A stretch of 64,000 nucleotides of DNA, taken from positions 10,788,001-10,852,000 of the forward strand of contig CM069174.1 of the NCBI GenBank assembly GCA_035221665.1. The letters are read 5' to 3'. Below are positions 1-64,000 of this stretch, piece by piece. A program made the translations under genes and the position numbers. This stretch comes from Okamejei kenojei. Taxonomy: Eukaryota. Position 1 is the stretch's first letter. Every line of letters begins with the position of its first letter. The notes beneath the pieces are model-generated. The model made no database searches. It worked only from the letters and a program-made list of their open reading frames with translations, and was not told the DNA's origin.

Positions 1-1018
1 GCAATTTCCACGAGGGCCTCTGAATATCAATGGCAGTGGCAACACAACGTTTGTAACATAGTGGCCACTTTTAGTGAGTGGTTAAGCATTTGAATGGACC
101 GAGCCAGAGAGTTTCTTCATTTGTAAGGATTCACACCATGGAACCATATGCAGAGTGGCAGTGGGGACATTTCTGTAAACACAAATTGTGCACTAAATTC
201 ATCCTCCGCATGACTCTTACAGAAGCCAGACAAAGAAACAGTGGAAGTCAGCAATATCAGGGATTGTCTGTCAAAGCCTGCAAGTTTCATGTTGTGCTAT
301 ATGGTGAGAAATGTATACATTGATCAAAAGGAAGAAAAGCATTTCAGAGCAATGGAGATTGGGGGGAAAGGTGGGATTGAAATCTCACTATATTAAATCA
401 TTCAAACAACAAAGATCCTAGCACTGATCCTTGTGGAACACCACTGGTCACTGACCTTCAATCAGAAAAATGCCTTTCTACCGTTGTCTTTTATTCCATT
501 TGTTTTGTCCTGTTAACCAAGGACCACCATTAAACAACTCCACAATTTCTGTGAGCCAATCCTACTCAGGAAGAGGAGGGGAATGGAAATAAAGGATTAT
601 CAAAAATGTTTCTTTTTAATATCATGGGGTCAAACTACAATAAACCAGAAAATTAATAGATGAGATTAGTCTTCAAGCAAGTCAAAATATCCAGCACTAA
701 CCAGAGCACAATGGTTTAAATCAAATCATATGAATAGGAATGTGGGTAGGATTTATTCCCCTATTGGTTTGTCAAGATGATTCGTCAGAGAGCAACCAGA
801 GCATCCTACATTACAGTGGGACAAGAGTCCCATCAACCAGCTAAGGTTTCTTCTCTTCAGGACATCAGTAAGCCAGATGGGCTTTTCTAACAATTCACCA
901 GCTTCATAGTTATAGAGACTAACTTTTCTCTAAAAATAACCACTCCTACAGCTGCACTTTCAGTCATTACTCCAGCAACATGACAAATCTACTGCCAATC
1001 CTGCCAGTTGCAGCTTAC

Positions 1019-1120
1019 CTCCGGCACAGTCCTGAGTGTGTTGGGGTCACAGTTGTCACTGATTTCTATGCGTGGGATATTGTCACTGCCATTCAGCTGA
1101 AGATTTTCCGAACAGCCCTC
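1019..1120 (-). CDS. IL23A: IL-23 p19-like, coding exon 2 (gene continues beyond the left edge)
   Basis: Acceptor ttttctcggcag, then EGCSENLQLNGSDNIPRIEISDNCDPNTLRTVPE, then donor GTAAGC. 102 nt, phase 0/0. Matches human p19 [22 protein letters not shown] (P-x-I-x3-D-x-CDP-x2-LR). Not in the ORF track. Confidence 0.88.
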
Positions 1121-1184
1121 CTGCCGAGAAAATAAAATCAAAGTTCTGATTATTGTGTTTGTGACTCAAACATGCTACTAGTTA

Positions 1185-1505
1185 TGTGCGAAAGAACTGT
1201 AGATGCTGGATAAAATCGAAGGTAGACACAAAGTGCTGGAGTAACTCAGCGGGTAAGGCAGCATTTATGGAGAGAAGGAATGGATGATGTTTTTCGGGTC
1301 GAGACCCTTCTTCAGACTGATGTCGGATGCAGGGTGGGAAGAAGTGTAGTCAAGATAGCTATGGGAGTCAGTGGGTTTGTAGTAGATGTCGGTCAGTAGT
1401 CTGTTACCTGCGATGGAAACGGTGAGATCTGGACACGGTAGGGAGATGTCTGAAATGGTCCAGGTGAATTTGAGTGCCGGATGGAAATTAGTGGTGAAAT
1501 TAGGG
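1185..1505 (-). mobile_element. Internally deleted Penelope-like element with 11-bp TSD
   Basis: RT fragment (FHPALKFTWTISDISL...DIYYKPTDSHSYLDY) fused to the terminal repeat unit. GCTACTAGTTA at 1174-1184 and 1506-1516. Confidence 0.82.
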
Positions 1506-1839
1506 GCTACTAGTTAGTTGTTCATGATCATAGTATTGAAATCTGACACAGTGCTGTTTGCCACTTAACCCAGTCACAGCTGCAAGTCTGAATCTCCTAA
1601 CATCCAAAGACCACTAAGAAATACTCTTGTGTTGTTTTGTTGAATTCACAACCTCCCTGTCATCCACCTAACCCCAATCTCTATCCCGTTAGAACTCTGC
1701 ACAACAACAACTTGTGTTTTTCGAGGATGTGTAAGCAACACAGATGTCAAATAAATGAACCAAATCAGGAGTTCTTTAGGTAAGTTACCAAAGGCTCGGT
1801 CAGAGAGAATCAAAACAAAATTCCAGAATGCACCGTGTC

Positions 1840-2135
1840 AACTCACCAAGACTCAGACAGCACCTTCCAACCCCATTACCTCAACCAGCTAGAAGGACCA
1901 GGACAGCAAAAACATGAACATCACCGCCTGGAAGTTGCCCTCCCATCCCCCACCGACCTGACTTGGAAATACATTATCGTTCCTTCACTGTTACTGGATC
2001 AACATCCTGGATCGACATTTGCACCTCAAGGACTGCAGTAGATCAAGAAGGCACCACCACCTTCTCCAGTTCGATTAGGGACAGGTCATTAAATGACGGC
2101 TCAGCCTGCGAAGTCCTCATTCCTTGCATGAATAC
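1840..2135 (+). mobile_element. Ancient LINE 3' end (CR1/L2-type shark repeat)
   Basis: ctgacttggaaatacatt..gttccttcactg..ggactgcag..caagaaggc..caccaccttctc. Related tails at about 5040-5105, 50710-50750 and 59030-59135. Confidence 0.55.
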
Positions 2136-2856
2136 AACACCCAGCAAGTCAAACAATATCTATGGGGATTAAAAGCGAGGCAGGGTTTAGATGCAGAGAG
2201 GTTTGCGTCGCTCATATGGAAGCAATGGCTCGCAATCTTGCAAATCTTTTGGTGCGGTGGGATGAATGCACCATTCTAACTTTCAAATCAAAACCCTGCG
2301 TCAGTTAGTGTTAGGTGACAATATTATTCCTGGTGTGCCCGCATGATTCAGCAAACTTGGAAATGTTTACCAGAACACAATATCGCGCACCCACTGTATT
2401 GTGCTGTGCCTCCCGTGAAGAGGAGGATAAGGAGAGTCTAAAATGTTGTTGCGTTCATGAGAATTTGATTCCTCATTAAAAGAGCTGAGGTGGCCTTAGA
2501 GGGAGTGAGCGGGCATTATATATCACTGTCAAAATTAAAAGGCAGTTTTAATTCGGTCAATCATTTAATGTATTTAATTGGGAGTGCGCGTTCCTGCTGT
2601 TCTCGACACACCCCTGAGTGCCAACAGAGCGAGATGAATTGATTTAAGGCCACTTGGGCCAGTTAATCAAAAATGTCCAGTTGCGTTCTAATGAGAATGG
2701 AGTGAATGCGTGCAGCGATGACCCGAATCATCTGCCCTGCTCAGTTCAGGCCGCGAGAGACTCTCGGCACATTTATATACGGAACTCATCATCTGCAGAT
2801 TTGAGAATTAACAATATGAAACAGGTTATCACAATATACGTTCTGAATAATCCAAT

Positions 2857-2960
2857 CAGTCTGAAGAAGGGTCCCGACCTGAAACGCCGCCTGTCCATTT
2901 CCTCCAAGGTACTGCCCGACCTGCTGAGTTCCTCCGGCACGGTGTTTTATCCCGATATAC
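2857..2960 (+). mobile_element. Solo Penelope-derived terminal unit (hammerhead-like core 2861-2888)
   Basis: CTGAAGAAGGGTCCCGACCTGAAACGCC...CTGCTGAGTTCCTCCGGCA. Confidence 0.65.
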
Positions 2961-3924
2961 GATGATTTCATAATCAGTTGATCAGTACTTTTGTATCGAT
3001 TTGGAGGTTTCATATCCAAAATAAGTTTATATATTCTTGAAAGTAACTGTTCTTAAAATAATTACACGAAAGTATTCAAGAATCTACCCCTGGTCAACGA
3101 CCTGAAACGCGGACTCGCTTTTTTTCTTGGCAGATGCTAACTGACCTGCTTAACATTTCCAGCATCTTCTGATTTAGTATCACAGTCTATACTTACTGGA
3201 GAATATTTCCTCCGATGTAATTTATTTTATTTTGGAGAGACAGTTATCACCTCTAGGGGATAGTTAATTTCGTAAAATGAATATTTTTTTCCTTCATTCC
3301 TCGGCACTGGCTGTCTCACACATCAATGATTTTAAACTTTTCTGTACTCCTCCTTCCCCCCCCCCCCCCCCCCCCCCCCCCCCTCTCCCCTATTTTCTTC
3401 GAACTGGATTCACAGCCCCGATCTCCTATTTAAACCACCACAGACGTGCTAAATGATTTAGCCGGCACCACTCTCAATTCCTTTAGAAAAATTAAATGAA
3501 TGAATAATAAGTGAGTCGTACAGCACGGATCAGCTCTCTGGACCAAGGTGCTCCAACTAGACTAATCCCACCTGGTCGCGTTTGGTCCATACTCCTCTAA
3601 ACCTTTCCTATCCATATACCTGTCCAAATGCCCTTTAAATGTTATGAATATCTCCACTGAAATTCATTTATTACTAATAGTTTGTGCATATTTAGTTCAT
3701 GTTCCAAATAAGTAAACGTTTTAAAATAGCGGGAATTCGCATTATAACACTTAACTGAAAATATATCGATTTCTTCAAATGCAAACGTTTGATTTGCAGT
3801 TACCCAACTTAAAAATATTTTAACATCACTAAAACTTATGTTCATTGCATGGCGTGGTTAGAATTATTCATTGATTAAGCCAGAAACAAATAAGGTAAAT
3901 GGTATTCATTTTGCAGCCACTCAC

Positions 3925-4080
3925 CGGTCTGTGTGTATAATTAGAAACCTTTGAATTGAGATTCCTGGAAAGAGTTCGACAGGATATCCAACTGGGCTGC
4001 TGATCGGTCTCTAACGCTACGATCCCGGCTACACTGAGCAGCCAGACCAGAGCCACCATTCCGAAGCATCTCTCCATCAT
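3925..4080 (-). CDS. IL23A: IL-23 p19 (interleukin-23 subunit alpha)-like, coding exon 1
   Basis: Encodes MMERCFGMVALVWLLSVAGIVALETDQQPSWISCRTLSRNLNSKVSNYTHRP: a signal peptide followed by PSWISCRTLSRNL, resembling human p19 PAWTQCQQLSQKL. Ends at a phase-0 donor CCG|GTGAGT (156 nt). Lies head-to-head with PAN2 as in human. Confidence 0.85.
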
Positions 4081-4159
4081 TCCTTCAGAAAAGTCACAGC
4101 CTAGCACGAAACTACAGCGAATTGTCGAGCACAATCCAATACAAGACACTACAGGTCCC

Positions 4160-4220
4160 GCCTTATAACCGACCTTCTTGGTACAACGGAATTTCCCAGT
4201 TCAAGTGGGGGTGGAAGTGG
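4160..4220 (-). promoter_or_regulatory. IL23A proximal promoter: TATA box, NF-kB site, ETS core
   Basis: TTATAA at 4163-4168 (about 85 nt upstream of the ATG). GGGAAATTCC on the - strand at 4188-4197 is a consensus kB site. GGAAGTG at 4213-4219. Confidence 0.7.
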
Positions 4221-4724
4221 GGTTTTCAAATAACCTACCTACACTAATTTGTCTGAATAAGGTTTTTTTTTTTAATCTACCTTAAACTAATTTACCTGTC
4301 TCACCCATGTCCACCTCTTCTGCAAAAGAAAATACAACCCACACTTTCCACTGGGGGAGTAATTTGTTTCGAAAATATGTTTCATTATGTGGGTTTGCGT
4401 CAATCGCTGGGTTACGAATTCCTGTGGTCACTTGCTTCAGAAATGTCATTGAACGATATTTTCATGAGTAGTTATTCAATTAAAGGGTAAAGGGTCACTA
4501 CAGAAATGGCAGAAAAACGCGACAAAGTGTTAAGCGTTGGAGTTTTAGCGGGATATAATTTCGCTCTCAAAAAGTAAGAAGTAGTGCGTGGAATAATGTT
4601 CCAACATATCGTATTCAGGTGAATATTAACACCATTGTTCCCTTCAAACTCTACGCGTATTTTATGTTTTTAATGATTTTTCGCTGGAGAAATTAGGCAA
4701 TGGATGCTGGAAAGTGTAGAAATT

Positions 4725-4830
4725 AACTGCAGGCTGGTTTATACCAAAGATAGACACAAAAAGCTGGCGTAACTCAGTGGGTCAGTTAGCATCTCTGAAG
4801 AGTGACCTTTCGGATCGAGACCCTTCAGAC
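4725..4830 (-). mobile_element. Solo Penelope-derived terminal unit, decayed
   Basis: + strand reads agacacaaaaagctggcgtaactcag...tttcggatcgagacccttcagac. Confidence 0.6.
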
Positions 4831-5456
4831 GGAGAATCAGGGGAGAGGGAAACTGGAAGTCAGACTGAGATGTTAGTGGCTGTTTGTTAGCTATGGGTGT
4901 CATGTCAATTTTTAAAATATATTCCGTTACAACATATTAGCAGCTGAATTTGGTGTGGGGGATGAGTGGTGGGCTTTTGAAGCACAAAAGCTTCACAAAG
5001 AGCTCTGGTGACATAATAATGATGTTAATCAAATCCAAGGGCAGTTGTGGGTAGGTAATAAATGCTGACCTTGCCAGTAATGCCCACAACTCGTTGATGA
5101 ATAAAAAGGAACTGAAAGGAATGGGTAATGGCGCTTTTGTCAGATAAAAACTGTGCCAAAAAAGCAAAATGGAACCTCTATCAACGGATAAGGTCCAGTG
5201 GCCATTTGTTTCCCTTTACAAATATACTTTGAAATATCCCCCTATTATCCAGAAACACTGTTGTAAGATGGACAGATCACCTGTAAACATTTCCAATTCC
5301 AAACATTAGGTTTTAGCAGTGCCACCACTTTTAACATATGAATCAAGGGGTCGTTTGTTTGCCTTTTTGGCCATTCATTTTTTAGAGTGTTTTATTGTCC
5401 TAGGTCACGAAACAGAACAATTAACTTCTTACTTGCAGCAGCACAACGGATATGTA

Positions 5457-7073
5457 CCAAATTAATTTCCACATACCTTGACTGCATCCTAACCCCCCCT
5501 GGTCCAATCCCTTCCTACCTATGTCCAGGACCCCTCACACGCTCTTATCTTCAATGACTTTCCAGGCCCCCACTCCCTCATCTTTACTATAGATGTCTAG
5601 TCACACTACACCTCCATCCCCCACCAGGAGGGTCTTAAAGCCCCCCGTTTCTTCCTCGACCACAGAACCAGCCAATTTCCATCCACTAATACTCTCCTCT
5701 ACCTAGCAGAGCTGGTCTTTACCCTCAACAATTTCTACTTCGACTCCTCCCACTTCCTCCAGATCCAAGGCGTAGCTACGGGCACTCGCATGAGCCCTAG
5801 CTATGCCTGTCTCTTTGTAGGGTACGTCGAACAATCCCTGTTCCAAGCATGCACTGGTCCTATCCCCGAACTCTACCTCCTCTACATTGAGGACTGCATT
5901 GGTGCTACCTCTTGCACCCATGCAGCACTCACTGACTTCATCAACTTCACCACTATTTTCCATGCTGCACTCAAATTCACGTGGACCATCTCAGACATCT
6001 CCCTACCATTTCTAGATCTCATCATCTCCATCACAGGAAACAGACTATTGACCAAAATCTACTACAAACATACTGACTACCATAGCTATCTTAACTACAC
6101 TTCTTCCCACCCTGATACTTGTAAAGACTCGACCAGGGCATTGGAGATGTCCTCATTCTTTAGGTAACGGGGGTTCCCTATTCTTCATTTATAGATGAGG
6201 CTCTCACTACGGTCTCCTCGATATCCCACAGCTCCACTCTCACTCCCCCCTCTCGTAACAATGACAGTGTCCCCTTGTCCTCACCTTCCACCCCATCAGC
6301 CATCATATACAATATATAATCCTCCAACATTTTTGCCACCTCCAAAGGGATCCCACTATTGGCCATATCTTCCCATCTCCACATCTTTCTGCTTTCCACA
6401 GAGACCGTTCCCTCCATAACTCCCTGGTCAACTCGTCCCTTCCCACCCAAACCAACCCCTCCCCAGGTACTTTCCCCTGCAACCATAGGAGATACACCTG
6501 TCCCTTTACCTCCCCCCTCGACTCCATCCAAGGACCCAAACAGTCTTTCCAGGTGAGGCAGAGGTTCACTTGCACCTCCTCCAACCTCATCTACTGCATC
6601 CACTGTTCCAGGTGTTAACTTCTCTACATCGGCGAGACCAAGCGCAGGCTCAGCGATCGTTTTGCTGAACACCTCCGCTCAGTTCTTTTTAACCAAGCTG
6701 ATCTCCCGGTGGCTCAGTACTTCAACTCCCCCTCCCATTCCTAATCTGACCTTTCTGTCCTGTGCCTCCTCCATTGTCAGAGTGAGGCCCAGCGCAAATT
6801 GGAGGAGCAGCACCTCATATTTTGCTTGGGTAGCTTACAGCCCAGCGGTATAAACATTGACTTTTCTAACTTCAGGTAGCCATTGCTCTCTCTCTTTATT
6901 CCCCCCCCCCTTCCCAGTTCTCCCACTAGTCCCATGTCTCCGCCAACATTCTTTGTCCTACCCCCTCCCCTGACATCAGTCTGAAGAAGGGTCTCGACCT
7001 GAAACGTTGCCAATTCCTTCTCTCCATAGATGCTGCCACACCCGCTGAGTTTCTCCAGCATTTTGTGTCCACC
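5457..7073 (+). mobile_element. Penelope-like retroelement (RT plus GIY-YIG), degenerate, with TATGTA target-site duplication
   Basis: RT motifs YTSIPHQEG, QGVATGTRMSPSYACLFVG, YIED, SYLNYTSSHP; GIY-YIG region IYCIHCSRC..YIGETKRRL.DRF.EH. TATGTA at 5451-5456 and 7074-7079. Confidence 0.88.
6981..7008 (+). ncRNA. Hammerhead-like core in the Penelope terminal repeat
   Basis: CTGAAGAAGGGTCTCGACCTGAAACGTT. Confidence 0.6.
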
Positions 7074-7602
7074 TATGTAAACATAGTACTATGGCAAGGA
7101 GAACAATCAGCTACCTGTTACATCTCTCTCTCCCTCCATCATTACACTGTTGATGTCTGAGTACAATGAACATCTCCTGCACACGGTGCAAACAGGACAG
7201 GTTACAGCTTCCCTGGTAGATGCCATAGCTGTGAGTACCGCTCACATATGGTTATACTGCAAAATCACAGATATCTTTGTGAGGGAATATATTAATATAT
7301 ATAATATTCTCTGTGTAAAACAGACAATTTGAACAACTCTGCTACAGGACTTGGCCAGCTGAGTCTGTGTGAGTACCATCAAACCATTCTTGGTGGTGGA
7401 CATTGAAGTTCCCATCCAGAGTACATTCTATTTCCTTGCTTCGGTGCTTCATTAAGTGTTTTTCAACATGGAGGAACACAGATTCATCAATTGAATGATG
7501 GTAGTCAGGAGGATATTTCCTTGGCCATGTTTTTCCAAATACTATAAGACTTCATGGGGTCTGGCATTAATATGGAGGACTGACTGGGCAACTCCATCCT
7601 GC

Positions 7603-7636
7603 ATATAGTGGAGTATATATATATACTCCACTATAT
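7603..7636. repeat. Perfect 34-bp palindrome
   Basis: ATATAGTGGAGTATATA|TATATACTCCACTATAT. Confidence 0.9.
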
Positions 7637-10600
7637 ATTCTCTCTAGTTAAGATATCCTACAAGTATGTTAAAACAAAAGGCATCAGTACTCTTGTTAAA
7701 TGAAACATATGTGCATGGAGACAGTTAGTTCCTAATGGACAGTGGTCAGAAGCATAAATCCTGCCTAGCCTAATCTTCCCTAGCTTTGTGATACTGAGGC
7801 CAATTTTAGACCTACAACAACTGCACTGGTGAGATTAGCTAAGTGAAGTCAGACTGGAACTCAAACCTGGGAAATGCCTGCTCTGCGTGACAGTGACCCA
7901 TTGAAATGGGGTTTGGGGTAGGGGTAGTGATAGTGGGGAGGGGGTTGCAAGAAACTTTCTTGTGATAAGGTGGAAATTCCTCCTGATTTTGCTCCTTAAA
8001 TCACAGAGGTTTTTAGGTTTAAACAGCACATGTTGGTTCTTAATTCCCACATATTTCAAGTGGCTGTACTTAACTGAATACTCCCAGTCAATTTTAGGGG
8101 AAGTGGTCACTGAGCATGATTGAGCTGGAATTAAATTTCAACAAACTGAAAAATAATACACTCTGGTGAGTGATCTCATTGCTCTTTGGACTGACATCCC
8201 ATCAGGGAATATAAAATTCTATTCTCTGACGTATTTTTCAAGTAACATAACCAACTTCATCTTGAATGAGATTACATTCAGTATAGCTATACTCTACAGC
8301 TTTGGAACTTTCTGTTAGACAAGCCATATCTAAATCCACAGGAATTGTATCACACTTTTTGCGCAATGCTGAAAGTTGGCAAATCTTGTTAACCATAGTT
8401 TAGTTATCTTAATCTGGGAAACATTATGTTTGGAAGAGGCTAATATTTTATACCAGAAGGAGGTTTTACACATCCTAGGCTGCAGATCTGTTCAGCAGAT
8501 ATTGCCCACTCTTATTAATATCTTATAGATTTGTAAAAAAAAAATGTTGTATAACTCATCACACTCAAGTTTTACCCTGAGGCGATTTGGATGTCTAAAT
8601 AAATTGGCATAATTAGCAGCCCAAATAATAGAATTTATAGAGAGAGGGGGAGGGCGGGGGGAGAAAGCAGCAGTGTGGCAAGTGAAGCCAAATACCCTAC
8701 GCTTGTACTGTAAGACTCTCTGATTAAAAATAACAGAAATTATCATTGAAGGAATAAGCTCATAAAGGTTAATTTGCCCAGCAATGCAGGAAAGCTAATC
8801 TACTCCAAGGTCTTAACTGAGGCAACTGCTAAAGTTTACTGAGGTGAAATCCCGGTGATGCTTAGTCAATTTGCTCAAAACTCTCAGTTTAAGTAACTCC
8901 TCTAAAAGGTTTATGTGTCAACAGGTCCTGTACTGAACATTACCACAAAACAAAATTAGTGAATTCAAATCATTCAGGATGTCTCAACATTTCTCTTGAA
9001 AGTTGGACCTGAAGGAGAGGTATTCTTAATTCTGTAATGATAGAACTAGCTCAGTTACCCGAACAACTCAGCTTCCAGCTGCTTTGTGATCTCTCCCAGT
9101 GTGACAGCCCATGACAAATTGTACAAACCTCTACAGTTGTTGCATGGAGTCCAAATTGCTACCCATGAGCCTAGGTTTTGCATTAAAATCCTGAAGTAAT
9201 CGCTCTGGTGCCCAAGTAATAAAGCTTCTCCTCAACGATCAAAGGAAAAACTGGAACTGTTTGGATGCATCTGTGAATGGATCAACATACATCTTTAATT
9301 TTGCTTTGCACAATAATTATTTTGCTGGAAAAAGATGACTGACAGGTAGAATCACAGTATTTACAGCGAAGGAGGTAACTCAAGCTTATCACAGTGTTGG
9401 AACATCAGCTGAGTTTATCTACTTTAATCCCATTTCCTCCTATCACTATATATTATAAAATACATATCCAATCCTCTTTTATGTTTTATTATAATCTCTG
9501 CTTCAAGTAGGCAACTGCTAAAGTTTGCTGAGTACATGGACCAATATTCCAAATCAAATTGAGTTTAAACCACCACCACAGCAGTTTGATAATTCAAAAT
9601 AAATGTTTAAAAATCTGGAAGTAAAGGATTATAAAGTGACCACAATGCTATAAGATTGTAATCAAAATCCCAATTTGCTGACTGATGTCCTGTGAGGAAG
9701 GGAAGACTCATCCTCACCCACTCTGGACCTACACATGACTTGATACCCTCCTCCACACAGCTGGCCTTCAAATGTCCTGAAATGGATTTAGCAAACTTGA
9801 GATGTGTCACCATTCAGTTATTATTCCTAAAAAAAAATCTATTTCTACTTCCCTTTTAAAAGTTATAAGGGATCCTGTTTCCTTCACTGTTATACTCGGG
9901 CATTCCATCCCCTTAAAGAAACAACTTACAACAGAAAAACTCCCCAAACCTGTCCCTTTGTTCTTTTGGGGATGATCTTTAACTTAGGCCCTTTAATATT
10001 GACTCACCAACCAGTGGGGATAGTATTTAATTTCCCAGTGTACCTTATTAAAGCCCCTTATTACATATTTACCACTGCATTTCAACCCAATTCTGATTTG
10101 ATAATTGTGCAACAATAATCAAAACACAGCCTGCAGTCACAGAAATGAAAAACTTACATTTATACATGATCTTTAACATAACTAAAATTCTCCACATAGC
10201 GCAATGAGATATATTATCAGCTAATCTGTTGTTGGGGTTGGTTGAGGGATACATTTGGGAAGATCTGCCTCACTCATTTTTAAAAGGTGCCACAGGATCT
10301 TACATGTCCACCCAAAAGAACAAGTTAACCATCCAATGTGAAAGGCAGCACTTCTGCTGTACTCCATGGATTTATGATTTTAAATTCAAAACCTTCAAAC
10401 TCAGTGGTGAAAATCAGACAGGTAAGCATCATCAAGTCTCAACCCCTAAATGGGCAGAATCTGATTTTTTTAAGGTGTTTATTTCAGTTTTTATTCATAT
10501 GCATTTTCAGGATTGTACAACATCAGTAGGGTAAGGGCAGACAATTTATTCATAAAGGGGTACCAATAAAAGATTTATATAATGAATTGGCAGCGTAAAT

Positions 10601-11934
10601 GTTTTTTTTTTGTCGTGTTCATTACATTCATAATGAAAAAAATAAAACTAGAATACGAACTTCAGATCTTTTGTTACATTTACTGAAAGACACACATTAA
10701 TTTTGGTTGCTAAGGATGGAAGTTTTTTGTTAATCTGTGATCTGTGAGGTGAAAACCTGAATCCTGTTAAAAACAAACATGAGGGGTAGCCACAGAGGGA
10801 GGCAATGTGTGATTGTGAGGCCAAACTGCAGTCAATGGTCAGCTGCTTCACGAGAGATAAAGGAAAAATTGGTTAGGGGAGAAAAGTACAACAGGAAAAT
10901 TTTAAATGATATAAATCAATAAAGAAACATCACCTTGTGATACCCTCCTTAAGGGTAATTCCACAAATTGCGCAGCAACACAGAAACCTAAATCATTTAT
11001 GTGATTTCCAAAATTTTACAGGTAAATGTCGAGGAAAGTATCGTCAACAGGAACGCAGCACCAGGTGTAAAACATATTTCGTAGGCGTTGCTTCTCTTTG
11101 CAACAGATTTCTGTGAACTTAGTTGGTTGTGCCGTCACATGGTTCAACTTAGTTCCCTTGCCAAAGGAAGAAAGATTTGATATTAAATAGCACTGTGTTG
11201 TGGTTCTCAAATGCTCCATGCACACTGGATTCTGATGCAGTGCTGTAACCTTTCTCTGTTGCTTATATTGGGTTGGATTCAATTTTGATTAAACATTGAT
11301 AAAGGTCAATTTCACCTCATAGTCATAGATCAACAACATAAAAAAAATCAATCCATATTAACTGAAATTTACTAATGTGTGCCCTCCAGTAACCATAACA
11401 AAGGATCTTCCTGTTTATCGACATTCAATTTTTACCCGGTACTGAAAATGCAGATGTAAATGAGGTGGCCATCTTTACAACTGAGGTGATAGTCCAGTAA
11501 ATCTGCTTTTAGAGGGAGTATTATTTGAGGAAGGAAATTTGTGATATCATGGAATTGTTATGGTGTATTCAATCCTATCGTTGCTCCTCGTTAAGTGATC
11601 CCTTTGGCCCCATTCACCAGCTTTTTTTCTCCACAGGCGAACACATTATTGTTTTTCAAGTTTTAAAATAGTTCTTAGAAAATGTGGGACATGTTCACAA
11701 ATTAAAATCCTAAATAGGAGCAAAGCAAATTTTGATGGCATTAGACAAGTACTTGCAAAGGTTGATTGGGAGAGGCTGTTTGCAGGTAAAGGGACGTCTG
11801 GCATTTGAGAGGCTTTTAAAAGTGAGAAAGGGAGAGTTCAAGGCCAGCCAGTTCCTGTTAGAGTGAAGTGCAAGGCTGGCAGGATTATAGAACCCTGGTT
11901 AATGAAGGATATTGAGGCATTGGTCAGGAAAATA

Positions 11935-12070
11935 GAGACCCTTCTTCAGACTCAACCCTTAACGTCACCCATTACTTCTCTCCCGAGATGCTGCCTGTCC
12001 TGCTGAGTTACTCCAGCTTTTTGTGTCCATCTTCGGATTAAACCAGTATCTGCAGTTCCTTCTTACACAT
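11935..12070 (+). mobile_element. Penelope-derived terminal unit with inverted 5' end
   Basis: gagacccttcttcagact (inverted core) followed by aacgtcacccattacttctctccc...tgcagttccttc. Confidence 0.65.
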
Positions 12071-12959
12071 TGAGCTTGAGTCTGTTTCCTTCTGAGACCA
12101 GATAGTTCAACATTTAATGCAACTATCTCACACCTCGGGGGACCAAGCTTAGATCCTAACCTTGGACTTTGTTTGTGCAGAGATAATGTCTATCTAAGAA
12201 ATAGGGTCCTAGCCTGCCTAATCTCTCCTTATAGCTAAGACCATCAAGTCTTGGCAAAATCCTCGTCATTTTTGCACTCTTTCTAACTTAATGACATCCT
12301 TCCTTTAGCCTTCTCCAATGTAAAAACAACGGATAAACAATCATTGATGACCTGCCCATCTCCTGCAGCCCCACACATAGATGTCTGCTTTGGTTTCCGA
12401 GGGACTCTTTTCTCTCTCTAATTTCCTTAATGTCATATTTCCCGGCCATATCCTGCCCATTTTTGCCCTCCTGTTGTCCTTTTTAGGTATGCTCCTCAGC
12501 CCTTAAACTCTTGCAGATCAGAGGAGGGGAAGATGTCTCTGATGGTGGAATCTTCTTGAAGGTGGTGGAATTTACGAGGGATATTTGGTTGAATGCAAAA
12601 TTTCCCACAGCCAGCTATTAAACCTGGCTCGGACAAAACTCTGAACATTAATACCCCTCCATCTGTTATTTGCACTTTATTAATTTATTAATTAATGTGT
12701 GTATTTACGTATATAATTGTAGTCAATGCCTACTATGTTCTGTTGTGCTATGCAAAGAAAGAATTTCATTGTCCTGTCAGGGACACATGACAATAAACTC
12801 TTTTGTCTTGACTTGACTTTGAAAGTGAGCCCTTGCTCTGTCCAGATGTGGAAAATCGATGAGATTTGGTCAAGGGTTACATAGAAACATAGATCAGATT
12901 AGGGTTCGACCAGTTATGGTAGATTAGAAGCCATGATTCAGGAAGAATGAATTTAAGGC

Positions 12960-13665
12960 ACCTGTGTTGACAGTCTTGTTGTCAGAGCAGATGTGACGGA
13001 GACTGAGGGACTGAGAGAATGAAATGGAGTCCTTGCAGGAAGCAGAAAATATAATTGAGATAGCCGTGGGGATCTGTGGTATTGTATTGGATGTTTGTCA
13101 CTAATCTATTCACTGAGATGGAGACAGAGATCCAAGGTAAGATTGAAGAATACTTCCTCATCTTCCATCTGGGAACCTTGTAGCCTTCTGGACTCAATGT
13201 TGGGTTTATCACTGGAGATAACTTGTGCTCTCTGTATGAATTAGAAGTGGCCAGTCTAATGTAGGTCATCAATCTGTAATATTGGCCCTTTTTTGTTTTC
13301 TCTCCCTTAGCACTCGCCAAACCTGTTGGACATTTCCTACAGCTTAGCGTTTCATAGCTTTTATGTTCTTTTGTTTGTGCTCTCGCTAACTGCCTTCATT
13401 TTATAGCTTTTATGATTCTTTCGTCATGCTAACTTTCTCTCATTTCCATTAACATATCAGACCATCTACAGCTTATCTGTCTGACAACCCCAGCCGCACC
13501 CTATCAGAGCTATTCCCTTTCTCCTATCCATTCCCTCCCACTCTATTTGCAATTTAAATCTAACCCCTTTTTCCAGTTCTGATGAATGGTCTTCAAGTTG
13601 AAGTATGAATTGTTTCTCTTTCCATGGATGCAGCCTAACCTGTTGAGTGCTTACAGCATTTTCAA
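12960..13665. mobile_element. Old rearranged Penelope-like remnant
   Basis: - strand RT piece (ISVNRLVTNIQYNTTDPHGYLNY), then a + strand 3' part with a decayed terminal unit at about 13575-13665. Confidence 0.6.
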
Positions 13666-13839
13666 ATTTTTTTTAGATGGCTTCTTTAAACTTTTTTGGA
13701 AGTTAATTTTCCCAATAAATAAGTTAAGGGCATGACCTCCAAGCTTCTGTCCTATCGCTGGATTCACTGTTTCCCGCTACTCTTTTGATCCTCTCCATCT
13801 TTCATTGGCTTATCTTCATCTCAATCATCATCTGTCAAA

Positions 13840-14830
13840 CTTTGTTTAGTTTAGTATTTTGTCACGTGTACCGAGGTACAGCAAAAAGCTTTCTTGTTGC
13901 ATGCTATCTAGTCAGCGGAAAGACTACATGTGATTGCAGTCAAGCCGTCCATAGTGCACAGATACAGGATAAAGGGAATAATATTCAGTGCAAGATAAAA
14001 TCCAGTAAAGTCTAATTAAAGATAGTCTGAGGGTCACCAATGAGGTAGATGGCAGATCAAAACTGGGTGAAAGGATGGTTCAGTTACCCAGTAGCAGCTT
14101 GGAAGAAACTGCCCTGGAATCTGGAGGTGTACGTTTTAATTTCTGTACCTCTCGCCTGATGGGAGAGGGAACAAGAGAGAGTGTCTGGGGTGAGACTGGT
14201 CCTTGATTATGCTGGTGGCCTTCCGGATGCAGCATGAAGTGTAGAGGGAGTCAATGGAAGGGATGTTTGTTTGTGTGATGGTGAGAGTTGTTGGGACATG
14301 CCAAACTTCCTAAGCCTTCCAAGGAAGTAGAGGCATTGGTGTGCTTTCTTGGCTGTTGCTTCGACATGGCCGGTTCAAGACAAGTTGCTGGTAATATTTA
14401 CTCCTTACATAAAACTTGAAGCTTTCAACCATCTCTATTTCGGCACCGTCAATGTGTACTGCTTTGCTTCCTAAATACAATCACAATCTCCTTTGCCATG
14501 CTGACATTGTGGGAAAGGTTGTTGTCTTGGCACCTGGTTACGAAGTTCTCAATCTCCTTCCTGTACTCCGTCTCGTCATTATTTGATATCCGACCCACCA
14601 CGGTGGTGTCGCCTGCAAATTTGTAAATTGAGTTGGATTTGTATTTGGCTGCACAGTTGTGGGTGTACAAGGAGTAAAGAAGGAGGCTGAGAATGCATCC
14701 ATGCAGGGCACCAGTGTTGAGGATTATCGTGGAGGATGATTTGTCCCCTATCTTCACTGATTGTGGCCTGTTGGGTCAGGAAGTCTGAGGATCCAGTTGC
14801 AGAGGTGAGTGCTGACTCCAAGTTTGGAGA
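13840..14830 (-). mobile_element. Degenerate Rex1-like LINE 3' fragment
   Basis: LNTGALHGCILSLLLYSLYTHNC...KFAGDTTVVGRISNNDE; (CTAAA)n-like tail near 13840. Confidence 0.85.
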
Positions 14831-14989
14831 TGATCCACGATTTTGGAGTTTTGGTACAGTACCAGTTGCCTCATTTTCATTCTTGACTATTAACCCAAAT
14901 ATGAATTCCCCAGCTACCATTGAGCGGTGTAGATGCCCTCCTTCTCCATCTCTTTGTGATTATCCCCTACAACTCAATTTAATTTTGGA

Positions 14990-15275
14990 TGTGCGAGAGT
15001 CAATTCTCCGTGCGGCTTCCGTACACGTGCCAGTATAAGGCGGTATACAGTATAGCCCCGCCTTCTTCCACCGCTTCCATTGGTTGAAACGTATAAACAA
15101 TAATGGTTTGCAAACAGCTGATTGGATCATGTGGCTGTCAATCTGGACAGAGGTAGCTGCGGTTGCGAGTTCTGGGGAGTTGGTTCGGTTTTGAAGCTTC
15201 GGCCTGTGCCGCCTGATTGTTTTATGTTTTATCTGTATTCAGTGTGAGATGATAAATGTCAAAGAAGAAGCGCTG
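14990..15275 (+). promoter_or_regulatory. PAN2: Probable PAN2 promoter and non-coding first exon
   Basis: Local CpG enrichment, GC box GCCCCGCC at 15055-15062, inverted CCAAT boxes (ATTGG) at 15079 and 15121, candidate donor CTG|GTAGGT at 15275/15276. Confidence 0.55.
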
Positions 15276-15594
15276 GTAGGTTTAATACTGAACCGCAATG
15301 AATGGGCTGCGAAAACAGAATTTAAAAAGAAGTAATCAGGAAGAACACCCCAGAGATGTAGCTGGGCCCGGTTGACATTTTAACTCGGGTCTCAACGTCT
15401 ATGTCGTTGACCATCGCTGAAAGGAGAATATTGCCAGAGCTCTTTGAGATCTGGAAGTCAGAACAATGGGAAATTCCGTTAAATGTTAACATATCAGTTA
15501 CGTGTTTGTGTGCGGTACTGGACATACCGGCATCGGAGTTGATTCTACGTGATATGTCCGAAGTTTTGATTTTTAGAAATAAACATGGTTATCT

Positions 15595-15700
15595 CAGTCT
15601 GAAGAAGGGTTTCGACCCGAAATGTCACCCATTCCTTCTCCGCAGAGGTGCTGCCCGTTCCCCTGAGTTACTCCAGCACTTTGTGGCCATCTGTGGTTTT
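15595..15700 (+). mobile_element. Solo Penelope-derived terminal unit (hammerhead-like core 15599-15626)
   Basis: CTGAAGAAGGGTTTCGACCCGAAATGTC...CTGAGTTACTCCAGCACTTTGTG. Confidence 0.7.
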
Positions 15701-15819
15701 CTTGAAGTTTTTACTTGCTCGAAGGCCCATGAGAGTTAATGTCATTTTTTTCCTCTGTGTTGATCTTTCCGATTGTAACTCTGTGGGTGTGACTCTTGCA
15801 AGTAGATTCTTAGTTTAAA

Positions 15820-16175
15820 TCCCTATTCCAGAGCACATATCCGGGCTGACATTGTGGTACTGAACCATACATTGTCGGAGGGGTCATTCTAGAATGAAGT
15901 GTTATACTCTGTCGACATTCTCGGTGGATGTAAAGGGTCCCTCTGTGGTATTTCGAAGAACAGGGCTATTATTCCCTTATGCCTTTGGACCAATGTTTAC
16001 CTCAAAATGAACATATCTAGATTTCATCTGGCAATTATCACAAGGTCCTGGGAGCTTGCTGTGGTCTTCTGTGTTTTCTACATTGTATAAGTTATCTACA
16101 TTTCTGAAATATATAATTGGTTAAAGTACTTTGTAGTGTTCTGAAGTGCCATGAAAGGCGGTGTTAAGATGCATT
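15820..16175 (+). mobile_element. Deu-domain SINE (SacSINE1/AmnSINE1-related), old
   Basis: ggtggatgtaaagggtccc..tatttcgaagaa..ggaccaatgtttacctcaa..atctggcaattatcaca..gggagcttgctgtg..tgaaaggcg matches the recalled Deu-domain consensus. Related pieces at about 10145-10315 (-) and 56575-56725 (+). Confidence 0.65.
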
Positions 16176-16294
16176 TATTTATTTATTATTTTTCCATTTG
16201 AGCTCATTCTTAACAATTGCGCATTATTTGCCCACTTTTGTTGGTCACTCCTCTTGATGTCCTTTGGTGTCACTATACAGTGAGACCGTTCAGT

Positions 16295-16692
16295 TAGAAT
16301 CATAGAAAATAAGTGCAGGAGTAGGCCTTCGAGCCAGCAATGGTTCAATATGATCATGGCTGATCATCCAAAATCAGTACCCCATTCCGGCTTTTTTCAC
16401 ATATCCCTTGATTCTCCTAGCCCATAGAGCTAAATCTAACTCTCTCTTGAAAACATCTAGTGAATTGGCCTCCACTGCCTTCTGTGGCAGAGAATTCCAC
16501 AGATTCACAACTCTGGGTGAAAAAGTTTTGCCTCATCTCAGTCCTAAATGGCCTACCACTTATTCTTAAACTGTGACCCCTGGTTCTGGACTCCCTCAAC
16601 ACCGGGAACATGTTTCCGGCATCTACCCTGTCCAATCCTCTAAGAATTTTATATGTTTCTATAAGATGCCCTCTCATCCTTCTAAATTCCAG
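16295..16692 (-). mobile_element. CR1 LINE 3' end
   Basis: [26 protein letters not shown]...SRTRGHSL. Confidence 0.88.
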
Positions 16693-17974
16693 CGATGTTG
16701 TTTTGTTGTCTTGTTTTATTGTGGGGTTTTTTCCTCCCACCATATATTTTATGTAAGTGATATATGACGATCTGCATGAAGAATACTGAAAAATGCATTG
16801 CTATATTATGCTGTGATATGTGATTACAGCATCTTGTAGTCAACTTCCACTTTCCTAACGCTACATTTCGAAATATCTGTTTTGTTCTACATTGGCATAA
16901 CACTAAGCAATCGTGATTTCTATGGATTCAAAGCCAGTAATTTAAAGGGTCAAGGCTTTATTAGATATTAGACTCAATTTCTGACCTACCTTCTCTGGCC
17001 TTAGAATTGATTCTATTTTTGATCAGAATACTATTTAATTTCCTGTTATTAAGCTTTTGTGACTTTTTTAAGTGGAGATTATTTTACTATTAGGAGTTTC
17101 ATGCAGCATGTTTTCTTTTTGACCATTGCAAAGCATACAATTTTAACTATTGAAAATGTCGGTGACTTCATTTAAAGCAGACTGTATTGATGGGAGCATT
17201 CAGCTGTCAGTGAGTTCTTGGTATTTGTCTTGGTTGTGAGAGTGATATTTGTAATAGGCAGCCTCTCCTGGTGCACTTTGATTCCAATTTGGCAACTTTT
17301 ATGTTTATATGAGATTTGAATTAATAGCAAATTTCTGATGTTTATCCCCACCTGCTTCTTTGAAACAATTGAGACATGCTTTATGTTGGACCCTGCCTCA
17401 GTTCAATTCCTGAAGCTCTTCGTTTATCTGCTTGTTTCATTGGTATGTCTTAGCTGAATTTACTAAATTTAACTGAATATTTTACTTTAAGCAATTCCTT
17501 ATAACATATTTATTCAGCAAGTAGCAAACCCATTAACAGAGCTATCAAGTTAGCATTGGTGAAGGTACCTCAGACGGCGCAGTAAATTTCAATTATTTGA
17601 ATTGGTATCACTGGGTTCAAAGTGGAAACATGGTCAGGGCTTTCACTCCTGTTCACGATCCAGTAACTGGCTCCTGGAGATATGCAACTGTGTATATGGA
17701 ATGAAGTCGATAGGCTGTGATGTTCCCTGGTGTTGAGTTGTTCAGCAATATTTACCTTAACAAATATATTGTGACTCAGCAAGGTATTAATATGTTTTGA
17801 AAAGGAAAAGCTTGGACTTCTGTTTTCATATGTTTTTGGGGAAATGTTCCCAGGATGTGAATGTGTTTCTTCAGAATAGTTATGTAATTACTTTGATTAG
17901 AAATGGGTTGTAATTTGGAGTGATTTTTCTTTTCTAAATTCCTCTCCTAATACTGTTGATCTCTTATTTTGCAG

Positions 17975-18023
17975 CTTTGACGTGTTTAGAAATACATGGA
18001 AGATTGGACTTTGGAAGTCAGTG
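17975..18023 (+). other. PAN2: Candidate PAN2 5'UTR exon (49 nt)
   Basis: Acceptor ctcttattttgcag and consensus donor GTG|GTAAGT, located between the promoter and coding exon 1. Confidence 0.5.
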
Positions 18024-18071
18024 GTAAGTGTAAATCAAATGCTTGCATCAATGGTCCTTGGTTTATTTTTT

Positions 18072-18515
18072 TTAGCCCAAAGGATGCAGACTCCCCAAGC
18101 GGAATATGAGGTGCTGTTCCTCCAACTTGCGGTGTAACATTGAATTTTCTCAATTCTGTTGAACATTGAATTTTCTCAATTCTGTTAACCCTTGCTGTCT
18201 CCTCCCCTTCCCACCTCTCCCTCAGCCCTCGGGCCCTGGCATTCTCTCTATCTCTATCTCCCTCCCCCACCCTAGTCGCACTAGCTTCTCATTTTCACAC
18301 CACAAACAGCTTACAATGGCTTGTTCCCTTTATCATCGATACTTTTTTGCATATCTTTCATTCATTGTTCTTTATCTCTCCACATCACCGTCTATATCTC
18401 TCGTTTCCCTGATCCCTGACCAGTCTGAAGAAGGGTCTCGACCCGAAACGTCGCCTATCTCCTTCGCTCCTTAGATGCTGCTGCACCCGCTGAGTTTCTC
18501 CAGCATTTTGTGTAA
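18072..18515 (+). mobile_element. Penelope-like 3' fragment with inverted 5' piece
   Basis: Homologous to 6790-7070. 18075-18132 is inverted. The terminal unit has a perfect hammerhead-like core. Confidence 0.8.
18425..18452 (+). ncRNA. Minimal type I hammerhead-ribozyme-like core
   Basis: CTGAAGA-A-GGGT-CTCG-ACCC-GAAAC-GTC: conserved CUGANGA and GAAA boxes, stem II hairpin, palindromic ACGU stem III, GUC cleavage triplet. Stem I is weak. Confidence 0.65.
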
Positions 18516-18549
18516 CCCCCTGCTTGCATCAATGCTTCATTTATACTCT

Positions 18550-19490
18550 TACAGTACAGAAACTGGCCCTTCAGCCCAGCACACCCATGCTGACCAAGGT
18601 GCCCCATCTACACTTGTCCCAACTCGTGTTTGGCCCATATCCCTTTAAACCTTTCCTATCCATGTACCTGTTCAAATGTCTTTTAAATGTTTTTATAGTT
18701 TCTGCCTCAACTACCATACCAACTAATTGCTTCCATATACACACTTCTGGCAGCTCATTCCATATACACACCACTCTCTGTAGAAAAAGTTGCCCCTCAG
18801 ATTATCATGAGATCTTTCCCCTCTAACCTTGAGGACCCCTGGTTCTTGATCCCCCTACTCTGTGTATTTAAAAAAAAAAAAAAGTCTGTGCATCTACTGT
18901 ATCTATTTCCCTCATGATCCTGTACACCTGTATAAGATCACCTCTCATTCTCCTATGCTCCACGGAATACAGTCCTTGTCTGCCCAACCTCTCCCTACAG
19001 CTCAGACCTGCAAATCCTGGAAACGTCCTTGTACGTTTTCTCTGCGCTCTTCCCATTTTAACATCTTTCCTACATACCACGACAACCAAATCTGAACACA
19101 ATACTCCAACTGTCACCTCACCAGTGCCTTGTACAGCTGTAACATATCACCCAAGTTCTGTACTCAAAACCCTGACTAATGAAGGCCAATGTGCCGAAAG
19201 CCTTCTTGACTAACTTATTCACCTGTGCCGCCACTTTCAAGGAACTATGTACCTGCACTCTTAGATCCCTCTTCTCTCCAAATCTTCCCAGAGCCTTGCC
19301 ATTCACTGAGAAGGTCCTGCCCTGGTTAGACTTCCCAAAATGCAACACCTCCCATTTATCTGCATTAAACTCCATTAGCCATTCCTCTGCTCACTTGCCC
19401 AACTGATCAAGATCCCGTTGTAATTTTTGATTACCATCTTTGCTATCTAGAATACCACCCTCTTTAGTGTCATCTGCAAACTTACTAATC
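18550..19490 (-). mobile_element. CR1 LINE 3' fragment
   Basis: MEFNADKWEVLHFGKSN; RRMRGDLIQVYRIM. Confidence 0.88.
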
Positions 19491-20179
19491 CTGTACGTTT
19501 GTGGTATTTGCTTTTGTGATTGCCCTGGCCAAATAATGCTAAGCTTAATTAAAAACAATATTATTTCTTGTCAATTTATGACTGGAGAAAGTGTCTTGTG
19601 TGGATGATTGGTGATTAATGTAAAATCAAAGTTATGGGGAGTTGTATCACGAGCACCATAGAATGATGAAGATGTACAAAAAAGCTTGTTTAACTCATAA
19701 ACAGGTTTGGGAGTTAGCTGAATCCTTGCACGTGCTTTGTCTCTGTTATGTCTGTTGCCTTGCATATTGCACTGCTAGACCTTGGGAGAGTTGTGGTTTT
19801 ACTTTCAGTTCAAATATCTTCTATGGTAGATTATGGATTTACACATTTGACTTTATAGTTTGTGCATTTGTACAATGTTACCTTTGCTGTGCAGTGATAC
19901 ACAAGCACCAGCACTGATGTACGTGTGGAAACTTTCTAAAGATAAAAAAAAGTGTCCAGTATTTGACAGAGGTGCGAGTGAAATGGTGTGTCCTTTGTCT
20001 GGCCTACATAGTGCAGTAACAGAATCTCTCAGCTGTGCAGTTTGTAGGGAAGGGTATTGTCAAATGAGAAAACGTAGTATTTTTCGCTGCAAATCAACAC
20101 TGGTTAATTACACTGAAAATATGTGTACATTGTGTGGAGTTGCTTTTCTTATGTGTCTTTTGCATCCCCAGAGTAAACC

Positions 20180-20491
20180 ATGAATTTTAATGGTCTTGAT
20201 TCTGGCCTTGGAGAATACAACTCGCCTCTGCATCCTGGCATCAGTGCTTCCTTGGACCGCTCAATTGAGCATTCGCTGGATCCCAGACTTGACCCGACCT
20301 TGCTGCAGAATATGGAATTGGAAGGAGAAGGTGTCCAGTTAGATGGCATGTCGGTCTCTGTGTCTGAATCTGTACATCTTGTGGAAGGCATGTATTCAGA
20401 ACTACACACAGTCGTTGCAGAAGTTGGAGTCCCTGTAACTGCATCGCATTTTGACCTTCAAGATGAATTACTTTGGGTGGGAAATCATGGG
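20180..20491 (+). CDS. PAN2: PAN2 coding exon 1
   Basis: MNFNGLD...LLWVGNHG|gtaagt; acceptor at 20171. Confidence 0.95.
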
Positions 20492-23400
20492 GTAAGTATA
20501 GTACAGCTTCTCCAACCAAGAAAGATTGGCAATACCTGGTTTAGAAGGGACATTTTGGGCAGTGCTGGAAAATAAATTGTACTTCCATCGCTTCTCTGTG
20601 CAGCTAGGATGATCAAGCACTGCAGGATGATAATTCACAATGCACCAACTTGCTACTCTGCTTTTATTTCTCTATCTAAAGTAACAAAATTAAGTGGTTT
20701 AGGAATCAAGAACAAGCAAAGAATGCCTGGATGACATGTGGTGTATGTATATCATTAAGATTGAAACTGAGCTGTTAAGAGCTTCTGTTTAGAACGTGCA
20801 ATGTAATACTTATCAGCTGTTTTGACCATGGAATTTCCCCTTTTATGTAATGATTAATCCAGTTGAAAGTAATCTTAACGGCTCTGATCACGTCCCAGAA
20901 CTCAGACAGAACTCATCCTCGTTACATCCCTAAAAATGTTTGAATGTACATTAATTAATTAATGGTGGATGTGGAATGAAACGTGCTTAATTCCACATTG
21001 CTCCACTGCTGATGCAAGAGTGGCTGTGGGAGATGAACAGAAAGCTTTTTTCCAACATTTTCTTTTTAATTTGAAAAATAATCCTCAAATCCCATTCACC
21101 TTCTCCCCATAACATCTTGTGAGAGATGGGCATGTTCCTAGCTAGGCAATTATACACTGCAGCAGTGAAAAGCATATACATGCAATGCCAACCTTTGGTT
21201 TATAATTGTGACTATAGATCATATTTCCCCTTCCTTCCACTGTTATAGTCATTAGGGTTCTACAGCATGGAAACCGGTGTAATGGTCCAACATGTCTACA
21301 CTGACCAGATGTCTATTCAAGCTAGTGTTTTGCTTGTGTTTTGCCCATGTCTCTCTTAACCTCTCCTATCCATATACCTTGTAGAAGTTGTAATTGTACT
21401 TGCCTCTACAACTTTCTCTGGTGTCTTGTTCCATATATGCCCCACCCTCTGTGTGGAAAAAGTTGTTCATCAGTCCCTTTTAAGTCTTTCACCTCGCCTT
21501 TCCTGCGTCTAAATCTAGTCGTTTAATTTTAAAATACCTTAAACCGGGAAAAGACTGTGACTGTCCAACTTATCTACTCTTGTCATGTTCTTGTATACCC
21601 GTATAAAGTCACTCATCTACACTCCAGGGAACAAAGCCCCAACCTACCCAGGTTCTCCTTATAACTCAAGATCTCGAGTCCCATAACATCGACGTGAAAC
21701 TTCTTTTCAGCTCAGTGATATCCTTTGTACAGCTGAATGACCAGAACCGTGCACCATACTCCAAGTGTGGTCTTGCCAATGACCTTTACAGTTGCAACAT
21801 GACGTCCCAACTCCTGTATTCAATACCCCAATTGATGAAGGCAACCATGCCAAATGCCACCTTCACTGCCCTGTCTACCTGTGCTGCCACTTTTGGGGAA
21901 CTAATTACTTGTACCCTAGGTCTCTCTGTTCTACAACATACTCCAGAGCCCTGGGATTTACTGTACAACTCCTGCCCTGATTGAACTTGCCATGTCGTGG
22001 TCTAAATGTTGGTATTCAATTGGGGTATTGAATACAGGAGTTGGGACGTCATCTTGCAACTGTACAGGTAATTGACGAGACCACGCTTGGAGTATGGTGC
22101 ACAGTTCTGGTCATCCAGCTGTGGTTTAAATGTTAGTTCAAATTAACTCGGGGAATTCTTACTATAGATAGATCTGTCATAATCCACGCAGGCTTCCTGT
22201 AGATCACTTGATTCAGTCCATTCATTCCACCTTTATCCCATGACTTCTCTAAATTATCTTTCCCTTGAGTACTGATCCAATTCAATTTTGAAAGTTCCGG
22301 TTGACTCTGTTTTCACCACTTCCAGATGGATTGTTCCTAGATCATAACCACTTTGTATGCTTCAAAAAAGGCTTTTTGCTTGCATTTTTCCCTTTTCACT
22401 TCCACACTGTATCTTTTAACCTTCACTTAAAATCTATGTGCTGTTGATCTTGAACCATACACAAAAGTGGACGGCTTCTCTGAAAAGTTGTTCTCAATGG
22501 ATTTTGTTTTTGTTTGTGTTTTATTGGTTGCTAAAATCACCAAAACATTCCTAAACATTTGAAGGCCTTCGTATACTTAAACTAATTCTTGTAAAGTTGT
22601 GCTGAGATGTTCTGCAGTTTTTGAGGAGTGACCAAGGCGTGTGCTGAAATGACCTTGCAGTATAGATAATTGATTTGGGCGTAATGCCAAACTAGATTTG
22701 AACTGAATTTCTAAGACTTTTAAATTGTCATTGATCTAACTAAAAAGGATATGCTACTAATGAGCTGATTTCTGTTTTGCTGGTGCTTCAGCTTTACCTT
22801 CATAGACGTGTAACTAAATTTGTTTATGAACGTTCTCTCTAGGGCCATGCAACCTCCTTTTTTGGTCCGACAATGGAACGATACTCTTCCTTTCAAGTTA
22901 ATGCCACCGATGACATTCGTCAGATACAGAGCATAGAAAGTGGAGTGCTCTTTTTGAATAAGAATAATCTCAAGTGCTTTACTCGAGGAGGTCTTATAAT
23001 GTTTGATTATGTGTAAGTTTCTTTTAAATATTTGCACTTCTGCAGTTTTTAAAGTAAAACTATCTTTCCCATCTTTCCCCCAGCGCACACCCCCTCCTTT
23101 GTGCAGGTGTTAACTAGAATATTTGTTCCTCATTTGAATGGCTGTTCCTAAGGGACTTGATTTCTGCTTTGTCTTGAACCACCCATTGGCCTAGTGATCT
23201 GTAGATACCTGTAAGGAACCATATTAAATGGCTGCAAGACATTGCCTTTAATCTGCCTTTTAAATAGCTTACTTTTTTGTGTTTACTCAAACTTGCATGA
23301 AGAAAGAACATTTGAGCTATCTGAGGACTGCTGACACTTCTGTCATTGTATTTCAGAATGAGTTGGCACCTCTAAGAAGGAAGAGAAAACTTCAAAGTAA

Positions 23401-26400
23401 ACACTTGCTGAGTGTTTCCTGTATTTTCTGTTTGCCTGTTTGGTGTTTTTTTCATATTCTTGTCTGTCCCAAATATTGAACTGCATGCTTTATTTTTCAC
23501 ATTTAGTATGGATGAAGCGGAGGACATGCACAGCCTCCTTCTCACTGACAATAACTCCGTTCTTCTGGGGGGCCTTCAGAATCATGTTAGAGAAATAGAC
23601 TTAAATGCAGTACAAGAAAGTGAAAAGGTAAGGTACTGAGTGCGAACTTTCTAAAGTATTTGCAGCTGTAGAAATGTGTTTGAGGATGGAATTGCAAATA
23701 TCGGGCACCCAACCATATTGGTGCTAATTCGTATACTTGTCGTGAACTCTTTGTTGTATCTCCTGTTGAATGGGGGGTGTTTGAAATGGTTGGTAGAATC
23801 TGGTTCATGACATCTCGAAGTGGTTTTAATTTCCTTGTGATTGGTTGCCACAGACATCCCCTAATTTCCATAATTTGCAGGAATTGTTTTATTTGAAATA
23901 CATTCATTTTCTTTTGTAGATTTTAAACTCGAGTTAATATATGATTTGAGATACCTCTTGCTCTTGTCTCCTTCAAATTTTATTGGGATCTCTATTTCCA
24001 TACTTCCTCCATATCAAATGCATTTTCACTCCAATTCTTCGTCCCCACCATTTTAAATGTCTTTTAAAACTGAATCCCAAAGCTTTGTGTGGTTCACTGG
24101 TGCTTTATCCAGTTTCCAGCTCTTGTGCCAACATATCAAGGCTTTATAAACATCTTGTGAAATTTTATTTGAACATGCTCTGAATGGTGATGTTTTGCAT
24201 TAATATATGAAGTTTCATTTTTGTATCTCCCTTTCCAGTACACAGTCGAGCTTCCCGGAGTCACAATTATGCGGCAGTCTAACCGCTTCTTCTTTTGTGG
24301 CCATACATCAGGAAAGGTATTTGTATAGAAGCTACTGAATTTAAAGCAATTTGTAGCAACAGGAACAAACTGATCCCTTTTTCTGATTGTTGCTACAAAC
24401 TTCTCAACATGCCCCTCATTTCCTTCCCAATCCTAAAGTGTACATAACCTGTCTGTGAAGTGCCTGGCAGTTAAATATAAAGTAATCTATTTTGGTGTTC
24501 GGTTTAATTAACTGATTTAAATTGAGAATTGTTGAAATGTAGAGAAACCTGGGTTCACTGGAAGTAGAAATGGACTTAGAACGGATAGAAACATTTAGGA
24601 CGTAGAACAGTCACTATATCTGTGTCCAATTTAATGCCAAATTAAACTAACCCTTCTCCCTGCAGGTGATCCATATCCCTCTGTTCCTTACATATTACAT
24701 AGTCTTGTGCCTAGTTAAAAGTCTGGTAGCGCATTCCAGGTACCTACAGCACAGATTTAAAAAAAAAACAACTTTTTTAAAAAACTTGTGCCGCACATTT
24801 AATCCCTCCCCCACCCCGGACCTAAAAGCTATGCCCTCTAGTCTTTAACATTGCCACCCTGAGGGTAAATACTGCCTCTCATAATTTTATAAACTTCTGT
24901 CGGGTCTCTACTCCAATTTATTTTTTTAATTCATGGAGGTAGTGCCAGCAAAACCATCAGCAAATAGTTGCAGCTGTACACTGCAGAAGTGAGACTTTTT
25001 TACTAAATGTAACAACAGAAGAGGAACCATAAATAGACTTAAGCATAAAGGAAGAACAAATTGGAGGCATCAATTTTTGGAATTGGTGACTAATCTCCCA
25101 CAGAGGCCATAATGGGTGATCAGGTCTGAATCGCACTCTTCCCTCGCATTTACCCTTTCTCCCTGTTCAAGGTGATTTGATGGTACTGGCTTTCCACCTA
25201 AAGCCACTATTCTCTTGAACTGAGACCGTGAGCTTTGAAGAGTTGATGAGGAAAGACAATTACAAAGCAGCACAGTGGTGCAGCTGGTAGAGCCGCTGCC
25301 TCGCAGCGCCTGAGACCCAGGTTTGATCCTGACCTCAGGTGCTATCTGTCTGTGTGGAGTTTGCATGTTCTCCCTGTGTATGCTTGGATTTCCTCCGGGT
25401 GCTCCATTTCCTATCACATCCCAAAAAGTGTGGGTTTGTAGGTATTACAAAGCACATCCTTGACTGCATGTATGCATTTTGCCACTGAAAGATACTGGAT
25501 CATGGTAACGATTGGATAACTTAGCTGTACCCCACTGGTCAAAACCCACAAATGGTGCGACCAACTTGTGGTATTCATATTGCTGTGTGGCTAGGACTGA
25601 GGCTGGGGCTTTCCTGGATTGTGTAACATCGTACCACACTGGTGGTGAGTTCACGACTATTGAATGAGAATGTGCAGATTGCTTTTATTGCATAATGATT
25701 ATTTTGCGCTTTAGGTATCTCTTCGAGATTTAAGAAGCTTTAAATTGGAGCATGAGTTTGATGCGTACTCTGGAAGCCTCTCTGATTTTGATGTACATGG
25801 AAACCTGCTGGTGACATGTGGCTTTTCAAATCGAATGAATGGGCTGTCATGTGACAGGTTCCTGATGGTTTATGACCTCCGAATGATGCGGGCTATTAGC
25901 CCCTTGCAGGTTCATGTGGATCCACTCTTCCTGAGATTTATTCCTACATATACTTCAAGGCTAGCCATCATCTCTCAATCAGGTATCTTACAAAAACTAA
26001 AAGTTCTATAGATATTTTATAATTCATTAATGGCTGTTGCTCAAAGTATGCTATACTAAGATGTCAGGAATATTACACCATGGAACATGCACAGCATTAT
26101 TCACTGCTTGGGTGAAAATGTGTCACTTGATTACAAGGAGCAACGAGAGGTTAATTGATAAGAAAATTTCTTTTGGTTTGCAGTTATCACGAATCTCCAA
26201 TTTCTCCTCAAAATCAGTCCAAGACCAGGAAATATTAATTTTCCTATTAGTTTCCTTTTTAAAAAGAGTATGACAACTTTGTATTTGATTCATCAGCAAG
26301 CCTTTATTTATCGGTCTGAAGAAGGGTTCTGACCCGAAAAGTCACCTATCCACCATCTCCAGAGGTGCTGAGTTACTCCAGCACTCATAGCAAAAGGATT

Positions 26401-29400
26401 TGAGTATAAGAACAGGGAGGTTCTACTGCAGTTGTACAGGGTCTTGGTGAGGCCACACCTGGAGTATTGCGTACATTTTTGGTCTCCTAATCTGAGGAAA
26501 GGCATTCTTGCCATAGAGGGAGTACAGAGAAGGTTCACCAGACTGATTCCTGGGATGGCAACTTGTTACTCAGTTGAAAGTTTTCCTACAAACTGAGCTC
26601 CATTTCCGCTCTTCTAATTTTGCCGAGGATAGATTTATTTAAAAGAATCTTGGCATCTGGTGAAATTGGGCCTGTGATGGTTATAGTATGGCAACATTTA
26701 AAAACAAACTGGCCAAATGTCATCAGTGCCAGTAATCTTTCCAACAATCAGAAAGGAGATTAAATGTTAACACTTGGTTCTATTTGAAAAACATTTGGGA
26801 ATATAATGTTGCATGACGTTGCATGAATATTTTGCAATGTCCTTCCAGCCGCTAAAGCTGACTCCATCCTCAAAGGAGCCACTTTTGGAGGCTGCCACTG
26901 AAATGGTATGCATTTATGGGATATGCAGTTGATGAATGTTGGCTAAATATAATGGGCATGCATGCACTTTTATTGTTGGTGAAAGATCTCATTTGAACTA
27001 CAATTTGTTGCAGCAATCTTTTTTTTGCGTCTTTTTGCAGGGCAATGTCAGTTTTGTGAACCAACGGGCCTAGCAAGTCCAGCGGATATTTTCCATGTAA
27101 ACACTGTGGGACAGTTAGTTATGACATTTGATGTATCCTCCAGCAAGCGAGCATTGGTGTTCGGAGACTCTGGAGGGTGTGTGCATCTGTGGGCAGACTC
27201 GCCAGAAGCTACGTTTAACGCATACTCCCGTGAAACTGAGTTTCCAATGCCGTGTATGGTAGATACGCTGCCACATCTGGACTGGAATGATGATCTCTTG
27301 CCTTTATCCCTTATTCCAGTACCTCTTATCACAGAATCTTTGTTGTCTGACTGGCCAACAGCAAACTGCGTTGTTACACCTAGGTAATTAAAAGTTGAAA
27401 GTAGAATTCTTATAAATGGAGGCATGTAAAGCATTGGCCTGCTGAGTTCTTCCAGCACCGTATTTTTGCTCATTGCTTAAAGTTATTGAATTTGCTTTTA
27501 TTTAATGTGCCAATCGTTTACAATCATTGACCTTTTGACTGCTTTTATTTCAATTAGTTCCTTAAATTGTTGATATTCTCATTATTTCTCTCAGTGGATA
27601 AAAAAAAACCACAGCTACTTTATTCCCCTTTTTGTTTACTTCAATTCAATTCAATTCAACTTTAATGTCATTGCACAGATACAAGTATGGGTACCACGAA
27701 ATGCAGTTTAGTGTCAGTACGTAGTGATAGCAATGTTTAGATAAATACAGATAAATAAATACAGGTGTGGGAATCTATCGGCGGGACTCCGAGTTCAGCA
27801 GTGCGATGGTGTTATTATAGAAGCTACTCCTCATCCTGCTGGTGCGGGACCTGAGGCTCCTGTACCTCCTCCCCGATGGTAGTAGGGCAAACAGTCCATG
27901 GTTAGGGTGGGAGGGGTCCTTGATGATCTTCCCAGCCCGTCTCAGACACCGTTTTCGGTGGAGGGCATCCAAGGCAGGGAGCGGGGCACCGATGATGTAC
28001 TGGGCGGTTTTCACCACCCGTTGTAGTGCCTTCCTGTCTGCTACGGTGCAACTGCTGTACCAGACCGTAAAGCAGGTGGTCAGGATGCTTTCAATGGTAC
28101 AGCGGTAGAAGTTGGTCAGGATCTGGGGGGACAGTTGGGCTTTTTTGAGCCTCCTCAGGAAGTAAAGGCGCTGCTGCGCCTTTTTGATCAGCTTGGAGGT
28201 GTTGAGGGACCAGGACAGATCCTCCGAGATGTGTACCCCGAGGAATTTGTAGTTGGAGACCCGCTCCACCTCAGTCCCGTTTATATGGATGGGGGTGTGT
28301 CTGCCCCCTCTGTTCTTTCTAAAGTCAACAATGATTTCCTTCGTCTTCTGGGAGTTGAGGACGAGGTTATTATTGGCACACCAGGTTGTCAGGTGCTGGA
28401 CCTCCTCCCTGTAGGCTGACTCGTCGTTGTCGCTGATCAGTCCTACCACCGTGGTGTCGTCGGCAAATTTTATGATGGCGTTGGAGCTAAACTTAGGGAT
28501 GCAGTCATGGGTGAAGAGAGAGTAGAGGAGAGGACTGAGCACACAGCCCTGTGGCACGCCAGTGTTCAGTGTTATAGTGGAGGAGGTGAGGTTGTTGACC
28601 CTAACAGACTGTGGTCTGTTAGTGAGGAAATCCAGTGTCCAATTGCAGAGGGAAGTGGAGATGCCAAGACCGCTGAGTTTGGTGATCAAGCTAGCGGGTA
28701 TGACAGTGTTAAAGGCGGAGCTGAAGTCAATGAACAGCAACCTGATGTAGGTGTTATTGCTGTCCAGGTGGGTCAGGGCAGAGTGTAGGGCCGCCGATAT
28801 GGCGTCCTCTGTTGACCTATTGGTCCGGTAGGCAAACTGATGGGGGTCCAGTGTGGGGGGGAGGCTGGCTTTGAGGTGAGCCAAGATCAGCCGCTCGAAG
28901 CACTTGGCAATGACGGGGGTGAGTGCCACTGGCCGGAAATCGTTGAGACTCCCTGTCGCTGATTGTTTTGGCACTGGCACAATGGTAGATGTCTTGAGGC
29001 AAGTGGGGATGACATCCTGGGCCAGTGACAGATTGAAAATGTCAGTGAGGACCAGGGATAGTTGTCCAGCACATGCCCTGAGCACCCGCCCGGGGATGCC
29101 ATCGGGGCCGGCAGCTTTGTGCTCATTCACCTTGCTCAGTGCATCTTGTACAGCAGAGGTGGAGAGACTGAGGGGTTGTTCATGCGGGGGTGGAGCAACT
29201 TTGATGGCTGGAGTTTTGTTGTCCCGGTCAAAGCGGGCGTAGAAATGGTTTAGCTCGTCAGGAAGGGAGGCATTGTCTGGGGGGGGAGTATTAACTTTAT
29301 GGTAATCGGCAATGGATTTGATTCCTTGCCACATGCGCCTGGGGTCAGAGTTATTTCGGAAATGCTCCTCGATCCGCCGTTTATGATTGAGTTTAGCATT

Positions 29401-32400
29401 CCTAATTCCCTTTTTCAGATTGGCCCTGGATGAGCTGTATCCCTCAGCATCGCCAGATTTAAAAGCGGCGTCGCGAGCCTTCAGCAGGAGTCTGACCTCC
29501 CTGCTCATCCACGGCTTCTGGTTAGGGAAGGTCTTTATCTCTTTGTGGGTAGTGACGTTGTCCGTGCAGAATTTTATATAGTCCAGAACGGTTGAGGTGT
29601 ATGAGTTGATGTCCACTTGGGAGTTGAAGGTGGCCTGGGTGGCAAACAGACTCCAGTCTGTTTGCTGAAACTGTTCCTGTAAGACAGAGACAGCCCCCTC
29701 AGGCCAGACCTTCACTGTCCTCACGGAAGGTTTCACGCGTCTGATCAGAGGTGTGTATTTGGGGAGCAGGAACAGAGAGAGGTGGTCAGACTGTCCCAGG
29801 TGGGGGAGGGGGAGGGCTTTGTATGCTTCAGTAATATTGGTGTATACTAGGTCCAGAGTCTTGTTTCCTCTGGTTGGGCAGGAGACATGTTGGTGGAATC
29901 TGGGGAGTACAGTTTTAAGGTTGGAGTGGTTAAAATCACCTGCAACAATAAAAGCCCCCTCTGGGTGTGCAGTTAGTTGTCTGCTGATAGCAGCTTGCAG
30001 CTCTTCCATTGCTAGCCTGGCATTAGCGTCCGGGGGTACATAGACTGCAGTGATAACAATCCATGTAAATTCCCTGGGCAGATAGAAGAAATTCCCTGGG
30101 CAGACTGCTCAATTATATTTCATTTTATGGTTACACCAAATGCAGAACCTTGTACTTAGCCTGTGAAATCAAAAGCCATCGCAATATAAAAGGGTGCTTT
30201 ACTGAAGATTGGCATGCTTGTAAGACTTTGCTTGTCAGCAACATGAGCTGAATTGTCCATTCCTCGTATATATCAATTAATCTAAAATGCATTTAGATGC
30301 CTTTGTCCATTATTCAATTTGCATCAGACACCACACAACATAATTTCCATGCACAAGATGTATGAGAGCATTTTTCTTTGAATTTTCCACCAATTAAGAA
30401 GTAAAACAGAAGTATATATGCCCACCCCACTCTTGATCATATCATAATAGAACTGCCTCCATATCCAGTTGTGCTATATCACTTGCCTGTTCTGAAATTT
30501 GAGACAAAGCTCTGAATTAACGTTGTATGTGACGTGCGGAGATGAAATAGTTTAGGACTTGTTTGTTTCAGGCTATAATGTTAATGTGGTTTTTGCTAAT
30601 GGTGAAATTGACACAAAGGATTTTCAATTTGAAACACTCTGATTTTCCTCTGTGATTAACACAATATCAAATCTTGTTACTTTTTCCTTGTTATTTTCTT
30701 TTCAGCTTGTTCTTGCAACTTGTTTGGGTGATCATAATCTTGGATGAAATCCCTTACCTTTTTTCATATTCATTATGGAATTATATTGCTTGTATATTAC
30801 AATTAATGTCTAATGTAAGACCAAAGAAAATTCTGAAATGAAAAGCAAAGCAAACCGACGTATATTTAACGAATACCAAAATGCCCTAATATCTTCATCC
30901 TTTTGAAGAAATTGAGTTGAATTGAATACTTTATTGCCACATGTGACAAGTCACAGTGAAATTCTTTGCGTACATACCCAAGGTATGCAAATAGTTGCCC
31001 ATAAAGGATGCTTACAAAGTTACAAAGTACTCCCGCTTTGTAAGTGGGGTAATACATTTTGTAATACAGTTTGTATTGTACAGTTCACTTTGAAGGCTAT
31101 GTAATCCCTCAGTATCTTAAAATAGTCTACCAGGTATTTTATTAATATTAACTTTTCTTTGGTTATTCTTGCAGACGAGCTCCACCTGTTGACCTTGAGA
31201 TATTGCGTACCATGAAGAAAGTTGGATTTATCGGTTATGCTCCTAATCCCAAAACAAAGCTGAGAAATCAGGTTAAAAAAAAGTCTTTGTTTTTTTTGTA
31301 CAAGTAACAGTGATATTCTTATGGTATGGGGCTACAATTACTTTAGTTTGACAATGACTAGGAGATCCAGAAGTTAATTAACCTCAAGGGCAAGGTAAAC
31401 TTTAATTGGAAGCCATCCTGTCTTAAGATGGGAGGAGGGGTGGTGAGGGGGAAGATGGAGGTGGGGAAGATAGCTCTATAGAACACTGACAGCCTTGACA
31501 CCCAACAAAAGGCGGGTGGAAAGATCACAGGAGGTCTAATTGTTGGTAATCACCGGCTACTTGGATTCATTGTGCCTGATGGTATAACAGGGTAGCATTT
31601 GTCGCTCATCAGTTTAGTTTAGAGATACAGTGCGGAAACAGGCCCTTCGGCCCACCGGGTCCGCGCCGACCAGCGATCCCTGCACATTAACACTATCCTA
31701 CACCCACATTTACCAAGCCAATTAACCTACAAACCTGTACGTCTTTGTAGTGTGGGAGGAAACCGAAGATCTCTGAGAAAACCCACGCAGGTCAAGGGGA
31801 GAACATACAAACTCCATACAGACAGCACCCATAGTCGGGATAGAACCTGTATCTCCGGCGCTGCATTCGCCGTAAGGCAGCAACTCTACTCCTGCGCCAC
31901 CATGACCAGTTGAGGAGTTCCCTTGTTTAGTTTAGAGATACAGCGTGGGAACAGGCCCTTCGGCCCACACACTCCGCAGGGACCAACAATCATCCATACA
32001 TTAGTTCTATCCTACACATTAGGGACAATTTACAGAAGCCTATAAACCTGCACGCCTTTGGAACGTGGGAGGAAACCGGAGTAACCTGTACAAACACGCT
32101 ACTGACAGCACCTGTAGTCAAGATTGAACCCGGGTCTCTGGTGCTGTAAGACAGCAGCTGTGATGCCCCATTGGGATTGCTTTCTCTCTGGACAACAGCA
32201 TGGAGACCCCTTTGTCATTACCACAGCCAGCTCTCCCTTCCTTCTCTAGATGGTGATCATCATTACGGCATCCAAAGCACCACAGAGTAGAAGTAAGTCG
32301 CCCAATTTGGTCCAAGATCTTCAAACTTTCTATCCATGTGCATTTTCAAGATCTCAGACCTGGATTGGTTAAGATTCCCTTTGTGATTAACAAGCATGAT

Positions 32401-35400
32401 GTAGCTCATTGTTCAGGTTTACAGATGAAGGTTAAAGATGGTGTTCGGTTTGTGCGATGCTAATTCCTGAAAATGTACAGACATGCAGAAGTGGGCACTT
32501 CACTATTAACTTGCTTCATTTATTCTTGTGCTTAAGACCGTTCTATAAAATACCCTTCAAGGAAGTCCCTAACCTCTAGTTCCTTTTTGTGTATAGCCAG
32601 GCTAGGATGGGAACTGGTCTGCAATTGTGGGCATGAGTGTTAGTGCCATGGTATGATGGTATCACAACATATTGTCCTATAACCTCTTGTAACCTTTTTG
32701 GGGAAACTGCATGTGAGGAAGGGAAAATCCTTTTTTTTTTTTTTTTTTTTTGTATTTTGAATTCCAAGGCAATCAGTCGAGAGTATTGAGTATAGACATG
32801 AGAGGTCAAGTTACAATTGTACAAGACATTGGTGAGGCCACATTTAGAGTATTATTCAGTTTTGGTCTTCCTGCTCTAGGAAAAATGTTGTTAAGGCACT
32901 GAGAAGATCAAGGAGGATGTTGCCATGGTTGAAGGACCTGAGCTTTTGGGAGAGGTTGAGCAGGCTAGAACCTTATTGCTTGGAGCATAGGAGGATAAGG
33001 GGTGAGTTTATAGAGGTATATAAGATCATGCGAGAAACAGATAGGGAGGATGCACAGTCTTTTACCCAGAGCAGGTGAATGGAGGACCAGAGGACATGGA
33101 TTTAAAGAGAGGGGGGAAATATTTCATAGGAACCCGAGGGGCAGTTATTATACACAAAGGATTGTAGGTATATGGAATATACTGCACTATCACAACATTA
33201 AAAAAAATATATATATATGGATAAGTACATGGATAATTTAGGTTTAGAGGGATATGGGCCAAACACTGGCAGGTGAGGCTAGTGTAGTTGGGGCATGTTG
33301 GTTGGCATGAGCAAGTTGGGCCGAAGGGCCCGCTTCCATGCTGTTTGAGTCTGTGACTTTATAGTTGCTACTGTGATGTATTTGGATTAGATGGGATTGT
33401 TGGTCACTTTGGGAATTGATTGTGTAACTTCAGTTATGGCACATACATATTAGTCCGTCGAATGATATTCTCATCTTAAAGTATGGCATTTAAATTTTCC
33501 AATAAAATCTCGTGTAATGCTTGAAAGCAGAATCGGCAATTTACGAATATAGATTTTGCTTTTATTTACAAGGTTCCTAACTTATTTACTTTGTTCCTAA
33601 GCTAGAAGGCCCTGGAACAAATGCCAAATGGCCAACTAGAGGTTCTATTGCAGGAGTAAAACTACCAAGCTTGCGTATGTCTTTGTGTGTCACTGACTAA
33701 TGAAACTTTTTTGCCTCCCTCCTTTAACTTTGATAACTGCATGGTCGCTCCCACTGCTGTGCCAGGTGAAGTTGTCCAGAACAGCCCAAGAATTGATGCT
33801 AAAATCTTCTGCTATGTATGATTTAACAACACACCACTTTAACTGTTGCCTACTAAGCCATTAGCAGATCCCTGTGTTGTTTACTTTTTTAGATGATCAA
33901 TAATTAGACTTCTGTTTCTAGGTTCCATATAAATTGAAGGAGATGGATGTAGAATTTGACAACTACAATCAAATCCCTGAGTCTCCTATTGGAAGGGAGG
34001 AAGATACTCACCTGTACATGGTCCCAAAGAAATATCGAAAGGTCTGAGGCCAAAAAAAAACTACTTTGAGTTAGATTATCATTCAATGTTTGGTTCCATT
34101 GAGTAGAATTATAAAGTATTTCTGAAAGCCAGCTTATTTTAATAGAAATGTACTTTATCAGGGTATGTTCCTGTTCCAGAATACTACATTTTTAAGAAAT
34201 CTCCTACCTGAAAGTGATGTGGTTTGACCTAGGCTGCTTTCTTGTGTTTGCCAAACTTCTGGACATTACATTTTTCTAAGTCAGCTACCAGATCTCTTCT
34301 GGGAAAACCCACAGGAGTGAATTTGGATCATTGAGGGATCTTGCCCTGTATTTTGCCAGAAGAATATGGGTAGTGTTGGCCAAGTCCCTGAATTAGCCAG
34401 CACTCTGCTTCTTGGTTAACCTGGAGGTTTTTTTCCTGGTCTTCAGCCTTCACTTTTTTTCCACATTCTCTCTCTCCCCCCCCCCCCCCCCCCACCTCCA
34501 CCAGTGTCACTTGCTTTGAAGTAATTATAATATTTTTCTCTTCCTTTATAACCATATAACAATTACAGCACGGAAACAGGCCACCTCGGCCTTCTAGTCC
34601 GTGCTGAACACTTACTCTCACCCAGTCCCATCTACCTGCACTCAGACCATAGCCCTCCATTCCTTTCCCGTCCATATATCTATCCAATTTATTTTTAAAT
34701 GATAAAATCAAACCTGCCTCCACCACTTCCACTGGAAGCTCATTCCATACAGCTACCACTCTCTTGAGTAAAGAGGTTCCCCCTCATGTTACCCCTAAAC
34801 TTCTGTCCCTTAATTCTCAAATCATGTCCTCTTGTTTGAATCTTCCCTACTCTCAATGGGAAAAGCTTATCCACGTCAACTCTGTCTATCCCTCTCATCA
34901 TTTTAAAGACCTCTATCAAGTCCCCCCCTTAACCTTCTGTGCTCAATTGAGAAATGTGATAGTCGTATGTATTTTAACTATTAGATTGATTACAAAGAAC
35001 TCTTGAGCATATTTGCCTTGTGCCTAAATTATTCAGCAGTTTGATTGTAAATGTATTTGTTTAGGTTACTATCAAATATTCAAAACTTGGTTTGGAAGAC
35101 TTTGATTTCAAGCACTACAACAAGACCTTGTTTGCCGGGCTGGAGCCACACATTCCCAATGCCTACTGCAACTGTATGATTCAGGTCAGCGACATTCTCC
35201 CAGCCTTTTGTTGCATTCCTATAGTCAGCACTTGTACATTGTTAAATAAAAGTGAAAAACACCCTGGTTGTGATTTTAGTGGGGAACAATGCCACTGTGT
35301 GTTGCTATTCCATTCTGCAGTTTATAATCATTTGGCAAAAGATCTTGCCTAATTCTAATTTTTTGCCAATATTACAGATTCTATAATATTCCCAGAATTG

Positions 35401-38400
35401 TAAGATTTTTATAGCATAGAAAAGACCATTTGTTATGCCAATTCCATACTGAACATCTGAGCAACCCTGTTTGTTCCACTCCCCAGCCCTTTCCCAATAG
35501 TGCTGCAGTTTCTTTCCTTTCAGATGTTTATCCAGCTATATTTTGAAAGATACTTTCGAATTTGTTTCTCTTGCCTCCCGATCCAACCACTTGCTGTATT
35601 TTTTTTCCTTTTGCCTGTCGTCTTCATTTTATTCTTTTTAATACTTCCGCCAGTCAGAAATGTCTATTTATGATTTTAAATACCTATCGAAAGTGGATCC
35701 CCTTGCAAAAACCTCTGTAGTAAGGAGAACAACATCAGCTTCTCGGTCACTACACTAAAGTCCCTCATCTCTGAAATCATTTTGATAAATTCCTCCTGCA
35801 CCTTCTCGAAAGTCTTCGTCTTTCAATAAGTGTGCTGCCCGAAAATGGATAATATTGAGTTAAGGCAGAGCCAGTGTTTTTGTGAAGGAAGAGCGTGCAA
35901 AAGGACCTGTGAGGAGAAAAATGAAGGGTATGGTAGCTAGCCTTCGGTATTGAGGGCCTCCAGTTTTCACCTGAAAGATAAAAATAGGTGTTTCCCCACA
36001 AACTAGAAGCAACAATAGAAATAAGGAACAAAAGTGGGAGTAGTCCACGCAGCTTCTCCATTTGTCTTTACAATGTATTAAGATATTGCCTGATCCCCTG
36101 ATTCACTTCCCTGACAAATCCCGTGATTCATTTGCTATTCAAATATCTACCTTGTCTTGAATATCCTCATCCACAGCCCTCGGGGGAAAGATAATATCAA
36201 AGATTTCCAATACTTAATGACGTTTCTTCTCATGGAAGTCCTACGTGTATAATTCATTATCCTGAGACTGACATGAGTCAGAGAAAACAGCCTCTCAGCT
36301 TCAATGATTCTTTATCAACCTTGTCTGTTCTTTTCAAAATCTTGTGTTTCAATGAAATCATCTCCTATTATTTTTAACCCTGGCAACTCTGGTGTCCTCC
36401 TCAGATGACCCCTTTATCCCAGGAGGAAAGTAATTAGAATGTAATCTCCACCTGTGAGGTATCCCAACAAAAATATTTCATTCCAGTTCATTTTGGATTT
36501 GGGTCTAGTCCTACAATATCAAAATGCTCCAAGATACTTATTGCAAATCAGTTGTCAGTCTCATTCCTGCAGTGGGGAAATGGAAGAATATTGTACTCGT
36601 ACAGTAGTAAGTAGTCATCTGATTATCTTGAAGTACATTATTGGACAGGGTAGAATGACTTGAGCTCTATTTAACTGTTTTAGAAATACAGTTTTATAGG
36701 GGGTACCTGATGTTGGAATGATCCACTTTTCAGAAATAGCATTTAGGTGAAAATTTAGAATGTAAGATGGATGTAATCCAAATTAATAATTAAGACAAGT
36801 TTGTCTTGCAGTTATTTTAATGACTTTGTTTTCTTCGCTTCTCCCATTGTAGGTGCTATATTTACTGGAGCCCATCCGTTGCCATGTTCAAAATCATCTG
36901 TGTCAGAAGGAGTTTTGCTTGGGCTGTGAACTTGGATTTCTGTTTCACATGCTTGATCTCTCCAGAGGTGACCCATGCCAGGTAGATGAATGTTGAGCTT
37001 GTAAAGTGGACGGTGTGATCATTGAGCATTGTGTTCATTATGTGGATTGTTCTAACTGCATCACCTTGGCCAGAATAGTCATCCGTATTTCGCGTATAAT
37101 AAAAAGCAAAAAATTCAACGGTAGCAGATTTTTTTGGGGGAAAAAAAATGTCATTCCAACTAATCCCATCTGCCTGCACATGATACATATCCCTCTATTC
37201 ACTGCCTGTTTCTGTGTCTAAATGCCACTTGCCTGTTGCTATTGCATCTGCTTCCACCATCTCCCTTGATGGCATGTTCCAGCCATTTACCACTGCAATT
37301 CTGCACTTCCACAGTACCTTTTGTGTTGGTGGTTATCCTTGAATTAGAAGAGACTGTATAGGCGTGAACGATGGTCAACAATACTCTTCCCTACTGTTGA
37401 CTATCTTGTACTTTGTCTCAAAACCAGATTACTATGGTCCCTGTTAACTTGTGGCTGTGTGCAAAATTGGGTATAAAAAATATCATGTTTTGTTTCCTTT
37501 CATTGTGTCTTATAGGCCAGCAATTTTCTTCGAGCTTTCCGAACTATTCCAGAGGCATCTGCTCTTGGGTTGATTCTAGCTGATTCGGATGAAGCGACTG
37601 GGAAGGTGAATCTGGGCCGACTTATACAGAGCTGGAACCGATTTATATTGACGCAGCTCCATCAGGAGACACAAGAGCAGGAAGGTCCACAGGCCTATCG
37701 GAGTGTCATGGGAAGGTGGGACAGCACTATTTTAAGATGGAGTAACTAGATTTATTTTTATCAAAAGCATGGGAGTTATGCATTGCACTGCAATTTGAAT
37801 TTTGCCGTCTTGAGGAGAATCCCTCATTGGCATCCCACAATTGTTATATCACAGAGTAGCCATTTATGAAAAAATATTTCCAGACAGTTTTTACTGGTGG
37901 ACAGCTAACATTATCTGTGATAAATGAAGCCAGTATTAGGCTGCAGTATTGCGGGTGACACTCTGCCTCAGCACTATTTTGATCAGTTTTATTCTGTCTA
38001 CACCCTTCACTCTACTGCATTCTAAATCTCAGCCCCATTACTGCAGGGAATGGAGAAAAGACTCAATGGTTTGTGATGCCCCTTGTTCTTATCATGGTGG
38101 ATGCAGATGAAACATGGTCTGCTTGTATCATGCTGAACCCAATATACTATTTAAATGTGGCATTCTTACAAACTTTTGTTTTTGTCTTCAGTACATTTGG
38201 ATCCTCTGGTGAATCTGTGATTGGGAAGCTGTTTGGTTGTGAAGTTGAGAACTGTAGCACTTGCCGCTGTGGGAAGGAAACTGTTCGAGTTTCTTCAAGC
38301 CTGCTTTTTACCTTGCAATACCCTGATATAAATACTGCTGGTGAGTAGTGTATGGAAAAAAGAATCATGAATTGCCTTGCCTTCACCATTACATCATTTT

Positions 38401-41400
38401 ACCATTTATTCATCAGGTTAATTTTAAACTTGACGCATGAGTGTGAAACTTCCACATTGCTTTAATCATCAGCTTCCTCGGGCTGTATATAGTTTTTGTA
38501 CTTCATCTTTTTTTTTTTATTTTTTTATTGATATTTTAATTTGGTTAAATGACAGTGACCCCTGAAATGTATTGGTCTCAAATACCTTGTCAACAAAGAA
38601 ATAAAATAAAAATTGTTTGGGTATTTTCTCAGGTTTTCCCATTCAGAAATTCCTGTGTTCGTATTTATCAGGAAACACAATGTAAATTTGCCACACAGTC
38701 ATTTCATTGTCCCACTCATGACATCAGTTTTGCACCTTTCCTCCTGTACTGCAGAGAAAATCCCAGATTGGAACCAGTTCTAACTTCAAATAATTCAAAA
38801 TCTATATTGCATGGAAATAACAACGTTTGACTTGCATCTATGCACCCTGATCCAAATACCCTAATTTCCTACCCCTGTTGTACCAGAGGGTCTCACATTG
38901 TCTTCCCCAATGATGATCCACGTGATGTATTACTCTTCTAATACAGTGGGCACCCCCTAGTTGTCTATATTTCAATGCTTTTTCCACTATCCTTTCTTTA
39001 GATTTAAGCCGATGCAACAGTAAATCAGAATTGTAGAGGTGCAAAACATCTGCCAGGGACACTATCTTATGACTCCAGCCAATTCTGAATGACCCATTAG
39101 AGAACCCACCAGCAGTAACTTTAAAAGCACAAAACCAATCATAATTTGAGGAACGGAAGCCATTCTCTATTTTGCTAAAAATGTTTATTGTTCAAAATTA
39201 GGTTTTGACCAATCGAAGCAGAAAATTGTTTTGTTGGCATGTGACTGCATTTATAAATGTGCAGGGGCTGATATTGTGAACAGAAATGTGTCCACTTTAT
39301 ATTTATTCTGTGTACTTGGTTGTCCAAAAATGTTCTTTATGTACAATACTTAGTACCTCCTTTTTTTTCTTTAGACAAAGCTATTCGACAATATGAATTT
39401 GCTGAAGTGCTGAAGAGAAGTATTTGCCTTGAACAGAACACCCAGGCCTGGTGTGAAAATTGCGAGAAGTACCAGCCCACGGTTTGTATATTTGGCCCTG
39501 GGGAGGGAGCAAGGAGTGTAAATATTTTGCCAATCAACTCTTGCAACCTCAGATCATGAAATGAGTTTCCAGAAAATTAAGGACTTTGCTGATTAATTGT
39601 TTGAGGATATCTTAATTACACTGGTTCCTTTAGCTATCTCATGAAAGATCAAACCACTCTCTAAAATTATCTTTCGTGTCTGTTTTTCGGCTGCGGAGAT
39701 GTTTGAATATTTCCTGCTATTTTGTTCTCTGCAGCACCTTTTATGTTGCTGTTCTTACCTTCCAAATGTGTTCTTTTTGATTCGTAGGTTGGTTACATTT
39801 TCAATAATGATTTTTTTCTTTATTTTTTTTTCTTTAACTGTGCCTCTAAGCAGGACTATTGCTTCAATAGGGTCTTGTGACAACTCGTCTGGCAAACTTT
39901 AAAAATATTTTTTAATTTCTGCAGTTTTGCTTAGAAAAGCTTAGAAAAAATGTAGTGATCCAGTCTGGAGGATTATATATCACTACTTCTTCGTGAACAA
40001 TTTAAGGCCAGTATTGATTGAGAGGTTGGGTCCTTTGGAAAAGCTGAGCTGATACCTGGTTTGCGATTTCCATAGCTGGTGCAAATGTGGTTGCATTACT
40101 GAGTAATAAGTAATACTGGAATTGTTGCCATTTTATTTTGTCAAAGATTTTGGTGCCCTAAAATAGAAATCTTACTGCAAAAATAAAACAACATGTGCAC
40201 TGTTTCAAAATTAAATGTATGGATCCTTTGCTCTTAAATTCCTTCACTGATTGTGTTGGTATGCATTTTGTCATGAGAATATATTTTGAATTTAAATGTA
40301 ACAGGACCATATATCCATTCTACAGAAAATAATTAAATTCTTCCAAAAAATGTATAAATCAAGCCTGTTGTTTCATGATCAGTGACCTAAAATAGTCGAT
40401 TAGAGTTTTTGACGACTCTATGTTTGGTCTTTTGAGCTTTGACTTTCATATCACTCATTGCCATCTTGTGTTACTGTATCAAAATGCCATACACTATTGA
40501 GCTTCCAGTGTTGATTGGAAATTGTGTTTTGCTCTAGATTCAAACGAGAAATATTCGATGCTTGCCTGATGTTCTTGTTATTAACTGTGAAGTCAACAGC
40601 ACAAAGGAAGCTGAATTTTGGAAATGCCAAGCTGAGGTCTGTACAGAGGAATTAATTGTCATTATTTCAAATGCACCCTTTATATAAATCTGCTGGGACT
40701 ATTTTCAGGGGTTCCATCCCATTTGGGGAATGTAGGAAGTGGTGTTCAGTGTTCAAGAAGATTCTGAAATAAATGGGTGGTGCTGAAAGGAGAGAATGCC
40801 CTCCATTCCCTGATTGAAGAGAGAGTTGTTTGCTGTAACTGTAGATAACATTAGAATATTGTGTTGGTGGCAAGGTGAAGCTGAAGAGCAGTCAGCCTGA
40901 TGAATGAAATGTAGTGCAATAATTTTAAACTATTTTCAAAAGCCGAGGATAGCTTTATATTCCGGAAATACAAGTTAGCACTTCAAAAGCCTTTTGAGTC
41001 TGCGCAGTGTTCCATTTCAAAACCAATGTATTTTTCCTGATGTTTGTTGCTAGAGGGTGCACTATTGAATTATATCGATGAGGAAAATGTTACAGGTAAT
41101 ACATTAGCTATTTTGGCTGGGATAGCAGAACGGGCTTTACTATTTCTAGTTACTATCTCTCCTAGTTTAAAGCTACTGTCAGCCAGGAGCCCCAGAAAGT
41201 GAAAGTGAAAGGGACTTGAACCATTCTAGTGCCTTTCTTGACAAGTGCTTATCTGTGAGAATAGACTAGAGTTTCACTGTGAAAGTTTCTATGTCAAAAT
41301 ATAATTCTTACTTGATTGCATGAATCATACTACATTAAATGAAATGTCAGGTACTGTGCATGAATTATAACCTTCATAAGAAGAAAACAATGAAGACGGG

Positions 41401-44400
41401 GACAGTTTGCATCTAATTGGTAGCTTAATTTGTTGCTTTTGAATATTTTAGCAGTACCATTTTTTTTTTGTGCAGTATGAATTGCGCAACAAAATGAGGA
41501 AGGAAGATTTGGAAGCAATAAAAATGAAAGAAAACAATCCAACAGAATGGTAGGGATTTTTAAAGTGTGCTATTGTCCGCATAAGTGGTGAGCTCAATTC
41601 AAGACAGTTTATTGCATAACTATTGTCTTTGCTTTTTGTCTGCTCAAGAACAACATGTTGCGCCAATGTTTAAAATGTGGATTTCAAATATGTCGGAAAC
41701 GTTACATCTTGAAGAAATGAGATTCCTCCCATTAGGCAAAGCAGACCAATTCTTAAAGATTTGGTCTCCTTTTATCGACTTCTTACAAGCATATGGTGCA
41801 ACATAACCTTAGAAATTAAATGGTTCCGAACCGGGTGACGGGTGGGTAAAGATATTAAATAGGTATCTCTCAATCTCTATTCCTTTTTTTCTCTAGCTTC
41901 TTTCTTCTTTCTGTCTCTCTCGCTATTCGTTTCTACTCTCTTGTCTATCTATCTCTTTTTCGGGCTTTTCTTATTATATCACGATTTCCTACGACACTTT
42001 CTATTTTCTTCTTTCTATCATTGCTTTTCATACTGGCTGTTTTAATATTAAAATTAAAATAAAAAGTTGTACAAGAATTGTAATATGTCTGTATGCATCA
42101 GGTACCTATGTACTACATTACTGTATTTACTTTTAACGAAAATACATTTAAAAAAAAATAACATGTTGGCCCAACACCTGGGCATGCAACAAGATTTTCC
42201 AGGTCAAATTTAAAAAAGAACAATGCTTGCAAACTATTGGTGTATTATTGTCACATGTACTGAAATACAGTTTAAAGAAAAAATAAAGCATGCTATCCAG
42301 GCAAATCATACCATACACAAGTGCATCAGGTTGTGTAAAAGAGAAAATAGAGTGCAGAATATAATGTTACTGCCGCAGAAATTGCAGCTCAATAAATAAA
42401 ATGTGCATGAGCCGCACAAGGTCGATTGGGAATTCTTACCATGTGAGATGTCTGTTTAAGAATCTTTGCCAGCAGGGAAGAAGCTGTTCTTGAACCTGGT
42501 GGTATGTACTGTCAAGCTTTTGTATTGTCTTACTGACAGGAGAGGAGAGAAGATGGAATGGCTGTAGTGTCAGTGCTCCTTGATTATGTTGGCTGCTTTC
42601 CCAAGAGGAGGCTGTCTCTGTGATGGACTGGGCTGCATAACTACAATTCCTTGTGGTCTTGGGCAGTGTAGTTGCCATACCAAACTGAGGTGCATCCAGA
42701 TAGGATGTTTTCCACGATGCATTTGTAGAAACTGAGAAGATTGGAGATATGATTAATTTCTTTAGCCTTCTGAGGAAATTGAGGCGATGGTGTGCATTCT
42801 TAACCATAGTGTCCATGTGGTTGGACCAGGACAAATTGGTGATATTGACATCTAGTAAATTGAAGTCTCGACCATCTCCACCTCAATACAGTTGTTGCTG
42901 ACTGGGGCACTTAACCCCACCTCATTTCCTGAAGAAGATGACTAGCTCCTTCATCTTGCTGATATGGAGAGAGGTTATCTTGACATAATGCTACTAAGCA
43001 CTCTATCTCCTTCCTGTTCTCTGTCTCGCCATTATTTGAGATCAGGCCTATTATGGTGGTGTTATCTGCTGCCCTGTAAATGCATTTGAGCTGAATTTTG
43101 GCCTTCCAGTTTTGGGTGTATAGGGACTGTAGTAAGGCTTTGAGAATGCAGCCTTGCAGGGCACCTGTGTTGAGAATTATTGTGGAATATTTTTTGTTGC
43201 CCATCCTTACTGTTTACAGTCAATGGGTCAAGAAGTCGAGGATCCAGTTGCAGAGGAGTTGCTGAGTCCTAGGTCCAGGAGTTTGGAAATTAGTTTGGTT
43301 GGAATGATGGTGTTGAACACAGAGCTATTGTCAATACATGTGAGTCTGCCACAGGTGTCTTTGACGTGGATGTTTGTGCGTGAGAATCAAAGATGACAAC
43401 TGCATAATGTACCTTCCACTTCTTGAAGAATTTTTAACTAGTTTTACCGCTGTCTGACATCAGTGCCTCTATTCCCATGCAATAATTCAAATAGATCGAC
43501 CAATTTCATCTTGATGTATTGAGTGATATTGTAAAGTTCCATTTACCAGGAGATGCTTTGACTTTTTATCATCAGGGAAGCACTTTGTAATGCAGAAGGC
43601 CTGAGTTTCTATACATCAATTGAGGAATTGAAAAATATTTGGATGCCAAATTCTATCAAGATGAAGCTGTCTAAAAACAAGGAGCTAGAAGTCACAAACT
43701 GGACTGAAAATGAAGGCGTATGTAATTAAGTTTAATCCTTGATGTATCTTTTCAAACCTCCCCTTAAGAGATTGATTCTAATGTTTGTAAAATTTTAACT
43801 AAGTTCAGACGGGTGATCAAAAATGAAATGTGAGCAGTGGTAAGTGGAGCTGTAATCAGGAAACTTAAATAGGCAGGTTACTTTTGGTATTGGAAAATTG
43901 GGGCTAAGCAGTTTCCTCTTTGTGGGGGGAAAGGGAACGATGGGACCTAAGGATGAGCTGCTCAGAGCAGGTATCTGGAAGCAGGTAATGTGCATCTCTC
44001 TGAATTGGTTTCCCTTGCAAATCATTGTGTTTGTAACACAAAAAGTGCATTTGAGGACTGTAAATCAGAGGAACGATGGTAAGAAATAGGGTAGATAAGC
44101 CAGTGTCTGTTTTTCGTTGTAGGTGTGTCTAAACGAAAGGGCATAGATTTAAGGTGAGGGGGAGGAGATTTAAAGGGGACCTGAGGGTTAAATTATTCAG
44201 TAGTTGGTATCTGGAATAAGCTGCCAGAGGAGTTGGAAGGAGTAACATTTTAAAAGCCATCTGGGCAGGATAATTAAATGACAAAGTGTGGAGAGAGATA
44301 GAAATTATGCAGATGTGGGATTAACATCGATGGGCATGATGATCAGCATTGACACATTAGGCTGAAGAGCCTGTTTCTATGCTGTACAACGCCAACTATA

Positions 44401-47400
44401 TGAAGTTGTCTTGATTATTAAGTTTCTAATTGATGTCCCGGTTAATATTTTTATTGGGAAAGAAATGTTTGTAGAATCACTATCCCTGTAAATTAGAATA
44501 CTGTAATATCAAATTTGAGGAAAACGTTTAGCATTTAACTGTAATTTGCACAGTTGTGCAAGTACACTGGTACTGTTGACGGAACTAAAGTGTTGTAGTA
44601 ACTTTTAGAGATGCTAGAGGGAGCATTCTTACTTTCACAGTTTTCTGCAAACTGAAATAGTAAAACGCTGTTGAGCCTGCCTGTTGCAAGGTGGATAGCT
44701 GAAATGTGCTGGGGAATTGAACTGTTCTATTCTGGTCCCTCTGTTGCTTTCTTTGTGGTTGGTCAAAAAGATATTCCAAACAAGTACCTTTAAATATATA
44801 TTAAATATATATTAATGATTTTTTGGAAATGTGTTATCCTGCATGCCCTTCCAGGCATGTTAACTGGTTTGAATGTACCTTCTGTTTGGTCTCTGGATGA
44901 TGTAGTTTTTGTATGTAGTCCTTTTTCTCTTGGAGTTGGCAGCAATACGGTATGGAACTTAATTTGTGTATGTTCCTGACACTAGAAAGAAAGATTTTGA
45001 AGTTCCTTGTTTTATCATATCTTAAGACCAATTTGAAGGAAGTTAAAGTGCAATTTAAACTTTAGCCAGACCAGATGCAGGTATTAAAAATTGATTAATA
45101 TGCTATTGTAAAGATGATGATATGTACAAGTTGGAAGAGCAGTCTTCCCTCTGAGTTGGTGACTTGGGATTTTGGGACAATGCCCAATAATTCAACGGTT
45201 TAAGGATGGGGGGGGGGGGGGGGGGGGGAGGGGGGAAGATCGGGTAAATGTTAATTTTAAAGATGTCTTGGAAGTTGCATGCATGTGGTTTCCAAAATTC
45301 CATTCTTATTTTTAACTGTGAAATTTGTGTTAACAACATCAATCTATTTCAAAGAGCTATTTTTTTCCGATGCCTAGTAATAGCATCAAAACTTCTTTTC
45401 TGTTTGTTTGAAGCAACAAATTGGTGTTTGTTCAATATATTAATTTCCAGTTATTTGAGCCAATTGCTTGCTATGGTGGTTACTGAGCAGAATGTTTACT
45501 GATTACTTTGGCCTTATTCTGCAGCTGTCCGCTTCAGAAGATGAGGAGAACACCTATCTGTACGACCTGGTGGTGACCGTGGCTCATATTTTAGATCCTC
45601 GGACTGGTGGCAGTCTTGTGGCTCACATTAAAGTTGGGGAAACTTATCACCAGCGGAAGGAGGTGCAGTATAATTTGCATCCAAATGTCTTGTTATTGAA
45701 AAATTTTGGTACAGCAGTAGAATGGTAATATAAAGAGTAGAAGCATTGATGCACTTTAAAACCTTCAGTTTTCTCAATGGATGAGTTTAACTTTTTAAAT
45801 TTCTGCATTTGAAAAATGTTTGATTATAGTTTGCACTTCTGTTAGACATGACTTTAAAGAAACCTTTTGTTTTCAAACATCCAAATGTTTAATTTCCCTT
45901 CCACCATCAGTGATCTAGAATACATCATCTTCAAAAACAATAGTGACCAAAAATATTATTTTTTTAATTTTTACTGACTAGCATCTCAATCGGTAAGATC
46001 ACCACAGAGTTTAATCAAAAAAAGTAACCTTCCTTTCCTGCAATAATTTTTTATATAGCCCGTTATTTTCCATCTAATGAGCATGGAATGTTTTGTTGGT
46101 TTTGGCACACAAGACAATTAGACACTCTTGACAGTTTAAGTTTCCAAAATGCAAAGCAAGTATATCTGCATAAAGAGCTTTTCACTGTACCCCAAATGGT
46201 AGCTGCCATCTTTAAATGAATGTTTTACAAGTCATAAATTGGTACATGAAAAAGGCTTTACCACTAAATAAGAAGCACTTTGGACCATAAGTTTCAAACT
46301 GGTTTCCTCAATTCGGGTCTGCAGCATAACATCACTGAAGGAATCTGTTTAATGCTAATTTATTTTGTTAGTGATACACATAGCTTGTGCAATAATGGAA
46401 GGAAAACCAATGTGTAATATTTGTGATGTTTCACGAGTGCATTAGTGTTGGAAATCTCCTGTATTAGGTTTGGTATAAGATCTGTAGCTCATGTAATGTT
46501 TTAATGTTTCAGGGTGTCACTCACAAACAATGGTATCTGTTCAATGACTTTCTCATAGAACCAATTGACAAGGTAATTGACATTTTTTTCTTGAAGCTAC
46601 TGTTCTATATTTTCAAAAATACAATGAGTTTTTCACGTGCGCACTTGGCTTAAATATTAATTCGAAATATTCCTTTATTGTTTGCACAAATAATTTCCCC
46701 TTTTCTAAAACTTGCAGAAATTTATTTGTATGCCATCCACCCTATCACAGGCATCTTTTTGGCACACACCTTTGCCCAACCCGCTGAGAGCGTCCATTAT
46801 TTGCTTTTTATTTCAATATGTAGGTATCCTAGCAAAGTAGATCAAATTAAGGGAAGATGGTTTTGTGCCCTGGTTCCACATACAGTTTGTTGGTTGTTTG
46901 GGGTGAGGAGGGGAGTGGTGCTGTCCAGAATGAGGAGGACCATTGGGGCATTGCTCAACAGTACGTTATTAAGTAGCACTGCCACAAATCTTGTGGAGTA
47001 GCTTACATGATGTTCCTCTTGGGAAGGGAAAGTGAACAATTCTTTTTAAGTAGGGGACAAGTAAAACATGTTTTAAGTTGTTGAGGTTGTGGTATATTTA
47101 AACATTTGTTTTGTTTTTTCAGTGTGAAGCTGTGCAGTTTGATTTAAGTTGGAAGATCCCCTGCATTTTGTACTATGCTAGACGGAATCTGAATTCCAAG
47201 TATGATTTAACTAGTAGGTAACCTTTTGTGACGTATGAATTACTAACTGGAGGTTGGTAGGGTGATTTTTATCTTCTCCACTCCTGGTACAGCAGAGCTG
47301 AGCTGCGCTTGGGTGCTAATAGTACACGTGTAAATATGGCAAGAATGACTTTCACTAATCTGGTATTCCTTTTAAGATAAAAGGGAAACTCTACAATGGC

Positions 47401-50400
47401 TCACTAAGCCATCATCAGGGCAATACTGACCTTTTACACCAGGTGTAATATCCACAGATTTGCTAAATTGCTAAAGATAAGGGTTTGGTTTCCTCTGAAA
47501 CAATGAAATGTCTGCAGTTTCAGTTTTTTTCTGTTTGTGTTTTTGCCAATTCTACTTACAATGATACAGCTATGAATAATTATAATGTCTTACTATTTTT
47601 GTGTTAACTGTGTACCAACCACTTAAACCAGCAATGGTATTGTAAACAGTTTGCACAATCTGCTGCTTTATTCTTAGTATGGAAGACCAAGATAATCAGT
47701 TTGTAAGATTCGACCTAGCTCATTTGGTAGTGGTGCCTTCTTCTAATTCCTGTGAACTACTTGGTGGTATTTCTCGCACGTACACTGGCCTGCTTTGTCA
47801 ATATTTTTTCTCTCTCTCCTTTAGTAAAGAATCCAATTGAGGCTAGTGTTTTGCTGGCAGAAGCATCTCTAGCTAGAAAGCAGCGAAAATGTCATGCAAC
47901 ATTTATCCCACTCATGTTGAATGAAATGCCCCAACCCAATGATTTAGTGGGTTTGGATGCAGAGTTTGTCACTCTGAATCAGGTACGTTTGTTGTTCTTG
48001 GGATAGAGGATGACTTGGTTCCGTTTGGGATACTCTTTTGTCTCGGTTCCTAGTGACAAGCTTGATTTGCTTGGTTTGGTGTTGCTTGTTCACAGGAAGA
48101 AGCAGAGCTTCGCAGTGATGGGACAAAATCCACCATCAAACCCAGTCAGATGTCAGTGGCAAGGATTACATGTGTGCGTGGTCAGGGACAAAATGAGGGG
48201 GTTCCCTTCATTGATGATTACATCTCTACACAGGAACAGGTAATGTCATGAGTAATGATTCCTCTGATCTTGGTGCCTAATTTGGCAACTTCCGCTTTGT
48301 GGTTGATCGAGTATATTGTTTAAATCACTAATCATTGCAGTGTTAATCAGCTGTGAGATACTCTGTTTCGGTTAATTCCTGGTTTATAAGTCCACTATGT
48401 GGGTATTAATTTCTCTTTGCTAAGCAGAAAGGCACTACATAGATATCAAACAACTTGTTTTGGCAGGAGGTGAAATCCTGGCAGCTCAGCAAGGTATCAT
48501 TGTAAACCTGGCAGCAGGTTGGGCACACTTCAGCTGCAGGATCTGCAGTGTGTGGGAAGAAGAAAGTATCTCTTCGGTTGGATAAATGTTATTTAGATTC
48601 TGTCTGAAAATGATCTTGTGTGCTTATTCCACAAATTTGTCCTTTGGAAAAAAAACAATAGGTTGTGGATTATCTAACCCAGTATTCTGGAATCAAACCT
48701 GGGGACCTTGATGCCAAAATCTCATCCAAACACCTAACCACCTTGAAGTCAACGTACCTGAAACTAAGGTTCCTCATTGATGTTGGAGTGAAGTTTGTGG
48801 GACATGGGCTGCAGAAGGACTTCAGAGTCATAAATCTTATGGTAGGTTTAGAAAGTTCACAAACATAATAATTGGGATAAGCTACTTGATGTGGCATCCT
48901 GTATTTGTGGACACTTCCATTATCTCCCTCCCTCCTTCGGCTCCATGTCAAGTCTTGCAATGTTGGTAACTGGCCTTTTTGTCGCAACTAATTTAATGAC
49001 GCTGATAAGTGGGAATGGTGTTTATAGATGTTAAGTGAGGAAATAGTTTGTTTGTGATGTAGAGTACAAACTCTTAAATAGGAAAAGACTGGATTTATTC
49101 TTCTGGTAATAGAAAAAACAGGATACCTATTAAAACAAAACACACCATGTAGAGCAACAGGCCACTCAGACAAGTAAAATGGATGAAGGGGTGCCAGTGG
49201 ATGTAGTGTATCTAGACTATCAGAAAGCCTTTGATAAGGTCCCGCACGGGAGACTGGTGACTAAAATTAGAGCACATGGTATTGGGGGTAGGGTGTTGAC
49301 ATGGATAGAAAATTGGTTGGCAGACCGGAAGCAAAGAGTAGGAGTGAACGGGTCCTTTTCAGAATGGCAGGCAGTGGCGAGTGGAGTGCCGCAAGGCTCG
49401 GGGTTGGGGCCACAACTGTTTACCATATATATTAATGATTTGGAAGAGGGAATTAGGAGCAACACTAGCAAGTTTGCGGATGACACAAAGCTGGGTGGCA
49501 GTGTGAACTGTGAAGAGGATGTTAGGAGGTTGCAGGGTGACCTGGACAGGTTGAGTGAGGTGGCAGATGCAGTATAATATAGATAAAAGTGAGGTTATCC
49601 ACTGGTGGCAAAAACAAGGGGGCAGATTATTATCTCAATGGGGTTAGGTAAGAGGGAGGTGCAGCGAGACCTGCGCGTCCTTGTACACCGGTCACTGAAA
49701 GTTGGCTAACAGGTACAGCAGGCAGTGAAGAAAGCTAATGGAATGTTGGCCTTCATAACAAGAGGATTTCAGTATAGGAGTAAAGAGGTTCTTCTGCAGT
49801 TGTATAGGGCTCCGGTGAGACCACATCTGGAGTATTGTGTACAGTTTTGGTCTCCTAATTTGAGGAAGGATATCCTTGTGATTGAGGCAGTGCAGCGTAG
49901 GTTCACGAGATTGATCCCTGGGATGGCGGGACTGTCATATGAGGAAAGATTGAAAAGACTGGGCTTGTATTCACTGGAGTTCAGAAGGATGAGGGAGATC
50001 TTATAGAAACATATAGAATTATAAAAGGACTGGACAAGCTAGATGCAGGAAAAATGTTGTGTGAGTCCAGAACGAGGGGCCACAGTCTTAGAATAAAGGG
50101 GAGGTCATTTAAGACTGAGGTGAGAAAAAACGTTTTCACCCAGAGAGTTGTGAATTTATGGAATTCCCTGCCACAGAGGGTAGTGGAGGCCAAATCACTG
50201 GATGGATTTAAGAGAGAGTTGGATAGAGTTCTCGGGGAATATGGGGAGAAGGCAGGCACGGGTTATTGATGGTGGACGATCAGCCCTGATCACAATGAAT
50301 GGTGGTGCTGGCTCGAAGGGCCGAATGGCCGCCTCCTGCACCAATTTGCTATGTTTCAGCCCAGCAGTTCTGTACTGGCACTTTTCTCTACAAACCACCA

Positions 50401-53400
50401 CAAGGTAACATTAATATAAATTAGTGGGTGAGATCTGAACCATTGATCCAGTAACAAGGGGTCCAGTGGTCCAATCCCACCACAACAATGTTGGATTTAA
50501 AGTTTTAATAAATAATCTGATTTGAAAAGCTGATATGATATAATGATTAAGAAGCTGCCATTATATATATTTTTTAAAAGCTGACTCGCTAATGTCTTGG
50601 AGAAGGAAATCGGCTGATCTTATTTTACCCAGTCTGGAGTATAAGTGAATCCAGAAACAGGAATGCAATAGACTCCCAACTAACCTCTGAAATGGATTGA
50701 GGGCACATGGCGATGAGTAATAAATCCTTGCCTTGCCAGTGGCAAATAAATCAAAAAATACCCTGAACCATTTTTGCTTTCTCTTTATTTCTCTCTGTCG
50801 AGTAACTATCTCATTTCCCTTTTAATTTAAACACAATAGCCTAGCTGCATTTGGGACAAATGTTTTAACTCTGATCCCAAATTAATGTTGCTTTTGTACA
50901 GAAAGAGACACAAAATTCTGGAATAACTCAGTGGGTCAGGCAGCATCCCTGGAGAACATAGATGGGCGATGTTTTGGGTCAGATCCGTTGTTCTCCAATT
51001 ATGCTGCCTGTCCCGCTGAGTTACTCTCGCATTTTGTGTCTGTCTTTGGTATAAACCAGCATCTGCATTTCCTTGTTATTATTCTCTTACAATCTCACTG
51101 TGCTCTTTGGCTACTCGGTGAAATTTCACACAGTAGTGTTGTTCAAAAAGTGCAATTTAATCATTGCCAGTCCTTCCCAAATGGCAGCAAATCTACAAGG
51201 GCAGCCACTGATCTGCAAGAGATGTCTGATTTGCTGCAATACATCCACAAGTTTAAAATTAAACTGTATATGTTGAAGCAGGCCTACCAGCATCGAAAAG
51301 ATTGAAATATAAAAAGCCCCTAAAACTGCTGACATAAGAAATGTTCAATTTGAGGATGTTTATTGAGTCATATTTCATATGCCTTCAGGAGCCCTACCGA
51401 CCCCCCCATACTCCCCAACTGTGTCCCTTTCATCTCTCTCATAAAGGCTGGTTAAAAACTGGTGGGAGGGAAAAGGCTGGGAAAACAAACTAGTCATTTT
51501 TTAGGGGGAGCCCAGCTTGCTTCAGGTCCAAATGTGGAAGTTAGATGAGTTTCAGTATGACCAGCATTATTTTTGATTTTGTTATGTCATTAAGTGACAT
51601 AACTTTATTTTGATTAAGCAAGCAAATATTATGTTTCATTATTACTCTGTGGAGCTTTAAGTGTCAATCACATGAAGATCAGACCAGGGTAATGGGTGGC
51701 AGGTCTCCTTGCTGGAAGCATTAGAGAACCAGTTCTACTTCTGCAATAATAGGACACCTTTTGAATGGCCCAAGTTATTCATTCTCACAGTTTCCTTTGG
51801 GGTTTGAAATCTTCACTTGCAGGTTTAAGTCCCATAACTGTGTCACTCAACTACCATTGCTCCATGACTGGAGTTGCTTGCAGCTAATGAACAAGTGGGT
51901 GTGGTTATTTTCCCACTTTGCTTCTCTCTAAAATGGTGATTCACATTTGGGTAATTTCTATAGGAGCCAATGTCATCCAAGTTATTGTTTTCAGGCGAAT
52001 AACAGCAGTACATTTCTGGAGGGCATATTAGAAAGCAAATCTGGTCTTGCTTTGAATTGCCACCACAAGTTAAAAGGGACCCTGACTTCTAATTGATCCT
52101 CGTTCAGACAAGCTGAAGATGATTCTTTGCTCTTATTGTATCACATCCAAATTTCGTTCCAGCACATTGCAGTACACTTTTGATAACTGAGCAGACTTGG
52201 GGGTTTTGGAAATGGAAATCTTTTTTCTAAAAATGAAAAATGGCTGGTAAAACTGCAGTGAGGTTATTTGATCCACTGCCCATAGTTGCATCCCTATGCT
52301 AATCATGTGGCTACATTAATGTTTTGTAGCTGTCTGGCTGCTAACAACCTTTGTTGGCTCCCTGACAATTTTGTGAGCAGATAGAGCGGCAGTCAGGCCT
52401 CTATATGTTTCAGCCTGCAGGCTTGCTGGACTTTAACAGCTTGTGCTGTCGTACGCCTGTTTCACTGTTGCTAAGTGTCTCAAAGCTTTTTTTTAATGTT
52501 TTTTTAATCAAAATATTAATTAAATAAAAACATGCTCATAGAATTAAAGAACCAAAAAAGCAGGATAAGCTTAATGAATGTTGCCAATCCCAGTCAGATT
52601 AAAGGAGCTACATGAAATGTGCCAGCTGCATCCTGTGTAAAACAGAGGTACAATATAATTACATTCAGCACCTTGGTTCAGCCAGTTATTGAATGCTCTG
52701 AGGTAAATCCATGAATGGAGCAAGACATTTATTATGCCTATATCTGACCTCCAGTGCTTTTGTACTTTTGTGCTGCAGTGTGCAAGCGTTACAGTTGGAA
52801 TGCACTGATAAGCGTGTTGCAGTTTCTTTAGCACAATCTGGCTCAATGTTGCGAGTGAGTGAAGCTCCTAATTGGCAAAATCTACGTAGAAAATATGACC
52901 CATGGGGTTAATGTAACAGGATGCAGCTGCTCTCTGTGAATGGTTCGTTGTTAGATAATTGGGGCGTGGTGTATTTGAGAATAGCATCCACAATTTGTAT
53001 TGCTATTGCAATAACATAACCTTCAAAATAAAAAGTGTAAGCAAAGATTAAAGAAACATTCGTGTCAATGCCTTGCAAACGCAAAGACTTTAATAGATTG
53101 ACATTATCAGGCTATTAAAAATGACTTTCAAAAATATTCTCCTCTATCTGTTCAAAATACTAAATCCAATTCCAAGTTCTAGCTTCAGGAAAGTTTGAGT
53201 TACTTATATAAATTTTAGGGTTGGAGTAATATATTTTTCTGCCTATTTCCATTTTCAGATTCCAAAGGAGCAAGTGATTGACACTGTGTACTTGTTTCAT
53301 ATGCCTCGGAAGAGGATGATCTCGCTGCGTTTCCTTGCATGGTATTTTCTAGGTCTGTATGTGTTACAACCCATTTCTGTAGATCAACATGCATCATTCC

Positions 53401-56400
53401 AAACCTTTTTTGCATTCATTGTGACTTATCAGTGGGTTTAAGAAGTTAAAATTGCTGATTGCATTGAGTTACAAAAATAGATGGGAAGGCATGTTGTGAT
53501 GAAGAGATTTGTACTGGTTATGGATGGGTTGAGTGAGTGGTGAAATATTACCAAATGGAGTTTTATATGGGAAAGTGAGATCATGCATTTCGGTAAGAGG
53601 AACCAAATGGCAAATTATTATTTAAATGGATAGAGAGTGCATATGAATAGAGCACAGAGATTTGGATGTTCAGGTACATGAATATCAATAGGTTAGCAGG
53701 CAGGTGCAGCAAATGGTCAAGAAGGCAAATGACATATTGGCCTTTATTGCAAGATGGTTGGAGTTTAGAAATTAGAAAATATTATTACAAATGTACAGGG
53801 TTGAGGTGGGGTACTGGGCACAGTTTTGGTCCCATTACTTTAGAAATGATACTAGAATTGGAAGCAGTCCAAAAGACATTCAAGAGTAGACACAATGTGC
53901 TGGAGTAACTCAGCGGGTGAGGCAGCATCTCTGGAGAGAAGGAATGGGCAACGCTTCGGGTTGAGACCCTTCTTCAGACATTCAGGAGTTCAATTCCTAG
54001 GATGAGAGGACTATTCTATCATGAGCGGCTAAAGTAATTAAATCTACATTCTTTGGAGTTTAGAAGAATGAGAGGTGATGTTGCTGAAACATATTCGATC
54101 CTTGAGGGGCATGATAGTGCAGATGTTGAGATGCTCAAGTGGACATAGTTTTAAATGACCACCCCCTAATCCTGTAACTGACGTGTGTCGGGACATCTCA
54201 CAGAGGGTGGTGAATCTCTGGAATTCTCTATCTCGGAGGATCTTGGAGGCTGGGTCATTGGTTTTTAAAGAGGTGGATAAATATTTGAAATACTGGAATT
54301 GAGAGTTATAGGGAACTGGCACAGAAGAGATGAGGTCTGGGACAGATCAGCCATTGTCATATTGAATGATGGGGCAGGGCTGAGTGGTTTACTCCTGCTC
54401 CTATGTTCTTATGTTTTACTGAATGGCATGACATTGAGTACTGCAGTTAAACCTACAGGAGAAAGGTGACTGCCCAGCATTTCAGTAGTTTGGGCTTTTG
54501 TCCATGAGATTGCTGCCTGATATGGGAAAGCTGAATCTTGTGGATCTTGAAGATCCCATACCTGGTTAATGTTAATTAATATTATCTGGGGCAACAACAG
54601 AGGCACAGCAATTGGTCTTCATACTGTTTAGCATCCTTCCAAAATGAGAGGGGCCAATGTTCAGCTTCAAATGTGACTTTTTCCCAATTAAAATCATCTG
54701 CTAATGCTTAGTGCGTAGGTTCAAGTGTAAAATGACTGCTTTGTTAATAAGAACTGGTGCATAACACAATTGGGTGTTAGTACTTGCAGGAAAGGTTGGG
54801 AAGAATTGGACCAAAAATAGACAAGCTGGTAGAGAGGGGGTTTAGTTAGGCCTCTGTTGGAGGATGTTGTCCAGCCTTGCAAAATGTGCTCAAATATGGA
54901 GAGATTGATTGGTGCTTTGTTGATTTCTTGGATAGAACTCAAAATTCAGGGTGAAACGCATGATAGCATAGAGGATGCCCGTACAGCACTACAACTCTAT
55001 CGAAAGTACCTGGAATTGACCAAGCACGGCATGGACGTAGATGAATTCCGAAAAATACTGAAAGGTCTATATGAGAAGGGCAGAAAGATGGACTGGAAAG
55101 TACCAGAGTCTGAAGAAGTCCAGAGCAGTCCAAAAAGTAAGTGCCTCTTTTATTTCTTATTTTTGTGTAAAGAGATTTTATTGCATAAACTTAAAATCTA
55201 AGAGATGCTTATCAAAAGATAATGCTGAAGCCTTGGAAAATCAGACTTTTGGGAACTGCATGGACATTGACCTTTACCTGCAGCACACTGCTGAGGTAAA
55301 ACTGTGCTGACTAAATTGTATTGAATTTGGTGATTCAATTTTCTGGAACATGGGCTCAGCACAAAACCCTCCTTTAATTCAGTACTAATTAGCTATTATT
55401 TAGTCCACAAGGTGGAGTGAGAAATGCCATGCAGGGAAAGTTTTTCACTATCTGATTATGCTTACTTTTACCTCTCTGACTTGGTATCAGCCCCTCCTTA
55501 TCTTCTATCTTGCTGATGAGTTCCTTTTCTGCTGTCACCCTTGCCCTTGGAAGTCTCTTGTAAATTGCTCTTTTAATATTTCACTTTTATGGTGACATTG
55601 CACAATTTCTCTTCAGTATCACTAGGTCTGATCAATGATTAATCCCCTGCTTGCCTGCTGCTGCTCTGCCCACCCCACGCCCTCTCCTCTCCTCTATCCA
55701 CTGTTCAAAATCTGCTTTACTCACTGTTTGCAAAACCCTTCAAGATTATTATTTTTTAAGCCATCCAGTTAATGCTGGCACTAAATGCCCAAAGCATAAT
55801 ATGTACCCTTTTCTCAGCACTGATGTTTTCTGTCTGAAACTTTATTTAACTTTTATTTTTAGTGTTTGTTTCATTCTATTTTAAGTCTATTTTGTTTGAT
55901 TAGTAAGTGCAGAATTAGATGAGTGCAAAGATGTTAACTGTCTCAAATCCAGCAGTTGAACTAAACTGCAGAATATTTTAATAGTGTCTGAAAATTTGGC
56001 TGGGTTTGTATTGTATGATAGGATTGATCCAGCCATCTGGATATGCCTTGATATACTCTGAACTAGTGCCTCGCAAGACTAAGAGTAGAAGGTTGCCACT
56101 TGAATAACAGTGATTCTGAGAATATTGGGTTGCATAATTTTGAGACTCAACGTGATTCATTTCTCAAATGTTTTGTTTATAAGTAGCTTTTTGGCATGCT
56201 AACCCCTTTAGCCGACTTCATCTGCAACCCCACCCTACCCGAAACTGAAACAAAATGCTTGGTAGAATGATGTAGTGATGCAGGCATTTATTTTCTTGGT
56301 AGTTGTTCATACTTGTCATAATTTGTCTGGAGTGATCTTTCACATTGTCCATTCTCTGTAGGTAGCAAAAGTTGTTGAATGTTGCATGAATTAAGAATAT

Positions 56401-57392
56401 AGGGTTTTCCATTGAATTTTGATATGCTATATATAAACAATACTTTTTAGGTGGGTTACAACAGACTTATGCAAAGAATTAGGTGATTAACAGCCAGATT
56501 TAAAATTCATAATGTGCTTGGTTCTCCTTCAGTTTGGTCAGTAGAGTGGAGGCTTAAGCTTGCGCCAGGACACCTGCTCTTATGGGACCTTGCAATGCGC
56601 AAATCAGTTGCTGTGTTTGCCTGCTCTTTCTATTATTGCAGTACCATCTCCAAAAACGTATGCCTTCAAATAAATCTATTGGGACTTCCTGAAAATGTTA
56701 AAAGGTGCTGCTCAAATGGACTCAATTCTTCTTTAAGCATCTTTTGTTTCAAAACTCCAAATCAATCCTGTTTTGCTTGCTAAATATCCCCCAGACCATG
56801 ACTGTAAGGAGCTGCAAGAACTGGTTTCAACAACCCTGCTGAGTAACTGCAGCACACGTATGCATAAGAATGCTTGGTTATGTTCTCCATTTCTGAAAAA
56901 AAAAGCAAACAGTTTGTTCTCATGTTGCAAAGTTGTAACATGATATAAAATCTGGAATATTTATGTACAATGAATCACTGATTAATTCACAACTGGATCT
57001 GGCATTGAACCTACTGCTGAGTGATGAAATGGAAGTTTCCTTTCCAGTGAAGTGGACAGAGCTAGCCTTGGTTGGTACTGAATTTCCAATGCCACCCAGA
57101 GAGAGGAGAGATGGGTGGCTGGAATTGGAAATGCCAGATTATTGCATTTTTGGCGCAAAGTAAAGAAATAGAGGGAGCTCTACTCAGCAAAGGGTGTAAA
57201 ACCTGGAAGAATGTTCCATTCCCTAGTACCTCTCGGCCTGATGATCACACAGTATTAGAATCCACTTTACGTACTCTTCATTCCCCATGATGAGTTAATG
57301 GGATTAATCTTGATAGTTTTATAAAATGCAGATTCTACACCTTCAAGCTTGTTTTTTCTCTTAAATCAGGCTCTCAATTTTCTCACCTCTGA
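20180..57392 (+). CDS. PAN2: PAN2 poly(A)-specific ribonuclease catalytic subunit, spliced gene span (WD40, pseudo-UCH, DEDDh exonuclease), 25 coding exons, about 1205 aa
   Basis: Exon translations match recalled human PAN2 throughout. All introns are GT-AG with consistent phases; exons 1-24 sum to 3595 nt. DEDDh motifs GLDAEFV, HGLQKDF and HDSIEDA are intact. Confidence 0.97.
21245..21990 (-). mobile_element. CR1 LINE 3' fragment
   Basis: [31 protein letters not shown]. Confidence 0.85.
21730..22121. repeat. 106-bp inverted repeat of CR1 sequence
   Basis: 21730-21835 is the near-identical reverse complement of 22016-22121. Confidence 0.85.
22843..23012 (+). CDS. PAN2: PAN2 coding exon 2
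   Basis: ctag|GHATSFFGP...RGGLIMFDY|gtaagt, 170 nt. Confidence 0.95.
23507..23627 (+). CDS. PAN2: PAN2 coding exon 3
   Basis: [14 protein letters not shown]...QESEK|gtaagg, 121 nt. Confidence 0.95.
24239..24316 (+). CDS. PAN2: PAN2 coding exon 4
   Basis: [26 protein letters not shown]|gtattt, 78 nt. Confidence 0.95.
25268..25445 (+). mobile_element. tRNA-derived V-SINE (HE1-like)
   Basis: A box TGGTGCAGCTGG, B box GGTTTGATCC, V-domain tgtgtggagtttgcatgttctccc..tcctccgggtgctcc. Confidence 0.8.
25715..25982 (+). CDS. PAN2: PAN2 coding exon 5
   Basis: [21 protein letters not shown]...LAIISQS, 268 nt. Confidence 0.95.
26312..26560 (+). mobile_element. Penelope-derived unit (core 26316-26343) abutting a CR1 fragment
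   Basis: CTGAAGAAGGGTTCTGACCCGAAAAGTC, then CR1 sequence ([31 protein letters not shown]). Confidence 0.7.
27041..27383 (+). CDS. PAN2: PAN2 coding exon 6
   Basis: [10 protein letters not shown]...[13 protein letters not shown]|gtaatt, 343 nt. Confidence 0.95.
27640..30104 (-). mobile_element. Rex1/Babar-clade non-LTR retrotransposon, young, 5'-truncated
   Basis: Stop-free frame from [15 protein letters not shown] (AP endonuclease) through RT motifs [13 protein letters not shown] and KFADD to [11 protein letters not shown]. (TTGAA)n 3' tail at 27640-27660. Visibly more GC-rich than its flanks. Confidence 0.92.
27775..30009 (-). CDS. Rex1 endonuclease/reverse transcriptase ORF (744 aa, N-terminally truncated)
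   Basis: ORF track; AGDFNH and SDH APE motifs, [21 protein letters not shown]. Confidence 0.9.
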   Translation of the reverse strand: MEELQAAISRQLTAHPEGAFIVAGDFNHSNLKTVLPRFHQHVSCPTRGNKTLDLVYTNITEAYKALPLPHLGQSDHLSLFLLPKYTPLIRRVKPSVRTVKVWPEGAVSVLQEQFQQTDWSLFATQATFNSQVDINSYTSTVLDYIKFCTDNVTTHKEIKTFPNQKPWMSREVRLLLKARDAAFKSGDAEGYSSSRANLKKGIRNAKLNHKRRIEEHFRNNSDPRRMWQGIKSIADYHKVNTPPPDNASLPDELNHFYARFDRDNKTPAIKVAPPPHEQPLSLSTSAVQDALSKVNEHKAAGPDGIPGRVLRACAGQLSLVLTDIFNLSLAQDVIPTCLKTSTIVPVPKQSATGSLNDFRPVALTPVIAKCFERLILAHLKASLPPTLDPHQFAYRTNRSTEDAISAALHSALTHLDSNNTYIRLLFIDFSSAFNTVIPASLITKLSGLGISTSLCNWTLDFLTNRPQSVRVNNLTSSTITLNTGVPQGCVLSPLLYSLFTHDCIPKFSSNAIIKFADDTTVVGLISDNDESAYREEVQHLTTWCANNNLVLNSQKTKEIIVDFRKNRGGRHTPIHINGTEVERVSNYKFLGVHISEDLSWSLNTSKLIKKAQQRLYFLRRLKKAQLSPQILTNFYRCTIESILTTCFTVWYSSCTVADRKALQRVVKTAQYIIGAPLPALDALHRKRCLRRAGKIIKDPSHPNHGLFALLPSGRRYRSLRSRTSRMRSSFYNNTIALLNSESRR
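31175..31271 (+). CDS. PAN2: PAN2 coding exon 7
   Basis: [32 protein letters not shown], 97 nt. Confidence 0.95.
31612..32165 (-). mobile_element. Two tandem V-SINE copies (about 31612-31902 and 31925-32165)
   Basis: Both have (CTAAA)n tails (gtttagtttagagatacag on +), a CR1-like 3' part and a tRNA-like head. Confidence 0.82.
32765..33360 (+). mobile_element. CR1 LINE 3' fragment
   Basis: [14 protein letters not shown] and RTRGHGFK; typical 3'UTR gggccgaagggcc. Confidence 0.85.
33922..34041 (+). CDS. PAN2: PAN2 coding exon 8
   Basis: [40 protein letters not shown], 120 nt. Confidence 0.95.
34545..34940 (-). mobile_element. CR1 LINE 3' end
   Basis: [24 protein letters not shown]; (GGTTATAT)n-like tail. 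Confidence 0.85.
35065..35184 (+). CDS. PAN2: PAN2 coding exon 9
   Basis: [40 protein letters not shown], 120 nt. Confidence 0.96.
36853..36981 (+). CDS. PAN2: PAN2 coding exon 10
   Basis: [43 protein letters not shown], 129 nt. Confidence 0.96.
37516..37715 (+). CDS. PAN2: PAN2 coding exon 11
   Basis: [26 protein letters not shown]...QAYRSVMG, 200 nt. Confidence 0.95.
38192..38340 (+). CDS. PAN2: PAN2 coding exon 12
   Basis: [27 protein letters not shown]...YPDINTA|gtgagt, 149 nt. Confidence 0.95.
39375..39481 (+). CDS. PAN2: PAN2 coding exon 13
   Basis: [35 protein letters not shown], 107 nt. Confidence 0.95.
40538..40636 (+). CDS. PAN2: PAN2 coding exon 14
   Basis: [33 protein letters not shown], 99 nt. 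Confidence 0.95.
41476..41549 (+). CDS. PAN2: PAN2 coding exon 15 (divergent)
   Basis: tgcag|[24 protein letters not shown](W)|gtaggg, 74 nt, phase 0/2. Same length as the corresponding human segment ending in W. Confidence 0.85.
42235..43360 (-). mobile_element. Degenerate Rex1-like LINE 3' fragment
   Basis: [24 protein letters not shown] and [13 protein letters not shown], with frameshifts. Confidence 0.85.
43576..43717 (+). CDS. PAN2: PAN2 coding exon 16
   Basis: [47 protein letters not shown]|gtatgt, 142 nt. Confidence 0.92.
44125..44400 (+). mobile_element. CR1 LINE 3' end, decayed
   Basis: gggcatagatttaaggtgagg...ggctgaagagcctgtttctatgctgta. Confidence 0.7.
45525..45662 (+). CDS. PAN2: PAN2 coding exon 17
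   Basis: [46 protein letters not shown], 138 nt. Confidence 0.94.
46513..46572 (+). CDS. PAN2: PAN2 coding exon 18
   Basis: [20 protein letters not shown], 60 nt. Confidence 0.95.
47123..47213 (+). CDS. PAN2: PAN2 coding exon 19
   Basis: [30 protein letters not shown], 91 nt. Confidence 0.93.
47825..47982 (+). CDS. PAN2: PAN2 coding exon 20
   Basis: [21 protein letters not shown]...[12 protein letters not shown] (Exo I motif), 158 nt. Confidence 0.96.
48096..48239 (+). CDS. PAN2: PAN2 coding exon 21
   Basis: [48 protein letters not shown], 144 nt. Confidence 0.96.
48662..48841 (+). CDS. PAN2: PAN2 coding exon 22
   Basis: [17 protein letters not shown]...[13 protein letters not shown], 180 nt. 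Confidence 0.95.
49170..50357 (+). mobile_element. CR1-clade LINE, 5'-truncated
   Basis: [56 protein letters not shown]; 3'UTR ending ctatgtttc. Confidence 0.92.
50900..51075. repeat. Inverted pair of Penelope-derived terminal units
   Basis: About 50906-50958 is the imperfect reverse complement of about 50989-51041. Confidence 0.7.
53259..53352 (+). CDS. PAN2: PAN2 coding exon 23
   Basis: [31 protein letters not shown], 94 nt. Confidence 0.96.
53460..54415 (+). mobile_element. Older CR1 LINE 3' fragment
   Basis: Degenerate homology to 49500-50350; tail ctcctgctcctatgttcttatg. Confidence 0.8.
53888..53977 (-). mobile_element. Solo Penelope-derived unit inserted in a CR1, with 14-bp TSD
   Basis: AGACATTCAAGAGT at 53874-53887 and AGACATTCAGGAGT at 53976-53989 (one mismatch). 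Confidence 0.75.
54936..55136 (+). CDS. PAN2: PAN2 coding exon 24
   Basis: [24 protein letters not shown]...QSSPK|gtaagt, 201 nt, ends in phase 1. Confidence 0.96.
57370..57392 (+). CDS. PAN2: Probable PAN2 terminal coding exon (SSQFSHL*)
   Basis: Acceptor gttttttctcttaaatcag, followed by about 1.2 kb of apparently repeat-free AT-rich sequence ending near AATAAA. Reading frame is ambiguous (see findings). Confidence 0.55.
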
Positions 57393-58614
57393 TGGGTTTA
57401 AATGTGAAGACACCGAATGAACTATCTAATCTAATGAGGAGTGAATCTGCAGCATTTGAGGGGAATGAAGTTTGTATTTTTAACAAATTCCTGAAGAAAT
57501 CTATTTCTAAGTGGAGATGGCTTGAAATGGTGCTTGATTGTCACTGTATTATATCGTGGAGCACTGATCTGACTGGATGAAGAATGAGAAAGAAGGTTGG
57601 ATTCTTAGGAAAAAGAAACCATAAGGAATCGCTTTGGCAAAATGGAAACGATATAAAACTAGGGAATACTAGAAATCAAACCCAGGCACCCTTTGAGGAA
57701 AAAGTTAATGTTTTAACGTTGTTGAACTTTGCTATAATTGCACGTATCACTGTTGAGGACTGGCATTTTGTCAAGGCTTCAATCTCCAGAGGTTTATTGA
57801 CAAACATTCCATGCTTTAAAAAAAAAATAATGTTCTTCCTATTTTCTTAAGCTTCACTTTTTATTTTAAGAATGAGTGCCCATCTGCGGCCGTGCTCATA
57901 GGACAGAATAACATTCCTGTGAAGGAAGAATGCTTAATTCAAATATCACAGACGTGGTTGGCAGATTTGGGCAGCTCTGAGATAGAATTTAAATCTTTGT
58001 ATTCGCCTATTCCAGGAAGAAAGCAGATAGGGGTGAAATCATGCATCGCCCGCAGGTTGCACATGCATCAGTACGTATCAGTAAAATCATTGCTTTCCAA
58101 GAAATAGTTGTCTTCCCTGTTGTAGATATTGTGTTTTATATCCTGTCATTCTGAATATGGTATTTCCACAATTTTAATAACTTAACAAAATATTTTAGAT
58201 TGTTTAATTGGACAATTAGATATGGGATTGATGTCACGATCGCAGTTTTACCAAATGTAACAGTCCACGCTCTTGAGCTTTGTATTTATGTCACTCCTCA
58301 GTCTTTCCAGATAGCCAGCAGAATGATGCAGAATCTTCAGTTACACTGCCGAGGTTCCTGAACTCTCAGGACTTTTAAAGCTTAAAATGTGGCCTTGAGT
58401 TTACAAATCTCCAAATGGCTACCAATCTTTATTACAGTATTTTACACAGATATTAATATGGTGCGAAGCTCTATCAATATTCGCCGTTAAGTTGCATACG
58501 TACCTGCATTGGAAGGAAAAATATTTGCACTTCCTATATTAAAAAAAGAAAATGGAAGCTCTTTTAAAGATTTTCAGTTGAAAAAGTTCTCGTCTACCTT
58601 GCTTTTCTGAAGAT

Positions 58615-58620
58615 AATAAA
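58615..58620 (+). terminator. Candidate PAN2 polyadenylation signal
   Basis: AATAAA followed by T-rich downstream sequence at the end of the putative 3'UTR. Confidence 0.45.
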
Positions 58621-58894
58621 CTTTATTTTTTAATGAAATTCATGGTCTCTTTTTTTTACCCCAAAATCCTTGTCAGTGCTACACTAAGAGCAAAGTAACT
58701 ATTGTGATTTGAGCCCAGACTACTTGCATACAATACACTAAGTTTCCACCTCGTTGATTTGGTTATGCTAGTTCATTGTTTAAAAAAGATTTAGCTCAGC
58801 CTCAAACAAAGGATGGTTATTTTGGGGGGGGGGGGGGTGATGAAATGGGTGACAGTTGGCTGCACTTCATTGATTAACGTTAAAATATATAATT

Positions 58895-59008
58895 GCACCC
58901 AGAGAAAACCCACGCTGTCACAGGGAGAACGTTCAGACAGCACGCAGAGTCAGGATTGAACCCAGGTCCCTGGCCCTGTAAGGCAGCAACTCTACCACTG
59001 CACCACTA
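58895..59008 (-). mobile_element. V-SINE 5' part
   Basis: + strand reads gtcaggattgaacccagg...aggcagcaactctaccactgcacc. Confidence 0.7.
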
Positions 59009-60429
59009 TTAATGGATCTAATATGGAATTCCCTTCCCAACAGCACCTTCGGAGCAACTGTAGTGGTCAAATTCAGCTCACCACTACCACCTTAAGGGCA
59101 ATAAATGCTGGCCTAAGTGATGCCCAGATCCTATAAATACATTTTTTAAAGGATAATCTGTTTGCAGTGAATGCAAGCTTGGCATGTGAGTTTCTAAATG
59201 AATTATTGAATTTGTTTTGAATGTTGTACATGGGACCCATCATGACCCAAATGCTGTTGTGGGAGACGTTACTCCCACGACAACTCTAGTATGTGGACCC
59301 AGTTTTGACTTTCAGCAAAACGCTTTTCTTTCAGCGCAAACTCTTTGAGAGTCAAACTTACCTAACTAATCTGGTTGCGCAGATTTAAATCCAGAACTCT
59401 TCTGAAGTTTATCTCATGTTTCCCAGAATCCTGATCCTTGGGTTAGCATGTATGTTGCAGAAGTACAATCCAAATACTATTGAAGTTGAAAGGGATGTAC
59501 TCCAATTCTATTATGCTCTAATTCCTTTACCGATATTTTATAAATGATTAATGTTTGACAATGGGTTACAATGTGAAACATAGCCAATTAACCCACATTA
59601 GACAATATGCTTTCCTGACTTAATTGCACTTTGTGTTTGCTATCACTGCTACAATATCTGATCTCTGAGTTCTCAGCTCTTTCTTTGAGAAGTACTTTTT
59701 ATGCTCTCAGCTCTCATATCGTGGTCCCAGCAACCACGTTAAACTTTCATTATTGAAGAACAATGTACAATTTTGGGGCTTCAAAGAGTTCAGCAGCTGA
59801 GGATTGAGAAGAATGTTTAGCACCAAAGCAGACATTGGTCTCCTTTGATGTAGCATTGACTGTATAACTTGGAAGTGCTGCCTGAATTCCATTATACATG
59901 TCTTAATGTTTGTTCATACACATGGAAAATACCAAGGCTGCCACAGTTCATAACATAGCGTGGTGGAGAGCAAGGGTAATAAAATGCATGACTCACTCAA
60001 TTTATTGTACAAAACATACCATACTGTTTTTTTTCACATTCTGCAAACATTGTTCTGTTTATTCAATTTGTGTCTATCATACTTCCCAGTTTTTAAGCAT
60101 TATAAGGTGGACTCAAAGTAAAACCACCATTCCTTCTCTCCAGAGATACTGCCTCGCGTCTGCACACATACTAGGTAGACTATTGCTTTGTCCTTTCCGT
60201 GCATTTATTGTTCTCTTGCTCTTAGCTCATTCAACTGTGTAGCCACGTGTTGGATGTACTATGTGTTGTCAAGCATGGCTAATATCCTTTGCCCCTCACT
60301 GCTTTATCACTCCCCATTCTGGGATGTAAATTGGCTATCTTGCAAGAGACAGGTTTTCTTTTTTCTTTGTCCTTATTCAGTCCCTGAAGCATAAAGCAAC
60401 ACTGAATAGCAAATTTATATTAGCCCCAA

Positions 60430-61480
60430 TCTTCTTCTTCTGTCATGTGTCTTTTAGACCTGCAGCTCCGTTGAGGCGAGCCAGGCCAACGTGTCATCGT
60501 CCAGGTCAATCAGACCTTGTTCACCATTCGCTAGCCGGTGTTTGGGGCAACTGGTGACTATGTGCTCCACTGTCTGTGTTGGGTCCCCACACTCGCAGAA
60601 GGTGCTGTCCACGAGGCCCCACCTCTTCATCACTACTCCATAGCGTCCGACGCCTGTCCTCAAGCGGTTGAGGGTTGTCCATTGCTTTCGGGGCAGGTCC
60701 TGGCCAGGGACGTCCATGCGGTCATCGATGTAATGGTGTAGCCTAGATGGTTCCGATGACTTCCACTGGTCTCTCCATCTCGTCTTGACCCAGGCAGCCT
60801 TGGAAGCGTCAGCTGGTGTTGTGCAGAGCAGCTCTTGGGCTTGCGTCGCAAAGGGGTGGCGTGATTCGAGGCACACGGCTCGTCGTGGTGTCTCCGTGAC
60901 GATTTGATGGAGGAGGTGGGATTCACTGGTCTGTGCCTTTCGAGAGACGGCCAGCGTGGCCTCTTCTCCTCTGATGTTGGTCGGACGATGTCAGCGAGGA
61001 CGGGCAGTTGGTTTACTGGGGTGGCTCGTAGACATCCGGAGACGGCCGCAGGGTGCTGTTGAGGGCAGCATCCAGCTTCTTGGAGTGAGGGCTACAGCAC
61101 CAAACCGGGCGCAGTACTTGCCGGCTGAAAACACCAGGGCCACTGTGGGCATGCGCAGTGTCTTCGTCGTGGCTCCCCATGTGGCGACGTATCAGTGCGG
61201 CACGGGCGCTTGTCTTTGCCTTGGCACCTTCCAGATGTTGGTGAATGACAACGTTCTGTCGAGTTTCCCACTGAGGTACATGGGGACGGGCTGGGACTGT
61301 AACCGGGCGTTATCCACCATGACGTTCATCTCACGGGTCACTTCCCTGTCGTTGAGGTGGAACATCGAAGATTTTGTCCCATGCTGAGCTTGAGGCGCCA
61401 GTTCCTCAGGTATGAAGACAGGATGTTCATGTCTTCAGAGAGGCCCTCTTCTGCTGCTTCCCAGGATGGCTTACTGAGTA
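60430..61480 (-). mobile_element. Vingi/Ingi-like non-LTR retrotransposon 3' fragment
   Basis: C-terminus W..LNRLRTGVGR....RWG....CECG...QTVEHIVTSCP (CCHC); upstream LDRTLSF and WGATTKTLR; (GAA)n tail at 60430-60441; GC-rich. Confidence 0.72.
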
Positions 61481-61599
61481 TGCCCTAATGAAGTGTCTGA
61501 AGCAGATAGGGCTTTACCTGGTGAGATTATGTTGACTGTCTGAATTTCTTCTGCACTAATTTCTTCTCAGTTTTTCCATTGTCATTTATTTCTTCATCA

Positions 61600-61925
61600 T
61601 GTCATAGAGTGATAGTGTGGAAACAGGCCCTTCGGCCCAACTCGCCCACACCAGCCAACAATGTCCCAGCTACACTAGTCCCACTTGCCTGCACTTGGTC
61701 CATATCCTTCCAAACCTGTCTAACTGTTTCTTAAACAATGGGATAGTCCCAGCCTCAACTGCCTCCTCTAGTGGCTTGTTCCATACACCCACCACCCTTT
61801 GTGTGAAAGAGTTACCCCTCGGATTCCTATTAAATCTTTTCCCCTTCACCTTGAACCTATGTCCTCTGGTCCTTGATTCCCCTACTCTGGGCAAATGGCT
61901 CTGTGCATCTACCCAATCTATTCCT
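61600..61925 (-). mobile_element. CR1 LINE 3' end
   Basis: GESRTRGHRFKVKGKRF..FTQRVVGVWN. Confidence 0.85.
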
Positions 61926-63401
61926 TAAGTCTTCCTTTCCATTTTGTTATTTGTCCATGTGATTAAATTGATATGGTCAGTAAGTCTGACTTCTGTATAT
62001 GTCACTCAGAATGTATTTTGAACAGGACAAGTTTAGGAAGCCATTCTTATAATAAATCTTTCTCCCCAAACTAATTTCGCAGCTGAATTTTCAAGTTAGA
62101 TTTGTGTTCACTATGCTCTGAATTGATGTCCTCCTCCAGTTCCTTCATACAGGGGGTTTATACTGTGGCATATACAGCCGAAATTTTAGTTCACTTTTGA
62201 CAAAGACATTCCCATGTTTAGATTGTGCTTGCAAGTAGCAAGAGAAGCAGGGTCACTATTATTCCATGAGAGTGAGAAAGGCCCCACTTTTGCCAATTCT
62301 CCCAGTTTCCACCAAGCTAATGATCGAAGCCTTGAATATACTCAATGACTGAGCCTCTGCAACTCTCTGAGGAGTGGAGAATTCCAAAGATTCACAATCC
62401 TCCGAGTGGAGCAATGTCTCCTGATTCACAGTCCCATATGGACAACCCCCTTATCCTGAGCCTGTTAGTTTTATAATCAACTGCCAAGAGGCACTTAGCA
62501 ATACCTCTCAGAATCTTGAGTCCCAATTAGATTACTTCTCACTCTTCATAGGGCAATCTCCATAATTTACATTGGCCATCTTACTTCAGGTAATGCAGGA
62601 GGTCATGGTACAGGGAGTTCTGGTTTCAAAATTAGAGCAAATTTCAACATTAGAATAAGGAAGATAAAAATAAAAAAAACAAAATATTTTTTGATGTTAT
62701 CCGTCTCAAAATAATAAAATGCAGAACTTAAAATCAAACTCTTTGACCTTTTGGGATCAAATTACAACAAAAGCCTCAAACTTTTTTCTTTTTTACATTC
62801 CACATGTAAAACATTACCTAATTTGCTTCCACAACATTTTATTCTCTACTAACATAGTGAACAATGTCTAAAAGTGACCCAATATATAACATGCGCTGAA
62901 TGTCAACTTGCACTGAGGTAACGCTATCTGTGAACTAATTAAAATGTTTGATTCTGTAAGTACAGCCCAAGAGTGTTAAGTTTCAGCTTGGAATACTGCA
63001 CAATGAAGGGTGTGGCAAAATTCTTTTTACATTGTCCCTTTACTTTATCTCTTGTTCCTCCAAGGAGATGAGTGAAGACACTGTTCCCATATCCTCAGAA
63101 TTAAAATGCAAACTTTTGTTCCTAGCTTTTCATTCCAGAGCCTTTAACACAATGGAACTTAATCTAGTTTCCCTCAATCATATGATCTTGAACTTTGCAA
63201 AACCCAAAGCCTGGTGTTTTGCCCAGTTTGCTTTGTGCCCTGACCTTTGGGCTTTGAGCCTTTGTCTAGGTTTCTTAAGTTAGACCAGACATTAAAAAGC
63301 ATTCTGTAGATAAAATAAGGCACCAACAATTAAAGCAGCAATTATTGGCTTTTCTCTTAATCTTTAAATTTTGTGAAAAATGTTGAGTTCGATGTTATGT
63401 T

Positions 63402-63530
63402 TAAGAAGGAACTGCAGATGCTGGAAAATCAAAAGGTAGACAAAAATGCTGGAGAAACTCAGCAGGTGAGGCGGCATCTATGGAGCAAAGGAAATGGGCA
63501 ACGTTTCGGGACGAGACCCTTCTTCAGACA
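63402..63530 (-). mobile_element. Solo Penelope-derived unit with 10-bp TSD
   Basis: ATGTTATGTT at 63392-63401 and 63531-63540; hammerhead-like core at 63500-63527. Confidence 0.8.
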
Positions 63531-64000
63531 ATGTTATGTTACTTTATGTAAAACAGATTACAAAAGGCAGTTTAATTTCAAACAATTACAATTTATTTTT
63601 GTTATTACCTGGGCAAATGCAGCAATTTGCCTTGGTTACTGTGTGTTTTAAGTTCAACCACCACTAGGCACTGACTTGAAGGAACGGATTGCCTTGTAGA
63701 GAATTAATCTTGTCAAATAAAGCAGACACATGCTAATAGGCTGCACTGCCCATAGTTGAGGAGACAACTCTAGTACAAACTTGTGCTCTGTTTAGTGTTT
63801 GTCAGATACTGTTTCTGTGTAGATATTAGGCTCTACTGTACCATCATCATCGAACAAATGGACACTCACATCCTAGTCTTATTCACATGAAGCATGGAGA
63901 CTTGAGCAAAGCACCAGTGGGCCCTTGGATCTTTATGTCAGAGATCAATGGCATTCACAGAAGAAATAAATTATATCACTTTTAAACGAATGAAGCTTTC

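What the first reader, a model, noticed from the sequence alone, without database searches (positions are those of the whole stretch)
1019..4080. IL-23 p19 (IL23A) orthologue in a probable cartilaginous fish
Seen in sequence: two spliced exons with correct phases, encoding a signal peptide, PSWISCRTLSRNL and NIPRIEISDNCDPNTLR. Established knowledge: these match the IL-12/IL-6-family alpha chain p19, and human IL23A is head-to-head with PAN2. As I recall, p19 and other Th17-pathway genes were initially reported as missing from chondrichthyan genomes because fast-evolving cytokines escape similarity searches. Inference: synteny plus exon structure identify a true orthologue, which may be unannotated or misnamed here. 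Exon 2 also carries an extra Cys (EGC) and an N-glycosylation sequon (NGS), while the human IQCG cysteine position reads IEIS.
Basis: partly seen in the sequence, partly recalled or inferred. Interest (0 to 1): 0.78.

Follow-up and report, generated by a model that had tools for sequence, protein, structure and literature searches.

The report
Skate interleukin-23 alpha gene, first half
This is the front half of the skate copy of the immune signalling gene IL-23 p19, which is already described in sharks and rays; what remains of interest is that their version lacks the cysteine that ties human p19 to its partner chain.

Summary
Two phase-0 exons (4080-3925 and 1120-1019, minus strand) encode residues 1-86 of IL-23 p19. 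They match a little skate protein already named 'interleukin-23 subunit alpha-like' at 79 of 86 residues. Fourteen elasmobranch relatives were found, 11 carrying that name. Full-length relatives pass the Pfam IL23 cut-off and miss the IL6 cut-off. Their profile hits human p19 at E about 1e-11, IL-6 at 0.008 and not p35. PAN2 lies head-to-head, 16.1 kb away. Redmond et al. 2018 (PMC6238376) already verified cartilaginous-fish p19 by phylogeny. Exons 3-4, STAT2 and spliced reads could not be checked.

The human p40-linking cysteine position is Ile/Val in 13 of 13 relatives. The 'extra' Cys55 is invariant, as is a helix-D Cys beyond the window. I infer a second internal disulfide and non-covalent pairing with p40. 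This is untested, and loss of the linking cysteine may be known from teleosts.

The parts
4188..4197 (-). NF-kB consensus site GGGAAATTCC in the proximal promoter
   Evidence: Seven matches in the window against 6.6 expected by chance, so only its position, 21 nt upstream of the TATA-like box, is suggestive. Function inferred.
4161..4167 (-). TATA-like box TATAAGG, 87 nt upstream of the first ATG
   Evidence: consensus match only (39 matches to my TATA pattern on this strand of the window).
3925..4080 (-). IL23A exon 1 coding part: signal peptide and helix A, 52 codons, phase-0 GT donor. Cys34 (human C14 equivalent) at 3981-3979; NYT sequon at residue 47
   Evidence: (87% identical to P0003, E 3.7e-21). 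No ATG on this strand in 4081-4300. Start at 4080 or 4077; relatives P0006-P0014 begin at the second Met.
1121..3924 (-). Intron 1, 2804 nt, GT..AG, holding several high-copy repeats
   Evidence: repeat depth peaks at 1201-1600, 2801-3000 and 3401-3800 in DNA runs.
1019..1120 (-). IL23A exon 2, AB loop, 34 codons, phase 0/0. Cys55 at 1114-1112; NGS sequon at 1093-1085; Ile72 (human C54 position) at 1063-1061; Cys76 (human C58 equivalent) at 1051-1049
   Evidence: (Pfam IL23 the only family hit, E 0.026, below cut-off on its own).
1..1018 (-). Start of intron 2; exons 3-4 lie beyond the left edge
   Evidence: No match to residues 120 onward of P0003 (tblastn) and no further profile hit.
20180..55198 (+). 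PAN2, divergently transcribed neighbour; start codons 16,100 nt apart
   Evidence: PAN2_N in 5 of 5 ORFs tested at 20177-27387; human PAN2 chain 9qtu_C at E 8.4e-29; UCH_1 in 4 and a weak RNase_T hit in 1 of 11 further plus-strand ORFs tested. The 3' end near 55198 is judged by eye; that ORF had no Pfam hit.

Best explanation
These are exons 1-2 of an intact IL23A (p19) orthologue in a skate. Shown: exon structure, orthology to elasmobranch proteins that belong to the IL23 family, and PAN2 synteny. Inferred from mammalian IL-23: an NF-kB-inducible transcript gives a secreted, N-glycosylated four-helix alpha chain. It docks on p40 through the helix-D arginine and engages IL-23R through the helix-D tryptophan; both residues are invariant in 13 of 13 relatives but lie beyond the window. 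Inferred difference from human p19: no covalent link to p40 at the usual position, and probably a second internal disulfide between Cys55 (AB loop) and the invariant helix-D Cys (about 0.6).
For: 79 of 86 identity to P0003, falling to 76 (Rhinoraja), 61-66 (other rays) and 49-58 of 85 (six full-length shark proteins). Pfam IL23 48.5-52.4 bits (cut-off 27) against IL6 18.2-26 bits (cut-off 27) for 5 of 5 relatives scanned. Profile against PDB: 11 p19 sequences at E 9e-12 to 7e-10, IL-6 from 0.008, no p35 or G-CSF at E up to 10. AlphaFold model of relative P0007 has four long helices; the only two Foldseek hits at E below 0.001 are p19. PAN2 on the opposite strand; IL23A, STAT2 and PAN2 form one human locus (PMC8760939, passages). 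Cartilaginous-fish p19 and IL-23R verified by phylogeny (PMC6238376, passages). Cysteine, Trp and Arg columns; human cysteine roles: PMC6739322, passages.
Against: Only 86 of about 200 residues are in the window, so family tests rest on relatives, and a broken exon 3 or 4 here cannot be excluded. The fold searches do not separate p19 from its kin: VIA-align Z 14.1 for p19 (rmsd 3.3, 138 aligned) ties with IL-11 at 13.6 (3.7, 158), with IL-6 at 13.1 (3.8, 150), on a model of mean pLDDT 62. The ESM Atlas feature search listed LIF, G-CSF-like and IL-6-like clusters first and no IL23 cluster among the ten rows shown. No tree with outgroups was built. The second disulfide is inferred from conservation alone; no atomic distances were available.
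Confidence: 0.95

Rival explanations
1. An IL-6/IL-12-family paralogue (p35-like, IL-6 duplicate or CSF3-like) that resembles p19 but is not its orthologue.
For: Relatives carry a weak Pfam IL6 match (E 8e-6 to 2e-3). Structural Z-scores for p19, IL-11 and IL-6 lie within 1.0 of each other. Cartilaginous fish have lineage-specific IL-6 duplicates (PMC6238376). Cys55 has no counterpart in human p19.
Against: IL23 scores exceed IL6 by more than 20 bits in 5 of 5; p19 beats IL-6 by about nine orders of magnitude in E-value and p35 is not hit; the gene sits beside PAN2.
Confidence: 0.02
2. A true p19 that still links covalently to p40, using another cysteine (Cys55, Cys34 or, in sharks, the C-terminal Cys).
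For: Cys55 is invariant in 13 of 13 and lies in the same AB loop as human C54; 8 of 8 shark sequences carry an extra C-terminal Cys. Fish IL-12 keeps an interchain bond (PMC8481787, passages).
Against: Cys55 lies 17 residues before the human C54 position and is matched by an equally invariant helix-D Cys, which accounts for both as one internal pair. The C-terminal Cys is absent at that column in 5 of 5 batoids. Human C54S still assembles, with an intermediate effect on secretion (PMC6739322).
Confidence: 0.2
3. A pseudogene or truncated copy in this species.
For: Exons 3-4 are not visible. One position that is Thr in 11 of 11 comparable relatives (an NLT sequon) is Asn here.
Against: Both exons are open, splice sites and promoter motifs are intact, and exon 2 is identical in protein to little skate.
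Confidence: 0.03

Closest known systems
Elasmobranch 'interleukin-23 subunit alpha-like' proteins (Leucoraja erinacea P0003, Pristis pectinata P0007, Mobula birostris P0005/P0006 and others)
   Same: 79 of 86 residues identical to P0003; same cysteines, same NGS and NYT sequons.
   Different: Seven substitutions against P0003, all in exon 1, including loss of the NLT sequon. P0003 and P0004 carry 33-40 extra N-terminal residues for which this window has no start codon.
Cartilaginous-fish IL-23 p19 of Redmond et al. 2018 (PMC6238376)
   Same: Same claim: p19 exists in cartilaginous fish despite its reported absence from the elephant shark genome.
   Different: That paper used transcriptomes and trees; 'synteny' and 'cysteine' do not occur in its main text. 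Its supplements and figures could not be read.
Human IL-23 p19 (IL23A; Pfam PF16649; PDB 5mxa_B, 8cr8_B)
   Same: Helix-A Trp and Cys (C14), the CDP cysteine and its partner (C58-C70), helix-D Trp and ARVF motif align; neighbour PAN2.
   Different: C54 (link to p40) is Ile/Val and C22 is Thr/Asn. Two extra invariant cysteines (AB loop, helix D). Several N-glycosylation sequons.
IL-12 p35 and IL-6
   Same: Same long-chain four-helix fold (IL-6 Z 13.1, IL-12 entry 8xrp_A Z 9.9). p35 has three internal disulfides (PMC9731863, passages); one joins the AB loop to helix D (recalled, not from a call).
   Different: No p35 sequence hit at E up to 10. I could not align the extra cysteines to p35 residue by residue.

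Membership tests
IL-23 p19 (IL23A) | Pfam IL23 (PF16649) above its gathering score and better than IL6/IL12/GCSF | tested here: met
   5 of 5 full-length relatives scanned: 48.5-52.4 bits against cut-off 27. Exon 2 of the window alone scores 15.1, below cut-off but the only family hit; exon 1 alone does not hit IL23.
IL-23 p19 (IL23A) | Best solved-structure relative by sequence is p19 | tested here: met
   (relatives). The single exons alone found no p19 chain.
IL-23 p19 (IL23A) | Signal peptide and long-chain four-helix bundle | tested here: met
   Hydrophobic N-terminus; helices 28-45, 85-106, 112-134, 162-188 in the model of P0007; p19 ranks first in both fold searches, tied with IL-11 in one.
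IL-23 p19 (IL23A) | Internal disulfide pair (human C58-C70) | tested here: met
   First Cys in the window (Cys76); both invariant in 13 of 13 relatives. The bond itself is not shown.
IL-23 p19 (IL23A) | Helix-D Trp (receptor site) and Arg (p40 site) | tested here: met
   W163 and R185 of P0007 invariant in 13 of 13 and aligned to human p19. Outside the window. The Trp's role is from PMC6744436 (passage); the Arg's role is recalled.
IL-23 p19 (IL23A) | Location beside PAN2 | tested here: met
   The head-to-head orientation in human is recalled; the paper read shows only the shared locus.
IL-23 p19 (IL23A) | STAT2 on the other side; four exons | not testable with these tools
   No genome is held for this window. 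Two exons seen. The human four-exon, phase-0 layout is recalled.
IL-23 p19 (IL23A) | Groups with bony-vertebrate p19 in a tree | not tested
   No bony-vertebrate p19, p35 or IL-6 sequence was returned by the searches. Published for cartilaginous-fish p19: BPP 0.95, UB 97% (PMC6238376).
Mammalian-type covalent IL-23 heterodimer | Interchain cysteine at the human C54 position | tested here: not met
   Ile72 here; Ile 8, Val 5 of 13 relatives. This is a feature of the covalent mammalian and avian form, not of gene orthology.
Mammalian-type covalent IL-23 heterodimer | Binds p40 and signals through IL-23R/IL-12Rbeta1 | not testable with these tools
   No elasmobranch p40 sequence was at hand; no complex was predicted.
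IL-12 p35 | Pfam IL12 match or sequence hit to p35 | tested here: not met
   No IL12 family at E up to 1 in 5 of 5; no p35 chain at E up to 10.
IL-6 / G-CSF | Pfam IL6 above gathering score | tested here: not met
   18.2-26 bits against cut-off 27 in 5 of 5.

The most novel reading that the evidence does not exclude
Elasmobranch p19 preserves an early state of the IL-12 family alpha chain. It has lost or never had two of the three free cysteines (C22, C54) that hold human p19 in the ER, and has a second internal disulfide from the AB loop to helix D. It would therefore pair with p40 non-covalently and might fold and be secreted on its own. A human mutant without C14, C22 and C54 is partly secreted without p40 (PMC6739322). 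The covalent link and strict assembly control of mammalian IL-23 would then be later additions.
Probability: 0.3. Interest if true: 0.55.

Novelty: already known. Interest (0 to 1): 0.24.

Why it matters
The gene itself adds one species to a known set. It gives synteny support, beside the published trees, for p19 in the common ancestor of jawed vertebrates. That matters a little because a 2025 survey still dates p19 to birds and mammals (PMC12162339, passages). The clade-wide cysteine pattern offers a simple test of how the covalent, chaperone-controlled assembly of IL-23 evolved.

Tried and rejected
Whole-genome look for exons 3-4 and STAT2: no genome held. Expression: no RNA holder listed among 9 runs. 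Four of the 9 were laid: X1 and X3 are DNA contigs of related animals that cover both exons; X7 and X8 are probably DNA, have no depth over exon 1 and show no listed contig spanning exon 2. No joint at 3925/1120 among the 15 shown (2101 not shown); this says nothing on splicing. Single exons against PDB: no p19, too short. ESM Atlas: four-helix cytokines in general, no IL23 cluster shown; a lead only. Fold searches do not discriminate within the family. NF-kB motif count is at chance level window-wide. Literature on the cysteine pattern: searches and finds in PMC6238376, PMC12162339, PMC2946394 and PMC4690019 showed no statement on elasmobranch p19 cysteines; one search (IL23A, synteny, PAN2, STAT2) gave 0 papers. 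Most subscription papers, including the teleost p19 cloning papers, are not in the library, so this is no proof of absence. Earlier findings of this scan: none.

Full report
Observation. Exon 1 runs 4080-3925 (156 nt) into a GTGAGT donor. Exon 2 runs 1120-1019 (102 nt) between a pyrimidine tract ending in CAG and a GTAAGC donor. Both junctions are phase 0 and the intron is 2804 nt. All quoted motifs are present. A profile built from 13 relatives hits only these two ORFs among all six-frame ORFs of the window (E 9.8e-20 and 1.5e-19, next 1.1). Nothing matches the C-terminal half of the protein, so exons 3-4 lie left of base 1. No whole genome is held.

Identity. Exon 1 found five batoid proteins; profile searches widened this to 14 proteins from 5 batoid and 8 shark species. 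Eleven of the 14 are named 'interleukin-23 subunit alpha-like', two 'uncharacterized' and one 'hypothetical'; all 14 carry the precomputed IL23 domain. The two exons together match little skate P0003 at 79 of 86 residues, Rhinoraja at 76 of 85, other rays at 61-66 and the six full-length shark proteins at 49-58 of 85; two further shark records align over exon 2 only. The source is therefore most likely a skate. Five of the 14 were scanned against Pfam: all pass the IL23 cut-off (48.5-52.4 bits against 27), none passes IL6 (18.2-26), none hits IL12. Against the PDB the 13-sequence profile finds 11 p19 sequences at E 9e-12 to 7e-10, IL-6 from 0.008, and no p35 or G-CSF at E up to 10. The window's exons alone are too short for this: exon 2 gives Pfam IL23 at E 0.026, exon 1 nothing relevant, and neither finds p19 in the PDB.

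Structure. An AlphaFold model of the sawfish relative P0007 (13-sequence alignment, mean pLDDT 62, pTM 0.63) shows four long helices. Foldseek's only two hits below E 0.001 are p19, with IL-6 third at 0.0014. VIA-align ranks p19 first (Z 14.1, rmsd 3.3, 138 aligned), tied with IL-11 (13.6, 3.7, 158) and close to IL-6 (13.1, 3.8, 150). The ESM Atlas listed LIF, G-CSF-like and IL-6-like clusters first and no IL23 cluster in the rows shown. Structure thus confirms the fold class but does not decide the family; sequence does.

Surroundings. PAN2 starts on the plus strand at 20180, 16,100 nt from the IL23A start codon. PAN2_N matched 5 of 5 ORFs tested, the first exon matched human PAN2 at E 8.4e-29, and UCH_1 and a weak RNase_T match followed in 5 of 11 further plus-strand ORFs. 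IL23A, STAT2 and PAN2 share one human locus (PMC8760939, passages); the head-to-head orientation in human is recalled. Upstream of exon 1 lie a TATA-like box (4167-4161) and, 21 nt further, a perfect NF-kB consensus (4197-4188). The motif occurs 7 times in the window against 6.6 by chance, so only its position is suggestive.

How it most likely works. By inference from mammalian IL-23, an inflammatory signal induces the transcript, the glycosylated alpha chain folds in the ER, docks on p40 and signals through IL-23R. The helix-D Trp and Arg that serve these contacts in human p19 are invariant in 13 of 13 relatives; they lie outside the window. An IL-23R orthologue exists in cartilaginous fish (PMC6238376). 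None of these steps is shown here.

The cysteines. Human p19 has an internal C58-C70 bond, C54 linking to p40, and free C14 and C22 (PMC6739322, passages). In alignment A2 (13 of the 14 proteins; P0005, an isoform of P0006, left out) the C58 and C70 equivalents are invariant. The C14 equivalent is present in 11 of 13, the two misses being records without a proper N-terminus. The C54 position is Ile in 8 and Val in 5. The C22 position is Thr in the same 11 and Asn in the window. Two cysteines without human counterpart are invariant in 13 of 13: Cys55 at the start of exon 2 and one early in helix D. The simplest reading is a second internal disulfide from the AB loop to helix D, a link I recall from p35, LIF and growth hormone but could not check by alignment or coordinates. 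It follows that skate p19 would bind p40 non-covalently. Human C54S still assembles, with an intermediate effect on secretion, and a mutant lacking C14, C22 and C54 is partly secreted alone. Against this: Cys55 or, in sharks, a C-terminal Cys (8 of 8 sharks, 0 of 5 batoids at that column) could serve as another link. The loss of the linking Cys may also be general in fish: a duck p19 paper lists zebrafish for the internal cysteines and the Trp but not for the p40-linking Cys (PMC6744436, passage).

What is known. Redmond et al. 2018 found IL-23 p19 in cartilaginous-fish data sets and verified it by phylogeny (BPP 0.95, UB 97%), noting its earlier reported absence (PMC6238376, passages; supplements unreadable, and they may hold the sequences and alignments). 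A 2019 review repeats this (PMC6795676, passage). A 2025 survey of 405 species nonetheless dates p19 to birds and mammals (PMC12162339, passages), which the proteins found here contradict. I found no statement on elasmobranch p19 synteny or cysteines in searches, but the library lacks most subscription papers.

Limits. No RNA run was available, no tree with outgroups could be built, and p40 binding was not tested.

Verdict. Interest 0.24, carried mostly by the cysteine pattern.

Noticed in passing
window 4081-4200 (minus); P0003, P0004: The database proteins of Leucoraja (233 aa) and Rhinoraja (242 aa) have 33-40 extra N-terminal residues that align across this window's TATA-like box and 5' leader. 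The window has no ATG in 4081-4300, so those extensions are probably annotation errors.
   Followed up: partly
window 3957-3955 (minus): Residue 42 is Asn, where 11 of 11 comparable relatives have Thr in an NLT sequon; this position aligns to human C22. Species change, allele or assembly error not resolved.
   Followed up: no
P0009-P0016: All 8 shark proteins end with an extra Cys near the C-terminus that 5 of 5 batoids lack at that column; Heterodontus P0010 has a further Cys three residues before the human C54 position.
   Followed up: no
window 27775-30108 (minus): An uninterrupted 777-codon endonuclease/reverse-transcriptase ORF of a non-LTR retrotransposon inside a PAN2 intron (RVT_1 E 7e-33); possibly a young copy.
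   Followed up: partly
window 5450-6850: A high-copy, RT-like repeat remnant between IL23A and PAN2 (deep in DNA runs up to 6000); no Pfam hit for the ORF at 5601-6167.
   Followed up: partly
window 1220-1320, 2850-2950, 4730-4810: Copies of a short, very high-copy repeat family in intron 1 and upstream of the promoter.
   Followed up: no
window 20177-20490 (plus): The first PAN2 coding exon has about 10 more residues than human PAN2 in its N-terminal low-complexity part.
   Followed up: no

Follow-up and report, generated by a model that had tools for sequence, protein, structure and literature searches.

Minimal hammerheads in the terminal repeats of Penelope-like elements are already known (Cervera and de la Pena 2014, PMC4209133), and motifs with a helix I of 2 bp are on record in flies and a tunicate (PMC4209133, Fig. 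S3), while cartilaginous fish are absent from Table S1 and Fig. S3 of that study. Insertions of Penelope-like elements carry an optional tail of 30-40 bp in the literature, and a CX2-5CxxC linker is the mark of the Neptune and Nematis clades (Craig et al. 2021, PMC8557442). For PAc, a Poseidon element of Anolis carolinensis, the tail has been shown to mark two internal reverse transcriptase (RT) start sites (Frangieh et al. 2024, PMC11167929). Non-LTR retrozymes have been reported in one chondrichthyan (bioRxiv 10.64898/2026.07.22.740005). The role of hammerheads in Penelope-like elements is called open in PMC8557442 and PMC11167929.

Here we describe a window of 64,000 nt from Okamejei kenojei (GCA_035221665.1, contig CM069174.1, positions 10,788,001-10,852,000, forward strand) whose family of short units is a cartilaginous-fish example of the known Penelope-hammerhead association. 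As in PMC4209133, the motifs have the hammerhead core boxes, a single additional base between positions 9 and 10.1, a G10.1-C11.1 pair, a palindromic 15.2/16.2 without a real stem III and a position in the terminal repeat, and they occur mostly as single dispersed copies, which that study ascribed to truncated elements. They differ in having a helix I of 2 bp, closed by a U-R pair, whereas the consensus there is about 3 bp and the vertebrates listed there have 3-6 bp, and in that a competing hairpin is predicted to bury the core. With the Neptune clade (PMC8557442) they share an RT followed by a C-terminal GIY-YIG domain, a CX2-5CxxC-type linker, a hammerhead in the pseudo-LTR (pLTR), inverted 5′ pieces and the optional tail; the microsatellite targeting of that clade was not seen in the window copies. 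PAc (PMC11167929) likewise has two 3′ ends that define the tail, a hammerhead upstream of the RT start sites and an uncut template RNA, but it belongs to the Poseidon clade, whereas the Cys linker of the window element is of Neptune/Nematis type; the parts of PMC11167929 consulted mention no sharp 5′ boundary at the hammerhead. Animal non-LTR retrozymes (PMC7229834; bioRxiv 10.64898/2026.07.22.740005) are also short, non-coding, hammerhead-bearing and pLTR-related. However, they form tandem arrays, whose units in most groups measure hundreds of bp, and their hammerheads are in many cases canonical and active, whereas the window units are dispersed monomers with a minimal core and target-site duplications; tandem repeats with a hammerhead per unit, as in retrozymes, were sought and no head-to-tail pair was found in the window.

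Terminal units and their parent element

A 27-letter core pattern with at most three mismatches matched the window at eight near-intact cores (1289-1315(-), 2861, 6981, 15599, 18425, 26316, 53951-53977(-) and 63501-63527(-)), three of them without mismatch, and matched none of 100 shuffles. All core positions of a preliminary description of this DNA were thus recovered, as were its core at 4805-4828(-), whose first core box has a 3-nt deletion, and its decayed or rearranged copies near 3095, 11935, 13580 and 50970. A profile built from 14 copies found 15 terminal-unit loci at E<1e-3, adding the fragments at 27436 and 60126, and its best match in the reversed window had E = 1.5; this test is partly circular because the profile was built from the copies themselves. 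The very high copy number proposed earlier was borne out by these ~15 loci in 64 kb, one per ~4.3 kb, although they are unevenly spread and the stretch 27.5-50.9 kb has none. Rfam gave 10 matches up to E=5 in the window, with no hammerhead among them, and its weak hairpin matches at 50921-51026 are the inverted unit pair. A scan of viral contigs gave no match, and the six loci matched in metagenome contigs did not belong to the window's family. The loci and their parts are as follows.

1185..1505, minus: RT fragment (homologous to 5943-6114) fused to a terminal unit and a 37-nt tail; C3 at 1315, core broken after GAAA; 11-bp target-site duplication (1174-1184 / 1506-1516)
2856..2950, plus: stand-alone unit starting ~5-8 nt before C3 (2861); U16.1 changed
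3092..3184, plus: older unit, 5′-truncated, with its first base inside stem II
4715..4870, minus: unit with a partial tail; upstream stretch pyrimidine-rich and UTR-like; first core box lacks 3 nt
5457..7073, plus: truncated Penelope-like element, 5′ end missing; pyrimidine-rich 3′ UTR upstream of an untailed terminal unit (core 6981-7008); flanking duplication of 6 bp (5451-5456 / 7074-7079), a length not above the null on its own
~5493-6179, plus: RT remnant of the 5457..7073 element
~6265-6876, plus: linker and GIY-YIG endonuclease remnant of the same element, with stops and a deletion
11934..12066, plus: tailed unit with an inversion at its 5′ end, inside stem II; the segment in reverse orientation (11934-11952) reaches back to 2-3 nt before C3
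12502..13679, mixed orientation: older Penelope-like remnant with inverted RT pieces (12502-13167(-)), an endonuclease piece (13115-13213(+)), a UTR-like tract and a terminal unit in decayed form (13565-13679(+)), which has U at the free position 7 of the core and remains of what was a longer stem I
15595..15692, plus: untailed stand-alone unit whose first base lies 4-5 nt before C3 (15599); core complete, palindrome with a wobble; candidate 9-bp duplication not above the null
18054..18520, plus: endonuclease piece in inverted orientation (~18075-18134), a 3′ UTR and an untailed terminal unit; the sole flawless core in the window (C3 18425, stem II 18433-18444, palindrome 18448-18451, cleavage predicted after 18452, stem I of 2 bp); 14-bp duplication (18040-18053 / 18521-18534)
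26312..26386, plus: stand-alone unit starting ~5 nt before C3 (26316); internal deletion of 12 nt, palindrome broken; lies in a PAN2 intron, sense strand
27436..27478, plus: fragment, 3′ module of an older unit (profile E 3e-4)
50889..51080, both orientations: two 5′-truncated units in a head-to-head inverted pair, one arm only with a tail
53888..53977, minus: stand-alone unit without tail; A15.1 changed; 14-bp duplication with one mismatch, overlapping the first core bases
60126..60155, plus: fragment, middle of the unit (profile E 2e-4)
63402..63530, minus: stand-alone unit with tail, starting at most 3 nt from C3 (63527); core boxes complete, stem II with one mismatch; 10-bp duplication (63392-63401 / 63531-63540)

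The short units are almost certainly the 3′ terminal repeat of a Penelope-like element. The earlier observation that the unit forms the 3′ end of the remnant at 5457-7073 holds, with RT and GIY-YIG remnants upstream in the order of EN+ Penelope-like elements. The closest proteins to this remnant come from rays and sharks (57-65% identity), and its Pfam matches to RVT_1 and GIY-YIG are weak and under the cut-offs; a PDB sequence search with the RT remnant returned nothing real. Judged by its linker motif, the parent would be a Neptune-like Penelope of cartilaginous fish: the C-x4-C-x2-C linker before GIY-YIG is intact in five of eight aligned homologs and decayed in the rest, and the window copy lacks the second Cys owing to a one-codon gap. 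No full-length copy, with an ORF between two pLTRs, was found in the 64-kb window. RT or GIY-YIG coding remnants are still attached to four of the 15 loci, and a UTR-like stretch to a fifth.

Hammerhead core and predicted folding

The core boxes (C3-A9, G12-A15.1, U16.1, H17) identify these motifs as minimal type I hammerhead cores of a Penelope-like terminal repeat, as had been proposed. They are complete in 5/8 copies, and a pairable 15.2/16.2 palindrome accompanies them in four, one of which (18425) is flawless. Across subfamilies the core boxes are conserved, with differences in only 2 of 88 cells compared with 23 of 143 in the adjoining downstream stretch, which argues that the motif had some function in master elements. 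Stem II, with G10.1-C11.1 and the extra base after A9, pairs in 31 of 32 cells; it is kept, as the preliminary description held, while much of the loop variation noted there turned out to be CpG decay. Among the variants listed at ≥4% in public contigs for 18419-18452, all were C>T or G>A at CpG sites. The predicted cut after C18452 agrees with our numbering, in which C17 of the 18425 copy is 18452, and stem I is as weak as had been described: 2 bp in seven of eight copies with the 1315 copy in register (6/8 as first scored) and 3 bp in the other, so that 7/8 lack a helix I of ~3 bp or more. No two-sided compensatory change occurred in six pairs over eight close copies.

Nearest-neighbour energies, which leave out core tertiary contacts, put the dimeric hammerhead at 13-27 kcal/mol over the most stable fold in all four scorable copies, compared with 3-14 kcal/mol for control dimers of three unrelated putative motifs with a 4-bp stem I (metagenome-contig loci; one further locus was left out of scoring). 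The probability of stem II was at most 0.03 in contexts of at least 58 nt, and its 5′ strand also pairs with positions 1.1-1.4 in 31/32 cells. A rival hairpin that buries the core is therefore predicted by the folding model to win over the hammerhead. Folding z-scores were unremarkable in two runs (-1.8 to +2.3 and -1.0 to +1.3), and because of these scores and the lack of two-sided changes we rejected a selected 'off' hairpin as a proven structure. Completion of stem I by splicing was likewise rejected, since the public-contig joints listed include no donor and no GT..AG joint.

A complete core with pairable palindrome in only 4/8 copies, a 2-bp stem I, no covariation and the rival hairpin make protein-free self-cleavage doubtful, and it is quite probable that little or none occurs. 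In addition, every full copy contains sequence from either side of the cut, which means that it was made from an uncut template. Of the former label 'ribozyme-bearing', the motif stands and the activity is in doubt.

Origin of the stand-alone units

Our main reading, to which we give a probability of roughly 0.7, is that the units are independent insertions of the terminal repeat of a Neptune-like Penelope by target-primed reverse transcription. Exact flank duplications of at least nine bases were found at 4/11 insertions, compared with 1/110 cross-pairings; the remaining seven have none of that length, and no target-site duplication rose above the null for the 2861, 4828, 11935, 15599, 26316 and 50970 copies. 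The 3′ tail is present on five of nine ends compared and measures ~34-38 nt where complete, and the two 3′ ends, ~35 nt apart, give two length classes that both fit the optional Penelope tail. 5′ truncation, inverted 5′ pieces and variable target-site duplications all occur among the window copies. Spread by retrotransposition, as suggested before, is thus upheld by duplications, coding remnants and inversions.

The element's own GIY-YIG endonuclease and RT would make the insertions. By analogy with Anolis, RT could start inside the RNA, ~90 or ~125 nt past the first base of the hammerhead, giving the two length classes. If the transcript begins just before the hammerhead, RT primed on the upstream repeat would run off and leave a stand-alone unit of 90-130 bp, while priming on the downstream repeat would give a longer copy of variable truncation. 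The hammerhead would have been inherited from active ancestors, kept in master elements and copied uncut in the present subfamilies, where folding unaided is not predicted, being at best slow and dimer- or protein-dependent, and dead in most genomic copies.

We lean towards the stand-alone units being mostly by-products of this process. The preliminary description took them for a distinct non-autonomous family, which we found unsupported: coding remnants persist at 4/15 loci, both length classes fit the optional Penelope tail, and stand-alone and attached window copies are intermingled by pairwise identity. The 53977 copy is 88% identical to the attached 6981 copy and 87% to 1315, and the 63527 copy is 87% identical to 6981 and 85% to 18425. 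Moreover, the duplications, the optional ~35-nt tail and the inverted 5′ pieces match published Penelope-like insertions, which makes a separate family unnecessary. A true SINE-like family, with its own internal promoter and master copies and the Penelope RT acting in trans, is a minority possibility, and one compatible with the terminal-repeat explanation rather than exclusive of it. Stand-alone units do outnumber attached ones, 10/15 loci lacking coding or UTR homology, and in a rotifer pLTR sequences suffice for mobilisation in trans (PMC3846280), while pLTRs contain promoters (PMC2377424). The 2861, 15599 and 26316 copies share no more than 71-84% identity with the others; however, 53977 and 63527 reach 81-88% to attached copies, which are 87-92% identical among themselves, so that two of five stand-alone copies compared group with attached ones and three are more distant. 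No feature unique to short copies was found in the window.

It is quite unlikely that an active dimeric ribozyme defines the unit, cleavage and circularisation yielding retrozyme-like RNAs that are copied into the genome. The constancy of the core boxes, the palindromic 15.1-16.1 and the restriction of the listed 18419-18452 variants to CpG sites would suit it, as would rare head-to-tail joints in public contigs, 11 of the 12 listed returning to 18417-18430. Yet the window has no tandem unit pair, most joints end several bases past the cut or at the unit end, for which we rejected them as cleavage footprints, and joints at 18452 amount to one contig in each of two runs, too few to use. Ends miss the cut site, with no loose end at 18453 among those listed, and the 2-bp stem I, the preferred rival fold and the eight copies without compensatory change argue against it. 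In PMC11167929, Anolis cleavage needed protein, was dispensable for insertion and left no reads ending at the cut; among Xenopus dimers, 8/9 showed no cleavage (bioRxiv 2026.07.22.740005).

The 5′ edges lie elsewhere. Six window copies have an edge at most ~8 nt from C3, and many stand-alone copies, in the window and in hundreds of public contigs, begin 1-5 nt upstream of C3, away from the cut site; a start just before C3 was not found in the literature on Penelope-like insertions. Public-contig depth rises 2-3-fold at 18420, and the best-supported upstream loose ends listed are at 18421 (404 + 235 contigs), 18422 (106) and 18423 (107), with an agreement of 0.33-0.43 among their sequences. Those at 18421 belong partly to other subfamilies with a different UTR and have a pyrimidine-rich consensus; random-looking flanks appear, among the loose ends listed, only at 18422-18423 in one run. 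With odds a little short of even, these edges reflect RT run-off at the 5′ end of an uncut RNA. Alternatively, in an account we hold possible but doubtful, the clustering arose because RT stalled at the purine-rich, structured core, because microhomology acted there, or because CAG served as a 3′ splice site, rather than from a transcription start. Three copies do break inside stem II (11950, 50985, 3095) and the 53977 junction has four bases in common with its target, but stalling is expected at the 3′ edge of a structure and the clustered copies include the whole core. A pyrimidine tract and CAG lie just upstream of the core in attached copies, and a Drosophila virilis pLTR intron ends at helix I (PMC4209133); against splicing, there is no common upstream exon (agreement 0.33 at 18422-18423) and 0/15 joints listed have GT..AG ends, one small run only being certain RNA.

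A more far-reaching and rather improbable version of the run-off reading is that in this fish lineage the transcript starts at the first hammerhead bases and internal priming turns it into mobile units, the ribozyme being off and the core kept for another role. An autonomous element would in this way give rise to a SINE-like family in a single step, recorded in very many copies. Changes past the cut site would have shortened stem I and built the hairpin with stem II, whereas the core remained constant from one subfamily to the next, perhaps as a switch that protein triggers, or as a signal for a promoter or for RT binding. If true, nature would have supplied a test of whether cutting is what Penelope hammerheads are retained for. 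The family offers very many copies with a conserved catalytic core, a shrunken stem I and two sharp insertion ends, and could reveal whether the motif is retained for cleavage or serves as a start or binding signal, and by what route short non-autonomous units come about. A downstream promoter element matched its consensus only partially and was not counted. The 5′ edge bears an initiator-like word, but a common one, which occurs at 1.3% of positions and can equally be read as a splice-acceptor-like CAG after a pyrimidine tract.

Copies of the unit and their parent element

Searching the window with a 27-letter core pattern (up to three mismatches) gave eight matches, against none in 100 dinucleotide shuffles. 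When decayed, inverted and partial copies found by BLAST and profile search were added, 15 loci at E<1e-3 were obtained, a count that is partly circular because the profile was made from 14 of the pieces; the best E value in the reversed window was 1.5. The dispersed hammerhead-core copies lie where the preliminary description had located them. No hammerhead appeared among the 10 Rfam matches to the window up to E=5. By profile search the unit was absent from 27500-50900 (23 kb, PAN2 introns) versus nine loci in the first 19 kb.

The unit is the terminal repeat of a Penelope-like element. It constitutes the final ∼97 nt of the element remnant at 5457-7073, and three further loci join it to a coding remnant:

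1185-1505, reverse transcriptase (RT) piece fused to the unit
12502-13679, older element with the unit
18054-18520, inverted endonuclease piece, UTR and unit

A UTR-like stretch accompanies the copy at 4828 (most copies are named by their first core base, C3), and neither coding nor UTR homology was found at the remaining 10 loci. The proteins nearest to the endonuclease remnant come from rays and sharks (57-65% identity), and a C-x4-C-x2-C linker, by which PMC8557442 recognises the Neptune and Nematis clades, is present in five of eight aligned homologs. In a shark homolog (P0007), the read-through tail formed by the last 20 residues resembles a translated hammerhead core; this peptide suggests that the same motif may lie behind related elements.

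Minimal hammerheads were reported in 2014 in Penelope-like repeats of fish, amphibians and reptiles, mostly as single dispersed motifs (PMC4209133), and a 2026 preprint (bioRxiv 10.64898/2026.07.22.740005) describes hammerhead repeats akin to these terminal repeats, both as monomers and in tandem, across vertebrates, one chondrichthyan included. Our literature search, which covered few subscription papers and repeat databases, found no account of this Neptune-like unit family, its short stem I or 5′ junctions at the hammerhead edge, and the preprint's supplements may list the family. The dispersed hammerhead-core units are real and well explained, and the points of interest, both testable, are the sharp 5′ boundary and the conserved core versus the short stem I.

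Insertion signature and the 5′ boundary

The copies are independent insertions. Exact flanking duplications of at least 9 bases were present at 4 of the 11 insertions tested, compared with 1 of 110 cross-pairings, and their full lengths were 11, 14, 10 and 14 (the last with one mismatch); duplications at the other seven, including 6 bp at 5457-7073, were not above the null. Two classes of 3′ end were found, a tail of ∼34-38 nt being carried by five of the nine ends listed. One copy shows a 5′ inversion (11934), and a head-to-head pair at 50889-51080 bears the tail on a single arm. For Penelope-like elements, both inverted 5′ copies and a one-sided tail of 30-40 bp have been described (PMC8557442, PMC3846280 and PMC2377424). 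PMC11167929 shows that the tail spans the interval separating two sites at which the RT starts internally, which accounts for the 90-130 bp range of the unit. By analogy, internal priming would occur at two sites here. According to the same source, the hammerhead of its element cuts only with protein present and insertion does not require cutting.

Six copies (2861, 15599, 26316, 53977, 63527 and, via an inverted piece, 11935) start within ∼8 nt of C3, and the duplication pins the 5′ junction to within 3 nt at 53977 and 63527. Public contigs covering 18250-18540 (32,473, 11,106, 18 and 15, from 4 of 24 runs listed) had their best-supported upstream loose ends at 18421 (404 and 235 contigs), 18422 (106) and 18423 (107), with low letter agreement, and summed depth climbed 2-3-fold at 18420. 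Other subfamilies, whose UTRs differ, account for part of the signal at 18421, and RNA ends cannot be read from contigs. None of the loose ends listed lay at the predicted cut site, after C18452. All full copies span this site, so that their templates were uncut.

We favour the reading that the RT would run off at an RNA 5′ end, that is, at the transcription start. The 18420-18426 stretch matches the initiator consensus, with +1 at 18422. Penelope transcripts have been described as beginning within the upstream repeat (PMC2377424). Because such an initiator-like motif often turns up by chance (at 1.3% of positions) and at the 5′ edge also resembles a splice acceptor, we give run-off as the explanation of this edge a probability of only about 0.45.

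Of five stand-alone copies compared (copies lacking coding or UTR homology), two were as near to the attached copies as these are to each other, and three were more distant; stand-alone copies possibly re-amplify as their own family. Rare joints in public contigs lead from 18449-18463 or the unit's end back to 18417-18430. Either the hammerhead core or the entire tailed unit is thereby doubled in a short tandem, which could seed retrozyme-like arrays.

Core conservation and doubtful ribozyme activity

Like the minimal hammerhead described in PMC4209133, the unit combines both core boxes with one additional base behind A9, a G10.1-C11.1 pair and the 15.2/16.2 palindrome. Across eight aligned copies, whose choice by core match favours the core, 2 of 88 cells were off the majority in the core boxes, 23 of 143 just past the cut and 24 of 228 in the 3′ module. 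Among the contig variants listed, every one of at least 4% in 18419-18452 was a CpG transition (C>T or G>A), and subfamily differences started directly after 18452; 18484-18510 was likewise free of them. The older copy at 13570 carries U at the free position 7. Taken together, core boxes, contig variants and the 13570 copy argue that the core was kept constant among master elements.

Other results speak against ribozyme activity. The full core and palindrome are retained in four of eight copies and flawless in one, stem I is 2 bp in seven of eight, and the aligned copies contain no two-sided (compensatory) change. The predicted fold of the consensus is another hairpin, formed between the purine-rich core and the pyrimidine tract that follows the cut; the stability of this hairpin was not above that of shuffles, and hence we do not claim selection for it. 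In all four scorable copies, the predicted energy of the double-hammerhead form lay 13-27 kcal/mol above the best fold. Three unrelated motifs with a 4-bp stem I had a gap of 3-14, and two whose stem I is 1-3 bp had one of 13-23, these controls (a further one was not scorable) being predicted motifs and not bench-proven standards. From these predictions, the ribozyme would be slow or silent unless aided by the element's protein.

Another high-copy-looking repeat, sharing core and stem II with the unit, occurs at four loci in metagenome contigs (L001, core 339; L002, 401; L005, minus strand; L006, 401). It has an 8-nt palindromic stem III and a 4-bp stem I in three of the four, and its dimer is predicted to fold well.

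The host gene PAN2 and neighbouring repeats

The surroundings of the unit comprise the following features:

about 20180-55140, + strand, coding exons of PAN2 (deadenylase), ∼24 matches
27775-30108, − strand, LINE remnant, an open frame of 777 codons that includes endonuclease and RT domains
3541-3643, 18536-18790, 21334-21458, 24651-24763, 31612-31991, 33053-33302, 34627-34772 and 61597-61903, other dispersed repeats (families D8, D10, D11, D13, D15, D20), probably SINE or LINE ends

The exon at 22843-23012 belongs to PAN2, and its best named matches come from one shark and one ray; together with the ray and shark affinity of the endonuclease remnant, this points to a cartilaginous fish as host. 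The 5′ end of the gene may be represented by a promoter-like, CpG-rich stretch near 15000-15250 and by an AG..GT segment resembling an exon at ∼17975-18025. Two of the four complete-core copies, 15595-15692 and 18054-18520 (+ strand, 2.8 kb apart), probably lie on the sense strand of PAN2 5′ introns, as delimited by these putative 5′ exons. If they cut as a pair, the PAN2 pre-mRNA would be severed; their persistence hints at low activity. Pieces related to the LINE remnant were seen near 14521-14762 and 42436-43215, and an inverted repeat occupies 21729-22122 (107 nt, 93% complementary, arms 180 nt apart).
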